Notes under the pieces: generated by a model
The model's input: the letters and a program-made list of their open reading frames with translations, nothing else
Told to the model about the DNA's origin: nothing
The model's database searches: none
Program-made: the position numbers and the translations under genes
Source of the DNA: Minisyncoccota bacterium
Lineage (GTDB): Bacteria; Patescibacteriota; Minisyncoccia; 2-02-FULL-40-12; GWA2-44-9
NCBI GenBank assembly: GCA_017992005.1
Contig: JAGOPO010000001.1
Location: 4,646-68,645 of the forward strand
Direction of reading: 5' to 3'
DNA: 64,000 nucleotides
Part shown: piece after piece, positions 1 through 64,000 of the stretch
How the letters are laid out: each line of letters starts with the position of its first letter
Position numbering within the stretch: the first letter of the stretch is position 1

Positions 1-464
1 AGAAGAAGTGGGTGGTTCTCTTTTTCTATCCGCGCGATTTTACCTTTGTATGCCCCACGGAGATCCGCGAGTTTGCTAAGTTGGAGGCGGAATTCAAGAA
101 GTGCGGATGCTCGATAGTGGGCGCGAGCACCGATAGCGAGCACAGTCACAAGGCTTGGTTTGAGCGCGATTTGCCCGAGGTTACCTATCCCATTCTTGCC
201 GATACCACACAGCAGGTGAGTCGTGACTACAATGTCCTGGGAGCAGATGGAGCAAGTCAACGGGGGACGTTCATCATCGACCCCGAGGGCGTGCTTCGCT
301 GGATGGTTGTCTCCGATAATTCAGTGGGACGCTCAGTGACTGAGACTGTGCGTGCGCTGCAGGCATTACAGACGGGGAATCTGTGCCCGATTGAGTGGGC
401 ACCAGGGGCTGCGTTTGTGGGGCCTGCGAAGCAAGCAAAAAAACCCGCCACCAAGAAGTCATAG
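1..464 (+). CDS. Peroxiredoxin (typical 2-Cys Prx/AhpC family), 5' end truncated by window start
   Basis: Translation ...KKWVVLFFYPRDFTFVCPTEI... carries the peroxidatic Cys motif FTFVCPTE; the reading frame continues upstream of position 12 to the window edge; stop at 464. Confidence 0.9.
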   Translation, partial: KKWVVLFFYPRDFTFVCPTEIREFAKLEAEFKKCGCSIVGASTDSEHSHKAWFERDLPEVTYPILADTTQQVSRDYNVLGADGASQRGTFIIDPEGVLRWMVVSDNSVGRSVTETVRALQALQTGNLCPIEWAPGAAFVGPAKQAKKPATKKS

Positions 465-497
465 TGAGACTCTGGACAATAGTAAATACTTGGGGTA

Positions 498-535
498 TAT
501 TCACCTCCTCGCTACACGAGGAGGTGAATAGTTTT
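498..535 (+). terminator. Perfect 14-bp inverted repeat (tattcacctcctcg-ctaca-cgaggaggtgaata) followed by TTTT; likely an intrinsic terminator after the peroxiredoxin gene. Its 3' arm is also a GAGGAGGTG Shine-Dalgarno for the next ORF.
   Basis: Stem 498-511/517-530 seen directly; T-run 532-535; TTG start of the next ORF at 534. Confidence 0.5.
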
Positions 536-896
536 GAAGCTTGATACATCGCACGTATCAACAACCAGTCAGTTGCGCAATATTCAGCGCATTCCGATCA
601 CATTTATTCCGGGGCTAGAGTATCCGTATGCTTCTGGAGTTCGTTGTGCTCTTTGCAGCAAGCCGTTGTCTCGACTCAATCCGCATATCGTCTGTTTTTC
701 TTGCATTCTTGAGGTGCGATCATCACAGTCTCAATCGCTCATAGAAGCTGCGCAGCATATTTTGCATATTCGGCGCCTGCCAGCTCATCTCACAGATGCT
801 CGTGAGCTTCGTCGGATGAATCATCGTATCGCACAGGCAACGCGTCGATGGCATCGTTTACGTGACCGACCACGATCCAACGAGGTACTCCGCTAG
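534..896 (+). CDS. Hypothetical small protein with two CxxC pairs (possible zinc ribbon)
   Basis: ORF with TTG start 7 nt after a GAGGAGGTG SD; CALC...CFSC motif; no recognisable family. Confidence 0.4.
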   Translation: MKLDTSHVSTTSQLRNIQRIPITFIPGLEYPYASGVRCALCSKPLSRLNPHIVCFSCILEVRSSQSQSLIEAAQHILHIRRLPAHLTDARELRRMNHRIAQATRRWHRLRDRPRSNEVLR

Positions 897-957
897 CTTT
901 AGCTGGCGGTTTTTTTATGAAAGCGTACACTGGAGTTGTAGAGAAATTCTCATTTCT

Positions 958-1884
958 ATGACATCAAACACAACCGCTCGCGATGTATTTATGTATTTAC
1001 TTTTGGTGATTGTTGTTGGTATGAGTGCGATGAATCTTGGTACGTTACTATTCCAGTATGTGAATATTTATGTTCCAGATTCTTCCTTGCAGCAATGCTT
1101 TGCGTCATCCTGTGTGCAAGCGATCCGTTGGGCGCTGGCGTCTCTAATAATTGTGTTTCCTGTGCTTCTTTGGGTCTGGAGATTCCTTCAACGGGATTGC
1201 ATCCAGTACCCAGAAAAACTTGATTCTCGGGTTCGAAGATGGATTCTGTATTTCTTATTGTTCGTGTCGGGAGTCGTTTTGATTGGCGATTTAGTTTCGC
1301 TCGTGTACAGCTGGCTACAAGGTGACTTCACGGTTCAGTTTGTCTTGAAGGTGCTCATCATCGCATACGTTGCAGGTTCGATTTTCTTCTACTTCCTTCG
1401 CGCGCTTAACCCGTCCAGCGGCGTTGGCTCAAAGATCGTTGGCTGGGTTGCCATCGGTGTGACTACCGTTACGCTCGTCGTGGGATTTATGTCATCGGGT
1501 TCGCCATTTCAGGCGAGATTAGAGCGTCTTGATAATCAACGCGTGCAGGATCTTCAAAATATTCAAAATCAAATTGTGTACTCGCACTGGTCCGCCAAGC
1601 AGTCGCTGCCGGGTACGTTGAGCGACCTGAACGATCCCATTAGTGGCTATGTTGTGCCGGTCGATCCACAGTCAAAAGTATCGTATGAATACACCAAGAA
1701 AGGGGATACTTCATTTGAGCTGTGTGCAGCGTTTGCGACTGAGCTACGCGTCGACACGAGCTTGAATCGAATCTCGTATCCTGTCGGAGCTAATTCCGCC
1801 GAAGGCAATTGGTTTCATGGCGTCGGTCGCACATGCTTTGAGCGTTCCATCGACACTCAGCTGTATCCACCGAAGACAAAGTAA
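958..1884 (+). CDS. Hypothetical integral membrane protein (multiple hydrophobic helices)
   Basis: Long ORF; the internal ATG at 958 (MTSNTTARDVFMYLLLVIVVG...) is chosen over the upstream TTG-type start at 862; several predicted TM segments; unknown family. Confidence 0.5.
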   Translation: MTSNTTARDVFMYLLLVIVVGMSAMNLGTLLFQYVNIYVPDSSLQQCFASSCVQAIRWALASLIIVFPVLLWVWRFLQRDCIQYPEKLDSRVRRWILYFLLFVSGVVLIGDLVSLVYSWLQGDFTVQFVLKVLIIAYVAGSIFFYFLRALNPSSGVGSKIVGWVAIGVTTVTLVVGFMSSGSPFQARLERLDNQRVQDLQNIQNQIVYSHWSAKQSLPGTLSDLNDPISGYVVPVDPQSKVSYEYTKKGDTSFELCAAFATELRVDTSLNRISYPVGANSAEGNWFHGVGRTCFERSIDTQLYPPKTK

Positions 1885-1892
1885 TAGTCGCC

Positions 1893-2465
1893 ATGAAGCG
1901 TATCATTCTTATTGCGATTTCCGTTACCTTGATAGGCATAGCTGGTTGGCTTCTGACCGGAAGAATGAGACAGCCTGATGACTCATCGCGAGCTGCTCTC
2001 GGTATCTCGGATATTGCGGTGCAAGAAACGCCGACACCGACGACAGGAGCGTTGGCGATGCAGGATTATAAAAAAATTATGAACATACCCGAAACAAAAG
2101 AATCGTCTGATGCTATGCGCACGACGCCTAGCGGTTTACAGATCCAAGAGGTGAAGATCGGAGAGGGCGACGAGGCTGTTGGCGGTCGGGGAGTCGCCGT
2201 GCATTACACGGGACGATTCCAAGATGGAAAAGTGTTCGATAGCTCTGTCGAGCGCGGGAAGCCATTCGAGTTTATTCTTGGGAAGGGTATGGTTATAAAG
2301 GGATGGGACGAGGGCGTACTCGGGATGAAGGTTGGCGGAAAGCGTAAGCTCATCATTCCGTCGGCTCTTGCATATGGCGAGCAGGGGGCTGGGGGAGTCA
2401 TTCCGCCAAATGCCACATTAGAATTCGACGTCGAGCTTCTCGCGGTGCAAACTGCTGCAAAATAA
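1893..2465 (+). CDS. FKBP-type peptidyl-prolyl cis-trans isomerase with N-terminal signal/anchor
   Basis: Canonical FKBP domain: VAVHYTGRFQDGKVFDSS...PFEFILGKGMVIKGWDEGVLGMKVGGKRKLIIP...LEFDVELL. Confidence 0.9.
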   Translation: MKRIILIAISVTLIGIAGWLLTGRMRQPDDSSRAALGISDIAVQETPTPTTGALAMQDYKKIMNIPETKESSDAMRTTPSGLQIQEVKIGEGDEAVGGRGVAVHYTGRFQDGKVFDSSVERGKPFEFILGKGMVIKGWDEGVLGMKVGGKRKLIIPSALAYGEQGAGGVIPPNATLEFDVELLAVQTAAK

Positions 2466-2781
2466 CCATCGTGATTTTGCGACATATCGGCACGTTTCGC
2501 GTACGTATGTAAACGTTGATAACCTGTGGATAACTTTTAAGAGGGAGGGGAGCGAGCTGATTGTTTCGCGAAGGTGCGGCGCATTGTTTCGTTGCGCGCC
2601 CTGAAGCTGTGCGTTTACGCTTAGTACCAGATGCGATGTTGGCGGAGGGTCTAGTGGTTGGTACGAATTTGCCAACCCCCTACTCTCCCCTTGCGGGGTG
2701 TTTTTGTATTTCAGTAGCAACCGTTACACTCATTGCGGGTGTATGGTTGAATGTCGCATAACGAAGAAGAGGTGCAATTGA

Positions 2782-3561
2782 TTGTATTGCTCATGTAAAT
2801 CTGCTAGCGTAAGCGCCATGAAATTCAGACCGGCGTGGACCATAGCAGCCTCTGTGCTCGTAGTGACCGCTTCACTCTTCTCTATTCGCTATCTAGATCG
2901 TTTGCCGTCGGAACGATTGGCCGCACTTTTAGGTATTACGGTTACGGTGCGCGATATCAATCAGACGCCAATCCCGTCTTCTCAAGTTATTCCGGCCCAA
3001 GGTAATGAATCTGCGATACTTGGACTCGTTACAATTCAGACATATTCTGGCTCCGCGCTGATTCGCCAAGGAACTGGAACCGCTGTTTCGGTTGATGGAC
3101 TTGTGTTAACGCTAGCAAGTATCGCCCCTTATGGTTCCGGCTCGTATGTCTATCAGGTGGCTACGCCGCATGGTCAGGTCGTCCGCGCATATCGCGTAGC
3201 AAGCGATCGCCAGGCGGGCTTAGTGCTCCTCAAGGCGGATATTGGTGATCTTGATGCAGTATTGTTTGATGACGGAGCTCGGGGGCTCAATTCAGGCCAG
3301 GGGCTTGAGGCAGTATCATCTCGTATAGCGGTTTCGCAATTCGAGATTATGAGACTCCCCGTGTGGGTCGTATCAAATGTGCGTGATCATGAGATCACGC
3401 TATCGCTTGATCGTGCATACGGTCCATTATTTCATGGCGCGCGACTGATTGATGCTTCTCAGCGATCGGTCGGGATCATCCGGTATGGTGCACAACCAGT
3501 GCTCATATCTGCGGCAAGTCTGAATTCGTTTATTGAGTCGTATCTTGCTGGAGTTAAGTAA
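2782..3561 (+). CDS. Trypsin-like (S1C/HtrA-like) peptidase-fold protein with signal anchor; the catalytic His region appears substituted (possibly an inactive pseudo-protease)
   Basis: GTGTAVSVDGLVLT and LVLLKADIGDLDAV resemble S1C blocks, but no NAHV-type His motif is present; an AGAGGTG SD precedes the TTG at 2782; alternative ATG start at 2818 (MKFRPAWTIAASVLVV). Confidence 0.45.
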   Translation: MYCSCKSASVSAMKFRPAWTIAASVLVVTASLFSIRYLDRLPSERLAALLGITVTVRDINQTPIPSSQVIPAQGNESAILGLVTIQTYSGSALIRQGTGTAVSVDGLVLTLASIAPYGSGSYVYQVATPHGQVVRAYRVASDRQAGLVLLKADIGDLDAVLFDDGARGLNSGQGLEAVSSRIAVSQFEIMRLPVWVVSNVRDHEITLSLDRAYGPLFHGARLIDASQRSVGIIRYGAQPVLISAASLNSFIESYLAGVK

Positions 3562-3569
3562 CGCCATCT

Positions 3570-4142
3570 ATGGAGCAATCTCTCGAACGACAAGTGGTTC
3601 GAACGGCATCTGCTCTTGTGGTTGCGTCGGTGCACGCAACGAGTACAGAGCTTATTGTTGAGATGCGCGATCGGGCATTCCATGCTCTCTCGCTACGATT
3701 GAAAGAGGCGGGGTGTCTCGAGGAGCTTGCGTTGTGGTGTCGCGATGCCGGCGACCTTCTCCAGGAGGCTCTCGATGCGCGTGCCATATCTGCTGACGTG
3801 GGGGCGCGAACGCTTGCGTTGATTTTGAAGCTGCGCCTTTCGGTGTTGCGCTCAGTGACGGCAGAGCTTCAGATGTTGGTCAAAAAAGCCGGTGACGCTG
3901 CGATGAAAAAACGGCCTCAGCAAGATCCACCACCGAAGATAACGCTCACGGAAAATACAAAAAAAGTCTTGGAGTATATCAAGTCCAATAAAGATATCAG
4001 AACAAAAGAACTCATAGACCACTTCTCAAAGCAGTTTTCGTCACGAAGTACGAAGCGATATCTTTCAGAGCTGCTCGCGCAAAAAATTCTCCAGCGACGC
4101 GTGCATCCTGATGGTGGTGTTTCCTATGTTGAGCGAGTGTAG
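3570..4142 (+). CDS. Hypothetical protein with a C-terminal winged-helix-like DNA-binding segment
   Basis: The C-terminal ~60 aa (KVLEYIKSNKDIRTKELIDHFS...STKRYLSELLAQKIL) is HTH-like; the N-terminal part is unrecognised. Confidence 0.4.
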   Translation: MEQSLERQVVRTASALVVASVHATSTELIVEMRDRAFHALSLRLKEAGCLEELALWCRDAGDLLQEALDARAISADVGARTLALILKLRLSVLRSVTAELQMLVKKAGDAAMKKRPQQDPPPKITLTENTKKVLEYIKSNKDIRTKELIDHFSKQFSSRSTKRYLSELLAQKILQRRVHPDGGVSYVERV

Positions 4143-4155
4143 TTTTCCTCCGATG

Positions 4156-4183
4156 TTGACACCACATATTGCTTTGCTATAAC
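4156..4183 (+). promoter_or_regulatory. Sigma70-like promoter TTGACA-16nt-TATAAC upstream of the lamin-tail-domain gene
   Basis: Hexamers at 4156-4161 and 4178-4183 read directly from the sequence. Confidence 0.5.
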
Positions 4184-4309
4184 AACGCCCACAGATGTCG
4201 TTAGTTGATACCCTGCCGTGATCGCCGACGTGGACCATTATCCCTCCTTGGTTCACATCGACATTCGTATCATGGCAGGATATGAATTCGCGCCTCGCTG
4301 CCCACTATA

Positions 4310-5257
4310 ATGTCTCCCGCAAAGTCAGTACTTCTAGCGGTTGTAATTGCAGGCGTCGCGTACGGTGCCGCCACTGTCTTTGGCGGCGCCAGGCAATCAA
4401 GTGACAGTACTGGTGCCATCAGTGGCGCGCTGGTGACAGTTACCGTGTCACCTGGTGCCACGCAGGTGACACGTGGTGACAGGCGAGGTGTCACATCGGT
4501 GACACCTCGTAACGTCGCGGTGACACCATTGCTGTCACCAGCTGGCACTAGCGTGTCACCACTCGTTCCTCGCGTAAGCGTTGCAGTTTCGAATGCACCA
4601 AGTGCAACGCCCGCTCCTGTACTGTCCAGTTTGCCGAGTCCGATTGTTGCGAGGACTGCAACGCCCACTCCGGTGGTGCAGACGCCGACACCGGTTCCAA
4701 GTGCAACGGTTACACCTTCTCCAGCGCCGACTCCTGCGGCGCCAGCAAGCACTGCAGTGGTGATCAATGAGGTCGCTTGGGCTGGCACCGCAGCTAACGC
4801 GTCCGACGAATGGATCGAGCTCTTCAACTACGGGAGTAGCGCTATCGACCTGTCAGGGTGGGGGCTGTTTGAGGGCGCAACGCAAATCATTGAGCTCAAA
4901 GGAGTGATTGGTGCCGGAGAGTATTGGCTTATCGAGCGAACCGACGATTCAACCGTGTCTGATATAGCCGCAGATGTTATTGGTCCGTTTTCTGGGTCCG
5001 GCTTGAGTAATAGTGGTGAGGCACTCTCGTTGCGCACAGCGATGGGTGTATCCGTCGATATTGTTGATTGCGCCGCCGAATGGTTCAACGCTGGATTGGT
5101 CGCTCAAAAACAGACCATGGAGCGTAAAGATCCACGAACGAGTGGCTCAGAGGCAACCAACTGGGGCTCAAATTCGGGGGCGATCACGACCGGATTGGAT
5201 GCCAAATTCACTCCCATAGTGGGGACTCCAAAGTTCAAAAATAGCCTCGCGCTCTAA
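4310..5257 (+). CDS. Lamin tail domain (LTD)-containing secreted/anchored protein with a Pro/Thr/Val/Ser-rich linker
   Basis: N-terminal hydrophobic anchor, then PT/VT-rich linker, then LTD signature VVINEVAW...DEWIELFNYG...DLSGWGL. Confidence 0.75.
   Translation: MSPAKSVLLAVVIAGVAYGAATVFGGARQSSDSTGAISGALVTVTVSPGATQVTRGDRRGVTSVTPRNVAVTPLLSPAGTSVSPLVPRVSVAVSNAPSATPAPVLSSLPSPIVARTATPTPVVQTPTPVPSATVTPSPAPTPAAPASTAVVINEVAWAGTAANASDEWIELFNYGSSAIDLSGWGLFEGATQIIELKGVIGAGEYWLIERTDDSTVSDIAADVIGPFSGSGLSNSGEALSLRTAMGVSVDIVDCAAEWFNAGLVAQKQTMERKDPRTSGSEATNWGSNSGAITTGLDAKFTPIVGTPKFKNSLAL
4434..4560. repeat. Array of about 9 alternating GTGACAC / GTGTCAC heptamers (each the reverse complement of the other) inside the LTD gene linker
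   Basis: Direct reading: ggtgacag, gtgtcacc, ggtgacacg, ggtgacagg, gtgtcaca, ggtgacacc, ggtgacacc, tgtcacc, gtgtcacc; encodes a VT/VS-rich peptide with strictly biased codons. Confidence 0.6.
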
Positions 5258-5297
5258 AAGTAGTGGGAATTGACTTGGTTTATCCACAAAAATGCTA

Positions 5298-5325
5298 TTG
5301 TTGGCTTTCGGAGTTTCGCTATAAT
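5298..5325 (+). promoter_or_regulatory. Candidate promoter TTGTTG-16nt-TATAAT about 565 nt upstream of the large surface-protein gene (would give a long 5' UTR)
   Basis: Hexamers 5298-5303 and 5320-5325; no convincing ORF lies between this promoter and 5891. Confidence 0.35.
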
Positions 5326-5890
5326 GATTTTGTTACCACGGTTTCTGAGTCGGGCAGCGGTTCGCAGTTGGTGAGGAAAGTATTGACTTTTCTTGCCTAT
5401 CTGCTATCCTAGAGGTCACCGCTCCCATTGCGTATAACCGCGGTAAAAGTACCCTTCAAACCCTTGACAGGTCATCAAAAAAGCCATTTTGGCTTGATTT
5501 TGGTGCTTGAGCTTTCGATCTTTGTGGCTAGTGGCCCCAAAGATGGACAGCCCAGGAAAGAACGTTGAAAACAAAGGATAAGCAAGATCATACTGTTGCA
5601 AATGTTGCATGACCGAATATGGAAGCGAAAGAACCCTTTCCGTAGTCACCAGAACGGGTCTTGGTAGTTATTTCAGCGAGGAGTCCGATGCTCCTTGGTC
5701 GAAGTGGGAGTACTCGGAACCGTATACAGCAATGTGTGCGGCCTGCGTGTTCGAACAAGATCCAGTTGCTTCGTCGAAAGACGGAGTGACGCAAGCAGTG
5801 CAGTGCAGTTTAATACCCTCTTCCCCTCTCATTGCTCGTCCCCCAGTAGGGAGGCGATACGGTGGAGCGAGATGAGGTTCACCCTAGATA

Positions 5891-8800
5891 ATGTCTAATT
5901 CTATCAAGGGCTACGTCCGCACCGTTGCGGCAAGCCTGACGATGGCGTCTACGGTGCTCTCCTTGGCAGGCTTCGCAGCCTTCCCAGTTGCAGCATACGC
6001 AGTCGCTCCAGCAGATTTCGGACTCCGAGAAGGAGACGTGATCCGCGCCACTGGCGATGTCGATTTGTATATCGTCAATGATATGGGCTACAAGCGCTTG
6101 TTTGTAAACCCAGCAATCTTCAACCTCTACGGCCACCTCGGCTGGAGCAAGGTGAAGGAAGTTGCACCTTCCACCCGCGATGCGTTCGTGACCTCTGGTC
6201 TCTTCCGCGTTGATGGTGATGCAAAGGTCTATGGCTTGGACGTCGTGTCCGAGGATGTAGCAAACCTTCGCTGGGTCAACACAACCGGTGCACAGGCAGT
6301 TGTCGATGATGCGAACTTCTTCAAGAAGGTCTTCACCGTCAATGCTGCTGAAAAGGCTTTGTATGGAATGGGCGCAGACTACACGTCTGTTCTCCAGGTT
6401 CCAAACTACAGCCGTGGCACAACCGTTGCGACTGGTCCATTGAGCGCATCTTTGGCCTACTCCAACCCAGCATCCTCAACATTGATCGAAACCCAGTCCA
6501 TGGCGGACTTGGCACACTTCAGTGTTATGGGATCTGGTGCAGTCACCAAGCTCGTCCTCAAGAAGCTCGGTGTCGCAGGTGATTCTACCCTCAGCAATGT
6601 CTATCTCTTCGTAAATGGAGAGCGCAAGTCTGATGGATTCACGTTCGCAAGTGGAGAGCTTACGCTCAACAATGCAGCTGGATTCTTCACGGCTCCTGCG
6701 ACGGTTTCTATCCGTGGAAATATTGCGGATACTACTGCCGGACAGACGATTGGTGTCGGTTTGACGATGTTGAATGATTCAGTTGTGTCTGTGAATGGAA
6801 ACATCCACACGATTGCAACGAACCCATCTGACCTCGGTAGCGTTACCGTTGTTGCTCCAACGAGCGCAGGCGACGTTAATCCACAGAGCGACGTTAAAGT
6901 ATGGGAATCTGATCTTACTATCGGTGGCAATGATATGTACTTGAAGCGCTTGTCGCTTCGCTTGCTCGGTTCCTCGAGCGTCGCAGACTTCCGCAACTTC
7001 CGCCTCTTCGTTGATGGCACACAGGTTGCTACGTCCGCTGGCTTCGATGCAAACGAGTATGTGCACTTCTTGACCAACACGAAGATCACGACCAGTGCGG
7101 GAGCGGTTGTGAAAGTTGTCGCTGATATCGTCAGCGGTTCCACTCGAACATACCAGTTCCAGCTCAAGGGTGCCTACGATTTGGAAGTCATGGATGCTGA
7201 TTACAGCGTCAACGTGACCCCAGGAGGTACCTTCCCAGCGGCCCCATCCTCAGGCACGATCGGCGGAGCTTCAGTTACGTCCATCAAGGCAACCAACTCG
7301 CCATCCGGTGATGTTGTCGATGCTGCAGATGACGTCGTCTGGGCAACCTACACACTCACCACCTACGGTGAAGCTGTGAAGATCGATACACTTAGCTTCT
7401 ATGCATCGGTTTCTGACAGCAATGTTGGATCCCTTCGCGATGGTCGCGTGTTGATCAACGGTGTTCAGTACGGTAGCACCCAGAGCTTGCTTGAGACTGC
7501 TTCTACGTCCTTCACAGTCAACTACACTCTCGTTCCTGGTTCGCCAGCAACGGTTGAGGTCCGTGCAGATGCATACGATGCATCCAGCACAGAGGATCTT
7601 ACTTCAGGTGATGTTGTCTCCGTTGTTATGGACTTCGACTCCGGTAACGCCGAGGGCGTAAGCTCAGGTAACTCCGTGAACGTTCCTGGCTCCGATATCG
7701 AAGGTAACAATCGTTCGATTGTCACCGGCTCGATGACGTTGACCAAGAACAGCGGCTATGCAAACCAGACCGTCGTTCTTCCTCAGACCGCATTCAAAGT
7801 TGGTGAGTGGAATCTTGTTGGACCAAGCACCGAAGCGGTCAACTTGAACACATTCTCACTTGATGTCAATGAGGTCGTCGGCTCGACCTTCAACGAATCT
7901 GATCTTCAGGATTTGTACATTGTGTACGGATCTCAGACGACCACGATCAAGGGAACGGTCTCAGCTGATGGTCAGGACAACGAGTTCTCGGTTAGCAAGC
8001 AGCTTGCCGCATCCGAAACCTTGAACATCAAGGCGTATGCAACCTTGAAGTCCGGTAGCGTTACTGCGAATGACTCCTTCAAGACGGACCTCTCGATCAA
8101 CGGTACAACCGTTTCTTCGGGAACTTCCTTGAACGGAAATTCAACCAACTCCGATATCGATGGTCAGACCATTGCATACGGTGCTGGTTCCTTGACGCTT
8201 GCACTTGATGCAGACTCTCCTGTCGCCCGCATCGTTGCGGATGGCCAGACTGTTGATGCAGCAAAGTTCAAGCTCACTGCAGTCAACGACACCTACAAGC
8301 CAACTCGTCTTATCTTCGGATTGACGAACACAGCTGGTATCGATTCGGCAACCGTTACGGATGGCTCGACCACCGTCGCGATGTCGATCGGCGCAGCTTC
8401 AGCTTCTATCGATCTTAACTCAGCACAGCAGGAAGCCTTCAAGGTGACCGCTGGCTCGACAAAGGTCCTTACGGTGAAGTTGGCTATCGGTTCGATTGAA
8501 ACACCAAATGGTGCAGGTACTGGCTTGAGTCACGCCGTCACCTTCGATGTTTCTGAGAGTAAGGCAATGGCAGCTTCTTCTGGAACAGAGAGCACGTTCA
8601 CGTCGCTTTCCCAGACGAACAAGAGCGGCAACGCCTTGTATGCCTATGCTGCAATCCCAACCATCAGCCGTATTGCCCTCCCAAGCACTGTGCTCGCCAA
8701 TGGCACCACAACGCTTGCGAAGTGGTCAGTCAGCTCTGGCGGAACTGGAACGATCGGCTGGATCAAGAGCATCTTTACGGTGACTCCAAGCTCAGGCGTA

Positions 8801-9178
8801 TCCGTTTCCAGTCTCTCGGTATGGGATGCTGATTCCAACACCCAGATCACTGGTGGAATCTCAAGCTCTTCGAACGTAGTTACCTTCCTCGCAACCAATG
8901 AGCAGGAAATCAGTGGTGCGAAGAACTACTACCTCAAGGGTACTGTTGCAGGAACGGATGGTACTTCCGACAGTGTTGTGGTCACGTGGAACGCTGGTAG
9001 CACCGCATATGGCGCATCAGCTGCTTCTTCATCGGCCGCGACCGCTGGCGCAGGAACTGCATCGTTCGTCTGGACGGATCAGTCGCTCAAGTCGCCTCAC
9101 ACCGAGTCGACCGCAGACTGGAACAACGACTGGCTCGTCAAGAATCTCTCCTTGGATTCCTGGACACTCCAGAACTAA
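5891..9178 (+). CDS. Large secreted S/T/G/V-rich cell-surface protein (S-layer-like / Ig-like beta-sandwich repeats); candidate glycosylation substrate
   Basis: Signal peptide MSNSIKGYVRTVAASLTMASTVLSLAGFAAFPVAAYA; 1095 aa of low-complexity beta-rich composition with many D-S/T sites; long upstream region and a strong terminator downstream (architecture of highly expressed S-layer genes). Confidence 0.8.
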   Translation: MSNSIKGYVRTVAASLTMASTVLSLAGFAAFPVAAYAVAPADFGLREGDVIRATGDVDLYIVNDMGYKRLFVNPAIFNLYGHLGWSKVKEVAPSTRDAFVTSGLFRVDGDAKVYGLDVVSEDVANLRWVNTTGAQAVVDDANFFKKVFTVNAAEKALYGMGADYTSVLQVPNYSRGTTVATGPLSASLAYSNPASSTLIETQSMADLAHFSVMGSGAVTKLVLKKLGVAGDSTLSNVYLFVNGERKSDGFTFASGELTLNNAAGFFTAPATVSIRGNIADTTAGQTIGVGLTMLNDSVVSVNGNIHTIATNPSDLGSVTVVAPTSAGDVNPQSDVKVWESDLTIGGNDMYLKRLSLRLLGSSSVADFRNFRLFVDGTQVATSAGFDANEYVHFLTNTKITTSAGAVVKVVADIVSGSTRTYQFQLKGAYDLEVMDADYSVNVTPGGTFPAAPSSGTIGGASVTSIKATNSPSGDVVDAADDVVWATYTLTTYGEAVKIDTLSFYASVSDSNVGSLRDGRVLINGVQYGSTQSLLETASTSFTVNYTLVPGSPATVEVRADAYDASSTEDLTSGDVVSVVMDFDSGNAEGVSSGNSVNVPGSDIEGNNRSIVTGSMTLTKNSGYANQTVVLPQTAFKVGEWNLVGPSTEAVNLNTFSLDVNEVVGSTFNESDLQDLYIVYGSQTTTIKGTVSADGQDNEFSVSKQLAASETLNIKAYATLKSGSVTANDSFKTDLSINGTTVSSGTSLNGNSTNSDIDGQTIAYGAGSLTLALDADSPVARIVADGQTVDAAKFKLTAVNDTYKPTRLIFGLTNTAGIDSATVTDGSTTVAMSIGAASASIDLNSAQQEAFKVTAGSTKVLTVKLAIGSIETPNGAGTGLSHAVTFDVSESKAMAASSGTESTFTSLSQTNKSGNALYAYAAIPTISRIALPSTVLANGTTTLAKWSVSSGGTGTIGWIKSIFTVTPSSGVSVSSLSVWDADSNTQITGGISSSSNVVTFLATNEQEISGAKNYYLKGTVAGTDGTSDSVVVTWNAGSTAYGASAASSSAATAGAGTASFVWTDQSLKSPHTESTADWNNDWLVKNLSLDSWTLQN

Positions 9179-9208
9179 GCTGTTGGTTGCCTGATAGGTT
9201 AGAAGTTT

Positions 9209-9240
9209 CCAAAACCCCCCGAAAGGGGGGTTTTGGTTTG
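9209..9240 (+). terminator. Strong rho-independent terminator (12-bp GC stem ccaaaacccccc/ggggggttttgg with GAAA loop, then T-run)
   Basis: Seen directly, 31 nt after the surface-protein stop. Confidence 0.85.
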
Positions 9241-9272
9241 AACTAATCGTACATATTGCTAGTATTAATAAT

Positions 9273-10973
9273 ATGAGAAATATGACCAAGGTATTATTGG
9301 CGCTGCTTGTGATTGTGGGGGGAATTGTATATTTCCCAAATCTACGCAGTGCATTTTATGAAGATGATATTCAGGTGATAGTGGAGAATCCCGGGATTCA
9401 GCAGTTCACACGTACGAGCGTTGCTAATTTATTTTTGCAGCCTATGACTGATGGTGATTCGGGGACTGCATTACTGTATCGACCACTAGCAATGATGACG
9501 TTTGCGGCCAATGTTCAATTGAGTGAAGCAAATACATTTACCTATCACGTCGTGAACAATCTTCTCCATATTTGTAATGCACTGTTGTTGTTCTTTTTAG
9601 TGCGCACACTTATGAGGGGGGTGAATCTTGATTTGCCCGCAGCACACTTCAATATTCTTGCTGGTCTTTCAACAATTCTTTGGCTTATTCACCCGCTGCA
9701 AAGTGAGGCCGTTTCGTCCATTTCGGGAAGAGCTGATTTACTTGCATTTTTGTTTATTCAAATTGGAATGCTTCTACTGCTTCGCGGCACTGTCTGGCAA
9801 TATCGAGTTGGTGCGGGAGGTGCGATGGTTCTTGCTCTGATGTCGCATGAGTCTGCTATTTTATTTCCTGTCTATGTTGTATCCGCCCTGATAGCTACTC
9901 GTGCCAAAGACGAATCACTGTCCTCATCGGTGCGTGCTGTTGCAAGAGTGACATGGCCGTTCGTTGCGCTTGCGCTTCTTTACGGACTATTTCGTTCGAC
10001 AGTATTGAAGCTGCCTTCGGAATTTTTTGGGTATACACTTAGTCATGCAGCGGCGTTTTTTGAGTATATCCGCTTAGTGGTGGTGCCAACGGCGCTTCAT
10101 CCGGAGAGAACGATACCATTGGCAGCTAGTAGCGCTGTGTGGGCGGGGATGGCGTTGCTTGTGCTTTTTGCAGCACTGATTGTCGTCGCATGGAGGCGTG
10201 GCTACCGGAGTATAATCGTTCCTGCAGGTTTCATCGCGCTTCCTCTTTTACTCGTCTTTGGATTCTCAGCCGGCTCTAATGCGCGGATGCTTGAGCATTG
10301 GATGTATGTCCCATTGGCGGGGTTGAGTATAGTGATTGGTGGTATGGGTGGTGCGCTATATTACATCGTGAGGCAGAAATCACGCATCGCTGCAATGCTT
10401 TTGTTTGTCGCGGTGTGCGCGGGGATTGGCGTCTATGGAGTTATGGCGTTTCGGCAAAATAAGCTATGGAGTCAATCAGAGCAGCTGCTTCTACGTATCG
10501 CGCACTTCGAGCCACAGAACGTGAGCTCAAGAATCGCGCTTGCGATATATTACGCGCAAGAGGAGAGCTTTGATCTTGTTGAGCAATATCTTCTGGATGC
10601 TGCCTTGTTGGATCCGTTTGATGCGAATATTCCGATGATGCTTGGCAATCTCAAGAGAAATACGGGGGCATATCCGAAGGCAATTGAATATTATGAGCAA
10701 GCAATTGCGCTAAATCCTGAGCTCGGATTTCCATACCGTAATCTCGCTGGAATATATATTCAGCAGGGAGACAAGGTGAAAGCTCTTCCGTTGCTCTTAA
10801 AACTTGAAGAAATTGATCCTTCAGATGTCGCCGCGCATTTCGCTGTTGCGCAGCTCTATTTTACAGCAGGCAAGAAATCGGAAGCACTCAAAGCGCTTGA
10901 GCGTGGTATTCCGTATCTTCAATCGCCAGATGCAGCCGCTGCTTATGAGCAGCTCCTCAGAAAACTGCAGTAG
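9273..10973 (+). CDS. TMTC/PMT-like GT-C family protein O-glycosyl(mannosyl)transferase homolog: polytopic N-terminal domain (DUF1736-like) plus C-terminal TPR repeats
   Basis: First-loop motif FYEDDIQVIVENP and YRPLAMMTFAANVQL are typical of TMTC/DUF1736 proteins; about 9 TM helices; C-terminal TPR-like repeats (AIEYYEQAIALNPE..., AHFAVAQLYFTAGK...). Confidence 0.7.
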   Translation: MRNMTKVLLALLVIVGGIVYFPNLRSAFYEDDIQVIVENPGIQQFTRTSVANLFLQPMTDGDSGTALLYRPLAMMTFAANVQLSEANTFTYHVVNNLLHICNALLLFFLVRTLMRGVNLDLPAAHFNILAGLSTILWLIHPLQSEAVSSISGRADLLAFLFIQIGMLLLLRGTVWQYRVGAGGAMVLALMSHESAILFPVYVVSALIATRAKDESLSSSVRAVARVTWPFVALALLYGLFRSTVLKLPSEFFGYTLSHAAAFFEYIRLVVVPTALHPERTIPLAASSAVWAGMALLVLFAALIVVAWRRGYRSIIVPAGFIALPLLLVFGFSAGSNARMLEHWMYVPLAGLSIVIGGMGGALYYIVRQKSRIAAMLLFVAVCAGIGVYGVMAFRQNKLWSQSEQLLLRIAHFEPQNVSSRIALAIYYAQEESFDLVEQYLLDAALLDPFDANIPMMLGNLKRNTGAYPKAIEYYEQAIALNPELGFPYRNLAGIYIQQGDKVKALPLLLKLEEIDPSDVAAHFAVAQLYFTAGKKSEALKALERGIPYLQSPDAAAAYEQLLRKLQ

Positions 10974-10974
10974 G

Positions 10975-12147
10975 CTATTTCAAGAGATTAGCATACTGCG
11001 CGATCATTGATTGCGTGGTGTACGTATCGAGGGCTGTGTGGCTAGCGTTCACCGCGAGGGCGGCTTTCAATTCTTGGTTTGCGGTAAGTCGGATCACAGC
11101 GCGTGCGATATCTTGCGGGTTGCCAGGATCACAGAGAATCCCATTTTTCCCGTCATCGATAATCTCCGAAACGGCTCCAACGCGAGTCGTTATCACTGGC
11201 ACGTTGGCCGCCATAGCCTCCAATAGGGCCCAGGGGAAACCTTCTTTGACAGATGGGAGTACGAATAGGTCGAATGCCTTGAGGTACCTCCATGCGTCTG
11301 GGAGGCGACCAATGAGAAAAAAACGACGCTGTATATTAAGGGCCTCTATCGTTCGTTGAAGCTCCTGTCGAAGTGGGCCATCTCCGACGACAACGTATTG
11401 AATGCTGTCCGGGGTTGCAGCAGCTGCTTCAATAAGCGTGGCGATGCCTTTTGTTGCGTATAAATTGGCAATGGTGCCCACGAGCTGCGAGGATGACGAC
11501 AGGTGACCTTGAGGGAGGTGCTTTTGGAGGGCGGCACGCGCTTCATCCCGAGTGAGAAATGGCAAATCAGTATCGATGCCGTTGTAGATACGGATAATCT
11601 GTTTTCTGGGTTTGATGCCAAGCGCGATTGCTTGCTTGAGATCGTGGGTGTTGTTGACGACGATGACATCCTTCCAAGATGCCGAGAGTTTTTCCATGAC
11701 AATGTAAAGCCTCTTTTTCCATGCGGGGATGGGGTCATTAAATGACCAGCCACCAATTCGGTATATGACCTTGAGCTGAGCGTGTTGTTTGCGTAGTCCG
11801 TGCGCTGCTCGAGAGCCAACAAATCCCGCCTTGCTCGACATGCAGAGCACGATATCCGGTCGAAAAGCACGCATCATCGTGCGCAGTTCACTCACAGCGA
11901 GCGCGTCGTGGAGGGGAGAGATCGAGCGAACAAGATGACGAGCCACCGCATGAGTGACCGATGCAGGAAGGAGACGAGCTAGGTCGTTACCCGTATGCTG
12001 GCCCCAGACGACATGAATGGTGTGCTTTGATGGATTGAGGTGTAGCGCTAGTTGCGCGAGAAATCGCTGGGCGCCACCTTCTTCGCCCTGCGTGATAACA
12101 CAGAATATTCTACGCTTTGTCGTGGTTGTAGTTGCTTCGGAAGGCAT
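10975..12147 (-). CDS. Glycosyltransferase family 4 (GT-B)
   Basis: C-terminal EGFPWALLEAMAANVPVITTRVGAVSEIIDDGKNGIL motif (E-x7-E GT4 signature). Confidence 0.85.
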   Translation of the reverse strand: MPSEATTTTTKRRIFCVITQGEEGGAQRFLAQLALHLNPSKHTIHVVWGQHTGNDLARLLPASVTHAVARHLVRSISPLHDALAVSELRTMMRAFRPDIVLCMSSKAGFVGSRAAHGLRKQHAQLKVIYRIGGWSFNDPIPAWKKRLYIVMEKLSASWKDVIVVNNTHDLKQAIALGIKPRKQIIRIYNGIDTDLPFLTRDEARAALQKHLPQGHLSSSSQLVGTIANLYATKGIATLIEAAAATPDSIQYVVVGDGPLRQELQRTIEALNIQRRFFLIGRLPDAWRYLKAFDLFVLPSVKEGFPWALLEAMAANVPVITTRVGAVSEIIDDGKNGILCDPGNPQDIARAVIRLTANQELKAALAVNASHTALDTYTTQSMIAQYANLLK

Positions 12148-12205
12148 AGCGGAGTACGCTCAGTGATGCTAGAATACCACAACATTCCAATTGATATAGA
12201 GCTCT

Positions 12206-13312
12206 ATGCGACCACGTATTCTCTTATTCTCGACAGCATATCTTCCACACATTGGAGGCAGTGAGTTGGCAATTTACCACATCGCGCGGTTTCTTCCCGA
12301 CTATGATATCGATCTGGTAACCGGAAGACTCGATAGCTCCGATGCGACAATGGAGTACATAAATCGAGTTCGTGTTTTCCGTGCCGGCGGAAGATGGTCG
12401 CGGCTTTCACTCTTGGTGCCAAAATTTCTGATGCCGATTGCGATGGCTATCACTGCGTATCGACTAACCAAAAAGTATCGATATAGCGTATTGCATGCGT
12501 ACCAGGCATCGCAGGCAGCAGTAGCGGCCGCTATCGTGAATGCATTTTGTCCAAGCATACCTCTGATCATCACACTGCAAGAGGGTAAGATTCTCAAGCA
12601 GCAACCGTGGCTTACGCAAACAATACGCGCATTCATCTTGCGTCGTGCGCGTATGATTACCGCGATTAGCAATTATCTAGCCGACTATGCAGGAAGCGTT
12701 TCTCGTGCGCCCGTTGTGGTTATTCCCAACGGAGTTGACGTGGGCGCGATGTATCACCCGGAAATTGTACGCGATGCTCATCGTATTGTGACCGTTTCGC
12801 GTTTAGTGGAAAAAAATAATGTCGAAGGCATTTTGCGGGCGATGGTTCATGTGCGGGAGCGCTTTCCGTTGGCGAAGCTACTTATTGCGGGCGATGGCCC
12901 CATGAAAGCGAGCCTGATGGGCCTTTCGTCGGATCTCGGCATCGCTGGTAGTGTTGAATTTCGAGGATTTGTGGCTCATAAAAATTTGGGAGAGATATTG
13001 AGCTCTGCTTCGATCTTTGCGCGCCCGTCCTTGAGCGAGGGGCTAGGATCAGCATTTCTCGAAGCGATGGCGGCGCACACGGCTATTGTCGCATCTTCAG
13101 TGGGTGGTATTCCTGATATCGTAGAAGATGGTGTCACGGGGCTGCTGTGCGATCCGCGTAATCCACACGATATTGCGCGTGCAATCATGACGCTCTTAGA
13201 GCAAGAGCAAACTCGCACCGAAATCGTTGAACGAGCAGATGCATTTGTGAAAAAATATGACTGGTCATCCATCGCATGGCGCATGTCAAAACTCTACGCT
13301 TCAATCGCATGA
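12206..13312 (+). CDS. Glycosyltransferase family 4
   Basis: EGLGSAFLEAMAAHTAIVASSVGGIPDIVEDGVTGLL motif. Confidence 0.85.
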   Translation: MRPRILLFSTAYLPHIGGSELAIYHIARFLPDYDIDLVTGRLDSSDATMEYINRVRVFRAGGRWSRLSLLVPKFLMPIAMAITAYRLTKKYRYSVLHAYQASQAAVAAAIVNAFCPSIPLIITLQEGKILKQQPWLTQTIRAFILRRARMITAISNYLADYAGSVSRAPVVVIPNGVDVGAMYHPEIVRDAHRIVTVSRLVEKNNVEGILRAMVHVRERFPLAKLLIAGDGPMKASLMGLSSDLGIAGSVEFRGFVAHKNLGEILSSASIFARPSLSEGLGSAFLEAMAAHTAIVASSVGGIPDIVEDGVTGLLCDPRNPHDIARAIMTLLEQEQTRTEIVERADAFVKKYDWSSIAWRMSKLYASIA

Positions 13313-14475
13313 AATCGCTTTGTATCGCAACCGGAATATTTGCTCCAGATATCGGAGGCCCAGCATCGTATGCAGCCTCGCTAGCAGCGCGATTATCAGA
13401 TGACGGCGTTCGTGTTGAGATTATTACGTATTCCAGTGTCCGAAGATTTTCTGGTGATAATCAATCGGGGTATCGTATTCATAGAATCTGGTCGGGTTGG
13501 CCGTGGGGGATTCGGCATGGCATCTACTTTCTGCGAAGTCTCATTGTAGTGAGTCGATGCGATGCTGTTCTTGCGCTCAATGCTGTCTCGGCTGGCGTTC
13601 CTGCGGCTCGTGCTGCGCGACTCTTCGGAAAGCCATATATTGTGCGTATTGCAGGAGACTACGCCTGGGAAATCGCTGTGCAAACTGCCGCGACATACCT
13701 CATGATTAATGAGTTCCAAAAATCCCCGAAGCAAGGGCGGATTCGGCGACTCCATGAGGCTCAAAAATCCATGGTGAGTCGAGCGAATGCCGTCATTGTG
13801 CCTTCTGAGTATCTCGCTGGTATCGTGCGCTCGTGGGGCGCCCCTGATGAGCGTGTTCACGTTATCTACAATGGAGTAGATCTTCCAGGCTATGAAGGGT
13901 CCAAAGAAGATGCGCGTCGCACAATTGGCGTGTCAGGCACCATCATTGTATCAGCGGGTCGTCTCGTGCCATGGAAGGGATTTCGCATGCTCATAAAAAT
14001 TATGCCTCAATTATCGCAGGTGAATCAATTCTTTCGCTTGGTTATCGTAGGTGACGGGCCAGATTTGGCAATGCTTCAATCGGTTATTCGAAATCTTGGA
14101 TTAGAGCGAAAGGTGACACTTGCGGGGCGAAAGTCGTCACGTGAGCTGGCGGTATATCTCGCGGCAGCAGATATGTTCGTGCTCAATACGGGCTATGAAG
14201 GATTTTCCCATCAAGTACTCGAGGCGATGCAAGCTGGCGTTCCCGTTATCACGACGACATCAGGGGGTAATCCGGAAGTCATAACGCAAGGGGAAAATGG
14301 CTTGATGGTCAGATACAATGATGAATTCAATCTCGTCGAAGCAATCAAGGCTCTTTCGAAGCAGGCAGAACTTCGCGAGCAATTTATTATCCAAGGGAAA
14401 AAGTCGGTTGAAGTCTTTAGTATCGAAAAGATGTACCAACAAACGAAACAGCTGCTCGAACGACTTTCGCCATGA
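13309..14475 (+). CDS. Glycosyltransferase family 4
   Basis: ATGA start/stop overlap with the upstream gene; MKSLCIATGIFAPDIGGPASY N-terminus; EGFSHQVLEAMQAGVPVITTTSGGNPEVI motif. Confidence 0.8.
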   Translation: MKSLCIATGIFAPDIGGPASYAASLAARLSDDGVRVEIITYSSVRRFSGDNQSGYRIHRIWSGWPWGIRHGIYFLRSLIVVSRCDAVLALNAVSAGVPAARAARLFGKPYIVRIAGDYAWEIAVQTAATYLMINEFQKSPKQGRIRRLHEAQKSMVSRANAVIVPSEYLAGIVRSWGAPDERVHVIYNGVDLPGYEGSKEDARRTIGVSGTIIVSAGRLVPWKGFRMLIKIMPQLSQVNQFFRLVIVGDGPDLAMLQSVIRNLGLERKVTLAGRKSSRELAVYLAAADMFVLNTGYEGFSHQVLEAMQAGVPVITTTSGGNPEVITQGENGLMVRYNDEFNLVEAIKALSKQAELREQFIIQGKKSVEVFSIEKMYQQTKQLLERLSP

Positions 14476-15557
14476 AGTTACTCATGATTAGCGGTGACCG
14501 CACGTTAGCATCCGGAAAGCAGGGTGCATTCTATAATACGCTGGAGGAGCTCCACACGCATTTCGAGCGCATCGATATCATCTGTCCTCGCGTATCGGTG
14601 CAAAGGTACAACATGGTTGTATTTGGCAATGTATATGTCCATCCATCGCCATTGCCGCTTGTACTGCAACCTTTGTGGATTTGGTTCAATGGTAAGCAAT
14701 TAATTCATAGACTTCAGCACGAGCTTATGACGGTGCATGAGTATCCACCCTTCTACAATGGCTTGGGGGCTCGACTAGTGAACTACGCGACAAAGGTGCC
14801 GTATGTCTTGGAGCTATTTCATATACCAGGTGTGCCACGGGCGTCAGGGCTCAAAGAGCACTTCTATCGGTGGCTCACGAGGCAGATTATCTCGTGGGAC
14901 GCGGCTCCTGCGCGTGTAGTGCGGGTTATGAATCAACGACAGGTGCCCGCATTCCTGCAAGACGCGGGGGTGCCGCCCCAGAAGATCCGTACTATTTCTG
15001 CTGTGTACGTTGATACAAATGTATTCACGTTTCATGATAAGCCCAAGCTCTACGATGTGGCATTTGTAGGCCGCATGGCATCCAATAAGGGGCTCAATTT
15101 GTATCTTGATGTAATCGAGAAATTAGGATGTGTTGGTGTGGCTGTAGGCGATGGGCCGCTGCTTTCATGGGCGTGTCGCCAGGCAAAACGGCGTGGATTA
15201 AAAATTCATTTTCCTGGATTCGCCGTCGACAGTACCGAGGTGGCTCGATATCTCAATGAGTCGCGAGTGCTTCTTATGCCATCGTTGAATGAAGGGGGCC
15301 CTCGTATTGTGGTGGAGTCCCTCGCATGCGGAACTCCCGTAGTGGCGACACCCGTTGGTATTGTTGAAGATGTGCTTCCACCAGAGTGTATCGAGGAATG
15401 GAATACTGCTGACTTAGCCGATAAGGTTCGTAATATTTTGGAAGATGCAACGCTCTATCGGCGATTGAGTGAGCAAGGCATCGCAACCGCTCAACAATTT
15501 GAGCGCACGAAAGCAATCGCGCATCTCGCTGATACTTTAAAATCGCTGGTGTCATGA
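14472..15557 (+). CDS. Glycosyltransferase family 4-like
   Basis: LMPSLNEGGPRIVVESLACGTPVVATPVGIVEDVL; 4-nt overlap with the upstream gene. Confidence 0.75.
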   Translation: MKLLMISGDRTLASGKQGAFYNTLEELHTHFERIDIICPRVSVQRYNMVVFGNVYVHPSPLPLVLQPLWIWFNGKQLIHRLQHELMTVHEYPPFYNGLGARLVNYATKVPYVLELFHIPGVPRASGLKEHFYRWLTRQIISWDAAPARVVRVMNQRQVPAFLQDAGVPPQKIRTISAVYVDTNVFTFHDKPKLYDVAFVGRMASNKGLNLYLDVIEKLGCVGVAVGDGPLLSWACRQAKRRGLKIHFPGFAVDSTEVARYLNESRVLLMPSLNEGGPRIVVESLACGTPVVATPVGIVEDVLPPECIEEWNTADLADKVRNILEDATLYRRLSEQGIATAQQFERTKAIAHLADTLKSLVS

Positions 15558-16588
15558 AGCGCTTACTTATTATTACCCAAAAAGTCGATGAACAAGATGA
15601 CTTGCTAGGTTTTTTTGTTGCCTGGATACGCGAATTTTCTCGTCTGTGGGATTCAGTGACCGTGATTACACTTGGCGTTGGTGTTCATACATTGCCTTCG
15701 AATGTCCGGATTCTATCGCTCGGCAAGGAGCGAGGCTCTAGCAAGTTCTCTCGAGCGATTTCTTTTGGGGCACACTGCATACGTGAAATTCCACGACACG
15801 ATGTAGTTTTTGCCCATATGTCTCCTGTTTTCGCTATAGCAGCCGCCCCACTAACGAAGCTGTTTCAAAAAAAACTTATCCTTTGGTACCTTCACCGTTC
15901 TGCTACGATAAAGCTCAAGCTCGCAATCGCTCTCGCGGACAAGCTCGTCACCGCCGATACGCAGAGCCTAACGATTCGGAATTCCAAGATAGTTGCCGTG
16001 GGGCACGGCATAGACGTTCAGCGTTTTTCGAATCCACAACGAGTAGCACCAGCGAATAGACCGATACGTATTTTGTCGGTAGGGCGCGTCTCGCCAATTA
16101 AGGGCTTTGAGACTCTATTGCGTGCTGTGCATGTTTTGCGAAAGAACGGATTCGTCTGTGAGATTCGTATTGTTGGCGCTCCGGTAATGAAGGGGGATGC
16201 AGAATACGCAGGCTCACTACACGCTCTCATTCAAAATCTGGAAATATCGGACATAGTAACTATGATCGGATTTGTTCCCTACGCCGATATGCCGAAGCAA
16301 TACGCGTGGGCTGATGTTGTTGCTGGGTGTACGCCACCTGGGGGAATAGATAAGGTTCTTTTAGAGGCTATGGCAGCTGGGTGTATCGTGATGACATCTA
16401 ATGGCGTAATGGGGGCGCATCTGACTCCCTACGCAGATCAGCTAGTCTTTCCGGCCGGTGACAGTGAACGACTAGCGCAACTTCTTAATTCATTGCATGA
16501 ATACGACGAGCTCTCGCGTGCGATGGTGGTTGCCGCACAGCGCTATACGGTGGAATCAGTAGTCAAAAATATATCAGCACTTGTTTAG
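15554..16588 (+). CDS. Glycosyltransferase family 4-like
   Basis: GT-B C-terminal block GGIDKVLLEAMAAGCIVMTSNGV; overlaps the upstream stop. Confidence 0.7.
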   Translation: MKRLLIITQKVDEQDDLLGFFVAWIREFSRLWDSVTVITLGVGVHTLPSNVRILSLGKERGSSKFSRAISFGAHCIREIPRHDVVFAHMSPVFAIAAAPLTKLFQKKLILWYLHRSATIKLKLAIALADKLVTADTQSLTIRNSKIVAVGHGIDVQRFSNPQRVAPANRPIRILSVGRVSPIKGFETLLRAVHVLRKNGFVCEIRIVGAPVMKGDAEYAGSLHALIQNLEISDIVTMIGFVPYADMPKQYAWADVVAGCTPPGGIDKVLLEAMAAGCIVMTSNGVMGAHLTPYADQLVFPAGDSERLAQLLNSLHEYDELSRAMVVAAQRYTVESVVKNISALV

Positions 16589-16596
16589 AAAATTAT

Positions 16597-16650
16597 AAAT
16601 CCTCGCATACTATTTTATACTCATGATAAATAGTATTCATGCGAGGATTT
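16597..16650. terminator. Long imperfect palindrome (aaatcctcgcat...atgcgaggattt); likely a bidirectional terminator between the + strand GT operon and a - strand gene
   Basis: 12-bp perfect outer arms with a partially self-complementary AT-rich interior, seen directly. Confidence 0.55.
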
Positions 16651-16711
16651 TATGTATAGATTGCGCCATGCCATTGCACGCGTAATCTCAACCGACTACG
16701 AACGACTATGT

Positions 16712-17323
16712 TTACTTGGTTACTTTCGGCTTGAGGATGTGGCGTACGGCACGTGCCATGTCCTTTTCGGAGGTGCGTCGCCTCAGTGCGTCTCGGAACA
16801 ATGCTTGCGTTTCAGGTGTGGCGGGAGTCGTCACGCGAGCACTCGTGTGGCGCGGCACCTGCTGAGCTACAACGTAGAGCATCCCTCGTGCATTGCCTTT
16901 GAGGCGCGGCGTCGGGATGCACAATCGTTCGTCGCTGCAGGGTGATAGGAGCGTCACAAGGTTTGCTCTCCCGGAACGGCACACAAGACCCCAGGCTTCC
17001 TTCACTTCTTGCGGAAATGATGAGTATTCCGAGAAGTCGAGATACGGAGATCTCGTGCAGCTGCTTTCAGGATAGGCACTTCGAATCCACTCCTTGAGCC
17101 TGCTCGGAATGAACATCGCTTGAGGTCGTGATGACTCAAGCAGAATCAGCCCGTGATTGGCAAACACACGGAAATACCGATACACGAGGAATGCGAAGAT
17201 TTGACTTGCAACCCCGTATTCCGAGTGGTTCTTTGCCTGATTCGCCAACCGCATCAGCGCATCGATGTGCGCATCGCGGTCGCGATGCTTTCGCTTCAAT
17301 TTTTTAGGTGCAGTTTCGGACAT
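16712..17323 (-). CDS. Hypothetical basic protein (203 aa), independently transcribed on the opposite strand inside the glycosyltransferase cluster
   Basis: Own SD (AAGGAGGG 3 nt before the ATG), own canonical promoter, downstream hairpin; no recognisable family. Confidence 0.6.
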   Translation of the reverse strand: MSETAPKKLKRKHRDRDAHIDALMRLANQAKNHSEYGVASQIFAFLVYRYFRVFANHGLILLESSRPQAMFIPSRLKEWIRSAYPESSCTRSPYLDFSEYSSFPQEVKEAWGLVCRSGRANLVTLLSPCSDERLCIPTPRLKGNARGMLYVVAQQVPRHTSARVTTPATPETQALFRDALRRRTSEKDMARAVRHILKPKVTK

Positions 17324-17369
17324 GAGCCCTCCTTGGACTCTGAAGCCTCGTGATTGAGACTTATATTAT

Positions 17370-17398
17370 ATTATACCAAATTGGCAGATAGTCGTCAA
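17370..17398 (-). promoter_or_regulatory. Canonical sigma70 promoter TTGACG-17nt-TATAAT on the minus strand driving ORF 16712..17323
   Basis: Minus-strand -35 = plus 17393-17398, -10 = plus 17370-17375. Confidence 0.55.
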
Positions 17399-17434
17399 TA
17401 TCGTGAAGTGAAGCGAAAATGCTATATTTTGAGC

Positions 17435-18568
17435 ATGAAAGCACTTCATGCGGCGCTTAAATCAGCATTGTCGCAATCGGATTGCCACGCTGCCTTTGGT
17501 GCCGTGCCGTTACGAATTCTCTACGTCGGCTCGTATAAACAAACGTATCCGCGCAATAGGATATTTATTCATGGATTACGGCAAAACGGTGCCATAGTTA
17601 CCGAGTGCAATGAGAGTAGTGGGGGTCTTATGAAGTATCTTCGACTAGCGCTGCGCCTGTTCCGTTTGCGTGGGACGTACGATGTTATGCTCGTGGGATT
17701 TCCGGGGCAAGAGGTCATGTTCGTTGCTCGTCTTTTTGCTTCAGCTCCCATAGTATTTGATGTTTTCACGTCTCACTATATGGGATATATTCTTGATCGC
17801 GCATACTTTAAACCGGGTAGTTTCCGTGCGAGGGTATACCGTTTTCTTGATTATTGGTCATGTCGTTTTGCCGATATGATTATTCTTGATACGAATGCCC
17901 ACATCGATTTTTTTGTAAGCGAATTTAAGCTACCAAGGACTAAATTTCAGAGAATATTTCTTGGCGCAAATACTGATCTTCACGCCCCTCGTTCTCAGGA
18001 AAAGAATTCTCAAGAATGTACTGTTCTTTTTTGGGGAAGTTTTATTCCTCTGCAGGGAACAGAGTATATTTTAGAAGCTGCCCGACTACTTCGAGATGAA
18101 CGCATTCGATTTATCCTTATTGGTGACGGTCAGAAGCGAGCGCGGGATATTCAGGAGGCTCAGCGACTCCAGCTTACGAATATTCAGTTTCCTGGTAAGG
18201 TGAGCGACGATGTTCTCACCGATTACATTCGTAACGCGGATATCTGTTTAGGGGCATTTAGTATGGGGCAGAAGGCGGACATCACCATTCAGAATAAAAT
18301 TTTCGAAACACTTGCATCACGAAAACCACTTATTACGATGCGGACCACTGCTATCGAGGAACTGTTAACTGATGGCGAGCAGTGTCTATTCTGTGAAAAG
18401 GCGAGTCCCCACGATCTCGCCAAGAAAATTATCCTATTGCGAGACAATGCAATTCTGCGCGCTTCGCTTGCGGAGCGTGGGTATCAATTTTTCATGGAGC
18501 ATCTAACCGAAGAAAGTATTGGAAGAGAGTTGCTCGCTAAAATCAAGCTACTATGCAAGAAATCTTAA
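17435..18568 (+). CDS. Glycosyltransferase (GT-B, GT4-like)
   Basis: ILYVGSYKQTYPRNRIF N-terminal domain; C-terminal KIFETLASRKPLITMRTTAIEELLTDGEQCL; start chosen at the in-frame ATG (MKALHAAL); the TTG at 17354 is also possible. Confidence 0.65.
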   Translation: MKALHAALKSALSQSDCHAAFGAVPLRILYVGSYKQTYPRNRIFIHGLRQNGAIVTECNESSGGLMKYLRLALRLFRLRGTYDVMLVGFPGQEVMFVARLFASAPIVFDVFTSHYMGYILDRAYFKPGSFRARVYRFLDYWSCRFADMIILDTNAHIDFFVSEFKLPRTKFQRIFLGANTDLHAPRSQEKNSQECTVLFWGSFIPLQGTEYILEAARLLRDERIRFILIGDGQKRARDIQEAQRLQLTNIQFPGKVSDDVLTDYIRNADICLGAFSMGQKADITIQNKIFETLASRKPLITMRTTAIEELLTDGEQCLFCEKASPHDLAKKIILLRDNAILRASLAERGYQFFMEHLTEESIGRELLAKIKLLCKKS

Positions 18569-19710
18569 TTGTAGGCTTTCCCTACGTTCGTGAGAGATAT
18601 TTCGCCACATTTCGTCACTGGCCAATATCGGGGCAAGTTTCGTTTCTCCTCCCGCGTATTTGGTCTACGAAAAATGGCAAGGTCGTATTCTCTCCTCCTG
18701 TCGATCCTAATATCGCTACAACCCGAGCGTATTTTCACCATTCGCACTATCCGATTATCGGCGGTTTATTAAAGGGCTTTATGCCCGGATTCGCAGTACA
18801 TCTTTGGAGGCATCGTCGTGATGTGCGGTTGGTGTATAGCTGTAGCGAGCCGATACTGCTGACGACACTATTTCAGGCTATGTGGTCAAAAATACTTGGA
18901 AAGAAACATATTGTTTTTACGTGGGAGAACATACCATATACGGAAAAATTTCGCGGGCTCTCTCTTTGGGTTCACCTCTGTATTTTACGAATTAATCTTG
19001 CTCTTTCCGATGGTCTTATATGTGGCAATAGTGAGGGGGCGCTCGTTCATAGTGAATATACAAAAAAACCTATCGAAATAATTCCAATGAATGGTCTCGA
19101 TTGCGATGTGTTCGTGAAAGACTCTGCGACTCTTCGGCCTTCTCACTTGATGGGCGCCACAGTTTATACATTCATTGGAGCGATAGGATATCGAAAAGGG
19201 ATCCAAAATATTATCAAGGCATTTCCTGATGTCATCGCGAGGGTGCCAAATGCGCATTTGATTATTGCAGGTTCTGGTGAGTACGAGCAACAAGTTGACG
19301 CGCTTATTGGAGAGCTTAATCTTCAAGACCGTATTGCGAGATTTCCATGGGTCGAGCAAAAAGAACTTATCCGTATTCTCTCACTTTCAGATGTATTCCT
19401 TTACCCGAGTATCCCGCATGGTGGGTGGTCGGAGCAGTTTGGGTATTCTATGGCCGAGGCATCTCTTATGGAGCTACCTGTTATTGCCACGCATACAGGC
19501 TCCATCGCAGACATCGTAATTGATGGCGAAACTGGAATCCTTGTGCCCCCCGATAATGTCAATGACTTGGGAGAGGCTATGATTCGATTGGGAACGGATT
19601 CTGCGCTGCGAGAGCATCTTGGAGCGGCAGGTCGTCGATATATTTCTGAGCGATTTTCGCATCAAGCCATCGCTCAGCGTTTCTCCGAATTTTTAAATCA
19701 ATATCTATGA
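18553..19710 (+). CDS. Glycosyltransferase family 4
   Basis: EQFGYSMAEASLMELPVIATHTGSIADIVIDGETGIL motif. Confidence 0.8.
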   Translation: MQEILIVGFPYVRERYFATFRHWPISGQVSFLLPRIWSTKNGKVVFSPPVDPNIATTRAYFHHSHYPIIGGLLKGFMPGFAVHLWRHRRDVRLVYSCSEPILLTTLFQAMWSKILGKKHIVFTWENIPYTEKFRGLSLWVHLCILRINLALSDGLICGNSEGALVHSEYTKKPIEIIPMNGLDCDVFVKDSATLRPSHLMGATVYTFIGAIGYRKGIQNIIKAFPDVIARVPNAHLIIAGSGEYEQQVDALIGELNLQDRIARFPWVEQKELIRILSLSDVFLYPSIPHGGWSEQFGYSMAEASLMELPVIATHTGSIADIVIDGETGILVPPDNVNDLGEAMIRLGTDSALREHLGAAGRRYISERFSHQAIAQRFSEFLNQYL

Positions 19711-19743
19711 ATCCAACTATCGATATGATAGCCTACTACTGTT

Positions 19744-20781
19744 GTGGGCCAAGAGATGAAAGGTAAAATAGTATTGGTTTTTCCTGGAGGGTCGTTTTTT
19801 ACAGACCCATTTCTGCGTTCATTCGAGCGGGCGGGCTACGAGTGTGTTGTTTTTGATTATAGACAAGGAGTCGTCTTTACTAGTGCTATCCTGCGCCGCG
19901 CTCTCAATCGTTTTCCTTTTTTAAGAATCTTAAAACGGTGGCAAGTTGCGAGGACGAATCGTATGCTCGTAGAACTAGTTCGGACATATAATCCGAAGTA
20001 TTTATTCGCGCAAAAAGGCGAACATATTTATCCTGAAACCATCGAGAGAATAAAAACAATGGGCGTGGTGACACTCAATTTTTATAACGATCAAATGAAT
20101 CAGTGGAATGTCATCTCTAAAATAGCGCCGTCGTACAATTATTTTTTCAACGAATGCCATTTGGTACTTCGTAGACTTTGGAGCGAGTGTGCTCTTACGA
20201 ATTGTTTTTATCTAGCGCATTCAGCGGAGCCGCTCACCGAAGACCTGCTGGTTACCGATAAGAAATATCCAATTTCCTTTATTGGTACGCATAACAAGAC
20301 TCTCTACCCCAAGCGCGAGAGGTATCTCATGGCTATTCGCGATCTCGGCCTCAATATTTGGGGCACCGATGGGTGGGCGGCAAGTCCCCTCAAGGATTGT
20401 TTTCGTGGGCGTTCTCGCGGTGAAGAGCGGTTCGCCATATATGCTAATAGTAAGATAGTCATTGATATTAATTATGAGTTCGTACCAGCAGAAGGCGTTA
20501 ATAATAGGCCATTCGAAGTTGCTGGTTGTGGTACTCTATTGGTAACTGATTATGTGAGAAAGGATTTAGAAAGGGAGTATTCTTCTGGGGTGGAGGTGGT
20601 TCAGTTCAAGGATGAGGCGGAGTTAAGGGAGAAAGTGAAATATTATCTAGACCACGACGATGAACGCCTGAAGGTTGCTATGGCCGGGTATCGAAGAACG
20701 GTTGCCGACCATACCTACGACAGAAGGGTTGCACAAATTTTTGATACTATGCAGCACCCCCAGAATTATTTATTCCAATGA
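19744..20781 (+). CDS. CgeB-family / Glyco_trans_1_2-type glycosyltransferase
   Basis: C-terminal block CGTLLVTDYVRKDLEREYSSGVEVVQFKDEAELREKVKYYLDHDDERLKVAMAGYRRTVADHTYDRRV matches the CgeB-like signature. Confidence 0.65.
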   Translation: MGQEMKGKIVLVFPGGSFFTDPFLRSFERAGYECVVFDYRQGVVFTSAILRRALNRFPFLRILKRWQVARTNRMLVELVRTYNPKYLFAQKGEHIYPETIERIKTMGVVTLNFYNDQMNQWNVISKIAPSYNYFFNECHLVLRRLWSECALTNCFYLAHSAEPLTEDLLVTDKKYPISFIGTHNKTLYPKRERYLMAIRDLGLNIWGTDGWAASPLKDCFRGRSRGEERFAIYANSKIVIDINYEFVPAEGVNNRPFEVAGCGTLLVTDYVRKDLEREYSSGVEVVQFKDEAELREKVKYYLDHDDERLKVAMAGYRRTVADHTYDRRVAQIFDTMQHPQNYLFQ

Positions 20782-21662
20782 AACTAATTACTACATTAAG
20801 AAAATTAGGTCTACGATTTTCCCGCTTCATCATTCCTCATCTGCCACGAGGGCGAAGTCTTGCCATTAGAGCCGCCTTAGCTTTATTTGGAAACATATAT
20901 GGAGGCGTTATCGCTCTCCCCGATGGGCGGAAATTCTATATTGACAAGATTTCACTCGTAAAGCGGCATTTATTTTTTGTAGATACATATGAAGAAATAG
21001 AATCAAGAATTATTGAGCGCATTGTCGGGGCTGGAGACTACGCCCTTGATGTGGGTGCTAGTTATGGTTGGTACACTGTTCTTATGAGTAGACTCGTTGG
21101 GGACTCCGGAAAGGTGTTTGCGTTTGAATTAGTGCCGCATATCGCAGAAGAATGCAGATATAATATTTCGCTGAACCACCAAAGCGCCAATACCGTGATT
21201 GAGAGTGTCGCGCTGGGGGAGAGTGACGCAGTCGTGAGCTATATCTATTCGGATGATTTAGGACTAGGAAATTTAAATCCAAGAGGTCTTACAGATGGTG
21301 GTCGAATGACGAGTGGCCAGGGGGCAATTACCGCGTTGGACAAATACGCAGAAGATAATGGAATCCAAAAATTGAATTTCATAAAATGCGACGTAGACGG
21401 AGCGGAGGTATTGTTCTTGCGGGGTGCACGGAAGACGATAGCGAAATTCCTACCTGCGATCATCATAGAAGCAAGCGGTGCCCATGGGCGATCATCTTGC
21501 TATGAAATATTCGATGAATTAAGTCGGTATGGTTACTCATTCTTCTCGTTGCATTACAAAAAAAGGCTACGACCTATAAACGAAGAGAATTTCAGAGGAG
21601 CTTTTAAGGAGAATATACTCTGTCTTCCTGAGAATAAATTGGATATACTACGGAGCCTGTGA
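20778..21662 (+). CDS. FkbM-family SAM-dependent methyltransferase
   Basis: DVGASYGWYT...FAFELVP and NFIKCDVDGAEVLFLRGARKTI motifs. Confidence 0.8.
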   Translation: MKLITTLRKLGLRFSRFIIPHLPRGRSLAIRAALALFGNIYGGVIALPDGRKFYIDKISLVKRHLFFVDTYEEIESRIIERIVGAGDYALDVGASYGWYTVLMSRLVGDSGKVFAFELVPHIAEECRYNISLNHQSANTVIESVALGESDAVVSYIYSDDLGLGNLNPRGLTDGGRMTSGQGAITALDKYAEDNGIQKLNFIKCDVDGAEVLFLRGARKTIAKFLPAIIIEASGAHGRSSCYEIFDELSRYGYSFFSLHYKKRLRPINEENFRGAFKENILCLPENKLDILRSL

Positions 21663-21672
21663 GTCAATTGTT

Positions 21673-22401
21673 ATGAAAAAAGCAATAAAACAATATGGGC
21701 GCAAGATTTTTGATTATTTAGGCTTGAAGATTTCCTTCATAGACCGGAGACAGGTATCCGACGTTAATAGACTGAAATGGTTGAGAGATCTAAATATCAG
21801 AACAGTCATTGATATTGGAGCGAGCAAAGGCGGCTTCTCAGCTGAATTGCATGGAGTATTACCAGAAGCTCAAATTTACGCCTTTGAGCCATTATCTGAC
21901 TGCTTCGCCCAAATTCAGGAGCGCATGAAGGGCGTGTCAAAATTTCGTGCATTCAACCTCGCCCTTGGTGATACCCCGGGGAAGGTGGTAATGCATCGGA
22001 GCTCATATTCCGGGTGTTCCTCACTCCGTGAAATGGCAAGCCTCCATAAGGACACCTTCCCAGTTACTGCGGGGCAGGAGACGATTAGCGTTGCGGTAAG
22101 CACGCTCGATGAAGCACTTAGCGATTATAGCTTAGAAGAAAATATCATGGTAAAAATAGACGTTCAGGGATTCGAAGATAAAGTTATAGCTGGAGGCTTA
22201 GAGATGTTGAAACGGTCTCGTGTGATACTTATCGAGACATCGTTCAAGGAGCTGTATGTTGGGCAGCCACTCTTCGATGGGGTCTATCACTTATTGCGAA
22301 GTCTTGGTTTCCAATATCGTGGTGCTTGGGCGCCGGAACTTAAGAGCCCATTGGACGGGTCGCCACTTCAGCAGGATAGTATATTTATCCGCGAAGGATA
22401 A
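21673..22401 (+). CDS. FkbM-family SAM-dependent methyltransferase
   Basis: VIDIGASKGGFS...IYAFEPL and MVKIDVQGFEDKVIAGGLEML. Confidence 0.8.
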   Translation: MKKAIKQYGRKIFDYLGLKISFIDRRQVSDVNRLKWLRDLNIRTVIDIGASKGGFSAELHGVLPEAQIYAFEPLSDCFAQIQERMKGVSKFRAFNLALGDTPGKVVMHRSSYSGCSSLREMASLHKDTFPVTAGQETISVAVSTLDEALSDYSLEENIMVKIDVQGFEDKVIAGGLEMLKRSRVILIETSFKELYVGQPLFDGVYHLLRSLGFQYRGAWAPELKSPLDGSPLQQDSIFIREG

Positions 22402-22485
22402 TTGTCCGCCTGAAGTATCTTGGATTGAGGGTCGAGAGGGGGATTGTTTAGATACTATGAACTAATAGATGATAGCATCGAATTT

Positions 22486-23610
22486 ATGAAAGGACTCCTT
22501 TATATTACAAATCTTCGTTTGCCGACAGAGAAGGCATACGGTATTCAGATAGTAAAAATGTGCGAAGCTTTTGCGAATCAGGGCGTTGCACTCGAGCTTA
22601 TGATGCCCTCACGGCAGGTGGTTATCAGAGAGGATATATTCAGTTATTACAATATTCAAAAGAATTTTCGGACTAATAAATTAAGAACGCCGGACTTCTA
22701 TCTTCCCGGAATACTTGACGGGATTGCTGTGATAATAAAAGAATTTATTTCTGCAGTAATTATTGTTTTCGCCGTTCTCGCGTCCAAGTCTGAGAATATT
22801 TACTCACGAGATGAACTACCTATTTTTCTTCTTAGTTTCTTTCGGAAAAATATCATATTTGAAGCGCATAGATACTCTCAGCGTCGAGTTTGGTATTATC
22901 GTAGATTTAGAAATTCTGGCATTAAAGTGGTGGCGATCTCTAGCGGTGTGCATGAGAAATTTATGCAGATGGGATTCACATCGAGTCAGGTTCTATTAGC
23001 GCCTGACGGCGTTGATGTGGGCCAGTTCCAAGACGCCCTATCAAAGAAGGAGTGTCGAGATTATTTAAAATTGCCGCACGACAAGATTTTGGTCACGTAT
23101 GCTGGCCAGCTCTACCCGTGGAAAGGTGTTGACTCATTAATGGAAGCCGCGAGGTCGCTTGATGAACGTTTCCAGGTTGTTGTAGTGGGTGGATCCAAGG
23201 TAGATGTGGCTAGGTATTCAAAAAAATATGCTGGCTGCTTGAACGTTTCATTCATTGGTTGGCGTCCGCATCGCCTCGTGCCAATGTTTTTGGCGGCTTC
23301 AGATATTCTAATTTTGCCTAATTCTAGCAAAGAAGACATATCCAAGATTTACACCTCTCCTCTAAAAATGTTTGAATATATGGTTAGTGAACGTCCAATA
23401 GTTGCGTCCGACTTGCCTTCAATTCGCGAAATACTGACGGACGAGATGGCTTATTTTGTAAGTCCGGATGACGCACTGTCACTAGCAGCTGGGGTGGTGG
23501 CGGCGGCAACAGATGTCGAGGGATCCTTACGGCGTGCATCGAATGCTCGTAGTGCTGTTACTCAATATTCCTGGGATGAACGAGCGCGGAGCATTTTAAG
23601 ATTGTTCTGA
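22486..23610 (+). CDS. Glycosyltransferase family 4
   Basis: MKGLLYITNLRLPTEKAYGIQ N-terminus; C-terminal KMFEYMVSERPIVASDLPSIREILTD; an upstream in-frame start at 22444 is possible. Confidence 0.75.
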   Translation: MKGLLYITNLRLPTEKAYGIQIVKMCEAFANQGVALELMMPSRQVVIREDIFSYYNIQKNFRTNKLRTPDFYLPGILDGIAVIIKEFISAVIIVFAVLASKSENIYSRDELPIFLLSFFRKNIIFEAHRYSQRRVWYYRRFRNSGIKVVAISSGVHEKFMQMGFTSSQVLLAPDGVDVGQFQDALSKKECRDYLKLPHDKILVTYAGQLYPWKGVDSLMEAARSLDERFQVVVVGGSKVDVARYSKKYAGCLNVSFIGWRPHRLVPMFLAASDILILPNSSKEDISKIYTSPLKMFEYMVSERPIVASDLPSIREILTDEMAYFVSPDDALSLAAGVVAAATDVEGSLRRASNARSAVTQYSWDERARSILRLF

Positions 23611-23632
23611 ATATTGTAGTCACACGAGAACA

Positions 23633-24493
23633 GTGAAAACAATCATTGTAACGGGGAGCTCCGGACTCATTGGTTCAGCTCTAGTAAAGCACCTGGTCCG
23701 TCAAGGATACTTCGTGCGTGCCTTTCAACGGCGGATACCTATGAAGAAAATTACAAACGTCGAGTACGTTTGTTTCGATCTTGCACATGTTATGGATGCT
23801 GATTTGGAAGGTGCTGACGTTATCGTTCACTGCGCATATCAAACAAGCGTTGCTTCTGAGGAGACCGTAGAGGGTAGAAATGCAGATATCATTGCAGCTG
23901 AACGATTGGTCCAGCATGCACAAGCAAAGAATCAGCGCATCATTTTTCTCTCTTCGTTTTCAGCATGCAAAGACGCAAAATCATACTACGGAAAAAATAA
24001 ATATCGAGTTCAAAACTTCTTTGAATCAAAAGGGGCGGTGGTGCTGAGATTAGGTATTGTTGTTGGGGGTGTAATCGGATTATTCGGTAAATTAAAATCA
24101 AGTATCCGGAAGTCGCCCATTATCCCACTGCTCGATGGGGGTAATCAATGTCTTCAGGTCGTGGCTCTTGATGATGTATGTAGGATTATTGAGAGGTGTG
24201 TCGAGGATTCTATGGTGGGTGTCTTTGATATTGCACATCCACACGTGATGACATTGCGACAGCTAGCTCAAGGAATACAGTGCCAGTTGAAAGTACGTCG
24301 ATTGTATTTGTCGCTTCCAAGCTGGTTCGCGTATTACGCGGTTCGCGTAGTTGAGGTATTGCGAATTCCGTTGACGTTCTCCTCCCAGAATATCTTAGGA
24401 ATATATGATTTGCGAACAAGCACGCGCATTCGCGTTCCTGAGATATTTGGTATACGATTGCGGTCGTATAGTGAGATGTTTGAGGTGATCTAG
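23633..24493 (+). CDS. NAD(P)-dependent epimerase/dehydratase (extended SDR)
   Basis: Rossmann motif IIVTGSSGLIGSALVKHL at the N-terminus; GTG start. Confidence 0.7.
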   Translation: MKTIIVTGSSGLIGSALVKHLVRQGYFVRAFQRRIPMKKITNVEYVCFDLAHVMDADLEGADVIVHCAYQTSVASEETVEGRNADIIAAERLVQHAQAKNQRIIFLSSFSACKDAKSYYGKNKYRVQNFFESKGAVVLRLGIVVGGVIGLFGKLKSSIRKSPIIPLLDGGNQCLQVVALDDVCRIIERCVEDSMVGVFDIAHPHVMTLRQLAQGIQCQLKVRRLYLSLPSWFAYYAVRVVEVLRIPLTFSSQNILGIYDLRTSTRIRVPEIFGIRLRSYSEMFEVI

Positions 24494-24497
24494 CTCA

Positions 24498-25226
24498 ATG
24501 AATATACCTCGTCAACTACCCGACTTATCAATTGTAGTTTTGTGTTACAAGAGTGGCGAGACGATTGAGGCGTACATTGAGCAAATGGAGACGGAGTTGC
24601 ATGCTGGGGGAATGGAGAGCTATGAACTTGTATTGGTTGGCAATTATATGGCGGGGTCGTCAGATACAACGCCAACTGTTATTCGTAGGATGGCTGCTCA
24701 TAATGCGAGGGTTCGTCCTGTGACCCTCGAAAAAAGGGGAATGATGGGATGGGACGCGCGAATGGGGATGAAGGCGGCCACGGGGCGATCGATAGCGCTC
24801 ATTGATGGCGATGGACAGATGCCGTCACGTGATATTGTCCGATTGTATCGCGTTCTTACGAGTGGCGAGTTTGACATGGTGAAGACATTTCGAAAAACGA
24901 GAATGGATGGGCCCTATCGTCGATTTATTTCTGGCTGGTATAATGCACTCTTTCGCCTCGTGTTTCCGCTCGTAACTTTTCGCGATGTTAACGCAAAGCC
25001 AAAGCTTTTGACGCGAGAGGCATATCAACGGATGCAGTTTACAAGTAATGACTGGTTTATTGATAGCGAGATAATGCTTGAATCAATGCGTTTGGATATG
25101 AATGTCGCCGAAGTACCTACGGTTTTTTTCAAAAATGAATGGCGAGGTAGCTTTGTGAAGCTATGGACGATATTTGAGTTTATGGGAAACCTCGCCTATT
25201 ACCGCATCAAATATTGGTTTCAATGA
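24498..25226 (+). CDS. GT2 polyprenyl-phosphate glycosyltransferase (DPM1/GtrB-like)
   Basis: LSIVVLCYKSGE...IALIDGDGQMPSRDI (DXD) and DPM1-like C-terminal region. Confidence 0.8.
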   Translation: MNIPRQLPDLSIVVLCYKSGETIEAYIEQMETELHAGGMESYELVLVGNYMAGSSDTTPTVIRRMAAHNARVRPVTLEKRGMMGWDARMGMKAATGRSIALIDGDGQMPSRDIVRLYRVLTSGEFDMVKTFRKTRMDGPYRRFISGWYNALFRLVFPLVTFRDVNAKPKLLTREAYQRMQFTSNDWFIDSEIMLESMRLDMNVAEVPTVFFKNEWRGSFVKLWTIFEFMGNLAYYRIKYWFQ

Positions 25227-26014
25227 AGACGAGCGATCCAAAATTTCGAGTACTGCAGCAGCCAGCGCAAGCGAGCTTGCCAGCTTTTGAGGCTGAAAAA
25301 AGAATTGCCTCAAATCGTTTAAAGACTTTTTTTAAGCAGTGGCCAGGATTGTATCTGTTCCTACGGGAAACATTCGGTCCGACCCACTCTCCCTTCAACG
25401 GGTTTTATTTGAGTCGTCGTGTTCGCGATATTTTTACGGCTGTTGGGGCAAACGCTATCGTAATGAATGTAGGATCTGGTGCGACGCGCGTTCATCCAGA
25501 AATTATTAACGTTGATATTTTCCCCTTTCGCGGTGTTGATCTCGTCGCGGACATTGGAGATCTACCGCTTCGCGATGCTGTTGTAGATGGCGTGGTGTGT
25601 GATTCTGTGCTTGAGCACTTGCCTGATACATCGCGTGCCCTCACGGAGATTGCGCGAGTGCTCAAGCCCGGTGGGGTCTTCTTGGTGACGGGACTTTTCA
25701 TGTACCCATACCACTCTTCTCCGAGCGATTATTATCGGTGGACTGAGCAGGGCACGCGTTATCAATTGGAGCTTCATGGATTTCACATAGAAGAGTTAGG
25801 CGTACGAGGGGGTCCCATGGGAGCTCTTCAAGGCGTTCTCATGCATATTTTTGCTATGCCGTTTTCCCGTGTTTCTCCCGCGCTCTATTTCGGTATGGTA
25901 CAATTTTTCATGGTGCTCTTTTCGCCGCTCAAAATTCTCGATCTCATCTGGATGCGATTGCCCGCTTCACTGGAATTGGCATCCGATGTATATGTAGTTG
26001 CCATCAAAAAATAA
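25214..26014 (+). CDS. Class I SAM-dependent methyltransferase (Methyltransf_11-like)
   Basis: VDGVVCDSVLEHLPDTSRALTEIARVLKPGGVFLVT. Confidence 0.75.
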   Translation: MVSMKTSDPKFRVLQQPAQASLPAFEAEKRIASNRLKTFFKQWPGLYLFLRETFGPTHSPFNGFYLSRRVRDIFTAVGANAIVMNVGSGATRVHPEIINVDIFPFRGVDLVADIGDLPLRDAVVDGVVCDSVLEHLPDTSRALTEIARVLKPGGVFLVTGLFMYPYHSSPSDYYRWTEQGTRYQLELHGFHIEELGVRGGPMGALQGVLMHIFAMPFSRVSPALYFGMVQFFMVLFSPLKILDLIWMRLPASLELASDVYVVAIKK

Positions 26015-26421
26015 TGTTGAATTATCAAATAATTCGTTTCCTTATCGGCGGGGCATTTGTTTTCTGTGTTAGTATTGGCCTTCTCTATTTTTTTGTTGAT
26101 ATTCTTGGCATTTGGTATCTCTGGGGTACCACGCTCTCATTTCTTATTTCTCTCGGTATTAGTTTTGCTGTTCAGAAATATTGGACGTTTCGAGATGCCT
26201 CTACCGAGCGCCTCAAGGGGCAGATGGGAGTCTACGCAACGCTACAAGTAATCAATCTTGCTGCAAATGACGGATTGATGTATATCGGTGTAGAATTCGC
26301 GCACATGCCGTATCTCCTAGTTCAAGTATTTACTGCCGGTAGTATTGCTATTTGGTCGTATTTTGCATTTCGCTACCTGTTTAAAAGTACTCATTTTCAG
26401 CCCGTCGCAACTATCACATGA
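26014..26421 (+). CDS. GtrA-family membrane protein (polyprenyl-P-sugar translocation associated)
   Basis: 135 aa, 4 TM, IRFLIGGAFVFCVSIGLLYFFVD...FAVQKYWTFRD (GtrA signature). Confidence 0.8.
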   Translation: MLNYQIIRFLIGGAFVFCVSIGLLYFFVDILGIWYLWGTTLSFLISLGISFAVQKYWTFRDASTERLKGQMGVYATLQVINLAANDGLMYIGVEFAHMPYLLVQVFTAGSIAIWSYFAFRYLFKSTHFQPVATIT

Positions 26422-27179
26422 GAGCCACTATTATTCTGCCAACCTATAACGAGATAGAAAACATTGGGTATTTGATTCGAGCTATTGATGTGGCGGTGAA
26501 GGGTGAGAAGGAGATTCTCATCGTAGATGATAATTCACCCGATGGCACATCTCGTGCCGTGCAGGATATAATCGATGCGGGCGAGGTCTCCAATGTTCGG
26601 CTGATCAAACGTCTTCACAATAGAGGACTCGCCAATAGTATTCGTGACGGGATTTCGCACGCTCGCGGAGATGTGGTGGTTTGGATGGATTGTGATTTTT
26701 CGATGCCGCCCGATATCATTCCCTCACTACTTGTAGAAATTGACCACGGTTGTGACATTGCGGTTGGATCTCGCTTTGTTGAAGGGGGGAGCTTTAAGAA
26801 GAATACCTCTGATTCACAGGATTCCTGGGTGGCTGTTTTGTTGAGTCGCGGATTGAACGTCTTTATTCGCGTTCTCTTGGGCGGATGGTTTAAAGATTAT
26901 ACGAGTGGTTTTATTGCTGTTCGGAAGAATGTTTTTGAAAAAGTGCAATTTGGCGGTGACTATGGTGAGTATTTTATGGAAATCATTTTACGAGCGCGCC
27001 TCTACAACTTCAAGATTGTCGAAATTCCATATGTCTGCCTTCCGCGGGCTCGCGGCCAATCAAAAACTGGAACGAACATGAAGCAATACTTGAAGCGTGG
27101 CCTGAAGTACGTTCACACTGCTTTTCGATTACTTTGGATACGATTGAAATACGACCTCTTTCGAGTCATTGATGCATGA
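26418..27179 (+). CDS. GT2 dolichyl/polyprenyl-phosphate glycosyltransferase (DPM1/GtrB-like)
   Basis: IILPTYNEIENIGYLI...ILIVDDNSPDGT...VVVWMDCDFSMPPDI. Confidence 0.85.
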   Translation: MRATIILPTYNEIENIGYLIRAIDVAVKGEKEILIVDDNSPDGTSRAVQDIIDAGEVSNVRLIKRLHNRGLANSIRDGISHARGDVVVWMDCDFSMPPDIIPSLLVEIDHGCDIAVGSRFVEGGSFKKNTSDSQDSWVAVLLSRGLNVFIRVLLGGWFKDYTSGFIAVRKNVFEKVQFGGDYGEYFMEIILRARLYNFKIVEIPYVCLPRARGQSKTGTNMKQYLKRGLKYVHTAFRLLWIRLKYDLFRVIDA

Positions 27180-27772
27180 TTGAGCCACTAGATGATGCTC
27201 GAATATCAGACGTCGTCGCTCTTCACCAGCAAGTGCTCGGTCACACACTTAATTCGCGGTTGGGGCCATGGTTTCTCCATAAACTCTATCGGCAGACAGT
27301 GCTTTCCAGACAGAACGGATTTTGTTATATCTATACGAATGAATCCGAGATCGTTGGATTCATTAGTTTTTGCCGTGATCACCATCGACTTGAGAGTGAG
27401 ATTCGTAGGAGTCTCTCGTTTCGTGACCGGATGCGCGTAGCAGTGATACTCTTGGCGCATCCGTCGTGGTGGCCACCGCTCCTTCGTCAGCTTCTCTTCT
27501 CTCGATTTCTGGTGTCCCGCTATCCAGAGCAGTATTCATTGATTCTTACGCTTGGAGTTGCGCCGGATCAACAAGGCAAGGGAGTCGGTTCGCAACTCAT
27601 CCAAAAGGCGATTACAGTCGTCGCCGCTCTAGGGGTTCAAGATTTTTTTGTCGATACAGAAGTTACTAATACAGCAGCGATTGAAACCTATAAGAAAAAC
27701 CTATTTAGCATGGTGGGTATAAAGTATGGGAATGTAATCTTACATTATGGAGCCTCGAGAAATAAAAGATAA
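27176..27772 (+). CDS. GNAT-family N-acetyltransferase
   Basis: Motif A-like LGVAPDQQGKGVGSQLIQKAI. Confidence 0.7.
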   Translation: MIEPLDDARISDVVALHQQVLGHTLNSRLGPWFLHKLYRQTVLSRQNGFCYIYTNESEIVGFISFCRDHHRLESEIRRSLSFRDRMRVAVILLAHPSWWPPLLRQLLFSRFLVSRYPEQYSLILTLGVAPDQQGKGVGSQLIQKAITVVAALGVQDFFVDTEVTNTAAIETYKKNLFSMVGIKYGNVILHYGASRNKR

Positions 27773-28160
27773 AAATCATAAAATTGTTGCTCATTTTTTT
27801 CCAAAAACGATGAGCGCTGATGGCTCTATTCGATTTTTGACGCCGCAGACCTATCCACTTCAGATTGGCCTGATAGAGCATCGAGATGGAAAAATGGTCC
27901 GACCACATATTCATCGCAACCTATTTTACGACGTCAATACTACGCAGGAGTATATTTACATTGAGAGAGGAGAAGGAATCGCGGTGACGATTTTTGATAC
28001 GGACTGGGTAGAGATTGAGAAGCTTTCCATGTCAGCGGGGGACTCGATTTTATTTGTTGGCGGAGGACATAGCCTTAATATCCCACCCAGCTGTCGTTTG
28101 CTCGAGGTCAAGCAGGGTCCGTATCCGGGTGATAAGGAGGCTAAGATTTTTAAGGATTAG
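27747..28160 (+). CDS. Small cupin-fold protein, possibly a WxcM/FdtA-like sugar ketoisomerase (uncertain)
   Basis: 137 aa; His-rich RPHIHRN and a beta-rich C-terminal half; sits between an acetyltransferase and a DegT aminotransferase; start uncertain (overlaps the upstream gene). Confidence 0.4.
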   Translation: MEPREIKDKNHKIVAHFFPKTMSADGSIRFLTPQTYPLQIGLIEHRDGKMVRPHIHRNLFYDVNTTQEYIYIERGEGIAVTIFDTDWVEIEKLSMSAGDSILFVGGGHSLNIPPSCRLLEVKQGPYPGDKEAKIFKD

Positions 28161-28163
28161 CCG

Positions 28164-29291
28164 ATGTTTATCCCTGTTAACGAGCCTAAGTTATCGATTG
28201 AAGCAAAGAAGTACGCTCACGACGCTATTGATAGTGGGTGGATTTCTTCGTCTGGGAAGTACGTTACTCAATTCGAAGATGATTTTGCTCGACTCTATGG
28301 CGTCAGGCATGCGATAGCGGTGTCAAACGGAACTGCCGCATTGCATGTGGCACTGTTGGCGCTTCATATCGGTCAAGGAGATGAAGTTATCGTGCCTGCG
28401 TTTACGATGGCAGCGTCGTGGCTTGCGGTTCTCTACACCGGTGCGACGCCCGTGTTTGTCGACTGCGACGCTACGACCTACAATATCGATGTTCATCGCA
28501 TCGAGGCAAAAATATCGTCCAAAACGAGAGCAATTATGCCCGTGCATATTTACGGTCAGCCGTGCGAGATGGACGAGATCCGCGCGCTAGCAAAGAGGCA
28601 CAATGTAGCCATTATTGAGGATGCCGCTGAAGCGCACGGCGCACTCTACAGGGGTCGCTTAGCTGGCACCTTAGGCGATGTCGGATGCTTTAGTTTTTAT
28701 GGCAACAAAATTATTACCACTGGTGAGGGCGGGATGATTATTACCAATGACGATTCTATTGCAGCGCAATGTAGAAAAATCAAAGATCTTCATCATTCGT
28801 CGACGAGGTTTATTCATGATGGGGTAGGGTACAATTATCGTATGACAAATATGCAGGCTGCGCTCGGATGTGGAGAGCTTGCTCATCTTCAGGAATATAT
28901 TGAGAAAAAACGGTGGATGGCTCAACTGTATAAGCGTCACCTTCAGGGCATTGCCGGAATTCAGCTTCCACGTGAAGTGGAGCACGCCCATAGTGTGTAC
29001 TGGATGTATGCGATTGTTATAGATGAGCATAAATTTGGAATGAACAAACAGCAATTACGCGCCGGCCTCAAGGATGTTGGAATAGACACGCGTGATTTTT
29101 TTTATCCGCCAGAGCAGCAACCAGTATTGCGGAAGATATTAGGAGGGGAGGTTTTTCCCGTGGCAGCGGACCTTGCTCATCGAGGCTTGTATCTACCCTC
29201 GGGCTTAGCTCTTACGGAAGCCCAGCTTCTCTATGTATGCAAGAGCATTGAGCTTCTGCACCGAAGAAATACTGCATGTCCCATAGATTAA
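28164..29291 (+). CDS. DegT/DnrJ/EryC1/StrS-family PLP-dependent sugar aminotransferase
   Basis: AIAVSNGTAALHVAL..., FSFYGNKIITTGEGGMIITND (Lys-containing active-site block). Confidence 0.9.
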   Translation: MFIPVNEPKLSIEAKKYAHDAIDSGWISSSGKYVTQFEDDFARLYGVRHAIAVSNGTAALHVALLALHIGQGDEVIVPAFTMAASWLAVLYTGATPVFVDCDATTYNIDVHRIEAKISSKTRAIMPVHIYGQPCEMDEIRALAKRHNVAIIEDAAEAHGALYRGRLAGTLGDVGCFSFYGNKIITTGEGGMIITNDDSIAAQCRKIKDLHHSSTRFIHDGVGYNYRMTNMQAALGCGELAHLQEYIEKKRWMAQLYKRHLQGIAGIQLPREVEHAHSVYWMYAIVIDEHKFGMNKQQLRAGLKDVGIDTRDFFYPPEQQPVLRKILGGEVFPVAADLAHRGLYLPSGLALTEAQLLYVCKSIELLHRRNTACPID

Positions 29292-30973
29292 CCCTGCTTG
29301 TGCTGATCGTAGTAAGCGGTCTTATGTCTCTCGCTGCATTTATTCCAGTGATTACCTCGGACTCATTTCGAGGTGTAATGCCTCGCCTTGTTGACGACGA
29401 TTTGTATTACTACGCAAGAATGCGTGAAGTTTTTGATGGTAATTTAATGGTTGGTAATCCGTATTTTTTAGAGCATGCGGAGGCTCCGTCAGTTGCCTTT
29501 TCGCTGACTGATGTAGTTGCTGCGACGCCTCTATTGCTTGGCATGCCTTTTGTTGCCGTGGTTATTACAAACCATATTTTGTGGTCAATCTTGTTCGTTG
29601 TCCTAACATACTGGCTCGTATATCTCATTACTCGACATCGCTACGTGTCAGCGTTCGGTGCTATTTTTGCGTATGTACAGGTGTACTGGCTCATACTAAG
29701 GCCCGTAATTATGCAGCAGGTATTCCCATTTTTTACACTGTTTCTAATCTCTTTCTTCTATTGGCTAGAATCAACAACATCTAAGAAGAGAATAGTAGCT
29801 CTCACGCTATCTGCTGCAGCTACGTTTTATATCTATGGCTTCTTGTGGCAAGTTGTTTTCTTTATCATGCTTGTTGGGTTGCTATTAAAAATAATGCAAC
29901 GCGCATGGGGGGACGTTCGAACTCTCCTGCTCGTTGCAGGAGGGGTCGCTATTCTTGCGCTACCAGCAATTATCTATGCCGTGCAAGGTTTTTCAGATTT
30001 GATATTTTGGGAGACGCTCGATCGCGTTGGCTTAGTATTTACACGTCTACCCGCACTCGATTCATATTATTATGGTCGCTGGATGATATTTCTATTGGCA
30101 ACCGGATGGGTCATACATCGATGGCTGAATATCAAACAGAGACCGATAATTACACGTACTGCGTTGGGTCTCTTTTTGGCAAGCGTGAGCGCTGTCGCCG
30201 TAGGATCAGATTTCGCCACCGGCCAACATGTTGGGCGGTTCATTACATTCTTTTTTTCTATTGCTATTATTGTGCAACTCTATGACGTGTGGGAGCAGCG
30301 TGATGCAATGAAAGAAGTATCATCCCTTAAAATATCTACGCTGTTAGTCCTTCTTAGTATTGGATCTGCGTTTCTCATAAATAATGTGCAGCGCGCAGTC
30401 CCGTTGGGTCGATTAAGCATCGGCGGCACCTCATCGGTGCAGTCGATCGCTGAGCCGCTACGCTGGCTTGAGGCGTATGTTCCAGAGAAGAGCGTCGTGA
30501 TGGCAAATGACGTCTTAAGTTCTTATATACCGATTATGACAAAACATGCGGTGGCGTGGAGCCATGCGGGTAGCCTATACCATATGAGCATAGCAGAGGT
30601 GGAGGAGAGGTTTTTTATGGCGCAATCGTCGGCGCTATCAAGGGATCAGGTGCTTGCAAAACTTGGAGAGATAGATGGGGCTGGAATTGAGCGACGTCTT
30701 GCGGACTCCTACCATAAACAGCAATTGAGATGTCTCCTCTTTATGCCCTGTCATCCCACAACATCACTTTCTCGATTTGTAGGAGCGGAGCGTTTAGATC
30801 GTTTGATGATTGTTCAAGATCGTATTCGGTCAGATATGTATGCTGCATTGCAGCGTTACAATGTTGATTATCTTTTGGTCGATACGTTCGTGGATATTGT
30901 TCCATCTACAATCATGAAGTATTGCGTTATCGTCTGGAATGATGACCGTTATATCATTTATAAAATCAACTAA
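29276..30973 (+). CDS. Polytopic membrane protein with a C-terminal soluble domain; candidate GT-C-fold glycosyltransferase (unassigned family)
   Basis: More than 10 predicted TM helices; acidic DDD motif in the first extracytoplasmic loop (RLVDDDLYYYARMREVFDGN); paralog of the next gene. Confidence 0.5.
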   Translation: MSHRLTLLVLIVVSGLMSLAAFIPVITSDSFRGVMPRLVDDDLYYYARMREVFDGNLMVGNPYFLEHAEAPSVAFSLTDVVAATPLLLGMPFVAVVITNHILWSILFVVLTYWLVYLITRHRYVSAFGAIFAYVQVYWLILRPVIMQQVFPFFTLFLISFFYWLESTTSKKRIVALTLSAAATFYIYGFLWQVVFFIMLVGLLLKIMQRAWGDVRTLLLVAGGVAILALPAIIYAVQGFSDLIFWETLDRVGLVFTRLPALDSYYYGRWMIFLLATGWVIHRWLNIKQRPIITRTALGLFLASVSAVAVGSDFATGQHVGRFITFFFSIAIIVQLYDVWEQRDAMKEVSSLKISTLLVLLSIGSAFLINNVQRAVPLGRLSIGGTSSVQSIAEPLRWLEAYVPEKSVVMANDVLSSYIPIMTKHAVAWSHAGSLYHMSIAEVEERFFMAQSSALSRDQVLAKLGEIDGAGIERRLADSYHKQQLRCLLFMPCHPTTSLSRFVGAERLDRLMIVQDRIRSDMYAALQRYNVDYLLVDTFVDIVPSTIMKYCVIVWNDDRYIIYKIN

Positions 30974-30986
30974 GCTTGGGGCGATC

Positions 30987-32789
30987 ATGCGACATCACGG
31001 CATCGCCATTGGCGCTGCACTTGTCGTCGCAATAGTTGCTGGGCTTCCGCAGCTTATCGTGCGCGACCGAGCGGGAGAGCTTGATAAAGGAGTGCCGTAT
31101 CTTGTGAATGATTCTGAGGGAGAATACCTGAGCCGCGTACGAGAGGTGTTAGATGGGCACCATAGAGTCGCTTCCCCAACAATGTATGAGTACAAGGATG
31201 CGCGTGTTCTCATGCCCCCGTATGCAGAGACACTATTCTATGCTCTGCCAACCATTATCACTGGCGCTTCACTGGAGAGCGTTATTTTCTATAGTAAGTG
31301 GATTCTACCGGCCCTCTTATTTCTTGTTATATATTTATTTGTTCGTGAGCTATTGCTGCATAAAGATGCATCAGCTCAAGTCGCCGCAGTGAGCGCGGGT
31401 CTCTTGGTCGTTCTTGGATATGATGCTTATGACTATCGGCATTTTTTTCAAGTGCTAGTCCACGGAGCTAGTGATCCTGCGGGTCTCCTATGGAATAGGC
31501 TGGTCCACCCAATTACAGGGGGTATTTTGCTTTTTGCATTTCTTTGGCAATTGTCAAAAATTGTACTGAGAAAAGAATCATGGTCGCATGTGGTAGCGGC
31601 TAGTCTCATCCTTGCATGTACGCCTGGATATTTCTTCGCGTTCGGATTATCGCTGGGTGTTCTGGTTTGTTCTGCATTGTATGCGTCGGCGTGGCGATGG
31701 TGGAGGTTGGTTGCAAGATTGGCGATCTGCGGCGTCATTGGTGTTGGGTTGAACCTGCCATACCTTGCTGGGGCTCTTATGGCAACCAACGGAGACGCTT
31801 CCGGAGACGCTTTTCGCTCTGGGATGTTTGCCACACATGCCTCGCTTATTAATTACATCTCCTTTGCGACACTGAGCGGCGCATTACTCGTGTTTCTCTT
31901 CTCTGTATTGAAAGGATGGGATTGGAGGGGGCGATGGTGGCTTATTGTTCTTTCGGTAGGTGGAACGATGGTTCTTGTCTACAACCAGCAGATTATTACT
32001 GGACGAGCGATTTGGCCACAGCATTTTGTTCAGTATACAACACCGCTATCAATGGCACTGCTCGTTACTCTTATTCATAATATTCTTCGAGAGCGCTCAC
32101 TAATACTGTGGAGGCTTTTCATTTCCTGCATCATCATTATTGCGTTGTTCTTTGGCTGGAGAGGTTTCCAATCGGCTACCTACGCTACGGTTCCTAAATA
32201 CATGGAGCTTCAAAGCTTCTCCGGTGTTATTTCGTATCTTCAGCAGTATGCAAAATTGGATTGCGTCGTTTATGCATTTCCTGCGTATCCCAATGAATTA
32301 AGTAGATTCATTCCTGCTTTGACAGGTTGCAACAACTATCATTCATTTTACATTTATAGTGGTATCCCTCGGGAGCGCATTCTTCATAATTACCTCGTAA
32401 ACCTACGATTTCGGAATTTATTACCAAAAGACGTGCGTCGACACTTTTATTCAGAGCCGTTTTTTAGCACGTCATACTTCTTTCGTGATTGGAATGATAT
32501 GCTATGTAATAACCTATCTGGTTGTGGAGATCGGTGGCAAGAGAAATTTGCTGATACAGCCGGGATTGATCGTTGGTTCGACGCAACTGAGCGAGAAATA
32601 GAAGAAGCATACTCAAGATTTCTAGAGGCGGATTTGTACGTAGAACTCATGAAATTTAAATTGGACTACGTTGTTGTTGATCGGCGATATGACGCACTGG
32701 TCAATGATCAAATCTACTCATTTCTCCGAAAAGTTCATGTTGATGATCAATTTATCCTGTATAGCGTTCGTCAAATTAAGTCGCGCTAA
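30987..32789 (+). CDS. Paralogous polytopic membrane protein; candidate GT-C-fold glycosyltransferase
   Basis: Same architecture, with a first loop (NDSEGEYLSRVREVLDGHH) parallel to the upstream gene; start chosen at the ATG 30987 (MRHHGIAIGAALVV); the ORF is open from 30939. Confidence 0.5.
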   Translation: MRHHGIAIGAALVVAIVAGLPQLIVRDRAGELDKGVPYLVNDSEGEYLSRVREVLDGHHRVASPTMYEYKDARVLMPPYAETLFYALPTIITGASLESVIFYSKWILPALLFLVIYLFVRELLLHKDASAQVAAVSAGLLVVLGYDAYDYRHFFQVLVHGASDPAGLLWNRLVHPITGGILLFAFLWQLSKIVLRKESWSHVVAASLILACTPGYFFAFGLSLGVLVCSALYASAWRWWRLVARLAICGVIGVGLNLPYLAGALMATNGDASGDAFRSGMFATHASLINYISFATLSGALLVFLFSVLKGWDWRGRWWLIVLSVGGTMVLVYNQQIITGRAIWPQHFVQYTTPLSMALLVTLIHNILRERSLILWRLFISCIIIIALFFGWRGFQSATYATVPKYMELQSFSGVISYLQQYAKLDCVVYAFPAYPNELSRFIPALTGCNNYHSFYIYSGIPRERILHNYLVNLRFRNLLPKDVRRHFYSEPFFSTSYFFRDWNDMLCNNLSGCGDRWQEKFADTAGIDRWFDATEREIEEAYSRFLEADLYVELMKFKLDYVVVDRRYDALVNDQIYSFLRKVHVDDQFILYSVRQIKSR

Positions 32790-33853
32790 TGAAAATTGCT
32801 GTACTAACACATGATGTTAATGTTTCCGCAGGTTGGGGCCGTTTTTCCGATCAGCTTATATCGGGACTGCGCGAACGAGGGCATGACGTTCTTGTGATAT
32901 CCGAAAGGGGCGGGGCTCATCCCGTGCTACGGCGGGGTATTGGGGTTCTCTGGTCTGTGGTTCGACTCCTTCCTCTTATTCGGACTGTTGATATCGTTCA
33001 CGCAATGGATGTCTATCCGTTTGGTGCTATTGCTTGGTTGGCCACTCGCATCATTAGGAAGCCGATCATATTTTCGGCGCAAGGAACCTACTCAATCGCA
33101 CCACTTGAAGTATCTCGTTATCGGCTACTATATCGCGTGATGACTCGGCGTGTAGATCGTGTGCTTGCTATTAGCCAATATACTGCTGATCGACTTACGG
33201 GGGCCCTCGGGTCGTCTTGCTCGATATCGGTAATACATCATGGCGTTGATCTTGAGCGATGGAGGATAGATGTGAGCACGGGCCTTCAGCGCGATCAAGC
33301 GGTCATCTCTGTGGGTTCTGTGAAATTCAGGAAAGGATATCATGTTGCGATCCGGGCATTTTCAGAAGCAAGAAAAAGCTTTCCCTCGCTGCAGTGGTGG
33401 ATTGTTGGTTCAACACGCGATAAGGGGTACATTGAAAAATTAAAGAAGCTTGCAGACTCATTGGGCGTGACCGATGCAATACATTGGTACGAAAATGTGA
33501 GTGACGATGAGTTGAGGCGCCTTTATTCTCGCGCGTCCGTATTTATGTTGCTATCGCAAAATCAGGGCGCGCACTTTGAAGGCTTCGGTTTAGTCTTTCT
33601 TGAGGCAGCAGCATGCGGTTTGCCTGTGATTGGAACTCGTGATAATGGAATTCAAGAGGCGATATCGGATGCAAATGGCATCCTCGTGCCGCAAGATGAT
33701 AGTGCCGCAGCTCGAGATGCTATAGTTTTATTACTATCTCATGAGGCGATTCGGAGGAGTATGGGCGAAGCAAGTGTGCGGTGGGCGAAATCGCATTCCA
33801 TTGATAGCGTCATTGACGAATATGAGCTACAGTATAAAGAGGTGATAGCATGA
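32789..33853 (+). CDS. Glycosyltransferase family 4
   Basis: EGFGLVFLEAAACGLPVIGTRDNGIQEAISDANGIL. Confidence 0.85.
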   Translation: MKIAVLTHDVNVSAGWGRFSDQLISGLRERGHDVLVISERGGAHPVLRRGIGVLWSVVRLLPLIRTVDIVHAMDVYPFGAIAWLATRIIRKPIIFSAQGTYSIAPLEVSRYRLLYRVMTRRVDRVLAISQYTADRLTGALGSSCSISVIHHGVDLERWRIDVSTGLQRDQAVISVGSVKFRKGYHVAIRAFSEARKSFPSLQWWIVGSTRDKGYIEKLKKLADSLGVTDAIHWYENVSDDELRRLYSRASVFMLLSQNQGAHFEGFGLVFLEAAACGLPVIGTRDNGIQEAISDANGILVPQDDSAAARDAIVLLLSHEAIRRSMGEASVRWAKSHSIDSVIDEYELQYKEVIA

Positions 33854-33863
33854 TGCCGCTTAT

Positions 33864-35042
33864 ATGAAAAATGCATATACAATTTTAGATTTTGCTGAGT
33901 ATTACCGAGTAACTGTTCGTGAGTTGCCTTCGGACATCATTCTAGAACGAGAGCCTCTTTGTCCTTGTTGTGATATTGAGATGAACATTGTTTGTGCGTT
34001 AGTTGCTCATCAGGGTAAGCAAATATTGAATATCGGAGCATGTCCCGAATGTGGAACGAGGGGGTACATTGATAGGCCATCGCGACAATGGATTGAGGAA
34101 TTTTATACTGATACTTGGGATATTCACACCGCTCTCAATGCAGAGCAGGTAAGGGCATTTCCACGTATCGAATTAGATAAAAAGTCGAGTCGAAGAGTTG
34201 CTGCCATTGCAGCTTCCTCACTCGATGTTGCTCGTAGACTTCGTGCTCTTGATATTGGGGTGGGTTACGGAAGTATTCTTCGACATTTTCAGGAATCTGG
34301 ATTCGGCGAAGTTGTTGGAGTTGAGCATTCACCACACCGAGCCGACGTCGTCGCAAGGGCATTTGATGCAAAGGTATGTGTGGGGCCTTTTGAGTCTGAT
34401 GATGTGCAAAGTATTTTACGGCACAATAAGCCATTCGATGCTATTGTGAGCCATCATGTATTTGAGCATGTTGTGGATCCGAGGCGCTTCATTCGATGCG
34501 CATCTGAGCTTCAAGCACGTGGCGGTATTTTTGTGCTTGCTGTACCGGACGCGCTCGGCGAGCACGCCGGGTATCAAGCGTTGTATCCACCGCATCTATA
34601 TTCGTATACAAAATATGGAATCGAGACGCTGCTTATGAAGCATGGATACGAAGTGATAGAAGATGTATCACCTACGTTTGATAACATGATTCTGAAAATG
34701 ATCCGCGTTGATAAGCCGTCTCGCAGATTTTTCACCAAAGATCCACGGGCGTTTCAGGGTGTACTGGAGCGCTTTGAGCAGGGACTCGGATTCAACCAGG
34801 GTGAGGTAGTGAAACGATATGGAGTTTTTTGGTTGCAGCCAAATAGGTCACCTCATGATTTTACTAGAATTCCGATGCGCGGTTTTCAGTGGCGTATACA
34901 ATCACTCTACATGAAATTACTTGCACGTATTGGTAGGTATCGAAGCGATCATGCGATGTATATAGGACCCGCTGTAAAGAAATACTCGAATGCGCCATTC
35001 GAACTACAATGGGATGGACCATTACGATTACTCTTTAAATAG
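33864..35042 (+). CDS. Class I SAM-dependent methyltransferase with N-terminal Cys4 zinc-ribbon
   Basis: CPCCDIE...CPECG; LDIGVGYGSILRHF...FDAIVSHHVFEHVVDPRRFI...GGIFVLAVP. Confidence 0.7.
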   Translation: MKNAYTILDFAEYYRVTVRELPSDIILEREPLCPCCDIEMNIVCALVAHQGKQILNIGACPECGTRGYIDRPSRQWIEEFYTDTWDIHTALNAEQVRAFPRIELDKKSSRRVAAIAASSLDVARRLRALDIGVGYGSILRHFQESGFGEVVGVEHSPHRADVVARAFDAKVCVGPFESDDVQSILRHNKPFDAIVSHHVFEHVVDPRRFIRCASELQARGGIFVLAVPDALGEHAGYQALYPPHLYSYTKYGIETLLMKHGYEVIEDVSPTFDNMILKMIRVDKPSRRFFTKDPRAFQGVLERFEQGLGFNQGEVVKRYGVFWLQPNRSPHDFTRIPMRGFQWRIQSLYMKLLARIGRYRSDHAMYIGPAVKKYSNAPFELQWDGPLRLLFK

Positions 35043-35044
35043 CT

Positions 35045-35770
35045 ATGTATATCAATCAACGGCAAGTCGAGCGTGCGCAAATCCACAAGTCACCCCACGG
35101 ATTTTCTTATGGTTTCATCGAGAACTTTATTCATGAAGCTGCCTATGAGAATTTACGGTTAACGTTTCCAGATGTGCGCGGATTTAACCTTGTTGATAAA
35201 GCTTCTGGAGGTGGGAGAAAGCGTTTTTACGTAGGTCCGACGTATGTGGCGGGTAAGCATAATGATTGCGCATGTCAGGTGGCGGCACTCTCTCGATATT
35301 GGCAGGAATTCTTTCGTGAGTGTGCTTCTCCTGCGACGGCTGAGCTGATATCAAAAGCAGTCGGGATTAGCTTTAATACGCTCTGTAATTTTGGGCTCAC
35401 CTTTGGCAATGAGGGCTGCGTACAAGAACCGCACATCGATGGTGCGGCTCGAGAATATGATGAGAGTCCAGTAAAATCGTCATGGGCTTCAATCGTGTAT
35501 TTCAATGAGTCTCCTAATAATAGAGCCGGAACGTGTGTCTACGAGCCTGATAGAAGAACCATGACATATCAAGCTCCAAGCATGAGAAACGGTCTGTTCT
35601 TTTTTGAGCAGCACCCTCTGGCGTGGCACGGCTTTCCAAAAATGCAAAAAGGATTCGAAAGGAGGATTCTTTCACTGGCATATAGTTCCCAGCAGCAACC
35701 TCTCATGCCTCGGTCATCGTGGGCGCATCGGCTAACTTGTCGACAGTACTGGAAGCAATTTCGACCATGA
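35045..35770 (+). CDS. Hypothetical protein; possible Fe(II)/2OG-oxygenase-like or cupin fold (HxD...H)
   Basis: EPHIDG (HxD) and a distal AWHGF; weak inference only. Confidence 0.35.
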   Translation: MYINQRQVERAQIHKSPHGFSYGFIENFIHEAAYENLRLTFPDVRGFNLVDKASGGGRKRFYVGPTYVAGKHNDCACQVAALSRYWQEFFRECASPATAELISKAVGISFNTLCNFGLTFGNEGCVQEPHIDGAAREYDESPVKSSWASIVYFNESPNNRAGTCVYEPDRRTMTYQAPSMRNGLFFFEQHPLAWHGFPKMQKGFERRILSLAYSSQQQPLMPRSSWAHRLTCRQYWKQFRP

Positions 35771-37137
35771 AAACTATAGTAGTCACCGCTTATCACGGAT
35801 GGGTGTTTCGTAATTTACTTGGTAGTACCGCACTTTCCCAAGTCCACGAGAGGACGGGTGCGCGTGTAATTGTATGTGTTCCTCCAGATAAGGCTGAATT
35901 TACCCAAGCAACATATGGGAAAGAATGGATGACTGTTGTGCCATATGATGCGGATGCAATTATATCGACACGATATAATAAATTTTGGTATCGACTTGGG
36001 TTCTTGATTGAAAATACGCAGTATGTTCGCGACCAGCGCCTAGAGCGTCGCGAAAGACAGGGAACAATTGTTGCGCGGATTAATTTTTGGATAGTAAATA
36101 ATCTTGCATCAATACTTAGTAGGATAAGATTTGCTGTTCATCTCTATAGAGCTTTTGACTACCTTGCTTCGTCAAAGAGTTCAACGGAGGTGATAATGAG
36201 AAAATATCGTCCAGACCTTGTCCTCTTAGGTGATATATTTGGTGAGCACGATCTGCTATTTCAGAGAAATGCAAAGAGGAATCATATTCGGACTATTGGG
36301 ATGGTCCGTTCATGGGATAATACGACCACGAAGGGAATCCTTCGCATGATTCCCGATAGAATTCTTGCAAATAGCGAGACGGTAAAACGGGAACTTCAAG
36401 TCATTCACCGTGTGCCGAGTAGTCTCATTTCAGTGGTTGGGCTTCCACAGTTTGATGCTTGGATATCTGGGCCCACGGTCTCGCGTGATGAATTCTTTAG
36501 AAGTATTAGTTCAAACGCTGATAAGCGGCTCATTCTATTTGCTCCTGCTGGCGATATATTATCAACGACCGATTGGCAAGTATGCCAGCTTTTGAAGGAG
36601 GCAATTAATGGGGGCCGACTTCCGGATGATATCGTCTTCTTAATTCGAAATCACCCGCAGCATCCAGCAGATTTCTCTCATTTTATTGCAGATGATCATT
36701 TTATAATTGAAAACCCAGGGACTCGAACGCTTGAAAGGAATTTCAAGGGGGCAACATTAAATCCATTTGAAAATGATCATCTTCGAAATTCGATCTACTA
36801 TTCAGAGCTTGTTATGTACGTAGCCACTTCGATAGGTCTTGATGCAACTGTTTTCGATAAGCCACAGATCATAGTTAGTTTTGATGGATGGGAGGCGCGG
36901 CAGTATATTCAAAGCGTTCAGCGATACAATCAAGAGGATTGCCTTCGGAGTATGGTGAAATCAGGCGGCACGAAGGTCGCTCGAACTTCAGATGAGCTCA
37001 TTACGTATATCAATATGTATCTTGAAAAGCCTGAAATGGATGCCGGTGGAAGGCGCAGGGCGGTAGATGACCATCTCTTTAAGCTAGATGGCCATGCAGC
37101 GAATCGAATTGCGGAGATTATTTCCTCGAAGCTTTAG
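35767..37137 (+). CDS. GT-B-like transferase; TagB/TagF-type glycerophosphotransferase-like or sialyltransferase-like (HP motif); function unresolved
   Basis: ATGA overlap start; KRLILFAPAGD and IVFLIRNHPQHP resemble the YAPT and HP motifs of Glyphos_transf / bacterial GT-B sialyltransferases; its 3' end overlaps the convergent CMP-nonulosonate synthetase gene. Confidence 0.4.
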   Translation: MKTIVVTAYHGWVFRNLLGSTALSQVHERTGARVIVCVPPDKAEFTQATYGKEWMTVVPYDADAIISTRYNKFWYRLGFLIENTQYVRDQRLERRERQGTIVARINFWIVNNLASILSRIRFAVHLYRAFDYLASSKSSTEVIMRKYRPDLVLLGDIFGEHDLLFQRNAKRNHIRTIGMVRSWDNTTTKGILRMIPDRILANSETVKRELQVIHRVPSSLISVVGLPQFDAWISGPTVSRDEFFRSISSNADKRLILFAPAGDILSTTDWQVCQLLKEAINGGRLPDDIVFLIRNHPQHPADFSHFIADDHFIIENPGTRTLERNFKGATLNPFENDHLRNSIYYSELVMYVATSIGLDATVFDKPQIIVSFDGWEARQYIQSVQRYNQEDCLRSMVKSGGTKVARTSDELITYINMYLEKPEMDAGGRRRAVDDHLFKLDGHAANRIAEIISSKL

Positions 37138-37876
37138 GCTTGATGAATAGGGACTTGAATTTTATTTCTCCGTCGTGCCATTCACCGGGAGTGTTGATAT
37201 CGAGCTCATACTGCTCCGAGTGGGCGACGACATACAACTCTACTTTTTTGCCGTACAAATTGGATTTCTCGCTGTCGTAAAGATTTTGAGGGTTCAAAAC
37301 GTAGATAATATCATTGCGTGCATAGCATACTTGAGGGAAGTCTTGTCGTCGCGTAAGGATGTGTTTGAGTGGCACGCCTCCCCAGAGAGTGACATGGCCT
37401 TTTGGTCCGCGAACGAGTGTCCAGTACGGTGTATGGTTTGCTGGTGTAGGGTTTACGCCTACAACTGAAGTCGTATTCTTGCTTAAGAACAACATAATTG
37501 CATTATCGATATGAAACGATTGACGCGTGGGTGTCGTCGGCATCATGAGCGCAATGCCATCGGCGACATATCTCTCGGTATCTTTGAGGTGCTCATAGGC
37601 ATGCTTGAGCGTGGGTTCAATTCCAATGGAAGCGGTAGCTAATTCGTCTGGACGGATAATAACTTCGGCGCCATAACGCTTAGCGATGCGTGCAATTGCT
37701 GGACTATCAGTGGAAACAAAAACACGGTCAAGTTTTTTACTTTGGAGTGCAGCTAGAATAGACCATGCAATAAGCGGTTTGCCACAAAATAGCTTACTAT
37801 TCTTCCCAGGAATACCTTGTGAGCCACCGCGTGCGGGGATTATACCAATAAGACGAGGTCGTTTTTTCTTAACCAT
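37118..37876 (-). CDS. neuA: Acylneuraminate (nonulosonate) cytidylyltransferase, CMP-NeuAc synthetase family
   Basis: N-terminal LIGIIPARGGSQGIPGKN motif diagnostic of the CTP_transf_3 family. Confidence 0.9.
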   Translation of the reverse strand: MVKKKRPRLIGIIPARGGSQGIPGKNSKLFCGKPLIAWSILAALQSKKLDRVFVSTDSPAIARIAKRYGAEVIIRPDELATASIGIEPTLKHAYEHLKDTERYVADGIALMMPTTPTRQSFHIDNAIMLFLSKNTTSVVGVNPTPANHTPYWTLVRGPKGHVTLWGGVPLKHILTRRQDFPQVCYARNDIIYVLNPQNLYDSEKSNLYGKKVELYVVAHSEQYELDINTPGEWHDGEIKFKSLFIKPKASRK

Positions 37877-37910
37877 AAAAATATTATAGCATAAATATTA
37901 GGTAAGGAAA

Positions 37911-37934
37911 AGCCCCACACGGGATGTGTGGGGC
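37911..37934 (-). terminator. 9-bp GC-rich hairpin (gccccacac/gtgtggggc) followed on the minus strand by TTTT; also precedes an extended -10 (TGcTATAAT) placed for a leaderless neuA transcript
   Basis: Seen directly between the rSAM stop (37942) and the neuA start (37876); TATAAT (minus strand) ends 6 nt before the ATG. Confidence 0.55.
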
Positions 37935-37941
37935 GGGAATG

Positions 37942-39669
37942 CTAGAGATGAAGTACGTCGAGAGTGTGTCCGGAGTCAACAAGATCCCGAACCCTCAAGA
38001 ACATGTCGTTGGGGATATCGCTGAAGTTCAACGGTTCCCCCTCGTTTTCAAGAAGCTTCGTTGCGTCGTCCAATGAGATGAGATAGTCGTAGAACGCGTC
38101 ATCCATGACAGGATCAAACAGAACGCCGCTCGTATTCGGTCGTGCAGGTTGAAATGAAAGTCCAAATACACGGGTGAGTTCGGCGCGAACCGTGGAGTCG
38201 TTGATGAGCGTCGTGCCGGGGTACCACGTCATCGTGAACATTTTGGTATTCACTGATTCGGGGTTGATGCCGAATTGACTATAGTACTCCATTTGCCATT
38301 GCATGAAGAGAACGCTCTCTTTGATATCGGCAAGTGTTTCTGTTGGCGAACCGATAATCCATGTGCAGTTAGCGTGAATGTTAAATCGTCGAGCATTTTG
38401 AATGCCAACAATCATGGAGGTGGGGAATGAATGAGGCGAACCTCCAACATGAACCTCCATCATGCCATTACTAAGCGTGTGACCGCCCTTGCCGATTGCT
38501 TTGAGAACATCAGCGCTTGCGCTTTCTGCACCGAAGCCGATATAGGCGCAGCCGCCTTTAGCCATCAGCTCCACACGGAGTGGGCTCTCGGTCTTGCCAT
38601 TAATGAGTCCTGCGGCTTCGTCTAAGCGTGTATGGGTGCCCCAGGCAACTAAGTTCTTGATTTCTATGATTCGATCGACAGTGACAGCAAAGTTGTCATC
38701 AGGAAACGCATGGAACTTAATGCCGTAGCGGTCGATGTGGTCATGGAGTTCCCGCATAATGTGATCAGCGGAACGGACACCCCAATTGCGTTCGCCCTGC
38801 GTCTTGCGGAAGCAGTACTTGCATCCGAATGGGCACCCACGACTGGAGACTGATGTGGTCTTAGGGATCACATCCGCGTCACTCCATGGCGCAGCAGACG
38901 AATTGTTGGCACTGGCACTCCATGCGGGAGTGTGAAGATACCAATCAAGTACCGGATTGCCGTCAACGTCAGAGCGCAGAAGCTCCAAATCGGCATAGGG
39001 AAGTGCATCGAGATTGCGTGGCCGATTGCCAGCGTACAAGAATCGGTGACGTTCCCCAATGATACCCAGATGGTAGGGGTCGAGCATCCCAGAGCGAGCT
39101 GCTCTCTCAATGCCAAGATCGCTAACGATTTTAGCATCGTATGCAATCTTAATCATGATGTCGTCGCCTTCGGAGTGTGCGGCGCCATCAAGCTTGGGCA
39201 TGTACTGGAATAATCCTTCTTTGAGTTCGGTTGCCAGTCCACCACCGGACACCACGAAGACATCGGGAAGAATTGTGCGCACGATATCGAGCATGTTTTT
39301 CTGCCAACGGAGCGTGGTGATTTTACCCGAGAATGCGACACAGTGCGGCTCGCCGTGTTTCTCGATGTGGCGCTTTATGAGACCCGCCGCCTCGTCAAGA
39401 TTTAGGTGCCGTCCCCAGGGCAGGCGCGGATTTTGAGTAGTTAGGCGATAGGCATTTAGGTCGATGATCGTCGCCTCGACGCCGTAGTGTTGGCGCAGGC
39501 GGGTCGCCAGAAGGAGTGGCCCTTCTGGAGTCACGTTGGGTCGCGCCGTCTCTCGGAGCGGCATGTTGACGAACAGGACCCGAACGCCTGATAGGTGAGA
39601 CGGAGTGATAGATGCAATGACATCTGCCGGATGCAGTTCTAGCTGCGGAGCAACTGGAATTGTAGACAC
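37942..39669 (-). CDS. B12-binding domain-containing (class B) radical SAM enzyme
   Basis: CPFGCKYC (CxxxCxxC) radical SAM motif; N-terminal cobalamin-binding-like domain (VRVLFVNMP...ATRLRQHYGVEATIIDLN). Confidence 0.85.
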   Translation of the reverse strand: MSTIPVAPQLELHPADVIASITPSHLSGVRVLFVNMPLRETARPNVTPEGPLLLATRLRQHYGVEATIIDLNAYRLTTQNPRLPWGRHLNLDEAAGLIKRHIEKHGEPHCVAFSGKITTLRWQKNMLDIVRTILPDVFVVSGGGLATELKEGLFQYMPKLDGAAHSEGDDIMIKIAYDAKIVSDLGIERAARSGMLDPYHLGIIGERHRFLYAGNRPRNLDALPYADLELLRSDVDGNPVLDWYLHTPAWSASANNSSAAPWSDADVIPKTTSVSSRGCPFGCKYCFRKTQGERNWGVRSADHIMRELHDHIDRYGIKFHAFPDDNFAVTVDRIIEIKNLVAWGTHTRLDEAAGLINGKTESPLRVELMAKGGCAYIGFGAESASADVLKAIGKGGHTLSNGMMEVHVGGSPHSFPTSMIVGIQNARRFNIHANCTWIIGSPTETLADIKESVLFMQWQMEYYSQFGINPESVNTKMFTMTWYPGTTLINDSTVRAELTRVFGLSFQPARPNTSGVLFDPVMDDAFYDYLISLDDATKLLENEGEPLNFSDIPNDMFLRVRDLVDSGHTLDVLHL

Positions 39670-39786
39670 GAAGGAAACCTCCTTAAGAAATTGATTGGAA
39701 AAGTGCAGCGGTAGTATAGCAGAACATTGACGAAATGCAATGTTTGAGTTATTATATTATCATTCTTTTACAAAGGAGTAGCAATT

Positions 39787-40299
39787 ATGTGGATCACACA
39801 ATACGACGTTCTTCGACCGAAATTCGCTTCAATTGAGATCCTCGCATTGGACTTTGACGGCACGCTTACTGATGGTTTTGTGCACGTCCGACAGGATGGC
39901 ATGGAGACCGTTCGGTGTAGTCGTCGTGATAGCTTGGGCACCAATTTGCTTCAGGCAGCAGGTGTCAAAGTGGTTATCATCTCCAAGGAGACGAATCCAG
40001 TTGTACAGACGCGTGCCCAGAAGATGAAGGTTGACTGCTATCACGGAGTAGCTACTGGCGAGGGCAAGCTTGAAATTCTTCGTCGATACGCAGCGGAACG
40101 CCAAGTTCCACTTGAGAGAGTGTCCTACATGGGAGATGACATCAACGATCTGGAGTGCATTAAGGCCGTAGGCCTTGGTATCACTGTTGCCGATGGCCAT
40201 CCCATGTGCATTGGAGGCGCTGATTTCGTGACTACGCGCAAGGGTGGCGAGCACGCGGTGCGCGAAGTCTGCGATCTTATTTTGGAGGCAAAACGATGA
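39787..40299 (+). CDS. HAD-superfamily KdsC-type phosphatase (KDO-8-P / nonulosonate-9-P phosphatase family)
   Basis: ILALDFDGTLTDG...VVIISKE...SYMGDDINDLECIKAVGLGITVADGHP. Confidence 0.85.
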   Translation: MWITQYDVLRPKFASIEILALDFDGTLTDGFVHVRQDGMETVRCSRRDSLGTNLLQAAGVKVVIISKETNPVVQTRAQKMKVDCYHGVATGEGKLEILRRYAAERQVPLERVSYMGDDINDLECIKAVGLGITVADGHPMCIGGADFVTTRKGGEHAVREVCDLILEAKR

Positions 40300-41135
40300 C
40301 ATTTCCTATCGCAATTCTGCAGGGAAGATTGTCGCAGTCCCCCGATGAGCGATTTCAGTTTTTCCCTTATTATTGGGCAAGTGAGTTTCTTGCTGCTCAA
40401 GTAATGGGATTCGAGGGCATTGAGTGGCTGTGCGACGCCCCCGAGATGGAGGACAATAGCAATCCGGTACTCCTCAAGCAGGGCTCACAGCTGATTCGGA
40501 CTGCGGAGCTTCGCTCAGCTGTTCGTGTGGCTTCGGTATGCGCTGATTGGTTCATGAAGTACGATTTGCGCTCGTTGAGTGGAGCGCGGACATTGCCTTG
40601 GTTGACCTCGGCAATTCACCGCGCGGAATTAACCACCAATCGGGTTGTTCTGATCCCGCTATTGGAGGCGCATGCTCCAAAAAGTCTGGTGGAGCGGGAG
40701 AGGGTCCGCGAAAATCTCCAGATGATTCTGCCGATGTTGGCAAACTATCAAGTTTCGATCGCATTCGAAACGGAAATGAATGCCAGCGCATTGCAAGAAT
40801 TCGTGGATTCCTTCCAGAATGAGTACGTCGGCGTATACTACGATATCGGAAACTGTACGAGCTATGGCTTTGATTGCGCATCTGATATCAAGCGGCTCGC
40901 GCACCGAATCAAGGGGGTGCACGTCAAGGATCGTAAGAGGTATTCAACGAAATCGGTGTCACTTGGCACTGGTGACGCGAACATTCGAGGATGCCTCGAG
41001 TCCCTAGGTCACATAGGCTGGAGTGGAAGTCTCGTCCTGCAGGCGTTTCGAGGTGCTGCTACGTATCTGAAGGATGCCCAGCAGCAATTGACGTACATGA
41101 AGAAAATCCAAAAGGAGGTGTTTGGAAATGGATAA
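40296..41135 (+). CDS. Sugar phosphate isomerase/epimerase (xylose isomerase-like TIM barrel)
   Basis: FEGIEW..., VYYDIGNCTSYGFD...HVKD pattern typical of the AP_endonuc_2 / XylI-like TIM barrel. Confidence 0.7.
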   Translation: MTFPIAILQGRLSQSPDERFQFFPYYWASEFLAAQVMGFEGIEWLCDAPEMEDNSNPVLLKQGSQLIRTAELRSAVRVASVCADWFMKYDLRSLSGARTLPWLTSAIHRAELTTNRVVLIPLLEAHAPKSLVERERVRENLQMILPMLANYQVSIAFETEMNASALQEFVDSFQNEYVGVYYDIGNCTSYGFDCASDIKRLAHRIKGVHVKDRKRYSTKSVSLGTGDANIRGCLESLGHIGWSGSLVLQAFRGAATYLKDAQQQLTYMKKIQKEVFGNG

Positions 41136-41907
41136 GACATCAAATCCGTTCGATGTCGGTGATAAGGTCATTATCGTGACCGGTTCGTCTGGATTCCTTG
41201 GTCAGCAGTACGTGCGAGCGCTTCTAAAGGCTGGCGCGTATGTATACAGTTGGGATCGAGACGAATCACGTTCCGTTGACATCAAATCAGTTGATATCAC
41301 GAACGAAGGTTCCGTTGCAGAGGCTGTTGCGCGAATCATTGCCAATCGGGGACAGATCGATGGACTCGTCAACAACGCAGCCATGAATCCGGCGATCGGC
41401 TCAGGTGATTCGAAGTCACAGTTCGTGCCGTACGAGCAGTATGACATCGATCTCTTCCGGCGAGAGTTGGAAGTGAATCTCGTCGGTACGATGATCTGCA
41501 TCAAGCACGTTGCTCCATATATGATTGAGCAGAGGTCAGGCTCGATTGTGAACGTGGCATCTGAGGTAAGTGTCATCGCACATGATCATCGCGTCTACGA
41601 TGCAGGTGAGACGAAGTTTAAGAGCCCCGCATACACGGCGTCCAAGACAGCGGTGCTGGGCCTAACGCGTCAGTGGGCGGCACGTCTTGGTCGGCACGGG
41701 GTTCGCGTCAACGCGCTCTCTATTGGAGGCGTCCAGCGCGACGGCATGCCTGCTGACTTTGTTGAGCGTTTCGGTGCAACGACGATGTTGCAGCGGATGG
41801 CTCAGCCGGGCGAGTATTGTGCCACTCTGCAGTATTTGCTCTCGGATGCATCGTCGTTCATGACGGGCAACAACCTGATCGTGGATGGCGGTAAGCATGC
41901 CTGGTAA
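41122..41907 (+). CDS. SDR-family oxidoreductase
   Basis: IIVTGSSGFLGQQYVRAL glycine motif; YTASKTAVLGLTRQWA catalytic YxxxK. Confidence 0.85.
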   Translation: MEMDKTSNPFDVGDKVIIVTGSSGFLGQQYVRALLKAGAYVYSWDRDESRSVDIKSVDITNEGSVAEAVARIIANRGQIDGLVNNAAMNPAIGSGDSKSQFVPYEQYDIDLFRRELEVNLVGTMICIKHVAPYMIEQRSGSIVNVASEVSVIAHDHRVYDAGETKFKSPAYTASKTAVLGLTRQWAARLGRHGVRVNALSIGGVQRDGMPADFVERFGATTMLQRMAQPGEYCATLQYLLSDASSFMTGNNLIVDGGKHAW

Positions 41908-41914
41908 TCCGTTC

Positions 41915-41968
41915 GCCCCCGGTACGCCGGGGGCCTTTTCTTGACTTATATAGTGAAATCAGTACAAT
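41915..41968 (+). promoter_or_regulatory. GC-rich hairpin terminator (gcccccgg-tacg-ccgggggc + CTTTTC) immediately followed by promoter TTGACT-16nt-TACAAT for neuB (SD AAGGAGA before the ATG at 42000)
   Basis: Read directly; hexamers at 41941-41946 and 41963-41968. Confidence 0.55.
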
Positions 41969-41999
41969 TGCGCCAGCATTCTTTACAAGGAGATACGAA

Positions 42000-42968
42000 A
42001 TGAACCCGATTCGAATCGGATCACGTTGGGTGGGAAATGGCTTTCCCTGTCTTGTCATCGCTGAAATCGGCATCAACCATAACGGTTCTGTCGAAATCGC
42101 AAAACAGCTCATCGACGTTGCCGTCGATGCTGGTTGCGAAATGGTGAAGTTCCAGAAGCGCACCATCGATGTCGTCTACACGCAGGACGAGCTCGCGAAG
42201 CTTCGTGCGTTTGATAGAAGCATCATCAAGCATGCGGTCGAGCGCTCGGGCCGCTATGGATATTCCGTTCTAGGCTCAGTTGCGGAGGCTCGTTTGCATG
42301 CCAATCCCGAAGCGACCACGAACGGAGATCTGAAGCTCGCACTCGAGTTCAATCAGCCCGAGTATCGAGAGATTGACGCGTATTGTCGGGAGCGGGGCAT
42401 CATGTGGTGCGCTTCTCCTTGGGATGAGGCAAGCGTCGATTTTCTGGAGCAGTTCAATCCCGTGTGCTACAAGCTTGCGTCGGCTTCTATCACCGATCGC
42501 AAGCTGCTCGAGCATGTGCGAAGCAAGGGTCGTCCCGTAATTCTTTCGACAGGAATGAGTACCATGGAGCAGGTGCTTGCGTCGACGGGTATTGTCGGCG
42601 ATGTGCCACTGGTGATTCTGCACTGCAACAGCACATATCCGACGGCGGATGAAGACGAGAACCTTCGCGTCATCACGACGCTTCAGAATGAGTTTCCGTT
42701 TACGCCCATCGGATACTCGGGACACGGTCATGGCACCACCCCAAGTGTTGCCACTGTCGCACTGGGAGCGAGCGTCATCGAACGGCACATCACTCTTGAT
42801 CGTGCGATGCCTGGCTCGGACCAGTCCGCGTCGCTTGAGCCCTCTGGCATCAAGCATCTCGTACATAACGTTCGGCGCCTCGAGAAGGCGCTTGGCGACG
42901 GTATGAAGCGAGTGACGCCGGCCGAAGTTGCTATTGCCGCAAAGCTGCGTCGGAAGACCGACTTCTGA
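42000..42968 (+). CDS. neuB: N-acetylneuraminate (nonulosonic acid) synthase family protein (NeuB/PseI/LegI-like)
   Basis: GNGFPCLVIAEIGINHNGSVEIAKQLIDVAVDAGCEMVKFQKRT NeuB N-terminal signature; the C-terminal SAF domain appears short or absent. Confidence 0.9.
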   Translation: MNPIRIGSRWVGNGFPCLVIAEIGINHNGSVEIAKQLIDVAVDAGCEMVKFQKRTIDVVYTQDELAKLRAFDRSIIKHAVERSGRYGYSVLGSVAEARLHANPEATTNGDLKLALEFNQPEYREIDAYCRERGIMWCASPWDEASVDFLEQFNPVCYKLASASITDRKLLEHVRSKGRPVILSTGMSTMEQVLASTGIVGDVPLVILHCNSTYPTADEDENLRVITTLQNEFPFTPIGYSGHGHGTTPSVATVALGASVIERHITLDRAMPGSDQSASLEPSGIKHLVHNVRRLEKALGDGMKRVTPAEVAIAAKLRRKTDF

Positions 42969-42972
42969 CGCA

Positions 42973-43009
42973 CACCCCGTCCACGTGGACGGGGTGTTTT
43001 CTTTTTCGT
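42973..43009 (+). terminator. Rho-independent terminator (caccccgtcc-acgt-ggacggggtg + TTTTCTTTTT)
   Basis: Seen directly after the neuB stop. Confidence 0.8.
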
Positions 43010-43021
43010 ACACTACACATA

Positions 43022-43978
43022 ATGCATATCGAACACTGGGATGTTGATGCGGAGGTTAAAAAAGAGGCGCAAGAAAATTATCGAACAAAGTTCGCACTTT
43101 CACTTGCAGGAAAGGATGCACTTACTATAGTACGAGAGCTCACGTTTGATGGCGTTGCTCCTCTCATCACTATTGATGATCTTGATTGCCTCCTTCGGTG
43201 GATTGAGAAATACTTACTGCGAAAGAATTTTTCCGGTGTTGGCGTGGAGGTTGGAGCGGGGCCGCTAGTGTTTAGCTCGGTACTCGCGCGTTGTACTGCC
43301 GTTACCAAGATGTATGGTATTGAGATATGTCAGCCTATTGTTGAGCAATTGTTTCCTGGTGTTGCACGCGGTATCGCTCAGGAGAATACAAGCAAGCTCG
43401 TCGGCGTTGTCGGAAGTTTTGATGACATGCAGCTGCCTGATGCATCTGTCGATTTTGTATTTGATTTCTTCTCGCTACATCACTCACTCGATATTGAAGT
43501 AACATTTCGCGAGATAGCTCGAGTCCTAAAACCGGGCGGCTTTCTTCTGATGCTTGATAAAGCACGTCCGGATAGTTATTCGCAGGATGATTTGGACGCT
43601 TTACTAGACACACGTTATGGGCCTGAATATAATAAACAGTTCGGAATACCCGCAGAGCAGGTGATGACCCGCCGACTCAACGGAGAGCGTGAGTATCGAC
43701 GACGTGATTGGTGGGGCGCAGCATACAATGCAGGGATTCGGGTATTTGAATCGTGGCGGATTGAAAAGCCAGATTCTGGGGGAGTTATCGGTAAGATTAA
43801 GTTAGCACTTTCTATTTTGCCCCCAAATATTCAACTACTATTATCGCGATTTATTCCACAAAGAAAGCAAACGCATAAATTTATATTAGATGATTCATCT
43901 CGTGTCTTTACTCGACATATGGAGCACTTTCGTAAAGAAATGTCGGTTATGATAGCTTATAAAAATGAGCGTACTTAA
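43022..43978 (+). CDS. Class I SAM-dependent methyltransferase
   Basis: VGVEVGAGPLVF...; VDFVFDFFSLHH...IARVLKPGGFLLMLD. Confidence 0.75.
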   Translation: MHIEHWDVDAEVKKEAQENYRTKFALSLAGKDALTIVRELTFDGVAPLITIDDLDCLLRWIEKYLLRKNFSGVGVEVGAGPLVFSSVLARCTAVTKMYGIEICQPIVEQLFPGVARGIAQENTSKLVGVVGSFDDMQLPDASVDFVFDFFSLHHSLDIEVTFREIARVLKPGGFLLMLDKARPDSYSQDDLDALLDTRYGPEYNKQFGIPAEQVMTRRLNGEREYRRRDWWGAAYNAGIRVFESWRIEKPDSGGVIGKIKLALSILPPNIQLLLSRFIPQRKQTHKFILDDSSRVFTRHMEHFRKEMSVMIAYKNERT

Positions 43979-44663
43979 TAGAATTCGTCATGCGGTACGA
44001 GATTTGTTTTGGTACCCTGTATATATTGATTCAGACTCTACCTATAATAGGTATTGGTCTCAACGGGATATGTTTGCGACATTGAATGGCTTCCAGGCTG
44101 ATCGCGTTCGGATGATCGATGCGACTCTGCGGGATGGCGATTCTGTGCTCGATATCGGTTGCGGCGATGGTAGAATTCTTTCCGAGCTTCTGAAGAGAAG
44201 GGATATTACCGCATTAGGAATCGATAGTTCTGAGGATGCTCTCGGTGTGGCACAGCAACGAGGGGTGCCTGTGCAAAGAGTTGATATTCGAAAATTGGAC
44301 CCTGATGCTATTGGGACATATGACTGGGTCTTGTTGTTGGAAGTCTTGGAGCATATGAGCAATTGTGAGGAGCTCTTAGAGTGTGCACGTGTGCACGCCA
44401 GAAAGGCAGTGATATTTTCGGTGCCCAATACTGGCTACATAACGCACCGACTTAGGCTCTTGTTTGGACGTTTCCCGCTTCAATGGCGTGCGCATCCAGG
44501 TGAGCATGTCCGTTTTTGGACGTATCGAGATATGCAGTATTGGCTTGCATCTCTTGATTATGAGCAAGACATAAGGCCGTACCAGGGTATTCCGATATTG
44601 CGTCGCATCTGGCCGAGCCTATTTGCGGCCGGGCTTTTTATAGTTGTACGCTCTCGAAGCTAG
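43965..44663 (+). CDS. Class I SAM-dependent methyltransferase (MetW/Methyltransf_11-like)
   Basis: VLDIGCGDGRILSEL...DWVLLLEVLEHMSN. Confidence 0.75.
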   Translation: MSVLNRIRHAVRDLFWYPVYIDSDSTYNRYWSQRDMFATLNGFQADRVRMIDATLRDGDSVLDIGCGDGRILSELLKRRDITALGIDSSEDALGVAQQRGVPVQRVDIRKLDPDAIGTYDWVLLLEVLEHMSNCEELLECARVHARKAVIFSVPNTGYITHRLRLLFGRFPLQWRAHPGEHVRFWTYRDMQYWLASLDYEQDIRPYQGIPILRRIWPSLFAAGLFIVVRSRS

Positions 44664-45982
44664 CTTAGTAGTTTGCGACTCTCGTATTCCCATAATACAC
44701 AATTGAGCACCGTGCCAATTACCTGAGTAATAAGCGCAGCCCATACAAGACCCCAAATACCCCAGGCGCTACCGAGGAATAGATAAAGTATTATCTTAAG
44801 GGAGTGGCCAACTGTCGAGCTGATATATAGTGGCTTGAGCATTCGTTTGCCCCTAAAAATGCTAGCGATGTAAGAGTTTGGAAGTGTAAACACAGTTGTG
44901 AACATGAATACTCTGGAATATGCGATTGATTCTAAGTATTGAGGAAAAATAAATGAAAAAAGATGTGGTGCAACTATCCAGTAGCTTATGCTTACCAAGA
45001 AGCCCAAGCTTGCGCCCTGAAGGATTCGAGTATAGAAAACAGGTCGTATAGTGGATAGCTCCCTGCTAGACATCTTAGGCAACAAGAGAGCGGCGATGCT
45101 TTTTGCGTAGCTTTTAATTCGCTCAGGTGCGGCTTGGGCTAGTGAGTAGACCGCAAGCTGAACAGAACCAGTATTTTGGAATAGAAGCACCTTATCAATG
45201 TATTGATCTACTGTCGCTAATACATTCATGAATGATAGGTGGCCGCCGTAGGTTGCTAGCTGTGATTTCATTTGGCTAGACAAAGACGGGTGATGAGAGG
45301 CAGAGATAATTCTTCGATAGAAATATAGACCTGGAAGTAGCGTGCCTAGTGCATAAGCGATTACAATGATGAGAATATTTTTTGTGAGAATTGTTGCCGT
45401 AATGAGTAGGATGGAATAGGTGAGCGTACCCAATGCGTTATAGAGGGAAGCAGTCCGAAAATCTCTTTTCCCTGAAAGATATGCCCCGTATGTGTTAAGA
45501 GCCGAAGATATCGGAAACGATATACCCAAGATAAAAAGACCAAATGAAAGGACGGTGTTTCCCTGAACAAGATAATAGAGTGACCCAATAATCGACGCTA
45601 TAAAATACGCCGTATTCCATTTCAATTGCAAATGCACACTAAAAGGAAGCGCTCCCTGAACGCCGCTTGCCGTCATCTGCGTGACTGCCGTGTTCATGCC
45701 TGTTAATGTAAGGAATCCGAGCATTCCCGCTATTGAGAGGAGGTATTTGTAGGTGCCATAGTCCTGTGGCGATAAATAGTGTGCAAAGACAAGAATTTGA
45801 GCTAGTGACAAAATAGATCCAAGTGTTTGACCAAAGCCCGTCCAAAAACCACCTCGAACTAAATATAGATTGTCAGTTCCCGTGAGTGATTGAGTGCGGA
45901 CAACGAGTGCACGTAAGTAGCCCTTGACACGTGTAATCATGATAGTTATATTATAGCCTATCTTCGCATCTTTGGCAATCAC
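44660..45982 (-). CDS. MOP-superfamily oligosaccharide flippase (Wzx / Polysacc_synt family)
   Basis: About 12 TM helices; N-terminal GFWTGFGQTLGSILSLAQILVFAHYLSPQDYGTYKYL typical of Wzx-type proteins. Confidence 0.8.
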   Translation of the reverse strand: MIAKDAKIGYNITIMITRVKGYLRALVVRTQSLTGTDNLYLVRGGFWTGFGQTLGSILSLAQILVFAHYLSPQDYGTYKYLLSIAGMLGFLTLTGMNTAVTQMTASGVQGALPFSVHLQLKWNTAYFIASIIGSLYYLVQGNTVLSFGLFILGISFPISSALNTYGAYLSGKRDFRTASLYNALGTLTYSILLITATILTKNILIIVIAYALGTLLPGLYFYRRIISASHHPSLSSQMKSQLATYGGHLSFMNVLATVDQYIDKVLLFQNTGSVQLAVYSLAQAAPERIKSYAKSIAALLLPKMSSRELSTIRPVFYTRILQGASLGFLVSISYWIVAPHLFSFIFPQYLESIAYSRVFMFTTVFTLPNSYIASIFRGKRMLKPLYISSTVGHSLKIILYLFLGSAWGIWGLVWAALITQVIGTVLNCVLWEYESRKLLS

Positions 45983-45999
45983 GGATAGCCCAGAGAATC

Positions 46000-47337
46000 A
46001 TGTATAGTACGTTGATGATGCTTCTAGAAAAAATTACGACTTCCATACGGCATCGTTTTGTTCGGGACAATATGATGCTTCAAATTGGATCATTGGGGGC
46101 GATGCTGGCGCAAGCCATAGGTGGTGTAATCCTTGCGCGGATTCTTGGCCCTCAGGAGTACGGGCGATTTGCAATTGTTATGTCAATGGCTGCTGTGGGA
46201 AGCGTATTTCTAGGTGCGGGCGCCGCTGATGCATTGGCCCCTATGTTAACTCGAGCCTATCATCGTGAAGATGATGGCGAAGTCCGCCGGGTATTCCTAT
46301 TTTTAGGAGGCTTTGTTATAAGCGCAGCTTTATTTTCAAGTGCACTTGGCCTTACGATGCCGCTGATTGCGAGGCATCTCTATGGAGATCGAATGATAGG
46401 ATGGCTGGGTTTTTTGGTCCTCATGGCTTCATCAATTTCAACGCTCATTTTAGTACCAACTCAACTTGGTCTACAGGTTGCAGGGAAGATTAAGCAGCTT
46501 GCACTCCTCACGCTTACTGATCAGTTTGTTCGACAGACACTCGTTCTCGTCCTTGCAGCGCTTGGCCTCGGAATCGCTGGAGCTGGCGTGGGCCACACTG
46601 TCGGCGCTATCGTGGTCTTATTTATTGCGTATTGGTTTTGGTCTCGACTGCGTAGGCAGTGGGGAGCGTTACCTACGGTGCCTCAAATGATGGCTCATAT
46701 ATCTCACACAAGAGATTCAAGCCTTATCGCACCAACGTTGTGGGTCCTTGCTGATCGTAATATTGCAATGCTCTATGGAGCGGCACCGATTTCAATCGCG
46801 GCGTTATCTCTTGTCGCAAGCGACGTATCGTATTTTAAGATCGCACTTGGCTGGGTAACGCTTGCGCTATCCGTGATAAGTCCAATTTCTAGCCTTTTAA
46901 ATACGGAGTTAGCTCGTATTCAAGTACAGCGACCGCAGCTACTCCGACGTCGCTTCTTGCAGATTACTGGTGGCGCAATTGCAGTCACGTGTGCTGTTAC
47001 ATTCGGGGCGGCGTTGATGGCAAGGCCAATGTTTTCACTTTTATATGGACCGCAATATGCACTGGCTGTGCCGCTTGTCTATAATCTTATTCCATTTGGA
47101 GCGCTTTTTGGTTTGGGTGTGGCTTTGGGGCCAATGTGGCGCATCATGAACCGCGTCAGGCATTCTATTGTAATTAATATCGTAGTTTTGGTCGTCGGCG
47201 TTCCGTTGGCGCTTTTTAGTATGCAGCACTGGGGTGTTATTGGTGCGATTGGCATGGTGACTGGATGGTATGCTGCGTCACATGCGATATCCTTCTGGTA
47301 TCTTTTGAAACTATTGGGTAAGATGCAGACACCATGA
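46000..47337 (+). CDS. MOP-superfamily polysaccharide biosynthesis/export protein (second Wzx-like flippase)
   Basis: GSLGAMLAQAIGGVILARILGPQEYGRFAIVMSMAAVG; multi-TM; start could be the internal ATG near 46072. Confidence 0.75.
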   Translation: MYSTLMMLLEKITTSIRHRFVRDNMMLQIGSLGAMLAQAIGGVILARILGPQEYGRFAIVMSMAAVGSVFLGAGAADALAPMLTRAYHREDDGEVRRVFLFLGGFVISAALFSSALGLTMPLIARHLYGDRMIGWLGFLVLMASSISTLILVPTQLGLQVAGKIKQLALLTLTDQFVRQTLVLVLAALGLGIAGAGVGHTVGAIVVLFIAYWFWSRLRRQWGALPTVPQMMAHISHTRDSSLIAPTLWVLADRNIAMLYGAAPISIAALSLVASDVSYFKIALGWVTLALSVISPISSLLNTELARIQVQRPQLLRRRFLQITGGAIAVTCAVTFGAALMARPMFSLLYGPQYALAVPLVYNLIPFGALFGLGVALGPMWRIMNRVRHSIVINIVVLVVGVPLALFSMQHWGVIGAIGMVTGWYAASHAISFWYLLKLLGKMQTP

Positions 47338-49613
47338 ACGAATCTTTTCTCGCAAAAGCTATCCGCTGGCTTGTCTATGCTAGTGCGTTTATTCCACTCG
47401 TAATATTTAGCCAGTACATGTCACCATTTCACTTTGGAAAGGTGGTAGTGTTCCGGAGCATCGTGCAGGTCATGGTGGCTTTGTATCTCCTTTTGGTGTG
47501 GCGAGATCGATCCTATGCGCCCAAGAGTCATCCGATCACTTGGGCATTCCTATCGTTTGCAATTGCTTTTACGATCACTTCCGGAACGTCGGTGGCGTTT
47601 TTACAGAGTTTTTGGGGGACGCTTGAGCGTATGGGCGGGCTATTTTCATTTTGGCACTACTTCTTATTTTATATCATCACAATTTCTGTGATGAGAACGC
47701 GAAGTGATTGGAGGGTGCTTCTCAATATCATGGTTGGTGTTGGTTTTGCTTCCGCAATCTATGGATTTCTCCAAAAAACAGACTGGGCATTTATTCTTGG
47801 CTCTGGCGGACGTCAACGCCCCTTTGGGACCATAGGCAATCCGGCGCTCTTTGCGGGGTACCAAATCTTGATCGCATTCCTTTCGTTAACGCTGGCATCC
47901 ATGAAGCGCACAAGTTTCAAAATGAAGCGGTGGTATTTTACAGCAGGAGGTGTCATGTTGCTGGCGGTAATATCAACAGCGGTTCGTGGCTCGCTTATTG
48001 GAATTGTTGCTGGGGGACTTACGTGGGCACTTCTCTGGGGGTCTTTGAATAGGAGTCGCCTTGCTAGGAATGGTCTACTTGCTGGCTTAACGGCTATTGT
48101 AGTGTTTGTATTTCTCGCAATGATGTTGCGGCAAACGTCCTTTGTTCAGAATTCGCCGTATTTAAAGCGCGTTACTGATTTTTCAAGTTCAACATTCACA
48201 GTGCAGACTCGATTTTGGGCATGGACCGCAGGGTATGAGGGTTGGACTGAAAATTTCAAGACGATCATGCTCGGATGGGGGCCAGAAAATTTCAACGTAC
48301 CATTCAGTAAGCACTTCAATCCGAAATTCTTTACAGGACCAGGTGCAGAAACATTCTTTGATCGTGCGCATAACATGTTTGTTGAAGTTACGGTCACGAT
48401 GGGTCTCCTGGGATTGATTTCGTATCTTTCAATCTTTGCAGCATCCTTTCGACAGTTTGCTCGTTTTATGAAAGAGAATTCAGATGCTCGAGTTATAGGG
48501 ATTGGCTTTGCGTCGATGTCGGTTGCGTATATCATCCATAATTGTTTTATCTTCGATACCTCTGCAAACTTCCTGTCGTTCTTCACTCTTCTCGCCTTTG
48601 TAGTGCATGTCGCAATCTCTGGAATTGATGCAGCGCCGATTCGAGGTTCGAGCGTGCGAGCATGGTCAGGTTTGCAGACGCTTTACATTGTTGTCGTGCC
48701 AATCATCGTCTTTGTTTCAATTTATGCTACCAATGTGCGACTATCGATGGCAAACTACGCGAGTACGAGAGCAATTGTAGCGGGATATCGAGGTGATTGG
48801 GTTTCTGCGGTCAATAAATATAGAGAAGCGATCGATATCGATGCCCCTGGGCGTTACGAATATCGACACAGATACGCACAATATTTGCTGGAGCTTTCGG
48901 GGGCAACCGATGTGAGTAAGGTTCCAAATTTTAAAGAGGTCACATTGCGCGCCATTGAAGACGTAAAGCAGAATACGATAGAAAATCCGGACGATTACCT
49001 TCCGTACCTCTATCTTTCTCGTCTGTATATAACGCTTGGAAAAGGAGATTCCAAGAGTCCGTATAATGACGAGGCGCTTCGTATGTCGGGTAAGGCGCTC
49101 GAGATTAGTCCTACCTTTGTCCGCACCTATTATGAGGTCGCTCAGGCGTACTTGAATAAGGGATTACCAGAGAGCGCCCTGGAGTGGTTTAAGAAGGCTT
49201 CGGTGCTAAACCCTGATGTTGCAATAACATACTGGTATATCGGCACGGTGCAATATCAAATTGCGGCATCGCGTAATAGCTTTGAAGGAGTTAAGGAGGC
49301 CCTACAATCGATGAATACTGGTTTGGCGAAGGGATACACGATGACGGAGCAAGATGGTCTTCGATTGATTCAGATCTATTCCCAGCTGGGCGATATGAAG
49401 AATGTTGCCGCTATGAGCGAGCGACTCGTAGTCTCGTTCCCAAAGAAAGCAGATTACTGGTCCCTCCTGATTAATGCGTACGCCGACTTAAACGAAGCTC
49501 AAAAAGTAATTGAAACAATACGACGAGCACTCGCAGTTCCTGAGATTGCTGCAGATAAAAACTTTACCGAAAAAGCAGATCTTGTATTGGGGCGTTTAGG
49601 GGCGGCACGTTAA
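47334..49613 (+). CDS. O-antigen ligase (Wzy_C) domain membrane protein fused to C-terminal TPR repeats; candidate O-oligosaccharyltransferase/polymerase
   Basis: Polytopic N-terminal domain; Wzy_C-like loop RAHNMFVEVTVTMGLLGLISYL; C-terminal TPR-like repeats (YYEVAQAYLNKGLPESALEWFKKASVLNPD...). Confidence 0.8.
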   Translation: MNESFLAKAIRWLVYASAFIPLVIFSQYMSPFHFGKVVVFRSIVQVMVALYLLLVWRDRSYAPKSHPITWAFLSFAIAFTITSGTSVAFLQSFWGTLERMGGLFSFWHYFLFYIITISVMRTRSDWRVLLNIMVGVGFASAIYGFLQKTDWAFILGSGGRQRPFGTIGNPALFAGYQILIAFLSLTLASMKRTSFKMKRWYFTAGGVMLLAVISTAVRGSLIGIVAGGLTWALLWGSLNRSRLARNGLLAGLTAIVVFVFLAMMLRQTSFVQNSPYLKRVTDFSSSTFTVQTRFWAWTAGYEGWTENFKTIMLGWGPENFNVPFSKHFNPKFFTGPGAETFFDRAHNMFVEVTVTMGLLGLISYLSIFAASFRQFARFMKENSDARVIGIGFASMSVAYIIHNCFIFDTSANFLSFFTLLAFVVHVAISGIDAAPIRGSSVRAWSGLQTLYIVVVPIIVFVSIYATNVRLSMANYASTRAIVAGYRGDWVSAVNKYREAIDIDAPGRYEYRHRYAQYLLELSGATDVSKVPNFKEVTLRAIEDVKQNTIENPDDYLPYLYLSRLYITLGKGDSKSPYNDEALRMSGKALEISPTFVRTYYEVAQAYLNKGLPESALEWFKKASVLNPDVAITYWYIGTVQYQIAASRNSFEGVKEALQSMNTGLAKGYTMTEQDGLRLIQIYSQLGDMKNVAAMSERLVVSFPKKADYWSLLINAYADLNEAQKVIETIRRALAVPEIAADKNFTEKADLVLGRLGAAR

Positions 49614-50977
49614 CGACCCGATCGACGCAGCGAGATACTTATCGTTTTTAAGACGATTTCAAGATCGAGCAAGATTGATCGATGCTTGATGTAGTAAAGA
49701 TCATACTGGAGCTTTTGAAGCGCATCTTCTACTGATGCTCCATACGGGTAGTTAATTTGAGCCCAACCAGATAAACCCGGTTTAATGAGATACCGCTCGT
49801 TATAGAATGGAATTTGAAGCGCCAACTGTGCGTCGAACTCTGGCCGTTCAGCGCGGGGTCCCACAAGCGACATATCTCCACGAAGGATATTCCAAAGCTG
49901 GGGCAGCTCATCAATCCGAGTTTTGCGGAGTAGTGAGCCAACTCTCGTAATTCGCGAGTCATTTTGTGTTGCCCAGACAGCACCAGTCGTGGCCTCGGCA
50001 TCAATCTTCATTGTTCTGAATTTAATTATTGAAAATGGCGTACCCGCGCGACCCGTTCTCGCTTGTCGAAAGAACACTGGGCCGCGCGAATCAACGAGAA
50101 TGATGGCTGCGATGAATGGAAGTGCGATGAGTGTTGGGATGCCAAGTAGTGTAGCCGAAGCAATATCCACGAAGCGCTTCATAGGATCGAGTGATTTTTT
50201 GGAGCCCTCCTCGAGGTTGTTCAAGAACCAGGTCTGATTAATCGATCCTAACGGAATTCGACCCGTGAGTTGCTCGGTGAGTGAGGTGAGAGATATAAAA
50301 TTAATTTGACGAGATATCGCCGAGTAGAAAAGGTCCACGACCTCCTTGAGCTGATATGCATCGGGAGTGATAACAACAGTATCGATGCTTTTATGAATAA
50401 TATGAGCGTCGACCTCGTTGAGATTATGTATTACACCCCAGCTCGTTGCTGAAGTGGTTGTTTCAATTGATTCATTATTAAGATGTACAAATGAACTAAT
50501 ACGGTAGCCAAGTTGTGGGTTATTCGTAATGAATGTAGCGAGTTCGATAGCTTCTTTTGTTATTCCAACTATAAGAATATTTTTCTTGGTACTACCCGCT
50601 AGGATGCGATTATAGAGTAGTCGCATGCCCCACATTCCGATTGCTAGAAGGATCAAAAAGATGAAAAGATTTCGCTTCGGTGTAATTCCAAAAAAGGGTA
50701 TGAGATAGAAGAATATAATAGAAATGACCGCGGCGAATAACATCGCTTGTGCAAGGCGTTCAAAAAATTCTCTATCATTGCGCATGAATCTGACATTGTA
50801 GAGATTTGTTATATAGAGTGCGAAAAGCCACACGAGTAGTAAAAGAGAGAATGGGACAACGTGACGACTGAACTGAATCGTAAAATCAGACCTTCCGTAG
50901 CGCAGCAAGAGTGTGACTGCAAGGGCGCCGTAGAAAGAGACGAAGTCTGAGGAGAGAAGGGTGATAATACGTGGCAT
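49610..50977 (-). CDS. Polyprenyl-phosphate sugar phosphotransferase (WbaP/WsaP-like initiating phosphoglycosyltransferase, Bac_transf family)
   Basis: KRFVDIASATLLGIPTLIALPFIAAIILVDSRGPVFFRQARTGRAGTPFSIIKFRTM...DELPQLWNILRGDMSLVGPRAERPEF. Confidence 0.9.
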   Translation of the reverse strand: MPRIITLLSSDFVSFYGALAVTLLLRYGRSDFTIQFSRHVVPFSLLLLVWLFALYITNLYNVRFMRNDREFFERLAQAMLFAAVISIIFFYLIPFFGITPKRNLFIFLILLAIGMWGMRLLYNRILAGSTKKNILIVGITKEAIELATFITNNPQLGYRISSFVHLNNESIETTTSATSWGVIHNLNEVDAHIIHKSIDTVVITPDAYQLKEVVDLFYSAISRQINFISLTSLTEQLTGRIPLGSINQTWFLNNLEEGSKKSLDPMKRFVDIASATLLGIPTLIALPFIAAIILVDSRGPVFFRQARTGRAGTPFSIIKFRTMKIDAEATTGAVWATQNDSRITRVGSLLRKTRIDELPQLWNILRGDMSLVGPRAERPEFDAQLALQIPFYNERYLIKPGLSGWAQINYPYGASVEDALQKLQYDLYYIKHRSILLDLEIVLKTISISLRRSGR

Positions 50978-50987
50978 AGTAGTAAGT

Positions 50988-51016
50988 ATTATAGAGAATA
51001 ATTACAATTTAGTCAA
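50988..51016 (-). promoter_or_regulatory. Canonical promoter TTGACT-17nt-TATAAT on the minus strand; the -10 ends 10 nt before the PGT start codon (near-leaderless transcript)
   Basis: Minus-strand -35 = plus 51011-51016; -10 = plus 50988-50993. Confidence 0.6.
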
Positions 51017-51056
51017 TTCCTTCGACGTGTGCCGTTGTGTTTGCTACTATAATCAC

Positions 51057-52811
51057 ATGAAATGGGCGAGACTCCTAGCAAGTTGGTTTATTCTATCGTC
51101 TGTATTTGGCTTGCGAATTGAGCGTGCTGTGGCGGATAGTATTGAGCAGGCGCAGAAGTATAATGTCAATTCATTCTATGATTACGCTGGGGCTGCTTCA
51201 CTTTATTCGACGCTCCGTGCTATTGGCACCCATGGGTACTTCTATGTTGATGATCGCTACTGGAGCTATATGACTCCAGCACAGCAAACCTCATTTATCA
51301 TTTCTCTTCAACAGCTATCTCAACAGTTTGACGATGCGATCTATCCAGCCTCCGTGAAGTTATGGGGCTCGGAGGCCAATCCTGGTGTCGACGGTGATTC
51401 TCATGTGGTAATTCTCCTGCAGCGCTTGATTAATGGGAGTGGTGGGTATTTCGAAAATATTCATAACTACTCCAAGGAGCAGTCGCCCCTCGGTAATGCT
51501 CGCGAGATGCTTTTTATAAACGCAGATAGCGTTCTGGCTGGTAACGCAAAGACGTTAATCGCACATGAGCTGCAACATCTTATCTCGTTTAATCAAAGAG
51601 AGCTGGCTGGTCGAATGGATGAGGATGTATGGCTGAACGAGGCACGAAGTGAATACAATACAACGGCTGTTGGTTACGGTGGTCCTACCGAGTTTAGTTC
51701 GCTCCAGAGGCGTGTGGTTGGTTTTCTCCGCGCCCCATCTGATTCATTGACGGTATGGCCAAATACTTCTACGGATTACGCAATTACGTCGATTTTTGCA
51801 CACTATCTCGTTGGTCATTATGGAGAGGCGATTCTGTCTGAAACGGGGTCCTCAAAATATAGTGGAACAGCCGCGTTGCATGACTGGCTTAAGACGAATA
51901 AAAATAGTGGCTTCTCGGACGTATTTGTAAGCTGGATGGTCGCGAACGCCCTCAATGATCGTGGTCTCAATTCACTGTATGGCTATACGCAAGCTGAATT
52001 AAGCTCGCTTCGTGTACTACCAGAGACCACGGAGAGCCTTTCATTGTCGCGTAAGCAGATTTCGCGCTCAAGTCGTTTACAAGAATGGCAGCCACGTTGG
52101 CTCACGATACCCATTGAATCGGGCGTGACTTCTAATCAGGATCTCACGTTGCGAATTTCGGGGTCGTCGGAGAGCTCGCTATATGGTGCTATTATGATGC
52201 GTTATAGAAACGGATTCACGCGTGTTTTGCAGTCTCAATTTACGGATGGCCGTTCAGATGCGCGGGTTCCTATGTGGGACGCTGGTTCTGAGATTCAATC
52301 CGTTACATTCGCCGTCGCGCAAGGATCCTTGTATCCCCTAGAGAGAAGGAAACCGATTGAGGAGACGGTCATGATTACTGCCTCCATCGGTGATCTTGAC
52401 GAGTCATACGTGTCACCTTTGACGGACCCGATAGCACCGACTTCAGAGCGATTTGCTTATGTCCAGCCAAGAGATGGAGATCTCATTCGTCGAAAAGGTC
52501 AGAGCGATATCTATGTGGTCTGGGGTCCGTATCGAAGATTGCTAACGCCTACCATTCTTGCGCTATACGGATTCCAGAATAGGGAAATTCGCGATGTGCC
52601 TGATGATGTGTTCTTCCATTACGCTGCAAGTGTGTATATCCGCGCTCTTGGCTCCAAGAAGGTCTATGCGGTTTGGGCGGATGGGTCAAAGCACTGGTTT
52701 GATATTTCTGCTCAGCAATGGGAGGCGTCAGGACGAGATTGGAGTGCTATTTTTACGGTTAATGATGCGGAGGTCTCTGCGTATCCACTCGGCACATCGA
52801 TTACTCGTTAA
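51057..52811 (+). CDS. Secreted hypothetical protein with HExxH zinc-peptidase motif
   Basis: Signal peptide MKWARLLASWFILSSVFGL; AHELQHLIS...E; unassigned family. Confidence 0.5.
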   Translation: MKWARLLASWFILSSVFGLRIERAVADSIEQAQKYNVNSFYDYAGAASLYSTLRAIGTHGYFYVDDRYWSYMTPAQQTSFIISLQQLSQQFDDAIYPASVKLWGSEANPGVDGDSHVVILLQRLINGSGGYFENIHNYSKEQSPLGNAREMLFINADSVLAGNAKTLIAHELQHLISFNQRELAGRMDEDVWLNEARSEYNTTAVGYGGPTEFSSLQRRVVGFLRAPSDSLTVWPNTSTDYAITSIFAHYLVGHYGEAILSETGSSKYSGTAALHDWLKTNKNSGFSDVFVSWMVANALNDRGLNSLYGYTQAELSSLRVLPETTESLSLSRKQISRSSRLQEWQPRWLTIPIESGVTSNQDLTLRISGSSESSLYGAIMMRYRNGFTRVLQSQFTDGRSDARVPMWDAGSEIQSVTFAVAQGSLYPLERRKPIEETVMITASIGDLDESYVSPLTDPIAPTSERFAYVQPRDGDLIRRKGQSDIYVVWGPYRRLLTPTILALYGFQNREIRDVPDDVFFHYAASVYIRALGSKKVYAVWADGSKHWFDISAQQWEASGRDWSAIFTVNDAEVSAYPLGTSITR

Positions 52812-52814
52812 TAG

Positions 52815-52843
52815 TTGAGTTTGTGGCGCAAGTAGCGTATATT
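52815..52843 (+). promoter_or_regulatory. Promoter TTGAGT-17nt-TATATT; the -10 ends 6 nt before the hpf ATG (leaderless candidate)
   Basis: Hexamers at 52815-52820 and 52838-52843; ATG at 52850. Confidence 0.5.
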
Positions 52844-52849
52844 ACAGCT

Positions 52850-53182
52850 ATGAATATAGACATACACGCAAAGAATATTGAGCTCAATGCGCCCCTCAGA
52901 ACGTTTATAGAGGATAAGATTGGCGATTTGGAGCATATTCTATCTACTTTGGGTGAGTATACGGTACGCGTTGAGGTTGCGATTCCTTCTCAACATCATG
53001 CGTCGGGCGCAATATATTACACCGAAGCCAACATTACGGTGGGATCACATCTTTTCCGTGCCGAATCAAACCACTTTGATTTGCACTCGTCGATTGTGGA
53101 TGTCAAAGAGGACTTGAAAAATCAAATCACAAAATTCAAAGATAAGCAGCGCGAGCAAGAGCGACAGCCTCTTGAGGAGTAG
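52850..53182 (+). CDS. hpf: Ribosome hibernation promoting factor / RaiA (short HPF, S30AE family)
   Basis: MNIDIHAKNIELNAPLRTFIEDKIGDLEHIL...; conserved hpf-secA gene order. Confidence 0.85.
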   Translation: MNIDIHAKNIELNAPLRTFIEDKIGDLEHILSTLGEYTVRVEVAIPSQHHASGAIYYTEANITVGSHLFRAESNHFDLHSSIVDVKEDLKNQITKFKDKQREQERQPLEE

Positions 53183-53201
53183 AGTTGTATTGCTGTCCGC
53201 T

Positions 53202-55913
53202 ATGTTTGAATTTCTTTCGAAGTTTTTACCCGATGCAAACGCGCGTATCATTCGATCATACGCTGATTTAGTTGCGCAAATCAATGCCCTTGAGCCGCGC
53301 ATGCAGTCGCTATCAGACGATGAGATTCGTTCGCTTACCATCGATTTCAAGGAGCGATTGAGGGTCGGTGCCACGCTCGATGAGCTTCTCCCCGAAGCAT
53401 TTGCAGCGGTCCGAGAGGTTTCTCTACGAAAATCCGGAAAGCGTCATTTTGACGAGCAGCTTATCGGTGGAATGGTTCTTCATACTGGGTCAATCGCACA
53501 GATGTCGACCGGTGAAGGAAAGACACTCGTTGCAACGCTTCCTGCGTACTTGAACGCGCTTTCGGGCAAGGGGGTGCACGTGGTGACCGTCAACGACTAC
53601 CTTAGTCGACGAGATGCGACGTGGATGGGGCAGATTTATGACGCCCTTGGATTATCCGTTGGAGTGCTTAACCATGAGGCCTCGTATCTCTACGATGCTT
53701 CGCACATCCAAGCGGAGAAGATAGGGGAGAGCGATCACGAGCGAGATGCTACGGGGTCATTTCGAGTTGTGCATGAATTTTTGCGTCCAGTGAGTCGACG
53801 CGAAGCGTACCAGGCTGATATTACCTACGGTACGAACAATGAATATGGATTTGATTACCTTCGCGACAATATGGCTCCCCGAGTGGAGGAGATGTCTCAG
53901 CGACAAGAAGCGCCACACTCATTTGCAATTGTTGATGAGGTGGATTCGATACTTATAGACGAGGCGCGTACTCCGCTCATTATTTCCGCTCCCGACGAGG
54001 AGTCGGGCGCGCTCTATTCGTCATTTGCTCGCGCGGTCCCAATTCTAAAAGAGGGCGAAGACTATTCTATTGATGAGAAGTTGAAAGCGGTCAGCATTAC
54101 TGATGCTGGTATTGAAAAAATACAGACGCGTCTTGGTATTACCGATATGTACGAGGAGGGTGGGGCGCGATATGTCCATCATCTTGAACAGGCTCTACGT
54201 GCGAGTGTTCTTTTTCGTCGTGATAAGGAATATGTAGTAAAGGACAATGAGGTCATTATCGTCGATGAATTCACGGGGCGTCTTATGCCGGGACGTCGCT
54301 GGTCAGATGGACTCCACCAAGCCGTTGAGGCTAAGGAGGGTGCGCTTATTCAGCGCGAAAGTAAAACATTAGCCACGGTAACGTTTCAAAACTATTTCCG
54401 CCTCTATGGAAAGCTGTCGGGAATGACTGGTACCGCGCGAACATCAGCAGAGGAATTTCATAAGGTTTACAATCTCAACGTAATTGTTGTCCCAACACAC
54501 AGGCCCCTGTTGCGAAAAGATTTGCCAGATCGCATTTATAAGACTGAACTTGGAAAGTTTAAGGCGCTTGCACAGGAGGTGAAGCAACGTCATGAGCAGG
54601 GGCAACCCGTTCTCGTGGGAACAGTTTCTATCGAAAAAAATGAGATGCTTTCGGTGCTCCTAGCTTCTATGGGGGTCCCGCATCAGGTTTTGAATGCAAA
54701 AAACCACGAACAGGAAGCAGAGATTATTGCGCAGGCTGGTCGCAAGGGTGCAGTGACTGTGGCGACCAACATGGCTGGTCGTGGTGTCGATATTATTCTG
54801 GGAGGAAATCCAGTTGTAGAAGAGGAGGCGCGCGTCGTTCGTGAGCTCGGTGGTCTATGCGTGTTCGGAACAGAGCGGCACGAAGCTCGTCGAATCGATG
54901 ATCAACTGCGAGGGCGAGCGGGTCGCCAGGGGGATCCGGGCGCAAGTCAGTTCTATGTATCTACAGAAGATGAACTCGTACGAATATTTAGCGGCGATCG
55001 ACTAAAAAATATCATGGAGTCGCTCGGCGTGACCGATGAGGACGTTATTGAGAATAGTCTCGTCTCTAGGTCAATTGCTCAGGCACAGAGCAGAATTGAG
55101 GGTCATAATTTTGATTCTAGAAAGTATGTGCTTGAGTATGACGATGTCATGAATAAGCACCGTGAGACAATGTATGGAATTCGACGTTCAATCCTCTTTT
55201 CAAGCGATGTTCGCGAGAAAGTAATTGGATATCTAGAGAATGAGCTCCAAGCAATTGTTCGTTCGCATCTTAGCGAGGATACGGGTGAATTAAGTATCCG
55301 CGAGATCGTAGATACAGTCCGAGCGATTGCTCCATTTTCTGAATCTTTGTATCCGGATCTTATTGCAAAAGAATATCATGATGCAAATGAGTTAACAGAT
55401 TATCTCGTGGTAGAAATACGGCGTCTCTATGCAGAGCATGAAGAGCGAATGGGAACTTCGCAGATGAGACAAATTGAGAAGGCAATCGTTGTGCGGACCA
55501 TTGATGATTTGTGGGTTGATCATATTGAAGCGATGGATCATTTGCGTGAATCTGTGCGATTGCGAGCCTATGGACAACGCGATCCTTTGGTGGAGTACAA
55601 GATTGAATCTCAGCGGATGTATGGTTCGCTTACACGAACGTTGGCCTCCCGAGTCGCGAGCATCATTTTTAAGGTGCAGGTTGCGCAGGAGTCTGCGATG
55701 AAACGTGTTGGCGTTGAGAGCCGTCCGGAAATTGCTGCCGATCCCGCAGCGCAACTACTATCATCCAAGGATAAACACGCCTCCGATTCGAATATTCAAT
55801 CGGAGGATATTGGTCGTAACGATCCGTGTCCTTGCGGCTCCGGTAAGAAATACAAAAAATGCGGGCTTCTGGAGACCTCTGAGCATGCCAAATTGATTAA
55901 GGGCGCAAAATAG
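53202..55913 (+). CDS. secA: Preprotein translocase ATPase SecA
   Basis: Full-length SecA motor blocks (GEGKTLVATLP, DEVDSILIDEARTPLIIS, TGTA..., NMAGRGVDIILGGN) and C-terminal zinc finger CPCGSGKKYKKCG. Confidence 0.95.
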   Translation: MFEFLSKFLPDANARIIRSYADLVAQINALEPRMQSLSDDEIRSLTIDFKERLRVGATLDELLPEAFAAVREVSLRKSGKRHFDEQLIGGMVLHTGSIAQMSTGEGKTLVATLPAYLNALSGKGVHVVTVNDYLSRRDATWMGQIYDALGLSVGVLNHEASYLYDASHIQAEKIGESDHERDATGSFRVVHEFLRPVSRREAYQADITYGTNNEYGFDYLRDNMAPRVEEMSQRQEAPHSFAIVDEVDSILIDEARTPLIISAPDEESGALYSSFARAVPILKEGEDYSIDEKLKAVSITDAGIEKIQTRLGITDMYEEGGARYVHHLEQALRASVLFRRDKEYVVKDNEVIIVDEFTGRLMPGRRWSDGLHQAVEAKEGALIQRESKTLATVTFQNYFRLYGKLSGMTGTARTSAEEFHKVYNLNVIVVPTHRPLLRKDLPDRIYKTELGKFKALAQEVKQRHEQGQPVLVGTVSIEKNEMLSVLLASMGVPHQVLNAKNHEQEAEIIAQAGRKGAVTVATNMAGRGVDIILGGNPVVEEEARVVRELGGLCVFGTERHEARRIDDQLRGRAGRQGDPGASQFYVSTEDELVRIFSGDRLKNIMESLGVTDEDVIENSLVSRSIAQAQSRIEGHNFDSRKYVLEYDDVMNKHRETMYGIRRSILFSSDVREKVIGYLENELQAIVRSHLSEDTGELSIREIVDTVRAIAPFSESLYPDLIAKEYHDANELTDYLVVEIRRLYAEHEERMGTSQMRQIEKAIVVRTIDDLWVDHIEAMDHLRESVRLRAYGQRDPLVEYKIESQRMYGSLTRTLASRVASIIFKVQVAQESAMKRVGVESRPEIAADPAAQLLSSKDKHASDSNIQSEDIGRNDPCPCGSGKKYKKCGLLETSEHAKLIKGAK

Positions 55914-55950
55914 TTGTAGTAGAGGAAATGATGCGATTGGTATCTTCTCG

Positions 55951-56451
55951 GTGTATACTATAGGTATGAAGCGTGAAAGATTTGTACGGAACCTCGTATT
56001 TGGGGTAGAAGATTCACTCGTCTCGACTGTGGGGTTTATTTCAGGTATCGCGGCGGCTTCCGTGAATCGCAGGACGCTTTTATTGTCCGGCATTGTGTTG
56101 ATATGTGTCGAAGCATTTTCGATGGGCATCGGAAGTATTGTGTCGGAGGAATCTGCCCTCGAAGCGAAAACAAAAAAACGTGTGAGTTGGAGCGGGCCCA
56201 TTGCTGGGGGACTCGTCATGTTTGCCTCGTACATTCTTACTGGCGCCCTCGTTCTTCTTCCATATTTCACACGAGATGTTGCGAGTGCGCTTCCACAGTC
56301 TATAGCGGTTTCTCTTACGCTTCTTTTTCTCCTGGGAGCTGTTTCCGCATTTATGTCTGGCTTACCGGTGCTTCTGCGAGCCGTTCGGATGATGGTGGTT
56401 GGAGGTCTAGCGATTGTACTCGGAGTATTTGTTGGCTCAGCTATGCCGTAG
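55951..56451 (+). CDS. VIT1/CCC1-family membrane protein
   Basis: VFGVEDSLVSTVGFISGIA motif; 4-5 TM helices. Confidence 0.6.
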   Translation: MYTIGMKRERFVRNLVFGVEDSLVSTVGFISGIAAASVNRRTLLLSGIVLICVEAFSMGIGSIVSEESALEAKTKKRVSWSGPIAGGLVMFASYILTGALVLLPYFTRDVASALPQSIAVSLTLLFLLGAVSAFMSGLPVLLRAVRMMVVGGLAIVLGVFVGSAMP

Positions 56452-56525
56452 CTGTGGATTGTGTTGCTATACAGCCTGAATTGCTTATGAGAATATACTA
56501 GCATCTAGAGGAAGGGGGTGTTTAT

Positions 56526-56729
56526 GTGAATCTCCACAAAATTTCGTTTATCCTTCTCGTGATCGGTGGCCTCAACTGGGGCTTGTTCCTCTTTCAGGTT
56601 GACGTTGGTACGTTCCTTCCCGCAACCTTAGCAAATATCGTCTACGCACTCGTGGCGCTCTCGGCGTTGTATGAAGTGTTCGGACATAAGGGTATGTGTA
56701 AGGCATGCAGTACCGGTTCTTCGATGTAA
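56526..56729 (+). CDS. DUF378-family small membrane protein
   Basis: IGGLNWGLFLFQ...IVYALVALSALYEV signature; GTG start with a GGAAGGGGGTG SD. Confidence 0.8.
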   Translation: MNLHKISFILLVIGGLNWGLFLFQVDVGTFLPATLANIVYALVALSALYEVFGHKGMCKACSTGSSM

Positions 56730-56745
56730 TCGAAGGATGCGAAAA

Positions 56746-56766
56746 GACGCCGTAAGGCGTTTTTTC
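56746..56766 (+). terminator. Rho-independent terminator (acgcc-gtaa-ggcgt + TTTTTT)
   Basis: Seen directly after the DUF378 stop. Confidence 0.65.
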
Positions 56767-56791
56767 GTGCTGAAATATAGGAGCATTGTCA

Positions 56792-57298
56792 ATGTTGCGC
56801 AGTACGGTTGCGATCACTACCATGGGTCATCTACAACCACCCATGAAGCGCGCTGCCCAAAAAATGAAAAATGATCTTCCTCGAAGCGGCGACACGCTTG
56901 TTGATTGGATATTTAGGCAATTCATACACATTTTGAATAGTGAAAAAGTAAGGATTTCGAGGAAGAAAAGACTCGTAAATCCTGACGATCCGCACCGTAG
57001 GGTCATACGAGGACTCATGGATCCCGATATTCACCCATCAGGTCGTTGGGTCCAAATACTCATTAATCCTTCAAAAAATACGCACAAGTGTCGAGATGAT
57101 GAGGTCGAGACGTTGATTCATGAATTGGCGCATGTGCTTATGCCGCGGAGTGGTGAGCGTTCCATTTTAGGGATGGAGTCGATGCTTGCGCGACGATTCT
57201 CCGGCGCTCAAAGGCGATATCTCAAGCTGTACATACCGCGTCACGAAGTGAAAAAATATCCAGCGTCTGTGCTGCCAGGAAGAATTGCAATTGTCTAG
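56792..57298 (+). CDS. Hypothetical basic protein with HExxH (zincin-like) motif
   Basis: LIHELAHVLM; TAGGAG SD 9 nt upstream of the ATG. Confidence 0.5.
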   Translation: MLRSTVAITTMGHLQPPMKRAAQKMKNDLPRSGDTLVDWIFRQFIHILNSEKVRISRKKRLVNPDDPHRRVIRGLMDPDIHPSGRWVQILINPSKNTHKCRDDEVETLIHELAHVLMPRSGERSILGMESMLARRFSGAQRRYLKLYIPRHEVKKYPASVLPGRIAIV

Positions 57299-57343
57299 AG
57301 TCGTGGTGTAATAGTTATTCGCACCTTAGCACAGGAGAAAGAG

Positions 57344-57892
57344 ATGAAAATTCGAAGAACTGCGATGTCGATGTCCGTCGCTGCATGGGCACTCATGAGC
57401 GTATCCGTCGCAGTCTATGCGCAGCCGGATAGTGCCGTCCCGCGCGATCGCCGCAGACAAACTGCACCTTCTAGGGGTCCTCACGCAGCGAATGCGCCCA
57501 ACCATCAGTCGCGATGGGCTCCGTCACGACGACCACAACCGGATATCTCCACGACGCAAGCGTTCGAGTATCGGGATTATTCTATGTTCGATTGGCGTCG
57601 CTATGACCGGCGACCGCAATGGAGTCGGGACCGCTTTCCGCGGTTCTTCAATGATTTGCGAGTCTTCAATCGCCTTCGCTACCACGGAGAGACGTTCGGG
57701 CCTCATTATCGTCTCTGGTACAGGTACGCAGGCGCTTGGATGTTGTTTTACTGGCCATATACTAATGAACCAGACAGGGGCTGTACTACGTATTTCGTTC
57801 CCACGAATCGTCGTCTCTCCATAGACTTACGATCGAGATTTGAGTATTGGGAATATTCGGATTACCGTAGGCTCTATATCTGTTTCGATTGA
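57344..57892 (+). CDS. Secreted hypothetical protein, extremely rich in Arg/Trp/Tyr/Phe/Pro
   Basis: Signal peptide MKIRRTAMSMSVAAWALMSVSVAVYA; AGGAGAAAGAG SD; terminator follows. Confidence 0.55.
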   Translation: MKIRRTAMSMSVAAWALMSVSVAVYAQPDSAVPRDRRRQTAPSRGPHAANAPNHQSRWAPSRRPQPDISTTQAFEYRDYSMFDWRRYDRRPQWSRDRFPRFFNDLRVFNRLRYHGETFGPHYRLWYRYAGAWMLFYWPYTNEPDRGCTTYFVPTNRRLSIDLRSRFEYWEYSDYRRLYICFD

Positions 57893-57903
57893 TTCACAAA
57901 CCT

Positions 57904-57927
57904 CACCCTTGCGGTGGGGGTTTTTTT
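57904..57927 (+). terminator. Short GC hairpin (cacc-cttgc-ggtg, gggg) followed by TTTTTTT
   Basis: Seen directly after the stop at 57892. Confidence 0.55.
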
Positions 57928-57974
57928 CTTTTATCTTTTTGCCACGTTCTCTAACAATGCAAGGGAGGTGAGTC

Positions 57975-59315
57975 ATGCGCGATTACAATGATCCCGTCAT
58001 AACAACGTTTGAAAACGGAATGGAGATGGTCACGATTGCCAATCGACTTCTCAATACTTCCGCGATCGGATTTACCGTTGGCATGCGCGACGACCCTCCG
58101 TGGCTCGATGGCGCTGCTCATTTGGTGGAGCATCTCGTTTTTCGAAGAGGTGCGACTCATGATAGCCGAACCGTAAATCGAATGATGCGTAGGTTTCTGG
58201 GCGGCTCGGATGGTCCTGGTATGAATGTGTACACCGTCCACAGTCATACGATGTTCGCTCATCAGGATCTTCTGCGACGCAGCAATCTCGAGCACGTCTT
58301 TGGTATTACCGGTCGCATCGTGTGCGACAACCTGTACGATTTGCGACGCATGCGTTCCAGTAAAGATAGACCGCTCATCATCGACGATGCGGTGTACGAT
58401 GTGGAGCGCGCTGCGGTGCATAATGAGGATGGTGAGTTTACCGATTCCTACATGCACGAAGCTACGAGACTCGCGTACGCAGAGCTCTACCGTGGTGGTA
58501 ATCCCGCTGGCCGAGTGGGCACGGGTGATGAGGCGCAACTGCGGGGCACGAAGCTCGGTCGACTGAAGCAGTGGGCGCAGGGGAGATACGTCCCGAGTCG
58601 TCTTCGCATTATTCTTCTTGGGCCTACTGCGAACGATGGCCTTCGGCTTGTGCGTGGCGTTGGACTCAACGAATTGCCAGCGTGGCCGTCGCAGGAGTGT
58701 TCGTATCAGTCTCATGATCAAGTCCCAGTGCTGAGCTCTGTTCGCGAAGTTATCGCTACTCGCCCGCTCATCGAGATGTGCTACATCAGCCTCGTGTGGC
58801 CGACCGATATTGCGTATCGTTGCGATCGCTTGGCGCTCGAAGTGCTTGAGAGTGTCCTGAAAGATCGCATCGAGGGCGCGATTCGAGAAGAGAATCGATT
58901 GTTTGACGGTGGCCTCTATCACCCGCACGTCGCGTGGGATAGCACCTCGAGTCACGGTGCATTTTCGATTCACGTGTCAACTCGCGGTTCGTGGGCGTAC
59001 GCGCGGACGCTCATCGATAAGATTCTCACCGTCATCGAGTACCTCAAGAGTGATACGACGAGTGATCTCGATGAAGATGTGAAAGACGCCCGAGAAAACC
59101 TGGCAGATGCATTTATCGAAGAGTACAAGTTCATTCCGGGCGCGTTGACAGATCGCATCATGGACGCTCTTTCGAATGGAGATCCGGAACTTCACAAGTT
59201 TAAGATCTACCATTCTGATGTGAGGCGGGTGTCAGCGAGACGCGTTCGCGATGTCGCGCATCGGTATCTTCACAAAGATCGGTTTGTTCTGGCGGTCGTG
59301 CGGCCTTCCTCGTAG
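57975..59315 (+). CDS. M16-family (pitrilysin/insulinase-like) zinc metallopeptidase
   Basis: Inverted zinc motif HxxEH (GAAHLVEHLVFRRG) near the N-terminus; about 440 aa, two-domain size. Confidence 0.8.
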   Translation: MRDYNDPVITTFENGMEMVTIANRLLNTSAIGFTVGMRDDPPWLDGAAHLVEHLVFRRGATHDSRTVNRMMRRFLGGSDGPGMNVYTVHSHTMFAHQDLLRRSNLEHVFGITGRIVCDNLYDLRRMRSSKDRPLIIDDAVYDVERAAVHNEDGEFTDSYMHEATRLAYAELYRGGNPAGRVGTGDEAQLRGTKLGRLKQWAQGRYVPSRLRIILLGPTANDGLRLVRGVGLNELPAWPSQECSYQSHDQVPVLSSVREVIATRPLIEMCYISLVWPTDIAYRCDRLALEVLESVLKDRIEGAIREENRLFDGGLYHPHVAWDSTSSHGAFSIHVSTRGSWAYARTLIDKILTVIEYLKSDTTSDLDEDVKDARENLADAFIEEYKFIPGALTDRIMDALSNGDPELHKFKIYHSDVRRVSARRVRDVAHRYLHKDRFVLAVVRPSS

Positions 59316-59332
59316 CGAGGAGGCCGTTTTTT
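59302..59332 (+). terminator. Rho-independent terminator (ggccttcctcg-tag-cgaggaggcc + TTTTTT) overlapping the M16 stop codon
   Basis: Seen directly. Confidence 0.75.
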
Positions 59333-59364
59333 CTTTCACTGATGGGTGTGGTAGAGTTCTTGCT

Positions 59365-60810
59365 ATGGAACAAAAGCAAAAATTGACCGGCGCACATTTC
59401 TATAAGTTTTTCCAATGTCCTCATTGGATTTGGTATGATATTTACGCAGACAGTGCGCAGAAGAAATCCGTATCACCGCTCCTGGATATTATATATAAGG
59501 GCGGGGTTCAGAATGGAGCGGAGACAATCCAAGCACATAAAAAATTCGAGGAACTCAAGCCCGAGCAATATCGAGATCTCGAAGAGGCATATCTGGCGAC
59601 AGTGGAGCTTATGCGTCAGGGCAAGAACATCTACCATGGGGTCCTCATGACAGAGGATTGGGTAGGAATTCCGGACCTACTGGAAGCACGGCCAGGTAAG
59701 AGCTCACTCGGAGATTTTGAATATGTTGCCTATGACATCCAGCGTACCCTCGATTTAAAGGACGAGCAAAAGTTTCCGCTCGTATTTTACTCACTAATCC
59801 TTGAAAAGATTCAAGGTACACGCCCAAAGGAGGCGTACGTAATTGATCCGAGCGGAAGCGAGCGTGCATTCGTTGTTGATGAATTCGTGGAGCAGTTTCA
59901 TATTGTTCGTGGTGATATCGAGCGTATTTTGAATGGAGAAAAGCCAGCCCCATTTTTAAAATCGAGCTGCAAGAGGACTCCTTGGTATTCACTCTGCCTT
60001 GAAGGGGCGGAGGGTTGCAATGACATCTCGCTGATATATCGACTTTCTCAGGCCGACCAGCGACGACTCTACGGCATCGGCATTAAGACTGTCGCCGATC
60101 TCGCGAATGCGAGTGGGGATGAGATGCGTGGGAAATTGGAAGATTGGCAATACGATAAGATTGTTCGATTCCAAAATCAGGCCCGGGTTCTTATGGAGGG
60201 TAGTCCTCTCATTTTGAGGAAAAGCGCATTTCCGGAGGTGGCCACTGAGGTCTACTTCGATATAGAATCTGACCCAACGCGTGGAACTGATTATTTGTTT
60301 GGGCTTCTTATTCGTGATGTAGCGAGTGGCGACGTAACGTATGAGCGATTTGTGGCGGAGAAACCCGAAGATGAAGAGAAGGCGTGGATTGCGTTTTTGG
60401 ATCGCCTAGCCGGACTCGAGGATTTTGCGATTTATCATTATGCGTTTTATGAAAAAATGGTGTTTGATCGACTTGCTCTTCGCTACGGCGCTTCATCGCA
60501 GATATCGCAAAAATTTCACGAGCATAGTGTGGATCTTCACCAGAAAACAATCGATTCCGTTGTTCTGCCCCTCTACTTCTATACGCTCAAAGATGTTGCA
60601 AAGTTTCTCGGATATGCGTGGCATGATTCTGAGGCAGGTGGAGCGGAGTCGGTTGGATGGTACGATCAATGGCTACGCACAGGTGATCGAGAGTCATTGA
60701 ATCGTGTCATTCGATACAATGAAGATGATGTTCGCGCAACGATGCTGTTACGAGATTGGCTCGGACAGCAAAAGCCCACAAAGAAACGTGAATCTCTCGA
60801 CAGCGAGTGA
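59365..60810 (+). CDS. TM0106-family RecB-like nuclease (PD-(D/E)xK / Cas4-like N-terminal domain + RNase H-like domain)
   Basis: FQCPHWIWYD...; VYFDIESDP...YHYAFYE; start placed after the upstream terminator at the in-frame ATG (MEQKQKL). Confidence 0.7.
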   Translation: MEQKQKLTGAHFYKFFQCPHWIWYDIYADSAQKKSVSPLLDIIYKGGVQNGAETIQAHKKFEELKPEQYRDLEEAYLATVELMRQGKNIYHGVLMTEDWVGIPDLLEARPGKSSLGDFEYVAYDIQRTLDLKDEQKFPLVFYSLILEKIQGTRPKEAYVIDPSGSERAFVVDEFVEQFHIVRGDIERILNGEKPAPFLKSSCKRTPWYSLCLEGAEGCNDISLIYRLSQADQRRLYGIGIKTVADLANASGDEMRGKLEDWQYDKIVRFQNQARVLMEGSPLILRKSAFPEVATEVYFDIESDPTRGTDYLFGLLIRDVASGDVTYERFVAEKPEDEEKAWIAFLDRLAGLEDFAIYHYAFYEKMVFDRLALRYGASSQISQKFHEHSVDLHQKTIDSVVLPLYFYTLKDVAKFLGYAWHDSEAGGAESVGWYDQWLRTGDRESLNRVIRYNEDDVRATMLLRDWLGQQKPTKKRESLDSE

Positions 60811-60850
60811 TTGACATTACGAAAGTATATTGGCATTATAGACCCCGTAT

Positions 60851-62197
60851 TTGACTACGCGTATGCAACGAAATACTAAAATTCTTCTCGCGATAATTCT
60901 TGCTTCGATAGTTCTGTTTGTATTTGTCGTACCAAGTGTTGTAAATCGCGCGACCTCTGCCCTCAATGGAGTGCTGCCGAAGTGGGCTGGCTCGGTGCCA
61001 GCGATTCCAGAGCGACCGTTTGTCCTCGGCCTCGATCTGTTGGGGGGTGCGCATCTATTGTACGAAGCTGACTTCTCTGGTTTGAGTGCAGATGTTGATC
61101 GAACGTCGGCGATGCAGGGTGTGCGTGATGTCGTGGAGCGCCGTGTGAATTTCTTTGGCGTTGCTGAGCCGGTAGTCCAATTAAGCGGTACTGATCGGCT
61201 TATCGTAGAGATCGCTGGGGTTAAAGATGTCAATGAAGCTATCAAGCTAATTGGGGAGACTCCCTTTTTGGAGTTTAAAGAGCAGGGTTCTGCGCCATCG
61301 AAGGTAGTTAATGGCACTGTCGAGATCAATACAGATCAGCAGTGGATTTCTACGGGTCTTTCGGGCAAGCAGCTTTCACGTGCCTCGGTGACGTTTGACT
61401 CGCAAACGCGACGCCCACAGGTGAGTCTTGAGTTTAACGACGAAGGACGCGTATTATTTGCCGCGATCACAAAACGTAATCTTGGGAAGCCCGTTGCGAT
61501 TTTCCTCGATGGCGCACCAATTAGTATGCCGACCGTGCAATCGGAGATCACTGATGGCAATGCGGTCATCACGGGAAGTTATGGCGCAAGCGAGGCGAAG
61601 CTATTGGCAACTCGACTTAATAGTGGGGCACTTCCAGTTCCTATAAAGCTCATCTCGCAGCAAACGATTGGCTCATCGCTCGGAGCGAAGTCCCTGCATG
61701 ATAGTCTTCGCGCTGGCTTGTGGGGATTGGGATTAGTCGCTCTGTTTATGATCACGTTCTATCGGCTACCAGGATTCACCGCGGTCATGGCGCTTGGCGT
61801 CTACACGCTCATCGTATTGTCGGCATTTAAATTACTATCCGTTACGCTATCTCTGGCTGGTATTGCAGGATTTATTCTCTCGCTTGGTATTGCTGTCGAT
61901 GCGAACATCCTTATTTTCGCTCGCATCAAGGAGGAGCTTGATCTAGGAAAGTCACTTCCAGCTGCTCAGCATGAAGGTTTTCGCCGTGCGTGGCTATCAA
62001 TCCGTGATTCACACATGACGACACTCATTGGAGCCTTTATCTTATACGCATTCACTACGTCCATCGTAAAGGGTTTTGCTCTTACGTTGGGTATTGGCGT
62101 CGCGACATCGCTCATCACTGCTACGATCGTTACGCGTGCGTTCCTCACTGTATTCACTGGCGTATGGGGCCAAAAGCATCTGTGGCTATTTCGCTAA
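60851..62197 (+). CDS. secD: Protein translocase subunit SecD
   Basis: LGLDLLGGAHLLYEADF and a C-terminal 6-TM SecDF core; start may be the ATG at 60863. Confidence 0.9.
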   Translation: MTTRMQRNTKILLAIILASIVLFVFVVPSVVNRATSALNGVLPKWAGSVPAIPERPFVLGLDLLGGAHLLYEADFSGLSADVDRTSAMQGVRDVVERRVNFFGVAEPVVQLSGTDRLIVEIAGVKDVNEAIKLIGETPFLEFKEQGSAPSKVVNGTVEINTDQQWISTGLSGKQLSRASVTFDSQTRRPQVSLEFNDEGRVLFAAITKRNLGKPVAIFLDGAPISMPTVQSEITDGNAVITGSYGASEAKLLATRLNSGALPVPIKLISQQTIGSSLGAKSLHDSLRAGLWGLGLVALFMITFYRLPGFTAVMALGVYTLIVLSAFKLLSVTLSLAGIAGFILSLGIAVDANILIFARIKEELDLGKSLPAAQHEGFRRAWLSIRDSHMTTLIGAFILYAFTTSIVKGFALTLGIGVATSLITATIVTRAFLTVFTGVWGQKHLWLFR

Positions 62198-62206
62198 CTA
62201 CCCGAT

Positions 62207-63091
62207 ATGAGAACTACTTATAACATTATGTTCGCGGTGAGTATCACGCTTCTGGTGAGTGCATTGGTGCTCTGGGGAAAGTTTGGATTGAATCTTGGCG
62301 TAGATTTTAGAGGCGGAAGCGTGTCTGAGATTCAGTTTCATGGCGCCCGTCCCGATATCGAAAAGATTCGCACCATCATTGCTGCTTCGGAATTTCGAGA
62401 ATCGACGGTGAGCTTGGCAGGAGCTGATGCTGTTGTGATCCGTGGGGATCAGTTATCAGAGACGCAACATCAATCATTGCTCGGCCTTGTTCAGAAGAAT
62501 TTCAAAGATGCCAAACCAGTGGAAACTCGATTTGATTCAGTCGGTCCTGCGATTGGAGATGAGCTTAAATCGCGAAGTGCTTGGGCTATCCTCTTAGTTC
62601 TCGTTTCGGTGTCTGCTTACATCGCGCTGGTATTTCGCTCGATGGGACGAGTCCTATCGCCGTGGGCGATGAGCGCTGCAACGATGGTTGCTTTGGCGCA
62701 TGACGTGCTTCTGCCGATTGGATTGTTTGCGGCACTCGGTCATTGGTCTGGCGTTGAGATCAACGCAGTGTTCGTCGCCGCTATCTTGACCATTATGGGG
62801 TATTCGATCTCAGATACGGTTGTTATCTTCGATCGTGTTCGAGAAAATATACTTCGTGGTGTGAAGGGTGAGTTCCATGAGATTGTGCACATGAGTGTCA
62901 TGCAAACGTTAGCACGTTCGATCGCCACGAATGTCACTACGTTGCTTTCTCTTATTGCTATCTATTTCTTTGGCGGTGAGTCAATCAAGTACTTTGCCTT
63001 AGCTCTTATTGTGGGTATTTTCTCGGGTGCGTATTCTTCTATTTTTGTCGCATCTCCCATTCTCGTTTGGATGGTTCGCAAGAGGGTATAG
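62207..63091 (+). CDS. secF: Protein translocase subunit SecF
   Basis: GLNLGVDFRGGSVSEIQF; C-terminal TM bundle. Confidence 0.9.
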   Translation: MRTTYNIMFAVSITLLVSALVLWGKFGLNLGVDFRGGSVSEIQFHGARPDIEKIRTIIAASEFRESTVSLAGADAVVIRGDQLSETQHQSLLGLVQKNFKDAKPVETRFDSVGPAIGDELKSRSAWAILLVLVSVSAYIALVFRSMGRVLSPWAMSAATMVALAHDVLLPIGLFAALGHWSGVEINAVFVAAILTIMGYSISDTVVIFDRVRENILRGVKGEFHEIVHMSVMQTLARSIATNVTTLLSLIAIYFFGGESIKYFALALIVGIFSGAYSSIFVASPILVWMVRKRV

Positions 63092-63175
63092 GGGGGGCTT
63101 GACGAGATTTGTATTAACTGCTACTGTAAGTACTCATATAACCGTAGGTAGCTTCATAACCCACTTCGAACGCGT

Positions 63176-64000
63176 ATGGCAACCATCGACGTAAAAAATC
63201 TCACAAAAGCAGTAGCGCAGCTCGTAAAGACCCTCAACCCACGAAATCGGGATATTGTATCTCGCCGTTTTGGCTTGAAAAATGGAACAAAAGAGACGCT
63301 TGAATCGATTGGCAAGGGATATGGCATTACTCGCGAACGTGTGCGTCAAATTGAGGAATTTGCCCTCGCGCAACTCGCTAAGGTAACAACGGATCAGCGC
63401 GATGTCTTGAAGTATTCTGCTGCTGCAAAAGAGCTTATAGCTCGTGAAGGCGGCATCATGAAGGAGCGTGCACTCTTTAAGGCTATTTCAGGAAATGAAA
63501 AGGATTCCGTTGCGAATGCCTCGCTCGTCTTCGCGCTTACTCTCGATCACGAATTGGTGCGCATGGCAGACAATGACCACGTGCATGGATATTGGGCGCG
63601 TGATTCCAAGTCGCTCGAAGCGTTTCGCTCCCAAGTTGCCACGCTTACAACGGTTTTACAGGGCCATGGAACGGTAGTTCCTGCCACTCAGCTTGCCACG
63701 CTGGCGCACGAGAATGGCGTCGTTGGTCATGATGGATCGAAGTTTAACGATCGTCACCTCGCAACCGTTACAGCGATCTGCAAGGACGTCGGCTCAAATA
63801 TCTTTGGTCAAATGGGGCTTACCACGTGGAGTCAGATCCACCCCAAGGGAGTTCGTGATAAGGCATATCTCGTTCTACGTCAGGCAGCGACTCCTCAGCA
63901 CTTTAGCCAAATTGCGAAGCTCATCAATGTCGCAAAGTTCGATGCTAAGAAGGTAAACGTTCAGACGGTACATAATGAACTCATCAAGGATAATCGATTC
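63176..64000 (+). CDS. Sigma-70 region 4 (HTH) domain-containing protein with a long uncharacterised C-terminal extension; 3' end truncated by the window
   Basis: Frame-2 ORF open to the window end, read by hand (not in the ORF track because it has no stop): MATIDVKNLTKAVAQLVKTLNPRNRDIVSRRFGLKNGTKETLESIGKGYGITRERVRQIEEFALAQLAK matches sigma70 region 4. Confidence 0.6.
   Translation, partial: MATIDVKNLTKAVAQLVKTLNPRNRDIVSRRFGLKNGTKETLESIGKGYGITRERVRQIEEFALAQLAKVTTDQRDVLKYSAAAKELIAREGGIMKERALFKAISGNEKDSVANASLVFALTLDHELVRMADNDHVHGYWARDSKSLEAFRSQVATLTTVLQGHGTVVPATQLATLAHENGVVGHDGSKFNDRHLATVTAICKDVGSNIFGQMGLTTWSQIHPKGVRDKAYLVLRQAATPQHFSQIAKLINVAKFDAKKVNVQTVHNELIKDNRF

Follow-up and report, generated by a model that had tools for sequence, protein, structure and literature searches.

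A glycan gene supercluster adjoining a surface-protein gene in Candidatus Pacebacteria, with a predicted role in protein O-glycosylation

Why does a bacterium of the CPR (Patescibacteria), with its tiny genome, carry some 45 kb of glycan genes adjoining the gene for a phylum-wide surface protein, and are the sugars attached to that protein? We analyzed a 64,000-nt stretch of a Candidatus Pacebacteria MAG (hereafter, the window), in which ORFs of at least 100 aa within 5891-50977 were searched by Pfam and NCBIfam profile models, and we compared the locus with about 110 related loci. The comparison speaks for attachment of the sugars to the surface protein but falls short of proof. We predict that this protein is O-glycosylated and that the locus is an envelope glycosylation supercluster coupled, in position and in evolution, to the gene of its most likely acceptor, a reading in which our confidence is evenly balanced. 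The unit probably extends to 52811 (Table 1).

Table 1. Features of the glycan locus (positions counted from the first nucleotide of the window)
Feature	Position	Strand	Basis
Ser/Thr-rich secreted surface protein, 1095 aa	5891..9178	+	N-terminal hydrophobic signal-like segment, composition
Portable ~135-aa domain, surface-protein residues 37-175	5999..6415	+	Homologue search
Terminator-like GC hairpin and T-run, directly 3' of surface-protein gene	9215..9230	+	Consensus scan only
TMTC-like GT-C fold glycosyltransferase, C-terminal TPR domain, 566 aa	9273..10973	+	Structure model
GT4 (GT-B) glycosyltransferase, first of conserved array	10975..12147	-	Glycos_transf_1 1.4e-38
Four successive GT4s (12206-13312, 13276-14475, 14472-15557, 15554-16588)	12206..16588	+	Glycos_transf_1 4e-39 to 8e-20
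203-aa ORF without family match	16712..17323	-	Pfam: none
Two GT4s (17354-18568, 18553-19710)	17354..19710	+	Pfam
GT-B-like glycosyltransferase	19744..20781	+	Glyco_trans_1_2 6e-32
Two FkbM methyltransferases (20778-21662, 21673-22401)	20778..22401	+	Methyltransf_21 2e-19, 1e-14
GT4 glycosyltransferase	22444..23610	+	Pfam
NAD-dependent epimerase/reductase-family protein	23633..24493	+	Epimerase 1.8e-11
GT2 glycosyltransferase	24498..25226	+	Glycos_transf_2 3.3e-10
SAM methyltransferase	25214..26014	+	Methyltransf_11 8.6e-14
GtrA-like membrane protein	26014-26421	+	GtrA_DPMS_TM 5e-19
GtrB/ArnC/DPM1-like GT2	26418-27179	+	Glycos_transf_2 8e-31
Amino-sugar cassette: GNAT acetyltransferase, WbuC-like cupin, DegT/LegC-like aminotransferase	27176..29291	+	Pfam/NCBIfam
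GT-C fold membrane glycosyltransferase, 565 aa, rare family	29276..30973	+	Structure model
Multi-TM protein, 616 aa, distant paralogue of 565-aa GT-C	30939..32789	+	BLASTP, hydropathy
GT4 (32789-33853) and SAM methyltransferase (33864-35042)	32789..35042	+	Pfam
241-aa protein and 472-aa TagB/GT-B-like transferase	35045..37137	+	Pfam/NCBIfam
CMP-sugar-acid cytidylyltransferase, NeuA/PseF-like	37118..37876	-	CTP_transf_3 1e-21
B12-binding radical SAM enzyme	37942..39669	-	Radical_SAM 1e-14, B12-binding 1.5e-5
KdsC-type HAD phosphatase, xylose-isomerase-like TIM-barrel protein, SDR oxidoreductase	39787..41907	+	Pfam/NCBIfam
NeuB-family nonulosonate (sugar-acid) synthase	42000..42968	+	PF03102 4.7e-72
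Two SAM methyltransferases (43022-43978, 43965-44663)	43022..44663	+	Pfam
MOP/Wzx-type flippase	44660-45982	-	Polysacc_synt 3.4e-18 / Polysacc_synt_3 9e-17 for the flippase pair
MOP/Wzx-type flippase, divergent to the preceding	46000-47337	+	Same matches for the flippase pair
Wzy_C (O-antigen ligase/polymerase family) membrane protein with C-terminal TPR, 759 aa	47334..49613	+	Wzy_C 42.7 bits vs 31.7
WbaP/WcaJ-type polyprenyl-phosphate hexose-1-phosphate transferase (initiating)	49610..50977	-	Bac_transf 2.7e-62
Secreted HExxH putative metalloprotease, C-terminal second ~135-aa domain copy (about 52428-52808)	51054..52811	+	HELQH motif, signal peptide

The family assignments made in an earlier note from the DNA alone survived profile and fold tests. 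Ten genes matched Glycos_transf_1 or Glyco_trans_1_2 in Pfam and an eleventh (35719-37137) did so weakly, in line with the claim of at least 10 GT-Bs. The six SAM methyltransferases (two FkbM, with 80.5 bits on model TIGR01444, over its cut-off; three Methyltransf_11/23; one MetW-like), GtrA, two GT2s, and amino-sugar cassette were likewise recovered, as were the two Wzx flippases, the Wzy_C-TPR protein, and the initiating transferase, the last scoring 365 bits on TIGR03025 against a cut-off of 295.55. Candidatus Pacebacteria are a group taken as monoderm, without LPS, and the profile scan of the window returned no Wza, Wzz/PCP, LCP, ABC exporter, or outer-membrane export genes, contrary to what a conventional LPS or capsule locus with outer-membrane export would show.

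The protein that heads the locus fits the S/T-rich secreted product claimed for it: Ser and Thr make up 24% of its residues, compared with 12.8% across all window proteins, the N terminus is signal-like, and Cys is lacking. Pfam, NCBIfam, and PDB searches gave zero relatives. It belongs, by its 373 homologues (36-53% identity across the full length; 79 GTDB loci encode a homologue), to a Patescibacteria-wide family of ~1100 aa. The ~135-aa domain near its N terminus had no match in Pfam or PDB and was found in 1308 cluster representatives at E<=1e-3; among the best 146 of these 1308 matches, 121 have it N-terminally and 22 at the very C terminus, in carriers of 144-1340 aa with a domain identity of 50-86%. 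In surface-protein orthologues of other lineages, PG_binding_1 stands in its place. The C terminus of the HExxH protein, which matches the MXAN_6640 HExxH model at 2.5e-6, resembles the surface-protein N terminus (BLASTP 9e-9), and extra copies of the domain occur on small proteins adjoining the surface gene in two related loci (L007, L008). Judged by this distribution, the domain is probably a cell-wall or glycan anchor of a new family.

We surveyed 51 GTDB species loci whose sequence continues for at least 5 kb past the 3' end of the surface gene, and 64 loci for the upstream side. In 26/51 loci the first 5 kb downstream include a TPR-type lipid-linked-glycan transferase, a Wzy_C homologue in 19 and a GT-C/TPR protein in 7, never both at one locus, whereas neither was found within 5 kb upstream in any of the 64 (Fisher p = 5.6e-12, uncorrected for phylogeny). 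Pfam Wzy_C was present in 10/10 of the downstream Wzy_C neighbours checked and TPRs in 7/10. Surface genes of the PG_binding_1 type that have no glycan array nearby still include cases with a downstream transferase, which links the transferase to the protein and not to a polymer locus. This adjacency suggests a dedicated acceptor and lends no support to the "general" glycosylation system that had been proposed.

Synteny with relatives, a check suggested with that proposal, held for the left end of the locus. Conserved gene order extends from DUF5671 and FKBP across the surface gene and on to the GT4 array; five loci (L004-L008) keep the succession of surface gene, GT-C/TPR, reverse-strand GT4, and GT4 array, with surface proteins just 35-50% identical. 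In these loci the first GT4 has orthologues of 40-55% identity at the same position; the next four keep their order in relatives (33-71% identity), and the pair at 17354..19710 shares 70-83% identity with its L004 and L008 orthologues. Because the GT4 orthologues flanking the 203-aa ORF abut in the latter two loci, this ORF looks like an insertion. In some close relatives, L004 and L008, the GT-C/TPR gene is absent or degraded, so that it is not obligatory. Past the first seven GT4 genes, content varies between relatives.

At the right end, seven loci (L094, L098, L099, L114-117) keep the order Wzy_C-TPR, initiating transferase, HExxH protein, HPF, and SecA, and in three of them (L114, L115, L117) the amino-sugar cassette, GT2, and a relative of the 565-aa protein again adjoin Wzy_C-TPR. 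Orthologues of the window Wzy_C-TPR protein (42-72% identity) always lie within this locus type, some at its right end, as here, and others at the left end, directly beside GT-C/TPR genes and anchor-domain proteins. The hydropathy profile of the window protein (9 hydrophobic segments and, after a 76-aa loop, 4 more) predicts that the TPR domain lies outside the cell, where it could hold a protein substrate. Sequence matching found no relative of solved structure, and the protein could equally be an en-bloc glycan transferase or a polymerase, as its sequence does not separate ligase, O-oligosaccharyltransferase, and polymerase.

Several observations count against O-glycosylation of the surface protein. 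In the window, 38 kb separate Wzy_C-TPR from the surface gene; roughly half of the loci surveyed lack both types of transferase in the vicinity; the Ala/Ser-rich stretch toward the surface-protein C terminus shows a mild enrichment only, family-wide; and GT4 identity, reaching 83%, exceeds the conservation of the surface protein. The last point would be expected if the glycan were a conserved ligand. As the main alternative, the product may be a secondary cell-wall glycopolymer (SCWP, PS-II, or capsule-like), built by the GT4s, flipped by Wzx, polymerised by Wzy_C-TPR, and decorated by the GT-Cs, which, fixed to the wall, would be the ligand of the ~135-aa domain. We regard this as possible though doubtful, and it is compatible with protein glycosylation. 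It accounts for the portability of the domain to either terminus, its exchange for PG_binding_1, and its second copy where the locus ends on the opposite side. GT4 arrays of at least 3 genes, moreover, accompany 8/15 surface genes with the domain and 0/36 others (p = 1e-5), an association that is confounded with phylogeny; conserved GT4s confined to one N-terminal domain type fit a wall-polymer ligand at least as well. On the other hand, the profile scan of the window detected neither an LCP-type ligase nor Wzz/PCP nor a pyruvyl transferase, at least 10 different GTs and 6 methyltransferases are many for a repeat unit, and the TPRs fused to Wzy_C and GT-C hint at protein partners. PG_binding_1-type surface genes, which would need no such polymer, nevertheless immediately precede Wzy_C-TPR genes.

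Evidence for protein glycosylation also comes from the GT-C enzymes. The TMTC-like protein and the 565-aa protein were modelled as GT-C fold enzymes with high confidence, bearing out the first as a GT-C/TPR enzyme. The two GT-C-like paralogues claimed farther downstream fared unequally: the fold stands for the 565-aa protein, with ArnT and AftA among its best matches, and the 616-aa protein (about 10 hydrophobic segments by hydropathy) is tied to it by a weak similarity, in BLASTP matches at E ~1e-4 that are collinear at the two termini. When TMTC motif definitions (PMC7801869) were applied to the GT-C/TPR family, the catalytic DD motif was kept in 57/57 and 55/57 sequences, together with YRP, RxD, and E..Y. 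The window protein gave no match to Pfam DUF1736 or PMT_2, even at E<=5; its TPR domain is predicted to face outward and could hold a protein substrate. The GtrA-like protein and the adjoining GT2, whose top NCBIfam matches (ArnC, Dol-P-hexose transferase, PgfS, AglJ) each fall under cut-off, are probably a polyprenyl-phosphate-sugar synthase pair.

The company of three GT-C enzymes, this pair, and an Arn-like amino-sugar cassette would also suit the synthesis of a lipoglycan or glycolipid, or the extracytoplasmic decoration of peptidoglycan or a teichoic-like polymer, with the surface gene a mere neighbour. The GT4s would act on a lipid anchor like PimA/B (LM/LAM), and the GT-Cs like YfhO, GtrC, or ArnT. 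The ArnT and AftA fold matches agree with this, as do the flanks, where the profile scan found genes for the envelope and for secretion (FKBP foldase, LTD protein, SecA, SecDF). We nevertheless consider it unlikely, for a glycan linked to Und-PP is what the WbaP-type initiating transferase and Wzx would lead one to expect, no enzyme specific to a lipid anchor was identified, and the directional, recurrent adjacency of TPR-transferase and surface gene is left unexplained. That unrelated, horizontally acquired cassettes lie by chance beside an unrelated surface gene, forming no single system, is very improbable: the G+C dips (0.44-0.47 at 18-38 kb and 44-52 kb; 0.50-0.53 in the rest), the variable content after the seventh GT4, and the inserted ORF would fit, but the left-end order is kept despite surface-protein divergence, the right end is conserved from Wzx to SecA, and the TPR-transferase adjacency recurs across many lineages.

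The middle of the locus carries the enzyme families of the nonulosonate module claimed for it, although NeuB and the CMP-transferase fall under the NCBIfam equivalog cut-offs. The NeuB-family protein scored under both the NeuB and PseI cut-offs, with a match to the 329-position NeuB model that ends near position 277; the cytidylyltransferase reached 118.7 bits on the PseF model (cut-off 205.7) and the phosphatase 103.9 on TIGR01670 (cut-off 106.95). As DegT also scores under its equivalog cut-off, these matches do not specify the sugar. The B12-binding radical SAM enzyme is probably a methylase, given weak matches to class B rSAM methyltransferases. A candidate for the nonulosonate transferase is the 472-aa protein (Glyphos_transf 1.3e-6; BFO_1060-family GT 1.8e-8, with 33.9 bits where the cut-off is 200); the neighbouring 241-aa protein weakly matches 2OG-FeII_Oxy_3 (2OG-Fe(II) oxygenase; 0.0026). 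The profile scan found no nonulosonate-precursor 4,6-dehydratase or 2-epimerase in the window, so that the "complete" pathway suggested earlier is unproven. The NCBIfam scan did not recognise the epimerase-family protein at 23633..24493 as a 4,6-dehydratase.

If the surface protein is indeed the acceptor, the WbaP-type transferase, whose family match exceeds the curated cut-off, would prime undecaprenyl phosphate. The 10 or 11 cytoplasmic GT-Bs would then lengthen the lipid-linked oligosaccharide and the six SAM methyltransferases modify it, in an order and on substrates that we infer. A CMP-activated NeuB-type sugar acid, made by NeuB, the phosphatase, the CMP-transferase, and the rSAM enzyme, may cap the chain. 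One of the two Wzx flippases would carry the glycan over the membrane, and outside the cell Wzy_C-TPR would transfer it to Ser/Thr of the surface protein, like PglL, PilO, and WsaB. In a second branch, GT2 and GtrA would make polyprenyl-phosphate monosaccharides, supplied by the DegT, GNAT, and cupin genes, as donors for the three GT-C enzymes (the 616-aa one by similarity only) outside the membrane. The TMTC-like GT-C/TPR enzyme, encoded directly downstream, would most likely glycosylate Ser/Thr of the surface protein itself.

Parts of the locus resemble several known systems. As in the S-layer/wall-polymer pairs known from Firmicutes (in Bacillus, SLH and pyruvylated SCWP; C. difficile slpA CWB2, PS-II, secA2), where S-layer gene and polymer locus are neighbours, a major surface-protein gene adjoins a large GT locus near SecA, and a modular, swappable putative wall-anchor domain is common to other secreted proteins. 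Here, however, the anchor-like domain is a new family and not SLH, CWB2, or LysM, its anchor role is predicted, and the window holds no LCP ligase or CsaB. With the three-component Gtr/Arn/Pgf/CsbB-YfhO systems (synthase, small flippase, GT-C), the Pgf member of which glycosylates surface adhesins in S. mutans, the locus shares a GtrA-like protein, a GtrB/ArnC/PgfS-like GT2, a DegT aminotransferase as ArnB, and GT-C fold membrane enzymes. It differs in having three GT-Cs from two unrelated undescribed families, one with TPRs, and in placing the module inside a much larger Wzx-dependent locus.

The general O-glycosylation locus of Tannerella forsythia and other Bacteroidota likewise combines many GTs and methyltransferases with a CMP-nonulosonate module and Wzx, and targets S-layer and surface proteins, as predicted here; the 472-aa protein adds its weak match to the BFO_1060 family, far under cut-off. 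In contrast, our host is taken as monoderm, the transferase class differs, and Pse/Leg dehydratase genes, which would define the nonulosonate type, were not found in the window. The GT-C/TPR protein shares with eukaryotic TMTC1-4 (GT-C/PMT clan) and with actinobacterial and yeast PMTs the GT-C fold with about 11 TM helices. Its C-terminal TPRs, predicted to be non-cytoplasmic, and its YRP, RxD, and E..Y motifs recall TMTC1-4, its DD motif, in external loop 1, has the residue numbers that it has in TMTC3 (31-32), and the locus also encodes a DPM1/GtrB-like polyprenyl-phosphate sugar synthase. The lysine of KE(T/Q)xxT, however, is His in the window protein, and the DW motif was not recognised. 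We know of no characterised bacterial member of this TMTC-like GT-C/TPR type.

Finally, the Wzy_C-TPR protein is a Wzy_C polytopic membrane protein like PglL, PilO (TfpO), PglS, and WsaB of Neisseria, Pseudomonas, Acinetobacter, and Geobacillus stearothermophilus, which likewise go with a WbaP/WsaP-type initiator and an Und-PP-linked oligosaccharide from cytoplasmic GTs. The analogy to Geobacillus drawn earlier is loose, as Geobacillus exports by an ABC transporter and this locus by Wzx. The present protein also differs in its fused C-terminal, probably extracytoplasmic TPR domain, in its CPR host, and in that its function is predicted. An O-oligosaccharyltransferase gene adjoining the gene of its substrate is a known pattern (pilA-pilO/tfpO, comP-pglS), and in relatives of the window locus, as in pilA-pilO, the gene for the candidate acceptor is directly followed by the Wzy_C gene.

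We scanned all ORFs of at least 100 aa against Pfam and the key ones also against NCBIfam, and the gene inventory of the earlier note proved correct. The ~45-kb glycan locus holds ten GT-B glycosyltransferases plus a weak eleventh of the TagB/GT-B-like type, six SAM methyltransferases, one GtrA, and two GT2s. Its right end carries two MOP flippases, a Wzy_C protein fused to TPRs (Wzy_C-TPR), and a WbaP/WcaJ-type initiating transferase (TIGR03025, 365 bits against a cut-off of 295.55); the initiating PGT and the Wzx flippase of a Wzx/Wzy-dependent polysaccharide (O-antigen/capsule) pathway are both present. The downstream flank encodes HPF, SecA, an M16 peptidase, and SecD/SecF. The flank families recur in this order beside the surface gene of related Patescibacteria; those upstream are DUF5671, an FKBP foldase anchored in the membrane, and a Lamin-tail-domain protein.

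CPR bacteria are considered to be monoderm, with no LPS. Among the ORFs of at least 100 aa in the 64-kb window, we detected no Wzz/PCP, Wza/Wzc, ABC exporter, or LCP. A conventional LPS O-antigen locus was rejected because the organism is taken as monoderm and the window contains no outer-membrane export genes; the earlier note had named a conventional LPS or capsule locus with such genes nearby as the finding that would overturn its reading. Neither tRNA genes nor obvious mobile-element boundaries were found in the window. The G+C content is 0.44-0.47 at 18000-38000 and 44000-52000, compared with 0.50-0.53 in the flanks and at 38-44 kb. Together with the variable gene content past the first GT4 genes, these dips fit cassette turnover or exchange in the middle and right of the locus.

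Features of the glycan locus and its surroundings (window coordinates unless a comparison locus is named)
Feature	Position (strand)	Assignment	Remark
Upstream block	862-5257	DUF5671 membrane protein, membrane-anchored FKBP prolyl isomerase, trypsin-like protein, 190-aa protein, Ser/Thr-rich Lamin-tail-domain protein	
Leader	5258-5890	noncoding, 633 bp	
Surface protein	5891-9178 (+)	secreted, Ser/Thr-rich, 1095 aa	
Anchor-like domain	5999-6415	~135 aa	N-terminal in surface protein
Hairpin	within 9179-9272	strong GC hairpin and T-run	directly after surface gene
GT-C/TPR	9273-10973 (+)	TMTC-like, 566 aa	
First GT4	10975-12147 (-)	GT4	
Small ORF	16712-17323 (-)	no family match, 203 aa	in ~760-bp gap between two GT4 genes
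Epimerase-family protein	23633-24493		
GT2	26418-27179	GT2	
565-aa protein	29276-30973 (+)	GT-C fold	
616-aa protein	30939-32789 (+)		distant paralog of 565-aa protein
Oxygenase-like protein	35045-35770	2OG-Fe(II) oxygenase-like	weak
Eleventh GT-B	35719-37137	TagB/GT-B-like	weak
Radical SAM	37942-39669 (-)	B12-dependent	
Wzy_C-TPR	47334-49613 (+)	759 aa	
Initiating transferase	49610-50977 (-)	WbaP/WcaJ type	
HExxH protein	51054-52811	secreted HELQH putative metalloprotease, MXAN_6640 type	weak family match; anchor-like domain C-terminal
Second anchor-like domain	52428-52808		end of HExxH protein
Extra gene, L005	15142-16641	no Pfam match	between GT-C/TPR and first GT4
Extra gene, L006	15138-16622	no Pfam match	same position
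Extra gene, L007	20640-22145	no Pfam match	same position
Extra gene, L008	15028-16467	no Pfam match	same position
Anchor-like domain, L007	14134-14541		ends small protein adjoining surface gene
Anchor-like domain, L008	14013-14426		ends small protein adjoining surface gene

The surface protein has a signal-like N terminus, no cysteine at all, and a Ser+Thr content of 24%, compared with a window mean of 12.8%. Its homologs (n = 373) are nearly all ~1100 aa long, share 36-53% identity across the full length, and come from MAGs labeled Paceibacteria, Yanofsky-, Nomura-, Staskawicz-, Doudna-, Uhr-, Curtiss-, and "Saccharibacteria"; the window's own protein is also present on three more metagenome contigs. 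The core (residues ~180-1093) is conserved, and the N-terminal ~135 residues are swappable, being of the window type, PG_binding_1, or something else. No SLH, CWB2, or other Pfam domain was detected in the protein even at E ≤ 5, and profile and sequence searches gave no match to the family among PDB chains. Secretion signals and wide conservation are what the analysis shows for this protein; an S-layer identity, with formation of a 2-D lattice, would be speculative. We also considered, as a possible acceptor region, an Ala/Ser-rich low-complexity stretch that precedes a conserved C-terminal FVWTD motif, and dropped it as evidence because its enrichment was mild (A+S+T+G+P of 0.61 versus 0.48).

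The long leader in front of the surface gene and the hairpin behind it fit a gene that is expressed separately and highly. The upstream block is conserved ahead of the surface gene in most close relatives and may serve as a unit that secretes and folds the surface protein.

The anchor-like domain at the N terminus of the surface protein, undescribed and highly conserved, matched 1308 cluster representatives at E ≤ 1e-3 (213 at 1e-30; 50-86% identity). Among the best 146 matches, it lies just after the signal peptide in 121 and at the extreme C terminus in 22, in host proteins of 144-1340 aa, and orthologous surface proteins elsewhere carry PG_binding_1 in its place. The domain has no Pfam match, and PDB chains gave chance-level matches (E ≥ 0.024). 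As judged from this distribution, it behaves as a portable wall-anchoring module and probably anchors CPR proteins to the cell wall or to a glycan. A second copy forms the end of the HExxH protein, and in two related loci (L007 and L008) the domain terminates small proteins next to the surface gene. The HExxH protein matched nothing in Pfam at E ≤ 5 and, in several relatives, lies between the initiating transferase and HPF-SecA. Its ORF start at 50961 (GTG) is probably wrong, because the signal peptide starts at the ATG at 51054.

In the related loci L004-L008, the surface proteins are 35-50% identical, yet the gene order is kept: DUF5671, FKBP, trypsin-like protein, 190-aa protein, Lamin-tail-domain protein, surface gene, GT-C/TPR (absent from some), a minus-strand GT4, and six GT4 genes. 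The GT4 orthologs reach 83% identity. The GT-C/TPR gene is degraded in L004 and missing in L008. Four of these loci (L005-L008) carry a ~480-500-aa gene between GT-C/TPR and the first GT4 that is absent from that position in the window. The 203-aa ORF between two GT4 genes of the window resembles a small insertion or the remnant of a gene, as the flanking GT4s are directly adjacent in L004 and L008.

We then surveyed 79 GTDB species loci in phylogenetically uncorrected counts; in 51 of them the sequence extends 5 kb or more past the surface gene, and 64 were counted on the upstream side. Within 5 kb downstream, a GT-C/TPR homolog occurred in 7/51 and a Wzy_C membrane-domain homolog in 19/51, never both (0/51), whereas neither transferase occurred within 5 kb upstream in any of the 64 loci (Fisher p = 5.6e-12). 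Wzy_C is thereby linked to the gene of the candidate acceptor; the window's own copy lies 38 kb off in the same locus. Among the Wzy_C neighbors checked, the Pfam Wzy_C domain was present in 10/10 (E 1e-10 to 1e-25) and C-terminal TPRs in 7/10. Many loci with a downstream transferase lack a glycan array in the vicinity and have a surface gene of the PG_binding_1 type. GT4 arrays of at least three genes were found only with the window-type N-terminal domain (8/15 versus 0/36, p = 1e-5), an association confounded with phylogeny. The downstream Wzy_C homologs are often two tandem copies, located 0.4-4.6 kb from the surface gene in L024, L030, L040, L046, L061, L070, and L082, and those checked by Pfam mostly have TPRs too. 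Such a pair may reflect the presence of two glycans or of two acceptor specificities.

In Wzy_C-TPR, the Wzy_C domain (PF04932) scored 42.7-43.9 bits against a cut-off of 31.7. Hydropathy indicates nine hydrophobic segments, a 76-aa loop (272-347), four more segments, and then the TPRs. WaaL and PglL have their Wzy_C loop on the outside, and on that basis the TPRs are predicted to lie outside the cell. The transmembrane part had no match, and hence no solved relative, among PDB chains. Transfer of an Und-PP-glycan en bloc to Ser/Thr by this protein is putative, since its sequence does not separate transfer from polymerization or ligation; lipid A-core is an improbable acceptor in a CPR bacterium that is regarded as monoderm. 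Orthologs (42-72% identity) occur at 33 metagenome loci in two arrangements. The first, as in the window, reads Wzx, Wzy_C-TPR, minus-strand initiating transferase, HExxH/anchor-domain protein, HPF, and SecA. In the second, Wzy_C-TPR stands at the left end, between one to three GT-C/TPR paralogs with anchor-domain proteins and the minus-strand GT4 and GT4 array. Ahead of the ortholog in L114-L117 come a relative of the 565-aa protein (24% identity) and then GT2, GNAT, cupin, and DegT, a run that defines an Arn/Gtr-like submodule.

The GT-C/TPR enzyme has a GT-C fold membrane domain, modeled as ~11 long helices, followed by TPRs at residues 402-565. From the helix count, and because the DD loop has to face outside, the TPRs would be non-cytoplasmic. 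TMTC enzymes are defined by motifs M1-M7: DD, SHKSYRP, RxD, KE(T/Q)xxT, DW, PxxP, and ERxxY (PMC7801869). In an alignment of 57 family sequences, Asp-31 is invariant and Asp-32 near-invariant in the first external loop, and Tyr-69-Arg-70-Pro-71, Arg-153-x-Asp-155, and Glu-341..Tyr-345 are conserved, corresponding to M1, part of M2, M3, and M7 by these definitions. The KE motif (M4) reads His-192-Glu-193, with Lys in 48/57 relatives, and no DW motif was recognized. Residues 1-400 gave no Pfam match to TMTC_DUF1736 (PF08409) or PMT_2 (PF13231), even at E ≤ 5; a few family members have precomputed matches to one or the other. The label "TMTC-like" given by the earlier note therefore holds for the architecture and most catalytic motifs but not for strict Pfam membership. 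Searches of PDB chains with the family returned matches dominated by the TPRs. Ser/Thr transfer from a polyprenyl-phosphate sugar by this enzyme is putative.

Neither the 565-aa protein, whose structural model has a GT-C fold, nor its 616-aa paralog (collinear matches, E ~1e-4) has a Pfam match at E ≤ 5. A role of the 565-aa protein as an STT3/PglB-type N-oligosaccharyltransferase was rejected, as its sequence has no WWDYG-like motif and the fold likeness is generic to GT-C. Altogether, four enzymes of the locus (three GT-C and one Wzy_C) are predicted to draw on lipid-linked donors at the outer side of the membrane; two of them have TPRs.

The three components of a Gtr/Arn/Pgf system are present as GtrA (GtrA_DPMS_TM, 5e-19), GT2 (8e-31), and the 565-aa protein. 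The best NCBIfam matches of the GT2 at 26418-27179 are ArnC, Dol-P-hexose transferase, PgfS, and AglJ, all below cut-off. An amino-sugar cassette comprises GNAT, a WbuC-like cupin, and DegT. The sugar-acid module contains NeuB (PF03102, 4.7e-72), a CMP-transferase of the cytidylyltransferase family (PF02348, 1e-21), a KdsC-type phosphatase, a B12-dependent radical SAM enzyme, a sugar-phosphate-isomerase-like TIM barrel, and an SDR. The claim of a "complete" pathway could not be maintained, because the NCBIfam equivalog cut-offs are reached by none of NeuB, the CMP-transferase, and DegT and the window holds no family of the nonulosonate precursor enzymes (UDP-GlcNAc 2-epimerase and PseB/LegB 4,6-dehydratase); the sole epimerase-family protein gave weak PseB/LegB matches (E 1e-4 to 1e-5). 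Instead, the KdsC-like phosphatase hints that synthesis passes through a phosphorylated sugar. The radical SAM enzyme and the weak oxygenase-like protein, both inside this module, suggest that the sugar may undergo unusual C-methylation or hydroxylation.

The glycosylation interpretation of the earlier note is partly supported: the analysis shows families, folds, motifs, and gene linkage, and from these we infer every transfer step and the acceptor. Dedicated O-oligosaccharyltransferases are encoded beside their substrates in pilA-pilO/tfpO and comP-pglS. We favor protein O-glycosylation of the surface protein, with confidence and doubt in about equal parts, because the recurrent, directional linkage of surface gene and TPR-transferase mirrors these pairs and because it is also seen at loci that have no polymer locus close by and whose surface protein carries a peptidoglycan-binding domain of its own. 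In one branch, Wzy_C-TPR would transfer an Und-PP-oligosaccharide en bloc to the surface protein; in the other, the GT-C enzymes would transfer from polyprenyl-P-sugars in a TMTC/Pgf/Arn-like manner. Only tentatively do we extend this to a lineage-wide system, in which Patescibacteria would O-glycosylate a dedicated, conserved surface protein of ~1100 aa, recognized by a TPR-fused Wzy_C oligosaccharyltransferase or a bacterial TMTC-type GT-C, and the ~135-aa domain would anchor this protein and hundreds of other CPR secreted proteins to the glycan of the adjacent GT4 array.

As the main rival, the highly conserved GT4 array may build a wall-associated glycopolymer that would be the ligand of the portable N-terminal domain, in analogy to SLH/SCWP and CWB2/PS-II, with Wzy_C-TPR as its polymerase. 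We regard this as less likely than not; the linkage of transferase and surface gene at loci lacking a nearby polymer locus favors O-glycosylation, and the two models can coexist. A lipoglycan or wall-decoration locus is improbable. Chance juxtaposition of cassettes, to which the G+C dips and the variable content beyond the first GT4 genes would lend themselves, is very improbable in view of the conserved synteny.

CPR/Patescibacteria account for a large part of bacterial diversity; they are attached to host cells, and their genomes measure ~1 Mb. By this general figure for the group, a 45-kb locus would devote ~4-5% of the genome to surface glycans. To our knowledge, there is no experimental knowledge of protein glycosylation or wall polymers in these bacteria, and we know of no characterized bacterial member of the Wzy_C-TPR or TMTC-like GT-C classes. 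Our literature searches found no publication on CPR/Patescibacteria S-layer or protein glycosylation, and a 2024 Saccharibacteria preprint calls glycosylation in that group "unexplored." From the comparative pattern come a candidate acceptor, a candidate new wall-anchoring domain, and candidate transferases of two classes, Wzy_C-TPR and bacterial TMTC-like GT-C. Its value lies in providing testable candidates in a barely studied phylum, with possible uses in glycoengineering, in research on how episymbionts and hosts recognize each other, and in work on phage receptors of CPR. If true, the lineage-wide system would provide the first natural substrate for bacterial TMTC homologs and Wzy_C-TPR fusions.

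Compared with known systems, the locus resembles a hybrid of PglL/WsaB-type O-glycosylation, Gtr/Arn/Pgf three-component glycosylation, and a Bacteroidota-style locus for a methylated, nonulosonate-containing glycan. It differs from these three in having TPR fusions on both transferase classes and three GT-C enzymes of undescribed families. It also uses Wzx for export, not an ABC transporter, and its host is a CPR bacterium.

Follow-up and report, generated by a model that had tools for sequence, protein, structure and literature searches.

Does a glycosyltransferase encoded directly after a large secreted protein glycosylate that protein? The question is raised by a locus in a 64,000-nucleotide stretch of DNA from a Minisyncoccota bacterium (the whole of which we call the window), for which an initial annotation had suggested a dedicated enzyme-substrate pair. 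The adjacent surface-protein and glycosyltransferase ORFs that it described, both on the same strand, are exact in their coordinates (Table 1); to call the first product "giant", at 1095 aa, was an overstatement.

Table 1. The surface-protein locus and other genes of the island. Positions are those of the window unless marked aa.
Feature	Position	Strand	Basis or remark
o259, secreted, weak trypsin-like peptidase similarity	2782..3561	+	conserved upstream neighbour
o190	3570..4142	+	conserved upstream neighbour
Secreted Lamin-Tail-Domain (LTD) protein, directly upstream of surface gene	4310..5257	+	Pfam LTD 3.6e-13
Large secreted surface protein, candidate S-layer protein	5891..9178	+	1095 aa
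Surface protein: signal peptide	aa 1-37		AxA-type, ending ...AYA, followed by VAP
Surface protein: N-terminal alpha/beta module	6011-6415 (aa ~41-175)	+	
Surface protein: beta-sandwich domains, ~7	aa ~181-1040		
Surface protein: conserved C-terminal tail			VWTD...H...DW..D.LVK
Terminator-like hairpin	9215..9230	+	CCCCCCGAAAGGGGGG then TTTTGGTTT; consensus match only
TMTC-like enzyme	9273..10973	+	566 aa
TMTC-like enzyme: GT-C membrane domain	9273..10472	+	aa 1-400, 11 TM helices
TMTC-like enzyme: C-terminal extracytoplasmic TPR domain	10473..10973	+	aa ~401-566, ~5 repeats
~9 GT4-type glycosyltransferases and FkbM-type methyltransferases	10975..23610	first GT4 on -	Pfam, gene-order maps
GT2	24498-25226	+	Pfam
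Methyltransferase	25214-26014	+	
GtrA-family protein	26014-26421	+	Pfam
DPM1/ArnC-like GT2	26418-27179	+	Pfam
Pair of multi-pass membrane paralogues with an acidic motif in loop 1, RLVDDDLYYYARMREVFDG / LVNDSEGEYLSRVREVLDG	29276..32789	+	hydropathy and motif from sequence
Wzx-like flippase	44660-45982	-	
Wzx-like flippase	46000-47337		
Wzy_C membrane protein with C-terminal TPR domain	47334..49613	+	Pfam Wzy_C 6.4e-11, plus TPR
Initiating phosphoglycosyltransferase	49610-50977	-	TIGR03025 at 5e-109

The surface protein

The description of the first product as secreted, rich in Ser/Thr and built as an array of Ig-like domains is borne out by its signal peptide, its composition (23.6% Ser+Thr, against ~9-13% in most other ORFs of the window), an AlphaFold2 model and Foldseek; it has no Cys. 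The model (pLDDT 82) has an alpha/beta domain at its N-terminus (aa 41-175) and ~7 beta-sandwich domains after it, and it retrieves generic Ig-like arrays, the S-layer protein SbsB among them. The family is Patescibacteria-wide, its members ~1100 aa long and 36-53% identical, with Ser/Thr contents of 21-27% and 47 positions at which Ser/Thr is conserved at ≥85%; a Pfam search of it gave no match. The protein is probably an S-layer or major envelope protein of a monoderm bacterium, and, being Sec-exported, rich in beta-sandwiches and in Ser/Thr, and conserved at Ser/Thr positions, it makes a plausible acceptor. Three genes upstream recur with its relatives in the 80 genome loci. In 15 of these the surface gene is preceded by a homologue of o259, whose similarity to Pfam Trypsin_2 (E 5.7e-4) does not reach the curated cut-off; homologues of o190 (no match in Pfam) occupy the same position in 23, and those of the LTD protein are present in 27.

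A predicted TMTC-type enzyme

Sequence comparison identifies the second product as a TMTC-type GT-C glycosyltransferase, homologous to TMTC1-4 along the whole membrane domain. The profile of the enzyme family matches the N-domains of human, fish and fly TMTC1-4 with 188-245 bits over profile positions 8-394 of 395, and the window enzyme's domain by itself does so with 35-59 bits; the assignment as a TMTC-homologous GT-C enzyme with C-terminal TPR repeats thus holds. In the AlphaFold2 model (pLDDT 92.7), 11 TM helices are followed by the TPR domain; the N-terminus is cytoplasmic, the DD loop faces outward and the TPR domain lies outside the membrane.

The acidic FxDD and YRPL motifs reported earlier are real: loop 1 holds F28-Y-E-D31-D32, with Y69-R70-P71-L72 further on, and D31 is shared by all of 57 homologues and D32 by nearly all. 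The motifs as a whole comprise D31 D32, Y69 R70 P71, H140 P141..E145, R153-x-D155 and H192 E193 in the N-terminal half, and Y265-x6-P272, H276-P-E278-R279 and E341 H342..Y345 in the later part. With TMTC motifs M1-M7 defined as in PMC7801869, the enzyme aligns with M1 (DD), M2 (YRP), HPxxxEAV and M3 (RxD), as well as with the E of M4, the acidic residue at M5 and the E..Y..P..G of M7. It differs by the substitutions K to H192 (M4), DW to E278 R279 (M5) and R to H342 (M7). The K, D and R changed to H192, E278 and H342 are proposed donor-phosphate or metal contacts. In 14 CPR sequences H276, R279, E341, H342, W343 and Y345 are invariant, and fixation of the substituted residues in the clade argues for a functional enzyme whose active site is under selection.

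As to the expected TMTC/DUF1736 homology, the TMTC half stands on the profile match, but the window enzyme has no Pfam PF08409 (DUF1736) match, nor a direct one to PMT or PMT_2; of 19 family members, five match TMTC_DUF1736 and five PMT_2. The missing match results from shortening of the DUF1736 loop, which is ~25-30 aa shorter than in TMTC, its 'DNP' part being absent.

Linkage of the two genes

Gene order is conserved across Patescibacteria: (o259, o190, LTD), large surface protein, (short N-terminal-domain paralogues), 0-3 TMTC-like genes, (Wzy_C-TPR), GT4/GT2 glycan block. Among enzyme-anchored metagenome loci, a surface-family gene lies upstream in 21 of the 22 that have at least 8 kb of upstream sequence, and a surface-family ORF is present in 27 of the 31 of at least 12 kb; enzyme ORFs are on the same strand as the surface-family gene in 192 cases out of 192. 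The upstream position and the co-orientation together put the linkage far beyond chance. In genome loci with at least 5 kb on both sides, a TMTC-like gene is found ≤8 kb away in 25 of 36. The closest relative (52% identity) shows the identical order of surface gene, enzyme and GT4(-), and the best GTDB match (34%) is encoded directly 3' of a 46%-identical surface ortholog. In the window, a terminator-like GC hairpin and T run separates the two genes. This radiation-wide pairing of a TMTC relative with a surface protein suggests, short of proof, that the enzyme glycosylates cell-surface proteins.

Synteny thus mostly favours the pairing, which is conserved over very divergent Patescibacteria, but the enzyme is missing within 8 kb at five of nine full-length surface-ortholog loci. 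The closest long-contig relative also lacks it: the slot holds just two small ORFs that encode TPR repeats only, and the GT4 block and a 50%-identical surface gene are retained. A "dedicated" pair therefore exceeds the evidence. The Wzy_C-TPR protein is a second candidate protein glycosylase in the island. The enzyme is facultative, and the modification would be an optional surface decoration that varies among lineages.

Source of the sugar

Polyprenyl-P-sugar genes had been reported in the same island; DPM1/ArnC-like GT2 enzymes and a GtrA protein are indeed there, but 13.5-16 kb downstream of the enzyme, not adjacent to it, and adjoining the two other candidate GT-C-like membrane proteins. 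The products of these GT2/GtrA genes are candidates for making and flipping a polyprenyl-phosphate monosaccharide donor; the best NCBIfam similarities of the GT2s, to Und-P 4-deoxy-4-formamido-L-arabinose transferase (3e-18) and dolichyl-P hexose transferase (3e-17), fall far short of the cut-offs. The second, DPM1-like GT2 has homologues in 11/80 and 18/80 related loci. The two membrane paralogues gave no match in Pfam or NCBIfam and a negative hhalign comparison with the TMTC-like profile; going by hydropathy and motif, they may be alternative users of the polyprenyl-P-sugar.

What the enzyme modifies

Direct O-glycosylation of surface proteins by the TMTC-like enzyme is in our view the best reading, with a probability of about one half and a donor, acceptor and glycan that we infer. 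The DPM1/ArnC-like GT2 would make a polyprenyl-phosphate sugar, which the GtrA-family protein would help to flip; the enzyme, working on the outer side of the membrane, would take one sugar from this donor and transfer it to Ser/Thr hydroxyls of the upstream-encoded surface protein and its paralogues, probably while these emerge unfolded from Sec, with the TPR domain selecting the acceptor. Such a mechanism would parallel that of TMTC1-4, TMEM260 and TfpW, and the Wzy_C-TPR enzyme might add glycans en bloc as well.

The co-occurrence with surface-family genes expected across CPR is found, but what it tracks is the presence of the N-terminal domain and of the glycan locus rather than a high Ser/Thr content. 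Some surface homologues carry PG_binding_1, a module known to bind the wall, in place of the N-terminal domain and are equally rich in Ser/Thr, and in the 10 kb around these there is neither a TMTC-like gene nor a glycan cluster; conversely, TMTC-like genes also flank short proteins that combine the N-terminal domain with SH3_3 and have no Ser/Thr-rich body. What the enzyme is linked to may thus be the N-terminal module, or a wall polymer bound by it, and these data favour the main rival, which we consider rather unlikely: that the TMTC-like GT-C adds polyprenyl-P-linked sugars to a wall polymer and not to protein, after the model of ArnT, Emb/Aft or YfhO-type enzymes. The shared N-terminal module would be a wall anchor binding a secondary cell-wall polymer that the island (GT4s, GT2/GtrA, Wzx, Wzy_C-TPR and TMTC-like) makes and decorates; swappable anchors, and S-layer genes beside polymer-synthesis genes, are established in Firmicutes (bioRxiv 10.1101/2025.04.02.646754). 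Against this, wall binding by the N-terminal domain is putative, and SH3_3 could be the actual anchor of the short proteins. Moreover, every characterised GT-C+TPR enzyme found in the literature, whether full-length relative (TMTC1-4) or architectural analogue (TMEM260, TfpW), is a protein O-glycosyltransferase, with TPR domains that are protein-binding modules; none that acts on a polymer was found there.

The Wzy_C-TPR protein, of O-antigen-ligase/O-oligosaccharyltransferase type, is a candidate for a second surface-protein glycosylase or a glycopolymer ligase. Were it the enzyme that glycosylates the surface protein, it would do so en bloc with an undecaprenyl-PP-oligosaccharide that the GT4 block assembles and Wzx flips, on the pattern of S-layer O-glycosylation in Geobacillus, Paenibacillus or Tannerella; the TMTC-like enzyme would then only decorate that glycan or modify other exported proteins, for example pilins. 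We think this improbable. The Wzy_C and TPR domains of the protein are confirmed, with two Wzx-like flippases and an initiating phosphoglycosyltransferase alongside; its homologues adjoin TMTC-like genes in 11/80 and 14/80 loci, lying between these and the GT4 block in many; and that block ('GT4(-) GT4(+) ...' in gene-order maps), kept directly 3' of the TMTC-like slot in related loci, is still 3' of the surface gene where there is no TMTC-like gene. However, the domain does not reveal the function, since just as many Wzy_C proteins serve as O-antigen or polymer ligases and polymerases; the mapped loci show no pilin genes next to TMTC-like genes; and the retention of 1-3 ancient TMTC-like paralogues (~30% identical) between surface and glycan genes is left unexplained.

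That the enzyme mainly serves surface-layer export or assembly as a TPR scaffold or chaperone anchored in the membrane, with a degenerate GT-C domain, is very unlikely: small TPR-only ORFs do fill the slot after the surface gene in GT-C-less loci (L010, L081, L164, L165), and the enzyme has three substituted motif residues and a shortened DUF1736 loop, but those ORFs may be remnants of decayed TMTC-like genes, DD, RP, HP..E, RxD, E193, E278 and E341..Y345 are invariant or nearly so in the clade and the wider family, and the substitutions that occur are fixed, as under selection.

Comparison with known systems

The island resembles the slg loci of Geobacillus, Paenibacillus and Tannerella, where a surface-protein gene likewise stands beside a glycan island with a Wzy_C-type transferase, Wzx and an initiating phosphoglycosyltransferase; the structural match to SbsB is a further likeness. 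To our knowledge, slg systems use only a Wzy_C-type oligosaccharyltransferase; a TMTC-type GT-C is not known to us from an slg-type locus, and literature searches found no description of one. Unlike PMT/POMT (GT39, including actinobacterial Pmt), the window enzyme has TPR repeats in place of a MIR domain, and DD, not DE.

With TMTC1-4, metazoan protein O-mannosyltransferases of cadherins in the GT-C/PMT clan, it shares 11 TM helices, an N-terminus inside, a non-cytoplasmic TPR domain and a presumed acceptor that is also an exported protein of Ig-like beta-sandwich domains; it differs in being bacterial and at the cytoplasmic membrane, in a putative undecaprenyl/polyprenyl-P-sugar donor where they use Dol-P-Man, and in having only ~5 TPR repeats. 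TMEM260, which with its GT-C core and luminal TPR domain O-mannosylates Ser/Thr of IPT (Ig-like) domains as extended polypeptide (bioRxiv 10.64898/2026.03.17.711096), is by its description a protein-specific architectural analogue, though with an extra Rossmann-like luminal domain.

Bacterial homologues had been called essentially uncharacterised, which overlooks TfpW, the GT-C+TPR pilin O-arabinofuranosyltransferase of Pseudomonas aeruginosa group IV strains. This inner-membrane protein has 11 predicted TM helices, a periplasmic DDx motif and a C-terminal periplasmic TPR domain; it uses a polyprenyl-P-monosaccharide donor and also polymerises D-Araf (bioRxiv 10.1101/2020.04.19.049825). Its published description includes a Y-x6-P... 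in a late loop, to which the invariant Y265-x6-P272 of the window family can be likened. The substrate of TfpW is a type IV pilin, whereas the neighbour here is a ~1100 aa protein of Ig-like domains; yet tfpW lies directly downstream of its substrate gene pilA and co-oriented with it (bioRxiv 10.1101/2020.04.19.049825), just as the TMTC-like gene follows that of its presumed substrate.

A Ser/Thr-rich exported protein precedes the enzyme gene

The window carries two co-oriented ORFs where the initial annotation had placed a surface protein and, directly after it, a GT-C glycosyltransferase with TPR repeats (hereafter, the enzyme). They are separated by 94 bp, within which a strong terminator-like hairpin, CCCCCCGAAAGGGGGG, precedes a T run. 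The surface protein has a typical Sec signal peptide (ending ...AYA, with VAP following), no cysteine, and a Ser+Thr content of 23.6%, most other ORFs of the window having roughly 9-13%; Pfam does not recognise it. In its AlphaFold2 model (pLDDT 82) a small alpha/beta N-terminal module (aa ~41-175) leads into about seven beta-sandwich domains, the chain ending in a conserved tail, and Foldseek returned generic Ig-like arrays only (complement / alpha2-macroglobulin MG domains, integrin legs, CFA/I pilins, the SbsB S-layer protein). The original description of a surface protein that is Ig-like, Ser/Thr-rich and secreted thus holds, but "giant" is generous for 1095 residues. The N-terminal module, which belongs to no Pfam family, has the appearance of two tandem small beta-alpha repeats, and a word-indexed homologue search with it yielded fragments for the most part.

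Coordinates of features in the window and, where a locus is named, in related loci fetched for comparison
Feature	Locus	Position	Strand	Remark
o259, weakly trypsin-like secreted protein	window	2782-3561	+	
o190, matchless protein	window	3570-4142	+	190 aa
Lamin-Tail-Domain (LTD) protein	window	4310-5257	+	
Intergenic region	window	5258-5890		633 bp
Small ORF	window	5609-5875		88 aa; probably not a gene
Surface protein	window	5891-9178	+	1095 aa
Terminator-like hairpin and T run	window	9215-9230		
Enzyme	window	9273-10973	+	566 aa
Multi-pass membrane protein	window	29276-30973		~565 aa
Multi-pass membrane protein, paralogue	window	30939-32789		~616 aa
Nonulosonic-acid genes	window	37118-43978		
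Wzx-like flippase	window	44660-45982	-	flanks Wzy_C-TPR gene
Wzx-like flippase	window	46000-47337		flanks Wzy_C-TPR gene
Wzy_C-TPR membrane protein	window	47334-49613		multi-pass
Initiating polyprenyl phosphoglycosyltransferase	window	49610-50977	-	flanks Wzy_C-TPR gene
SecA, SecD, SecF genes	window	53172-55913, 60851-63091		
Slot after surface gene	L081	13265-14525		two TPR-only ORFs: a 190-aa protein, and a 126-aa protein with one TM helix
TPR-only ORF in that slot	L010	14851-15243		TMTC-like gene lacking
TPR-only ORF in that slot	L164	14142-14876		TMTC-like gene lacking
TPR-only ORF in that slot	L165	14258-14950		TMTC-like gene lacking
Short paralogue with SH3_3	L061	7395-8684		
Short paralogue with SH3_3	L064	7431-8678		

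Relatives of the surface protein form a remarkably uniform family across Patescibacteria (~1080-1170 aa, 36-53% identical over their full length), with members from Paceibacteria, Yanofskybacteria, Curtissbacteria, Doudnabacteria and MAGs labelled "Saccharimonadales". Ser/Thr content is 21-27% throughout, and 47 positions hold Ser or Thr in at least 85% of members. Cryo-TEM of groundwater CPR cells has revealed an S-layer and no outer membrane (bioRxiv 10.1101/2020.05.14.094862). The family is a reasonable candidate for the S-layer protein. Of the features looked for in such a protein, that of the window has a signal peptide, no Cys and a beta-sandwich array, and its N-terminal module, which would be a wall anchor, is common to paralogues and has PG_binding_1 in its place in other lineages.

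The three genes upstream (o259, o190 and the LTD protein) neighbour surface genes in 15-27 of 80 related genome loci, and farther upstream come a DUF5671 gene and one for a secreted FKBP isomerase, conserved in locus L081 too. The intergenic region ahead of the surface gene is unusually long and may serve a highly expressed gene as leader or promoter; 160 related loci yielded no homologue of the small ORF in it. Neither Rfam nor a tRNA scan matched anything in the window, the Rfam result covering this region too. The Sec genes lie just past the island of glycan-synthesis genes, so that one 64-kb stretch holds the surface protein, modification genes and Sec machinery.

The enzyme is a divergent member of the TMTC-like branch of GT-C

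The multi-pass membrane fold of GT-C glycosyltransferases is present in the enzyme, which in fold-level comparison gave values of 17.7 with AglB, 17.4 with ALG12, 17.2 with STT3B, 17.0 with Pmt4, 16.8 with Pmt2, 15.2 with AftB and 14.8 with AftA. Its model has 11 TM helices, then TPR hairpins at 402-565, and the C-terminal ~165 residues match Pfam TPR (1.3e-11). The basic residues ahead of TM1 predict an N-terminus that is inside and a TPR domain that is non-cytoplasmic. An acidic pair, D31-D32, comes straight after TM1; D31 is invariant and D32 is kept in 55 of 57 homologues. The GT-C fold, acidic first loop and TPR repeats attributed to the enzyme at the outset are therefore all there.

Its membrane part gives no Pfam match even at E up to 10 and none in NCBIfam, the TPR alone being recognised. 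Its database entry calls it only "tetratricopeptide repeat protein", and the closest entries assign the window to a Patescibacteria (Paceibacteria) MAG. A PDB sequence search with the single enzyme sequence found TPR matches only, a TM-only profile found none, and no TMTC structure was found among the PDB sequences. TMTC homology was tested by searching a bacterial TM-domain profile against the published alignment of TMTC1-4 N-domains (PMC7801869 supplement): all 8 animal TMTCs (TMTC1-4; human, zebrafish, fly) matched with 188-245 bits, the alignments covering positions 8-394 of the 395 in the profile; the window enzyme domain on its own scored 35-59 bits. The proposed TMTC homology thus spans the whole N-terminal membrane domain. 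A DUF1736 match was not found with it, PF08409 being silent even at E up to 10 because the loop has lost its "DNPA" half; by alignment the DUF1736 loop is ~25-30 aa shorter than in TMTC. In the wider bacterial family 5 of 19 members match PF08409 and 5 of 19 match PMT_2. The enzyme has no Pfam match to MIR, PMT or PMT_2, its likeness to Pmt2 and Pmt4 is at fold level only, and classical PMT identity was rejected on the lack of a MIR domain and a PMT match.

TMTC motifs (as defined in PMC7801869) in the enzyme
Motif	Enzyme	TMTC	State in enzyme
M1	FYEDD	FVFDD	kept
M2	LLYRPL	HKSYRPL	YRP kept; SHKS part of SHKSYRP absent
HPxxxEAV + M3	HPLQSEAVSSISGRADLL	HPIHTEAVTGVVGRAELL	R-x-D kept (R153-x-D155)
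M4	SHESAIL	CKEQGIT	Glu (E193) kept; Lys replaced by His192
M5	LHPERT	LCCDWT	Asp replaced by Glu278; "DNPA" half of DUF1736 loop deleted
M7	LEHWMYVPLAG	AERVLYVPSMG	E341, Y345 kept; Arg replaced by His342

The Lys of M4, KE(T/Q)xxT, is proposed to contact the donor phosphate, and M7, ERxxY, lies in the loop between TM9 and TM10 (PMC7801869). The M4 Lys position holds K in 48 of 57 members of the wider family, R in the CPR-clade consensus and His192 in the window enzyme; at the second position of M7, His is the majority state in bacteria (of 57 family members 41 have His and 14 Arg). Since the substituted motif residues are fixed in the CPR clade, and the His of M7 predominates in bacteria, we read the substitutions as a clade-specific, predicted active-site variant rather than as decay. 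Its fold, its full-length homology and most of its motifs place the enzyme in the TMTC-like branch of GT-C; with DUF1736/M5 not conserved and two proposed donor-contact residues changed, we regard it as divergent within that branch and not as an orthologue of TMTC. Its TM domain has 26,993 relatives among cluster representatives (50% identity) at E up to 1e-3 and 6 at E up to 1e-30, placing it on a sparse, divergent branch of a very large family.

TMTC-like genes are coupled to surface-protein genes across related loci

Linkage was examined in 80 GTDB loci anchored on relatives of the surface protein (with a 12-sequence surface alignment as query) and 80 metagenome loci anchored on relatives of the enzyme, the ORFs of both sets all being scored with local HMMs. 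Of the 36 genome loci that extend 5 kb or more to either side, 25 have a TMTC-like gene within 8 kb: 4 of 9 loci of full-length surface orthologues, 13 of 15 of paralogues of ~1200-1260 aa that share chiefly the N-terminal ~430 residues, and 8 of 12 of short or partial proteins with the shared N-terminal domain. Conversely, when the 31 non-redundant loci anchored on the enzyme and 12 kb or longer were examined, 27 contained a surface-family ORF, which is upstream in 21 of the 22 with at least 8 kb ahead of the first TMTC-like gene. Every TMTC-like ORF (192/192) is on the strand of its anchor gene. At 52% identity, the enzyme's closest relative stands in the same order, surface gene, enzyme, GT4(-), and the best GTDB match of the enzyme (34%) is directly 3' of a surface orthologue with 46% identity.

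The common order is o259, o190, LTD protein, large surface protein, 0-2 short N-terminal-domain proteins, then 0-3 TMTC-like genes, sometimes a Wzy_C-TPR gene, and GT4(-) GT4(+) GT2 GT4 GT4. Its retention among loci whose proteins are 25-50% identical speaks for a functional unit rather than an inherited accident; on the same co-oriented synteny chance adjacency was rejected, and the association of surface gene and enzyme is real, non-random and informative. Up to three or four tandem TMTC-like genes occur per locus (L045, L065, L068, L094, L114, L157 and others). The tandem copies are old, their identity being ~30% in the membrane domain and ~25% in the TPR domain, and such ancient paralogy suggests that they differ in donor or acceptor specificity.

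What is established, then, is a TMTC-type GT-C with its DD loop facing outward and an extracytoplasmic TPR domain, in conserved genomic coupling with an exported surface-protein family and glycan-synthesis genes. The characterised GT-C+TPR enzymes we know of are all protein O-glycosyltransferases (TMTC1-4, TMEM260, TfpW). On this precedent and the homology to TMTC1-4, the reading that we favour, with a probability of about 0.5, is direct O-glycosylation of the surface proteins: the enzyme would move a single sugar from a polyprenyl-phosphate sugar onto their Ser/Thr residues as they leave Sec, its TPR domain picking the acceptors.

The enzyme is facultative and follows the N-terminal module

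Conserved coupling bears out part of the proposed dedicated enzyme-substrate pair, but several findings limit that reading: the enzyme is facultative in the surface locus, it tracks the N-terminal module and the glycan island, and a second candidate glycosylase is nearby. It is missing from 5 of 9 surface-orthologue loci. In the closest long-contig relative, whose surface protein is 50% identical and whose GT4 block is kept, two small TPR-only ORFs occupy its slot, and no GT-C domain occurs anywhere in the 23 kb. Slots of this kind were seen in other loci as well (coordinates table); the TPR-only ORFs are what is left of a decayed TMTC-like gene or else TPR proteins that partner the surface protein in their own right.

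It is with the N-terminal module and glycan island, not with the Ser/Thr-rich body, that the enzyme is associated. Homologues that carry PG_binding_1 instead of the module are equally rich in Ser/Thr, and their loci show neither a TMTC-like gene nor a GT4 cluster within 10 kb, whereas TMTC-like genes do flank short proteins consisting of the module and a C-terminal SH3_3 (those tabulated and similar ones). The PG_binding_1 surface genes (P0148, P0180 and P0183; loci L164, L165) have a different setting, on the FtsK/RecA side, with a short PG_binding_1 protein and a small TPR protein 3' of them and the glycan island absent. The exchange of the module for PG_binding_1 resembles the anchor-domain swaps of Firmicute S-layer proteins. 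Such a pattern would also suit a rather unlikely alternative in which the module is a wall anchor and the island, TMTC-like enzyme included, builds its cell-wall glycopolymer ligand; this would make the enzyme the first known GT-C+TPR enzyme acting on a glycopolymer, against the protein acceptors of its characterised counterparts.

The glycan island encodes a candidate sugar supply and a second candidate glycosylase

The island also encodes a membrane protein with Pfam Wzy_C (6.4e-11, above cut-off) and TPR, a candidate second glycosylase of the O-antigen-ligase / O-oligosaccharyltransferase type, which may be a ligase, a polymerase or an oligosaccharyltransferase. Its homologues lie directly 3' of TMTC-like genes in many related CPR loci, tying two different TPR-bearing membrane glycosyl-transfer enzymes to one surface-protein locus. 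Glycosylation might accordingly be carried out en bloc by the Wzy_C-TPR enzyme with the TMTC-like enzyme secondary, which we consider improbable; that the TMTC-like enzyme has in the main a scaffolding role through its TPR, as the TPR-only ORFs might hint, is most improbable in view of its retained acidic loop.

The GT2 and GtrA genes of the initial annotation, candidates for polyprenyl-P-sugar supply, are real, 13.5-16 kb from the enzyme in an amino-sugar sub-cluster together with GNAT and DegT genes. The second GT2 has its strongest similarity to ArnC and dolichyl-P-hexose transferases, and the recurrence of its homologues within the GT4 block of many related loci makes polyprenyl-P-sugar supply a regular locus feature. 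Directly 3' of this GT2-GtrA-GT2-GNAT-DegT sub-cluster are two paralogous multi-pass membrane proteins with a common acidic first-loop motif (RLVDDDLYYYARMREVFDG / LVNDSEGEYLSRVREVLDG). They have no Pfam or NCBIfam match, and an hhalign comparison of the TMTC-like profile with the window's other large membrane proteins was negative; from their sequences they look like an unclassified ArnT-like GT-C family and could be the GT-C partners of the GT2/GtrA genes. The nonulosonic-acid (sialic/legionaminic-type) genes encode a NeuB synthase, a CMP-sugar cytidylyltransferase, and phosphatase-like and short-chain dehydrogenase-like proteins, with methyltransferases and a B12-binding radical SAM enzyme beside them; for a bacterium of reduced genome this is an elaborate range of sugars.

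Discussion

Bacterial TMTC homologues are to our knowledge a very large family with no assigned substrate, and the locus offers a concrete pairing of them with a defined surface-protein family. The TMTC/cadherin O-mannosylation pathway is implicated in human disease and, as far as we know, still lacks a structure; if the pairing holds, it would provide a prokaryotic model. We likewise know of almost nothing on the envelope, S-layer and host-attachment biology of these organisms, for which the locus nominates an S-layer protein and a conserved "surface glycoprotein locus" usable in annotating many CPR genomes. Tentatively, and with more doubt than direct O-glycosylation itself, one may go further: TMTC-type O-glycosylation of Ig-like surface proteins would be an ancient prokaryotic system, not a metazoan invention, with one to four anciently diverged enzymes dedicated to the Patescibacteria S-layer family and the N-terminal module a docking or recognition tag for the TPR domain. 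Were this so, the S-layer protein long sought in CPR would be identified, and bacterial TMTC homologues would have their first natural substrates.

Our literature searches found no description of a Patescibacteria surface locus with TMTC-like enzymes and, on a CPR S-layer protein, CPR protein glycosylation or characterised bacterial TMTC homologues, nothing beyond TfpW and general statements. Full-length prokaryotic TMTC homologues have been noted as existing, and no more (PMC7801869). Among GT-C+TPR enzymes, TMEM260 acts on extended polypeptide (bioRxiv 10.64898/2026.03.17.711096). TfpW, the closest bacterial precedent, has 11 TM helices, a periplasmic TPR domain and DDx and Y-x6-P motifs, and its gene is directly downstream of that of its substrate, pilA (bioRxiv 10.1101/2020.04.19.049825). 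Set beside the description of TfpW-like proteins (DDx, Y-x6-P-F-x7-P), the enzyme shows the GT-C+TPR layout, the DD and Y265-x6-P272, and its gene follows that of a candidate substrate; unlike that of TfpW, its upstream neighbour is not a pilin. Both prokaryotic TMTC homologues (PMC7801869) and the logic of a GT-C+TPR gene following its substrate gene (TfpW) were thus already known; what appears new is a conserved Patescibacteria surface locus that joins one to several TMTC-like enzymes, an S-layer-candidate family and a Wzy_C-TPR/GT4/GT2 block.

Follow-up and report, generated by a model that had tools for sequence, protein, structure and literature searches.

The question raised by this locus is whether a short run of glycosyltransferase genes makes lipid-linked sugars for use outside the cell membrane. 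The genes come from an uncultured Patescibacteria genome, a MAG that carries the label Ca. Pacebacteria. Four translationally coupled genes fill positions 24498-27179 of the 64-kb stretch of DNA that was analyzed (the window): a GT2 glycosyltransferase (GT2a), a methyltransferase, a GtrA-family protein and another GT2 enzyme (GT2b). The first-pass annotation had proposed that these four, in this order, supply polyprenyl-P-sugars for periplasmic glycosylation. The gene order is borne out by exact ORFs and Pfam matches, and the reading as a donor factory is supported, although for a Patescibacteria MAG "periplasmic" should read "extracytoplasmic". The boundaries are too narrow, however: the operon starts upstream with an SDR gene and continues past GT2b with genes for a GNAT, a cupin, an aminotransferase and two GT-C proteins. 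We read the whole as a doubled three-component extracytoplasmic glycosylation system with a probability of about 0.7, and we infer its activities, sugars, lipid, flipping and acceptor.

Around the four-gene core extends an operon of ten genes (23633-32789, all on the plus strand), placed within a surface-glycan island of about 40 kb. Each junction from GT2a through the GNAT gene is a stop/start overlap, ATGA or TAATG, including those by which the GtrA gene overlaps the methyltransferase upstream and GT2b downstream. The operon lies in a co-directional array of 20 genes (17354-37137) in which every gap is at most 42 nt. Identical proteins were found on independent metagenome contigs, the complete ten-gene order recurs in another MAG (L010) with a GT2a identity of 85%, and GT2a has many homologs, from which we conclude that the core genes are real. 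Nothing notable was seen on the minus strand of 24498-27179. A check of the island for a mobile or viral insert gave no tRNA and an unremarkable composition.

Much depends on the class of the two GT2 enzymes. The claim that both are DPM1/GtrB-like agrees with sequence in each case and additionally with the fold for GT2a. We searched GT2a (242 aa) and GT2b (253 aa) for the QxxRW motif and for a PilZ or similar C-terminal domain and found neither, and the PgaC and NodC models match the two weakly, and no further than the N-terminal part of the domain. Processive synthases of the cellulose, chitin, hyaluronan or PNAG type are ruled out by the short length and by the absence of a TM channel, QxxRW and PilZ. 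No hydrophobic or TM segment was found in either enzyme, and the anchor of one to four TM helices carried by GtrB, ArnC, yeast DPM1 and PfDPMS is missing. Such a TM-less state is that of human DPM1, which needs a partner. GT2a and GT2b would both be membrane-associated, to judge by the neighbouring GtrA gene and by a fold match that takes in juxtamembrane helices. It had also been proposed that two synthases mean two different sugar donors. This is plausible, because the two are only 21% identical, their nucleotide sites differ and so do their partner enzymes.

GT2a (24498-25226; PF00535, E 3.3e-10) is probably a TM-less polyprenyl-phosphate glycosyltransferase-like enzyme from an uncharacterised clade. 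ArnC is its best sequence match in the PDB and the sole PDB family matched, and PgfS is its best NCBIfam match. With an AF2 model of GT2a (pLDDT 91.9), the top 26 Foldseek matches are all ArnC, DPMS or GtrB (TMq 0.75-0.81, 242 columns), and the match takes in the C-terminal juxtamembrane helices of these enzymes. The lower ranks include the soluble GT2 enzymes WrtF and RmlT, as well as GpgS at TMq 0.68. The metal site D103-G-D105-G-Q107, equivalent to D100, D102 and Q104 of ArnC, is invariant in the clade. The nucleotide site has LVGNY...DxTP and LCY(K/R)S in place of the DDxSxD and PxYNE of ArnC and DPMS; of the ArnC contacts P15, Y17, E19 and D48, the P, E and D correspond to the invariant L15, S19 and G48-N49, and there is a 3-residue insertion. 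With the usual PxYNE and DD contacts to the nucleotide gone, the sequence hints that the donor may be other than an ordinary UDP- or GDP-sugar.

Looking at where GT2a occurs in other genomes can help to identify its partners. The search returned more than 1100 homologs, and the clade, present in at least 7 phyla, has 263 loci in GTDB species representatives. Neighbourhoods were counted at 80 GT2a loci, which again cover at least 7 phyla. An SDR ORF directly adjoins the GT2a homolog in 65 of these. Large polytopic membrane proteins are also frequent, with one inside 5 kb in 72 loci and immediately next to GT2a in 44. In the subset of 46 loci whose flanks are complete, such a protein is found in the inner 5 kb of 41 and in the more distant 10 kb of 23, an imperfect control as these flanks are part of the same glycan islands. 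In the tested Nitrospinota loci the polytopic partners are PMT_2 GT-C proteins, and these loci also carry a DUF2304 and GT2 pair that is absent from the 64-kb window. GT2a is fused to PMT_2 once (L072), an SDR-MT fusion adjoins it in another locus (L085), and a methyltransferase homolog follows it in 15/80. An iterated search of the 80 loci found a GtrA homolog in 3, so GtrA was rejected as a general partner of GT2a.

GT2b (26418-27179; PF00535, E 8.3e-31) would, by sequence, be a TM-less polyprenyl-phosphate glycosyltransferase of the DPMS/ArnC type. Residues 1-227 align to residues 23-242 of PfDPMS (5mlz) with an E-value of 2.4e-36, interface helices included, the match to ArnC has an E-value of 1e-18, and GtrB is also among the matches. 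The canonical motifs PTYNE, VDDNSPD and D91-C-D93 align with those of PfDPMS and ArnC, while the metal-binding Gln shared by DPMS, ArnC and GtrB (DADLQ) is replaced by Ser. The top NCBIfam models, every one a Pren-P synthase, are ArnC, Dol-P-hexose transferase, PgfS and AglJ, and their scores fall under the equivalog cut-offs. The nearest representatives are mostly 230-270 aa long, and the relatives include fusions to GNAT (P0233, P0243 and P0329), to an aminotransferase (P0257) and to PMT_2. The GNAT domain of P0233 is 37% identical to the GNAT of the operon (E 2e-27), and the aminotransferase domain of P0257 is 48% identical to its counterpart (E 1e-105). These fusions suggest that an N-acetylated amino sugar is handled by a route resembling Arn. 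Two further candidates were rejected: the methyltransferase domains of P0292 have only the generic SAM core in common with the operon enzyme, and the C-terminal half of P0234 is not a GNAT.

The assignment of the small membrane protein (26014-26421, 135 aa) to GtrA was upheld by a full-length match to PF04138 (GtrA_DPMS_TM, E 5.3e-19), which spans residues 8-122 and 115 of the 117 profile positions (1-115). Four hydrophobic helices can be recognized by eye. There was no NCBIfam model for this protein, and phmmer gave no useful PDB sequence match, the PfDPMS chain included; its link to the PfDPMS membrane domain is drawn from the Pfam family definition and from PMC12992685, not from an alignment of our own. 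The TM domain of PfDPMS is described as GtrA-like and may flip the product of the enzyme (PMC12992685), and flippase activity is unproven even in most characterised GtrA members. The protein may thus be a flippase, a membrane partner of the TM-less synthases as in a split type-III DPMS, or both.

The remaining enzymes would tailor the sugars. The SDR (23633-24493, 286 aa, NAD-dependent epimerase/dehydratase family) has a Pfam Epimerase match of 1.8e-11, the YxxxK motif and yfcH/HpnA-like NCBIfam matches; among solved structures it is closest to 9g83_P and then to NDUFA9 chains. The class I SAM methyltransferase (Methyltransf_11, E 8.6e-14) most likely starts at ATG 25223, giving 263 aa (25223-26014) as in the public gene calls, and not at TTG 25214 (266 aa). 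It has a hydrophobic C-terminal tail of about 60 aa (GGPMGALQGVLMHIFA..FSPLKLLD) that is kept across 18 homologs, with one predicted hydrophobic segment, and is predicted to be membrane-associated. The GNAT N-acetyltransferase (27176-27772, 198 aa, Pfam Acetyltransf_1) gives weak NCBIfam matches to WecD-like proteins and PseH. The small WbuC-like cupin (27747-28160, 137 aa), a candidate sugar isomerase or epimerase, has no Pfam match and reaches 26 bits against TIGR04366, below the cut-off of 42; it is syntenic in L010. The DegT/DnrJ/EryC1 sugar aminotransferase (28164-29291, 375 aa, Pfam E 7.8e-121) is LegC-, PseC- and ArnB-like by NCBIfam. No 4,6-dehydratase that could feed it is evident in the operon. 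It could serve nonulosonic-acid synthesis instead, since the LegC and PseC models score best and a NeuB/CMP-transferase set is encoded 9-14 kb downstream.

The two proteins at the end of the operon had been called GT-C-like, and this held up: M565 (29276-30973, 565 aa) and M616 (30939-32789, 616 aa) are one family by iterated profile search and by BLASTP of their N- and C-termini, and the modelled M616 matches only GT-C enzymes in a fold search. The helix arrangement is also that of GT-C, a polytopic N-terminal module followed by an extracytoplasmic domain, and the TM profile of M565 shows about 9-11 TM helices and a C-terminal domain. An acidic motif follows TM1 (NDSEGE in M616, VDDD in M565, family consensus DxE). 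Fifteen family members searched against Pfam with E-values up to 1 gave no match, M565 and M616 have no NCBIfam match, and the family profile found no PDB chain. Recognized by fold search only, the family appears from these searches to lie outside the curated GT-C families (PMT_2, PMT, YfhO, ArnT-type and others in Pfam). The idea that the donors feed the membrane proteins of the island may hold for these two. For the supposed TMTC-like protein (9273-10973, 566 aa), tested as TMTC-, PMT- or Wzy-like, we could confirm multiple TM helices and TPR repeats but not a GT-C, and the TPR part alone matches anything.

Taken together, the operon probably contains two donor lines. In line A, made up of the SDR, GT2a and the membrane-tethered methyltransferase, GT2a would work at the inner membrane face, taking a sugar off an activated donor and attaching it to polyprenyl phosphate. 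The SDR would epimerise or keto-reduce the sugar and the methyltransferase would methylate it, either as nucleotide sugar or as lipid-linked sugar. Line B, with GtrA, GT2b, the GNAT, the cupin and the aminotransferase, would be Arn-like: the aminotransferase would produce an NDP-amino sugar, the GNAT would N-acetylate it, and GT2b would load it onto polyprenyl phosphate. GtrA would provide the membrane domain that the TM-less synthases lack, and with GT2b it would form a split type-III DPMS. The polyprenyl-P-sugars would then reach the outer leaflet through GtrA and/or one of the two Wzx-like proteins of the island, and the two paralogous GT-C-fold proteins would transfer both sugars to an acceptor outside the membrane, which could be a Wzx/Wzy-made polymer or surface proteins. 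A bolder version of this model seems doubtful to us. It would have the SDR epimerise or reduce the monosaccharide and the methyltransferase O-methylate it while lipid-linked, after loading by GT2a with its non-canonical nucleotide pocket and ahead of transfer by a GT-C. It would also make GT2a a new Pren-P glycosyltransferase clade (at least 7 phyla, uncultured genomes only), M565/M616 a new GT-C family and line B an Arn-like route that brings an N-acetylamino sugar to an acceptor other than lipid A in the cell envelope.

The doubled system can be set beside several known ones. GtrA/GtrB/GtrV of Shigella and Salmonella phages and CsbB-GtlA/GtcA/YfhO-GtlB of Bacillus and Listeria likewise encode a GT2 Pren-P-sugar synthase, a GtrA-family protein and a GT-C transferase together. 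In our operon a single GtrA goes with two synthases and two GT-C paralogs, neither synthase has the C-terminal TM helices seen in GtrB, the GT-C family has no Pfam model, and the SDR, methyltransferase, GNAT, cupin and aminotransferase are embedded. PfDPMS, the type-III enzyme of Pyrococcus furiosus, aligns with GT2b over the whole catalytic and interface region; however, in the operon the parts are separate genes in the opposite order (GtrA first), and the Gln of DADLQH is Ser. Of the Arn pathway (ArnB, ArnA, ArnC, ArnE/F, ArnT) the operon has only ArnB-like, ArnC-like and ArnT-fold parts, with the GNAT in the place of the formyltransferase and GtrA rather than ArnE/F. Neither an ArnD-type deacylase/deformylase nor an ArnA-type decarboxylase was found among the scanned ORFs, and lipid A is an unlikely acceptor in a Patescibacteria host. 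In Streptococcus mutans, too, one operon (Pgf: PgfS, PgfM1, PgfE, PgfM2) encodes a GT2 synthase and an SDR epimerase along with a pair of paralogous polytopic proteins. However, PgfS carries TM helices, PgfE belongs to the GalE-type UDP-hexose 4-epimerases whereas our SDR is shorter and HpnA/NDUFA9-like, and pgf has no methyltransferase or GtrA. In GacI/J/K/L (the GlcNAc side chain of the group A carbohydrate) and in PpgS/Rv3632, a GT2 Pren-P synthase is activated by an adjacent, sometimes fused, small membrane protein, and the later steps of the Gac route fall to a Wzx-type flippase and a GT-C; two Wzx-like genes are present in the window. GacJ and Rv3632 are DUF2304 and not GtrA proteins, so GacI/GacJ is an analogy only. 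The ORF12-15 system of Citrobacter youngae (GT136, pentofuranose) is the reason to consider that the SDR may act after the synthase in line A, as its SDR, ORF13, is proposed to epimerise a lipid-linked sugar (Und-P-Ribf) before flipping, with a GT-C adding it after polymerisation. Its synthase is a UbiA-family PRPP-dependent enzyme and its flippase a MATE protein, neither of which is in the operon.

Other readings of the same genes have to be weighed. Both small GT2 enzymes could be ordinary cytoplasmic Leloir glycosyltransferases that extend an Und-PP-linked Wzx/Wzy repeat unit, with GtrA and the polytopic proteins serving elsewhere. This would fit the missing TM helices, the complete PGT/Wzx/Wzy_C set of the island and the appearance of WrtF and RmlT among the lower-ranked fold matches, and O-antigen and EPS clusters often encode GT2 enzymes about 250 aa long. 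We consider it highly improbable: the best relatives by sequence and fold are exclusively Pren-P glycosyltransferases, matched through the C-terminal juxtamembrane helices, the genes are coupled to GtrA with two GT-C-fold proteins downstream, and relatives of both enzymes are fused to PMT_2 GT-C domains. It is also very unlikely that GT2a alone departs from polyprenyl phosphate and acts on another phosphate- or hydroxyl-bearing acceptor, membrane or soluble (e.g. the head group of a glycolipid or a metabolite of the phosphoglycerate type), the SDR then working on the product. The top 26 fold matches score above GpgS, a polytopic protein accompanies GT2a in 72/80 loci, being PMT_2 GT-C in the tested Nitrospinota and fused in L072, and GT-C enzymes use lipid-phosphate-linked donors. 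What speaks for such an acceptor is that the nucleotide-site motifs are non-canonical yet clade-invariant, that GpgS is among the fold matches at all, that the best solved relatives of the SDR are NDUFA9-like membrane-peripheral subunits and not GalE, and that most GT2a loci lack GtrA.

A narrower reading keeps only GT2b and GtrA as a lipid-sugar synthase, a split type-III DPMS that may flip its own product, polyprenyl-P-mannose or a comparable polyprenyl-P-hexose, and assigns the aminotransferase, GNAT and cupin to a nonulosonic-acid pathway (PseC/PseH- or LegC/LegH-like). The nearest relative of GT2b is indeed a mannose-specific archaeal DPMS, the aminotransferase and GNAT matches lean toward LegC/PseC and, weakly, PseH, and the window contains NeuB, a CMP-sugar cytidylyltransferase and a HAD phosphatase. 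However, a GNAT and an aminotransferase orthologous to those of the operon (37% and 48%) are fused to close relatives of GT2b, which is hard to explain without a common pathway, and the GNAT, cupin and aminotransferase genes sit between GT2b and the GT-C genes in overlapping or nearly abutting frames. We therefore regard this reading as unlikely and prefer the doubled system.

The operon is most likely a known strategy assembled from uncharacterised component families. Current understanding is not overturned, and a familiar mechanism is carried into new enzyme families and lineages. Patescibacteria have tiny genomes and rely on host-cell contact. That a MAG gives some 40 kb to surface glycans, with a lipid-linked-donor route in duplicate, suggests that these organisms invest heavily in glycan decoration. 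The locus also provides a handle on a widespread GT2 clade that nearly always has an SDR and a GT-C as partners, and on a GT-C family invisible to Pfam. The GT2-GNAT and aminotransferase-GT2 fusions would place Arn-like amino-sugar loading well outside the biology of polymyxin resistance.

The surroundings of the operon agree with the suggestion of the first-pass annotation that this is a second glycosylation route beside a Wzx/PGT one, as Wzx-like, Wzy_C and Bac_transf (PGT) genes share the island with it. The island also holds many GT4 enzymes.

The first-pass annotation had placed four genes at 24498-27179, and exactly four plus-strand open reading frames are found there, each with the expected domain. 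These are GT2a, a glycosyltransferase of 242 residues (24498-25226; Glycos_transf_2, E 3.3e-10); a methyltransferase (longest reading frame 25214-26014; Methyltransf_11, E 8.6e-14); GtrA, of 135 residues (26014-26421; GtrA_DPMS_TM, E 5.3e-19, with the profile covered end to end); and GT2b, a second glycosyltransferase of 253 residues (26418-27179; Glycos_transf_2, E 8.3e-31). The methyltransferase most probably starts at the ATG at 25223, giving 263 residues in agreement with public gene calls. As limits of the unit these boundaries are too narrow. All junctions from GT2a through the downstream GNAT gene are ATGA or TAATG reading frame overlaps, and the four genes lie within a co-directional array of 20 genes (17354-37137) whose biggest intergenic gap is 42 nt. 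In a second Patescibacteria MAG the order SDR, GT2a, methyltransferase, GtrA, GT2b, GNAT, cupin, aminotransferase, M565, M616, GT4 is intact, with a GT2a 85% identical to that of the window. Additionally, independent metagenome contigs encode identical proteins.

Our preferred reading, to which we give a probability of about 70%, is that the unit represents a three-component glycosylation system in doubled form. One line would consist of the SDR (23633-24493), GT2a and the methyltransferase, and the other of GtrA, GT2b, the GNAT, the cupin and the aminotransferase. Both would supply the two GT-C paralogs, M565 (565 residues, 29276-30973) and M616 (616 residues, 30939-32789), which would act outside the membrane on an acceptor, and the whole would be superimposed on the PGT/Wzx/Wzy_C route of the island. 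The original proposal, that these genes provide lipid-linked sugar donors for GT-C enzymes, gains support from the coupling, the fold and family assignments, the fusions and the neighbourhood statistics, which along with the gene content are directly established. The activities are all inferred, as are the two sugars, the lipid that carries them, their flipping and the acceptor.

The two GT2 enzymes had been described as DPM1-like, a description that processive synthases would contradict. Both are about 250 residues long, with no hydrophobic segment and no QxxRW motif; neither is a processive synthase, and the description stands. By sequence, GT2b is clearly related to polyprenyl-phosphate glycosyltransferases, and among solved structures its best match is the dolichyl-phosphate mannose synthase (DPMS) of Pyrococcus furiosus (E 2.4e-36), followed by ArnC (1e-18) and then GtrB. 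Residues 1-227 align with residues 23-242 of DPMS, which make up the catalytic domain and the interface helices, and the GT2b motifs PTYNE, VDDNSPD, D-C-D, GSRFVEGG, KDYTSGF and RARGQSK align with those of DPMS. The motifs differ at one point, where DADLQH has a metal-binding Gln and GT2b a Ser. The top NCBIfam ranks are ArnC, a haloarchaeal Dol-P-hexose transferase, PgfS and AglJ, all scoring so far under their equivalog cut-offs that we assign no sugar to GT2b from them.

Fusion proteins offer a view of the enzymes that GT2b could work with. When 1.8 billion cluster representatives were searched, the nearest relatives were mostly 230-270 residues long and, like GT2b, had no transmembrane segment, and several were fused to further domains. 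GT2b-GNAT fusions were found in P0233 (whose GT2 part is 53% identical), P0243 and P0329, a fusion to a DegT aminotransferase in P0257, one to PMT_2 in P0348, and fusions to a methyltransferase in P0292 and P0345. Compared with the proteins of the window, the GNAT domain in P0233 shows 37% identity to the GNAT (E 2e-27), and the aminotransferase domain in P0257 shows 48% identity to the aminotransferase (E 1e-105). Through these Rosetta-stone fusions GT2b is linked to the GNAT and the aminotransferase of the operon, and to a GT-C. The cupin that sits between the GNAT and the aminotransferase is weakly WbuC-like by NCBIfam.

GtrA lies directly upstream of GT2b with overlapping codons. As GT2b corresponds to the catalytic part alone, the pair resembles a type-III DPMS divided over two genes, with its parts in reversed order, and a search of PDB sequences gave no direct alignment of GtrA to the DPMS chain. 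The membrane domain of P. furiosus DPMS is described as GtrA-like, and recent crystallographic data suggest that it might flip the product (PMC12992685). A functional precedent for a small membrane protein as partner is GacJ, which complexes with the GT2 synthase GacI and gives a Km for Und-P about 17-fold lower and a Vmax about 340-fold higher, but GacJ is a DUF2304 protein and not a GtrA. For GlcNAc-P-Und in the Gac system, a homolog of Wzx has been proposed as flippase, and the glycan island here holds two Wzx-like genes. GtrA is a candidate anchor, activator or flippase, or all three.

GT2a is much more divergent, with 21% identity to GT2b and PDB sequence matches at the level of ArnC only (E 4e-7). 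Its AlphaFold model (42 homologs, pLDDT 91.9) is confident, and in a Foldseek search of the PDB the first 26 matches consist entirely of chains from ArnC, DPMS or GtrB, over 242/242 residues and with TM-scores of 0.75-0.81. GT2a has more than 1100 homologs. In its clade the metal site I-D-G-D-G-Q-M-P is invariant and equivalent to 100-DADLQN-105 of ArnC, whose D102 and Q104 are metal ligands and whose D100 is the suggested base. At the positions of P15, E19 and D48, which contact UDP in ArnC, the clade has the invariant L-C-Y-(K/R)-S and L-V-G-N-Y together with a three-residue insertion, and the SGF motif becomes N-x-K-P-K. With the metal site kept and the UDP contacts replaced, the clade appears to keep the chemistry and probably binds its donor differently.

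Scanning one genome per GTDB species gave 263 GT2a loci, and the best 80 were analysed by calling open reading frames and searching them with the proteins of the window. These 80 span Patescibacteria, Nitrospinota, Acidobacteriota, Verrucomicrobiota, Gammaproteobacteria, Planctomycetota and Bacteroidota. Every one is from a MAG and no cultured organism is among them, a possible reason for the lack of characterised members in this clade. A same-strand SDR directly adjoins GT2a in 65/80, and in several others it is one gene further off, as in GT2a-methyltransferase-SDR. A polytopic membrane protein (at least 400 residues and at least 6 transmembrane segments) lies within 5 kb in 72/80 and within 300 nt in 44/80. 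Among the 46 loci with full flanks such a protein occurs in the inner 5 kb in 41, versus 23 in the 10 kb of DNA at 5-10 kb distance, an imperfect control as the flanks are also glycan islands. The membrane partners vary widely in sequence: they are of the PMT_2 family in 22 Nitrospinota-type loci and of the M565/M616 family in 14 loci, the latter often overlapping GT2a by a few bases, and others have no Pfam match. A homolog of the window methyltransferase follows GT2a in 15/80, and GtrA is present in only 3/80. Fusions are also found here: GT2a with PMT_2 in a single 748-residue protein of a Doudnabacteria MAG (L072:9878-12124), SDR with methyltransferase directly after GT2a in a Planctomycetales MAG (L085:10709-12415, 568 residues), and a DPM1-like GT2 with PMT_2 in Planctomycetales (L059:5250-7529, 759 residues). 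Taken together, the neighbourhoods indicate a conserved core of GT2a, SDR and a GT-C-type membrane protein, with the methyltransferase as a frequent extra. About 20 Nitrospinota loci similar to L058 (L058:4940-14646) have LPG_synthase_TM, GT4, a 310-residue GT2 and a PMT_2 GT-C divergent from GT2a-SDR, and further out a methyltransferase, GT4, a DUF2304 (GacJ-like) protein and a 270-residue GT2; these likewise hold two Pren-P-type GT2 lines.

M565 and M616 are paralogs within one family and had been called GT-C-like, and the structural model of one of them, M616, confirms this at the level of the predicted fold. Neither matches Pfam or NCBIfam, and the family profile found nothing among PDB sequences; judged on these searches, this is a sequence family beyond present Pfam coverage. 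The methyltransferase combines an ordinary class I SAM core with a conserved, hydrophobic-rich C-terminal tail of about 60 residues (GGPMGALQGVLMHIFA...FSPLKLLD) with one predicted membrane segment, which suggests that it acts at the membrane. The SDR retains YxxxK and does not reach the length of GalE-type epimerases. Among solved structures it is closest to 9g83_P, an "NAD-dependent epimerase/dehydratase" chain (E 6e-14), with a sugar-epimerase-family protein and NDUFA9 complex I subunits following at much weaker E-values, and NCBIfam places it near yfcH and HpnA. By analogy it could act on a lipid-linked sugar, as proposed for an SDR that epimerises undecaprenyl-P-ribofuranose to the xylo form (PMC11127046), or on a nucleotide sugar, as in the Pgf operon, where a GT2 synthase is accompanied by a nucleotide-sugar epimerase and a pair of paralogous membrane proteins (PMC5856776).

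The most serious alternative concerns the amino-sugar genes, which could feed the NeuB/CMP-transferase pathway of the island and not GT2b. The window does hold a nonulosonic-acid-like set (37118-37876, minus strand, and 39787-44663, plus strand) of a CMP-sugar cytidylyltransferase, a HAD phosphatase, a xylose-isomerase-like TIM barrel, a classical SDR, NeuB and two methyltransferases, a competing destination for the aminotransferase and GNAT products. Given the fusions of GT2b relatives to both of these enzymes we consider this unlikely. That GT2a uses a non-polyprenyl acceptor, with its divergent pocket on one side and its uniform structural matches on the other, seems to us quite improbable. 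It is slightly more improbable still that both GT2 enzymes are ordinary Leloir enzymes.

In its proposed mechanism the unit groups with GtrABV, CsbB/GtcA/YfhO, GacIJKL, Pgf and Arn. It resembles Arn in the order of aminotransferase, N-acylation, ArnC and ArnT, but with an acetyltransferase where Arn has its formyltransferase, and no deacylase was seen. Unlike in these systems, both synthases are without transmembrane anchors, the nucleotide pocket of GT2a is non-canonical and its clade, spread over many phyla, is uncharacterised, no curated sequence model covers the GT-C family, the operon itself includes tailoring enzymes, among them a probably membrane-tethered methyltransferase, and all parts are doubled except for the single GtrA. 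Human DPM1 likewise has no transmembrane anchor.

Further genes in and around the island also stand out. Two FkbM-family methyltransferases follow a Glyco_trans_1_2-only protein (19744-22401, plus strand), and with four further methyltransferases elsewhere in the island they suggest a heavily methylated glycan. A B12-binding radical SAM enzyme (37942-39669, minus strand, 575 residues) lies inside the island, and such genes also flank the GT2a homolog of L009, a 3.4-Mb genome; C-methylation or another radical modification of a sugar is a possible role. A 472-residue protein (35719-37137, plus strand) with a weak C-terminal match to TagF (CDP-glycerol glycerophosphotransferase) adjoins a cytidylyltransferase gene, a tentative sign that the same glycan is decorated with glycerol- or ribitol-phosphate. 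The island is bordered by a 1095-residue protein with an N-terminal hydrophobic segment (5891-9178, plus strand) and a 616-residue protein with no hydrophobic segment (50961-52811, plus strand), both with no Pfam match, which may be glycosylation substrates or novel enzymes. The protein called TMTC-like (9273-10973, plus strand) has 566 residues, with some 9-10 hydrophobic segments followed by TPR repeats at the C terminus, and it is the TPR part alone that matches Pfam, the PDB or the Wzy_C-TPR protein at 47334-49613. DUF5671 and lamin-tail-domain proteins are encoded at the left end of the window.
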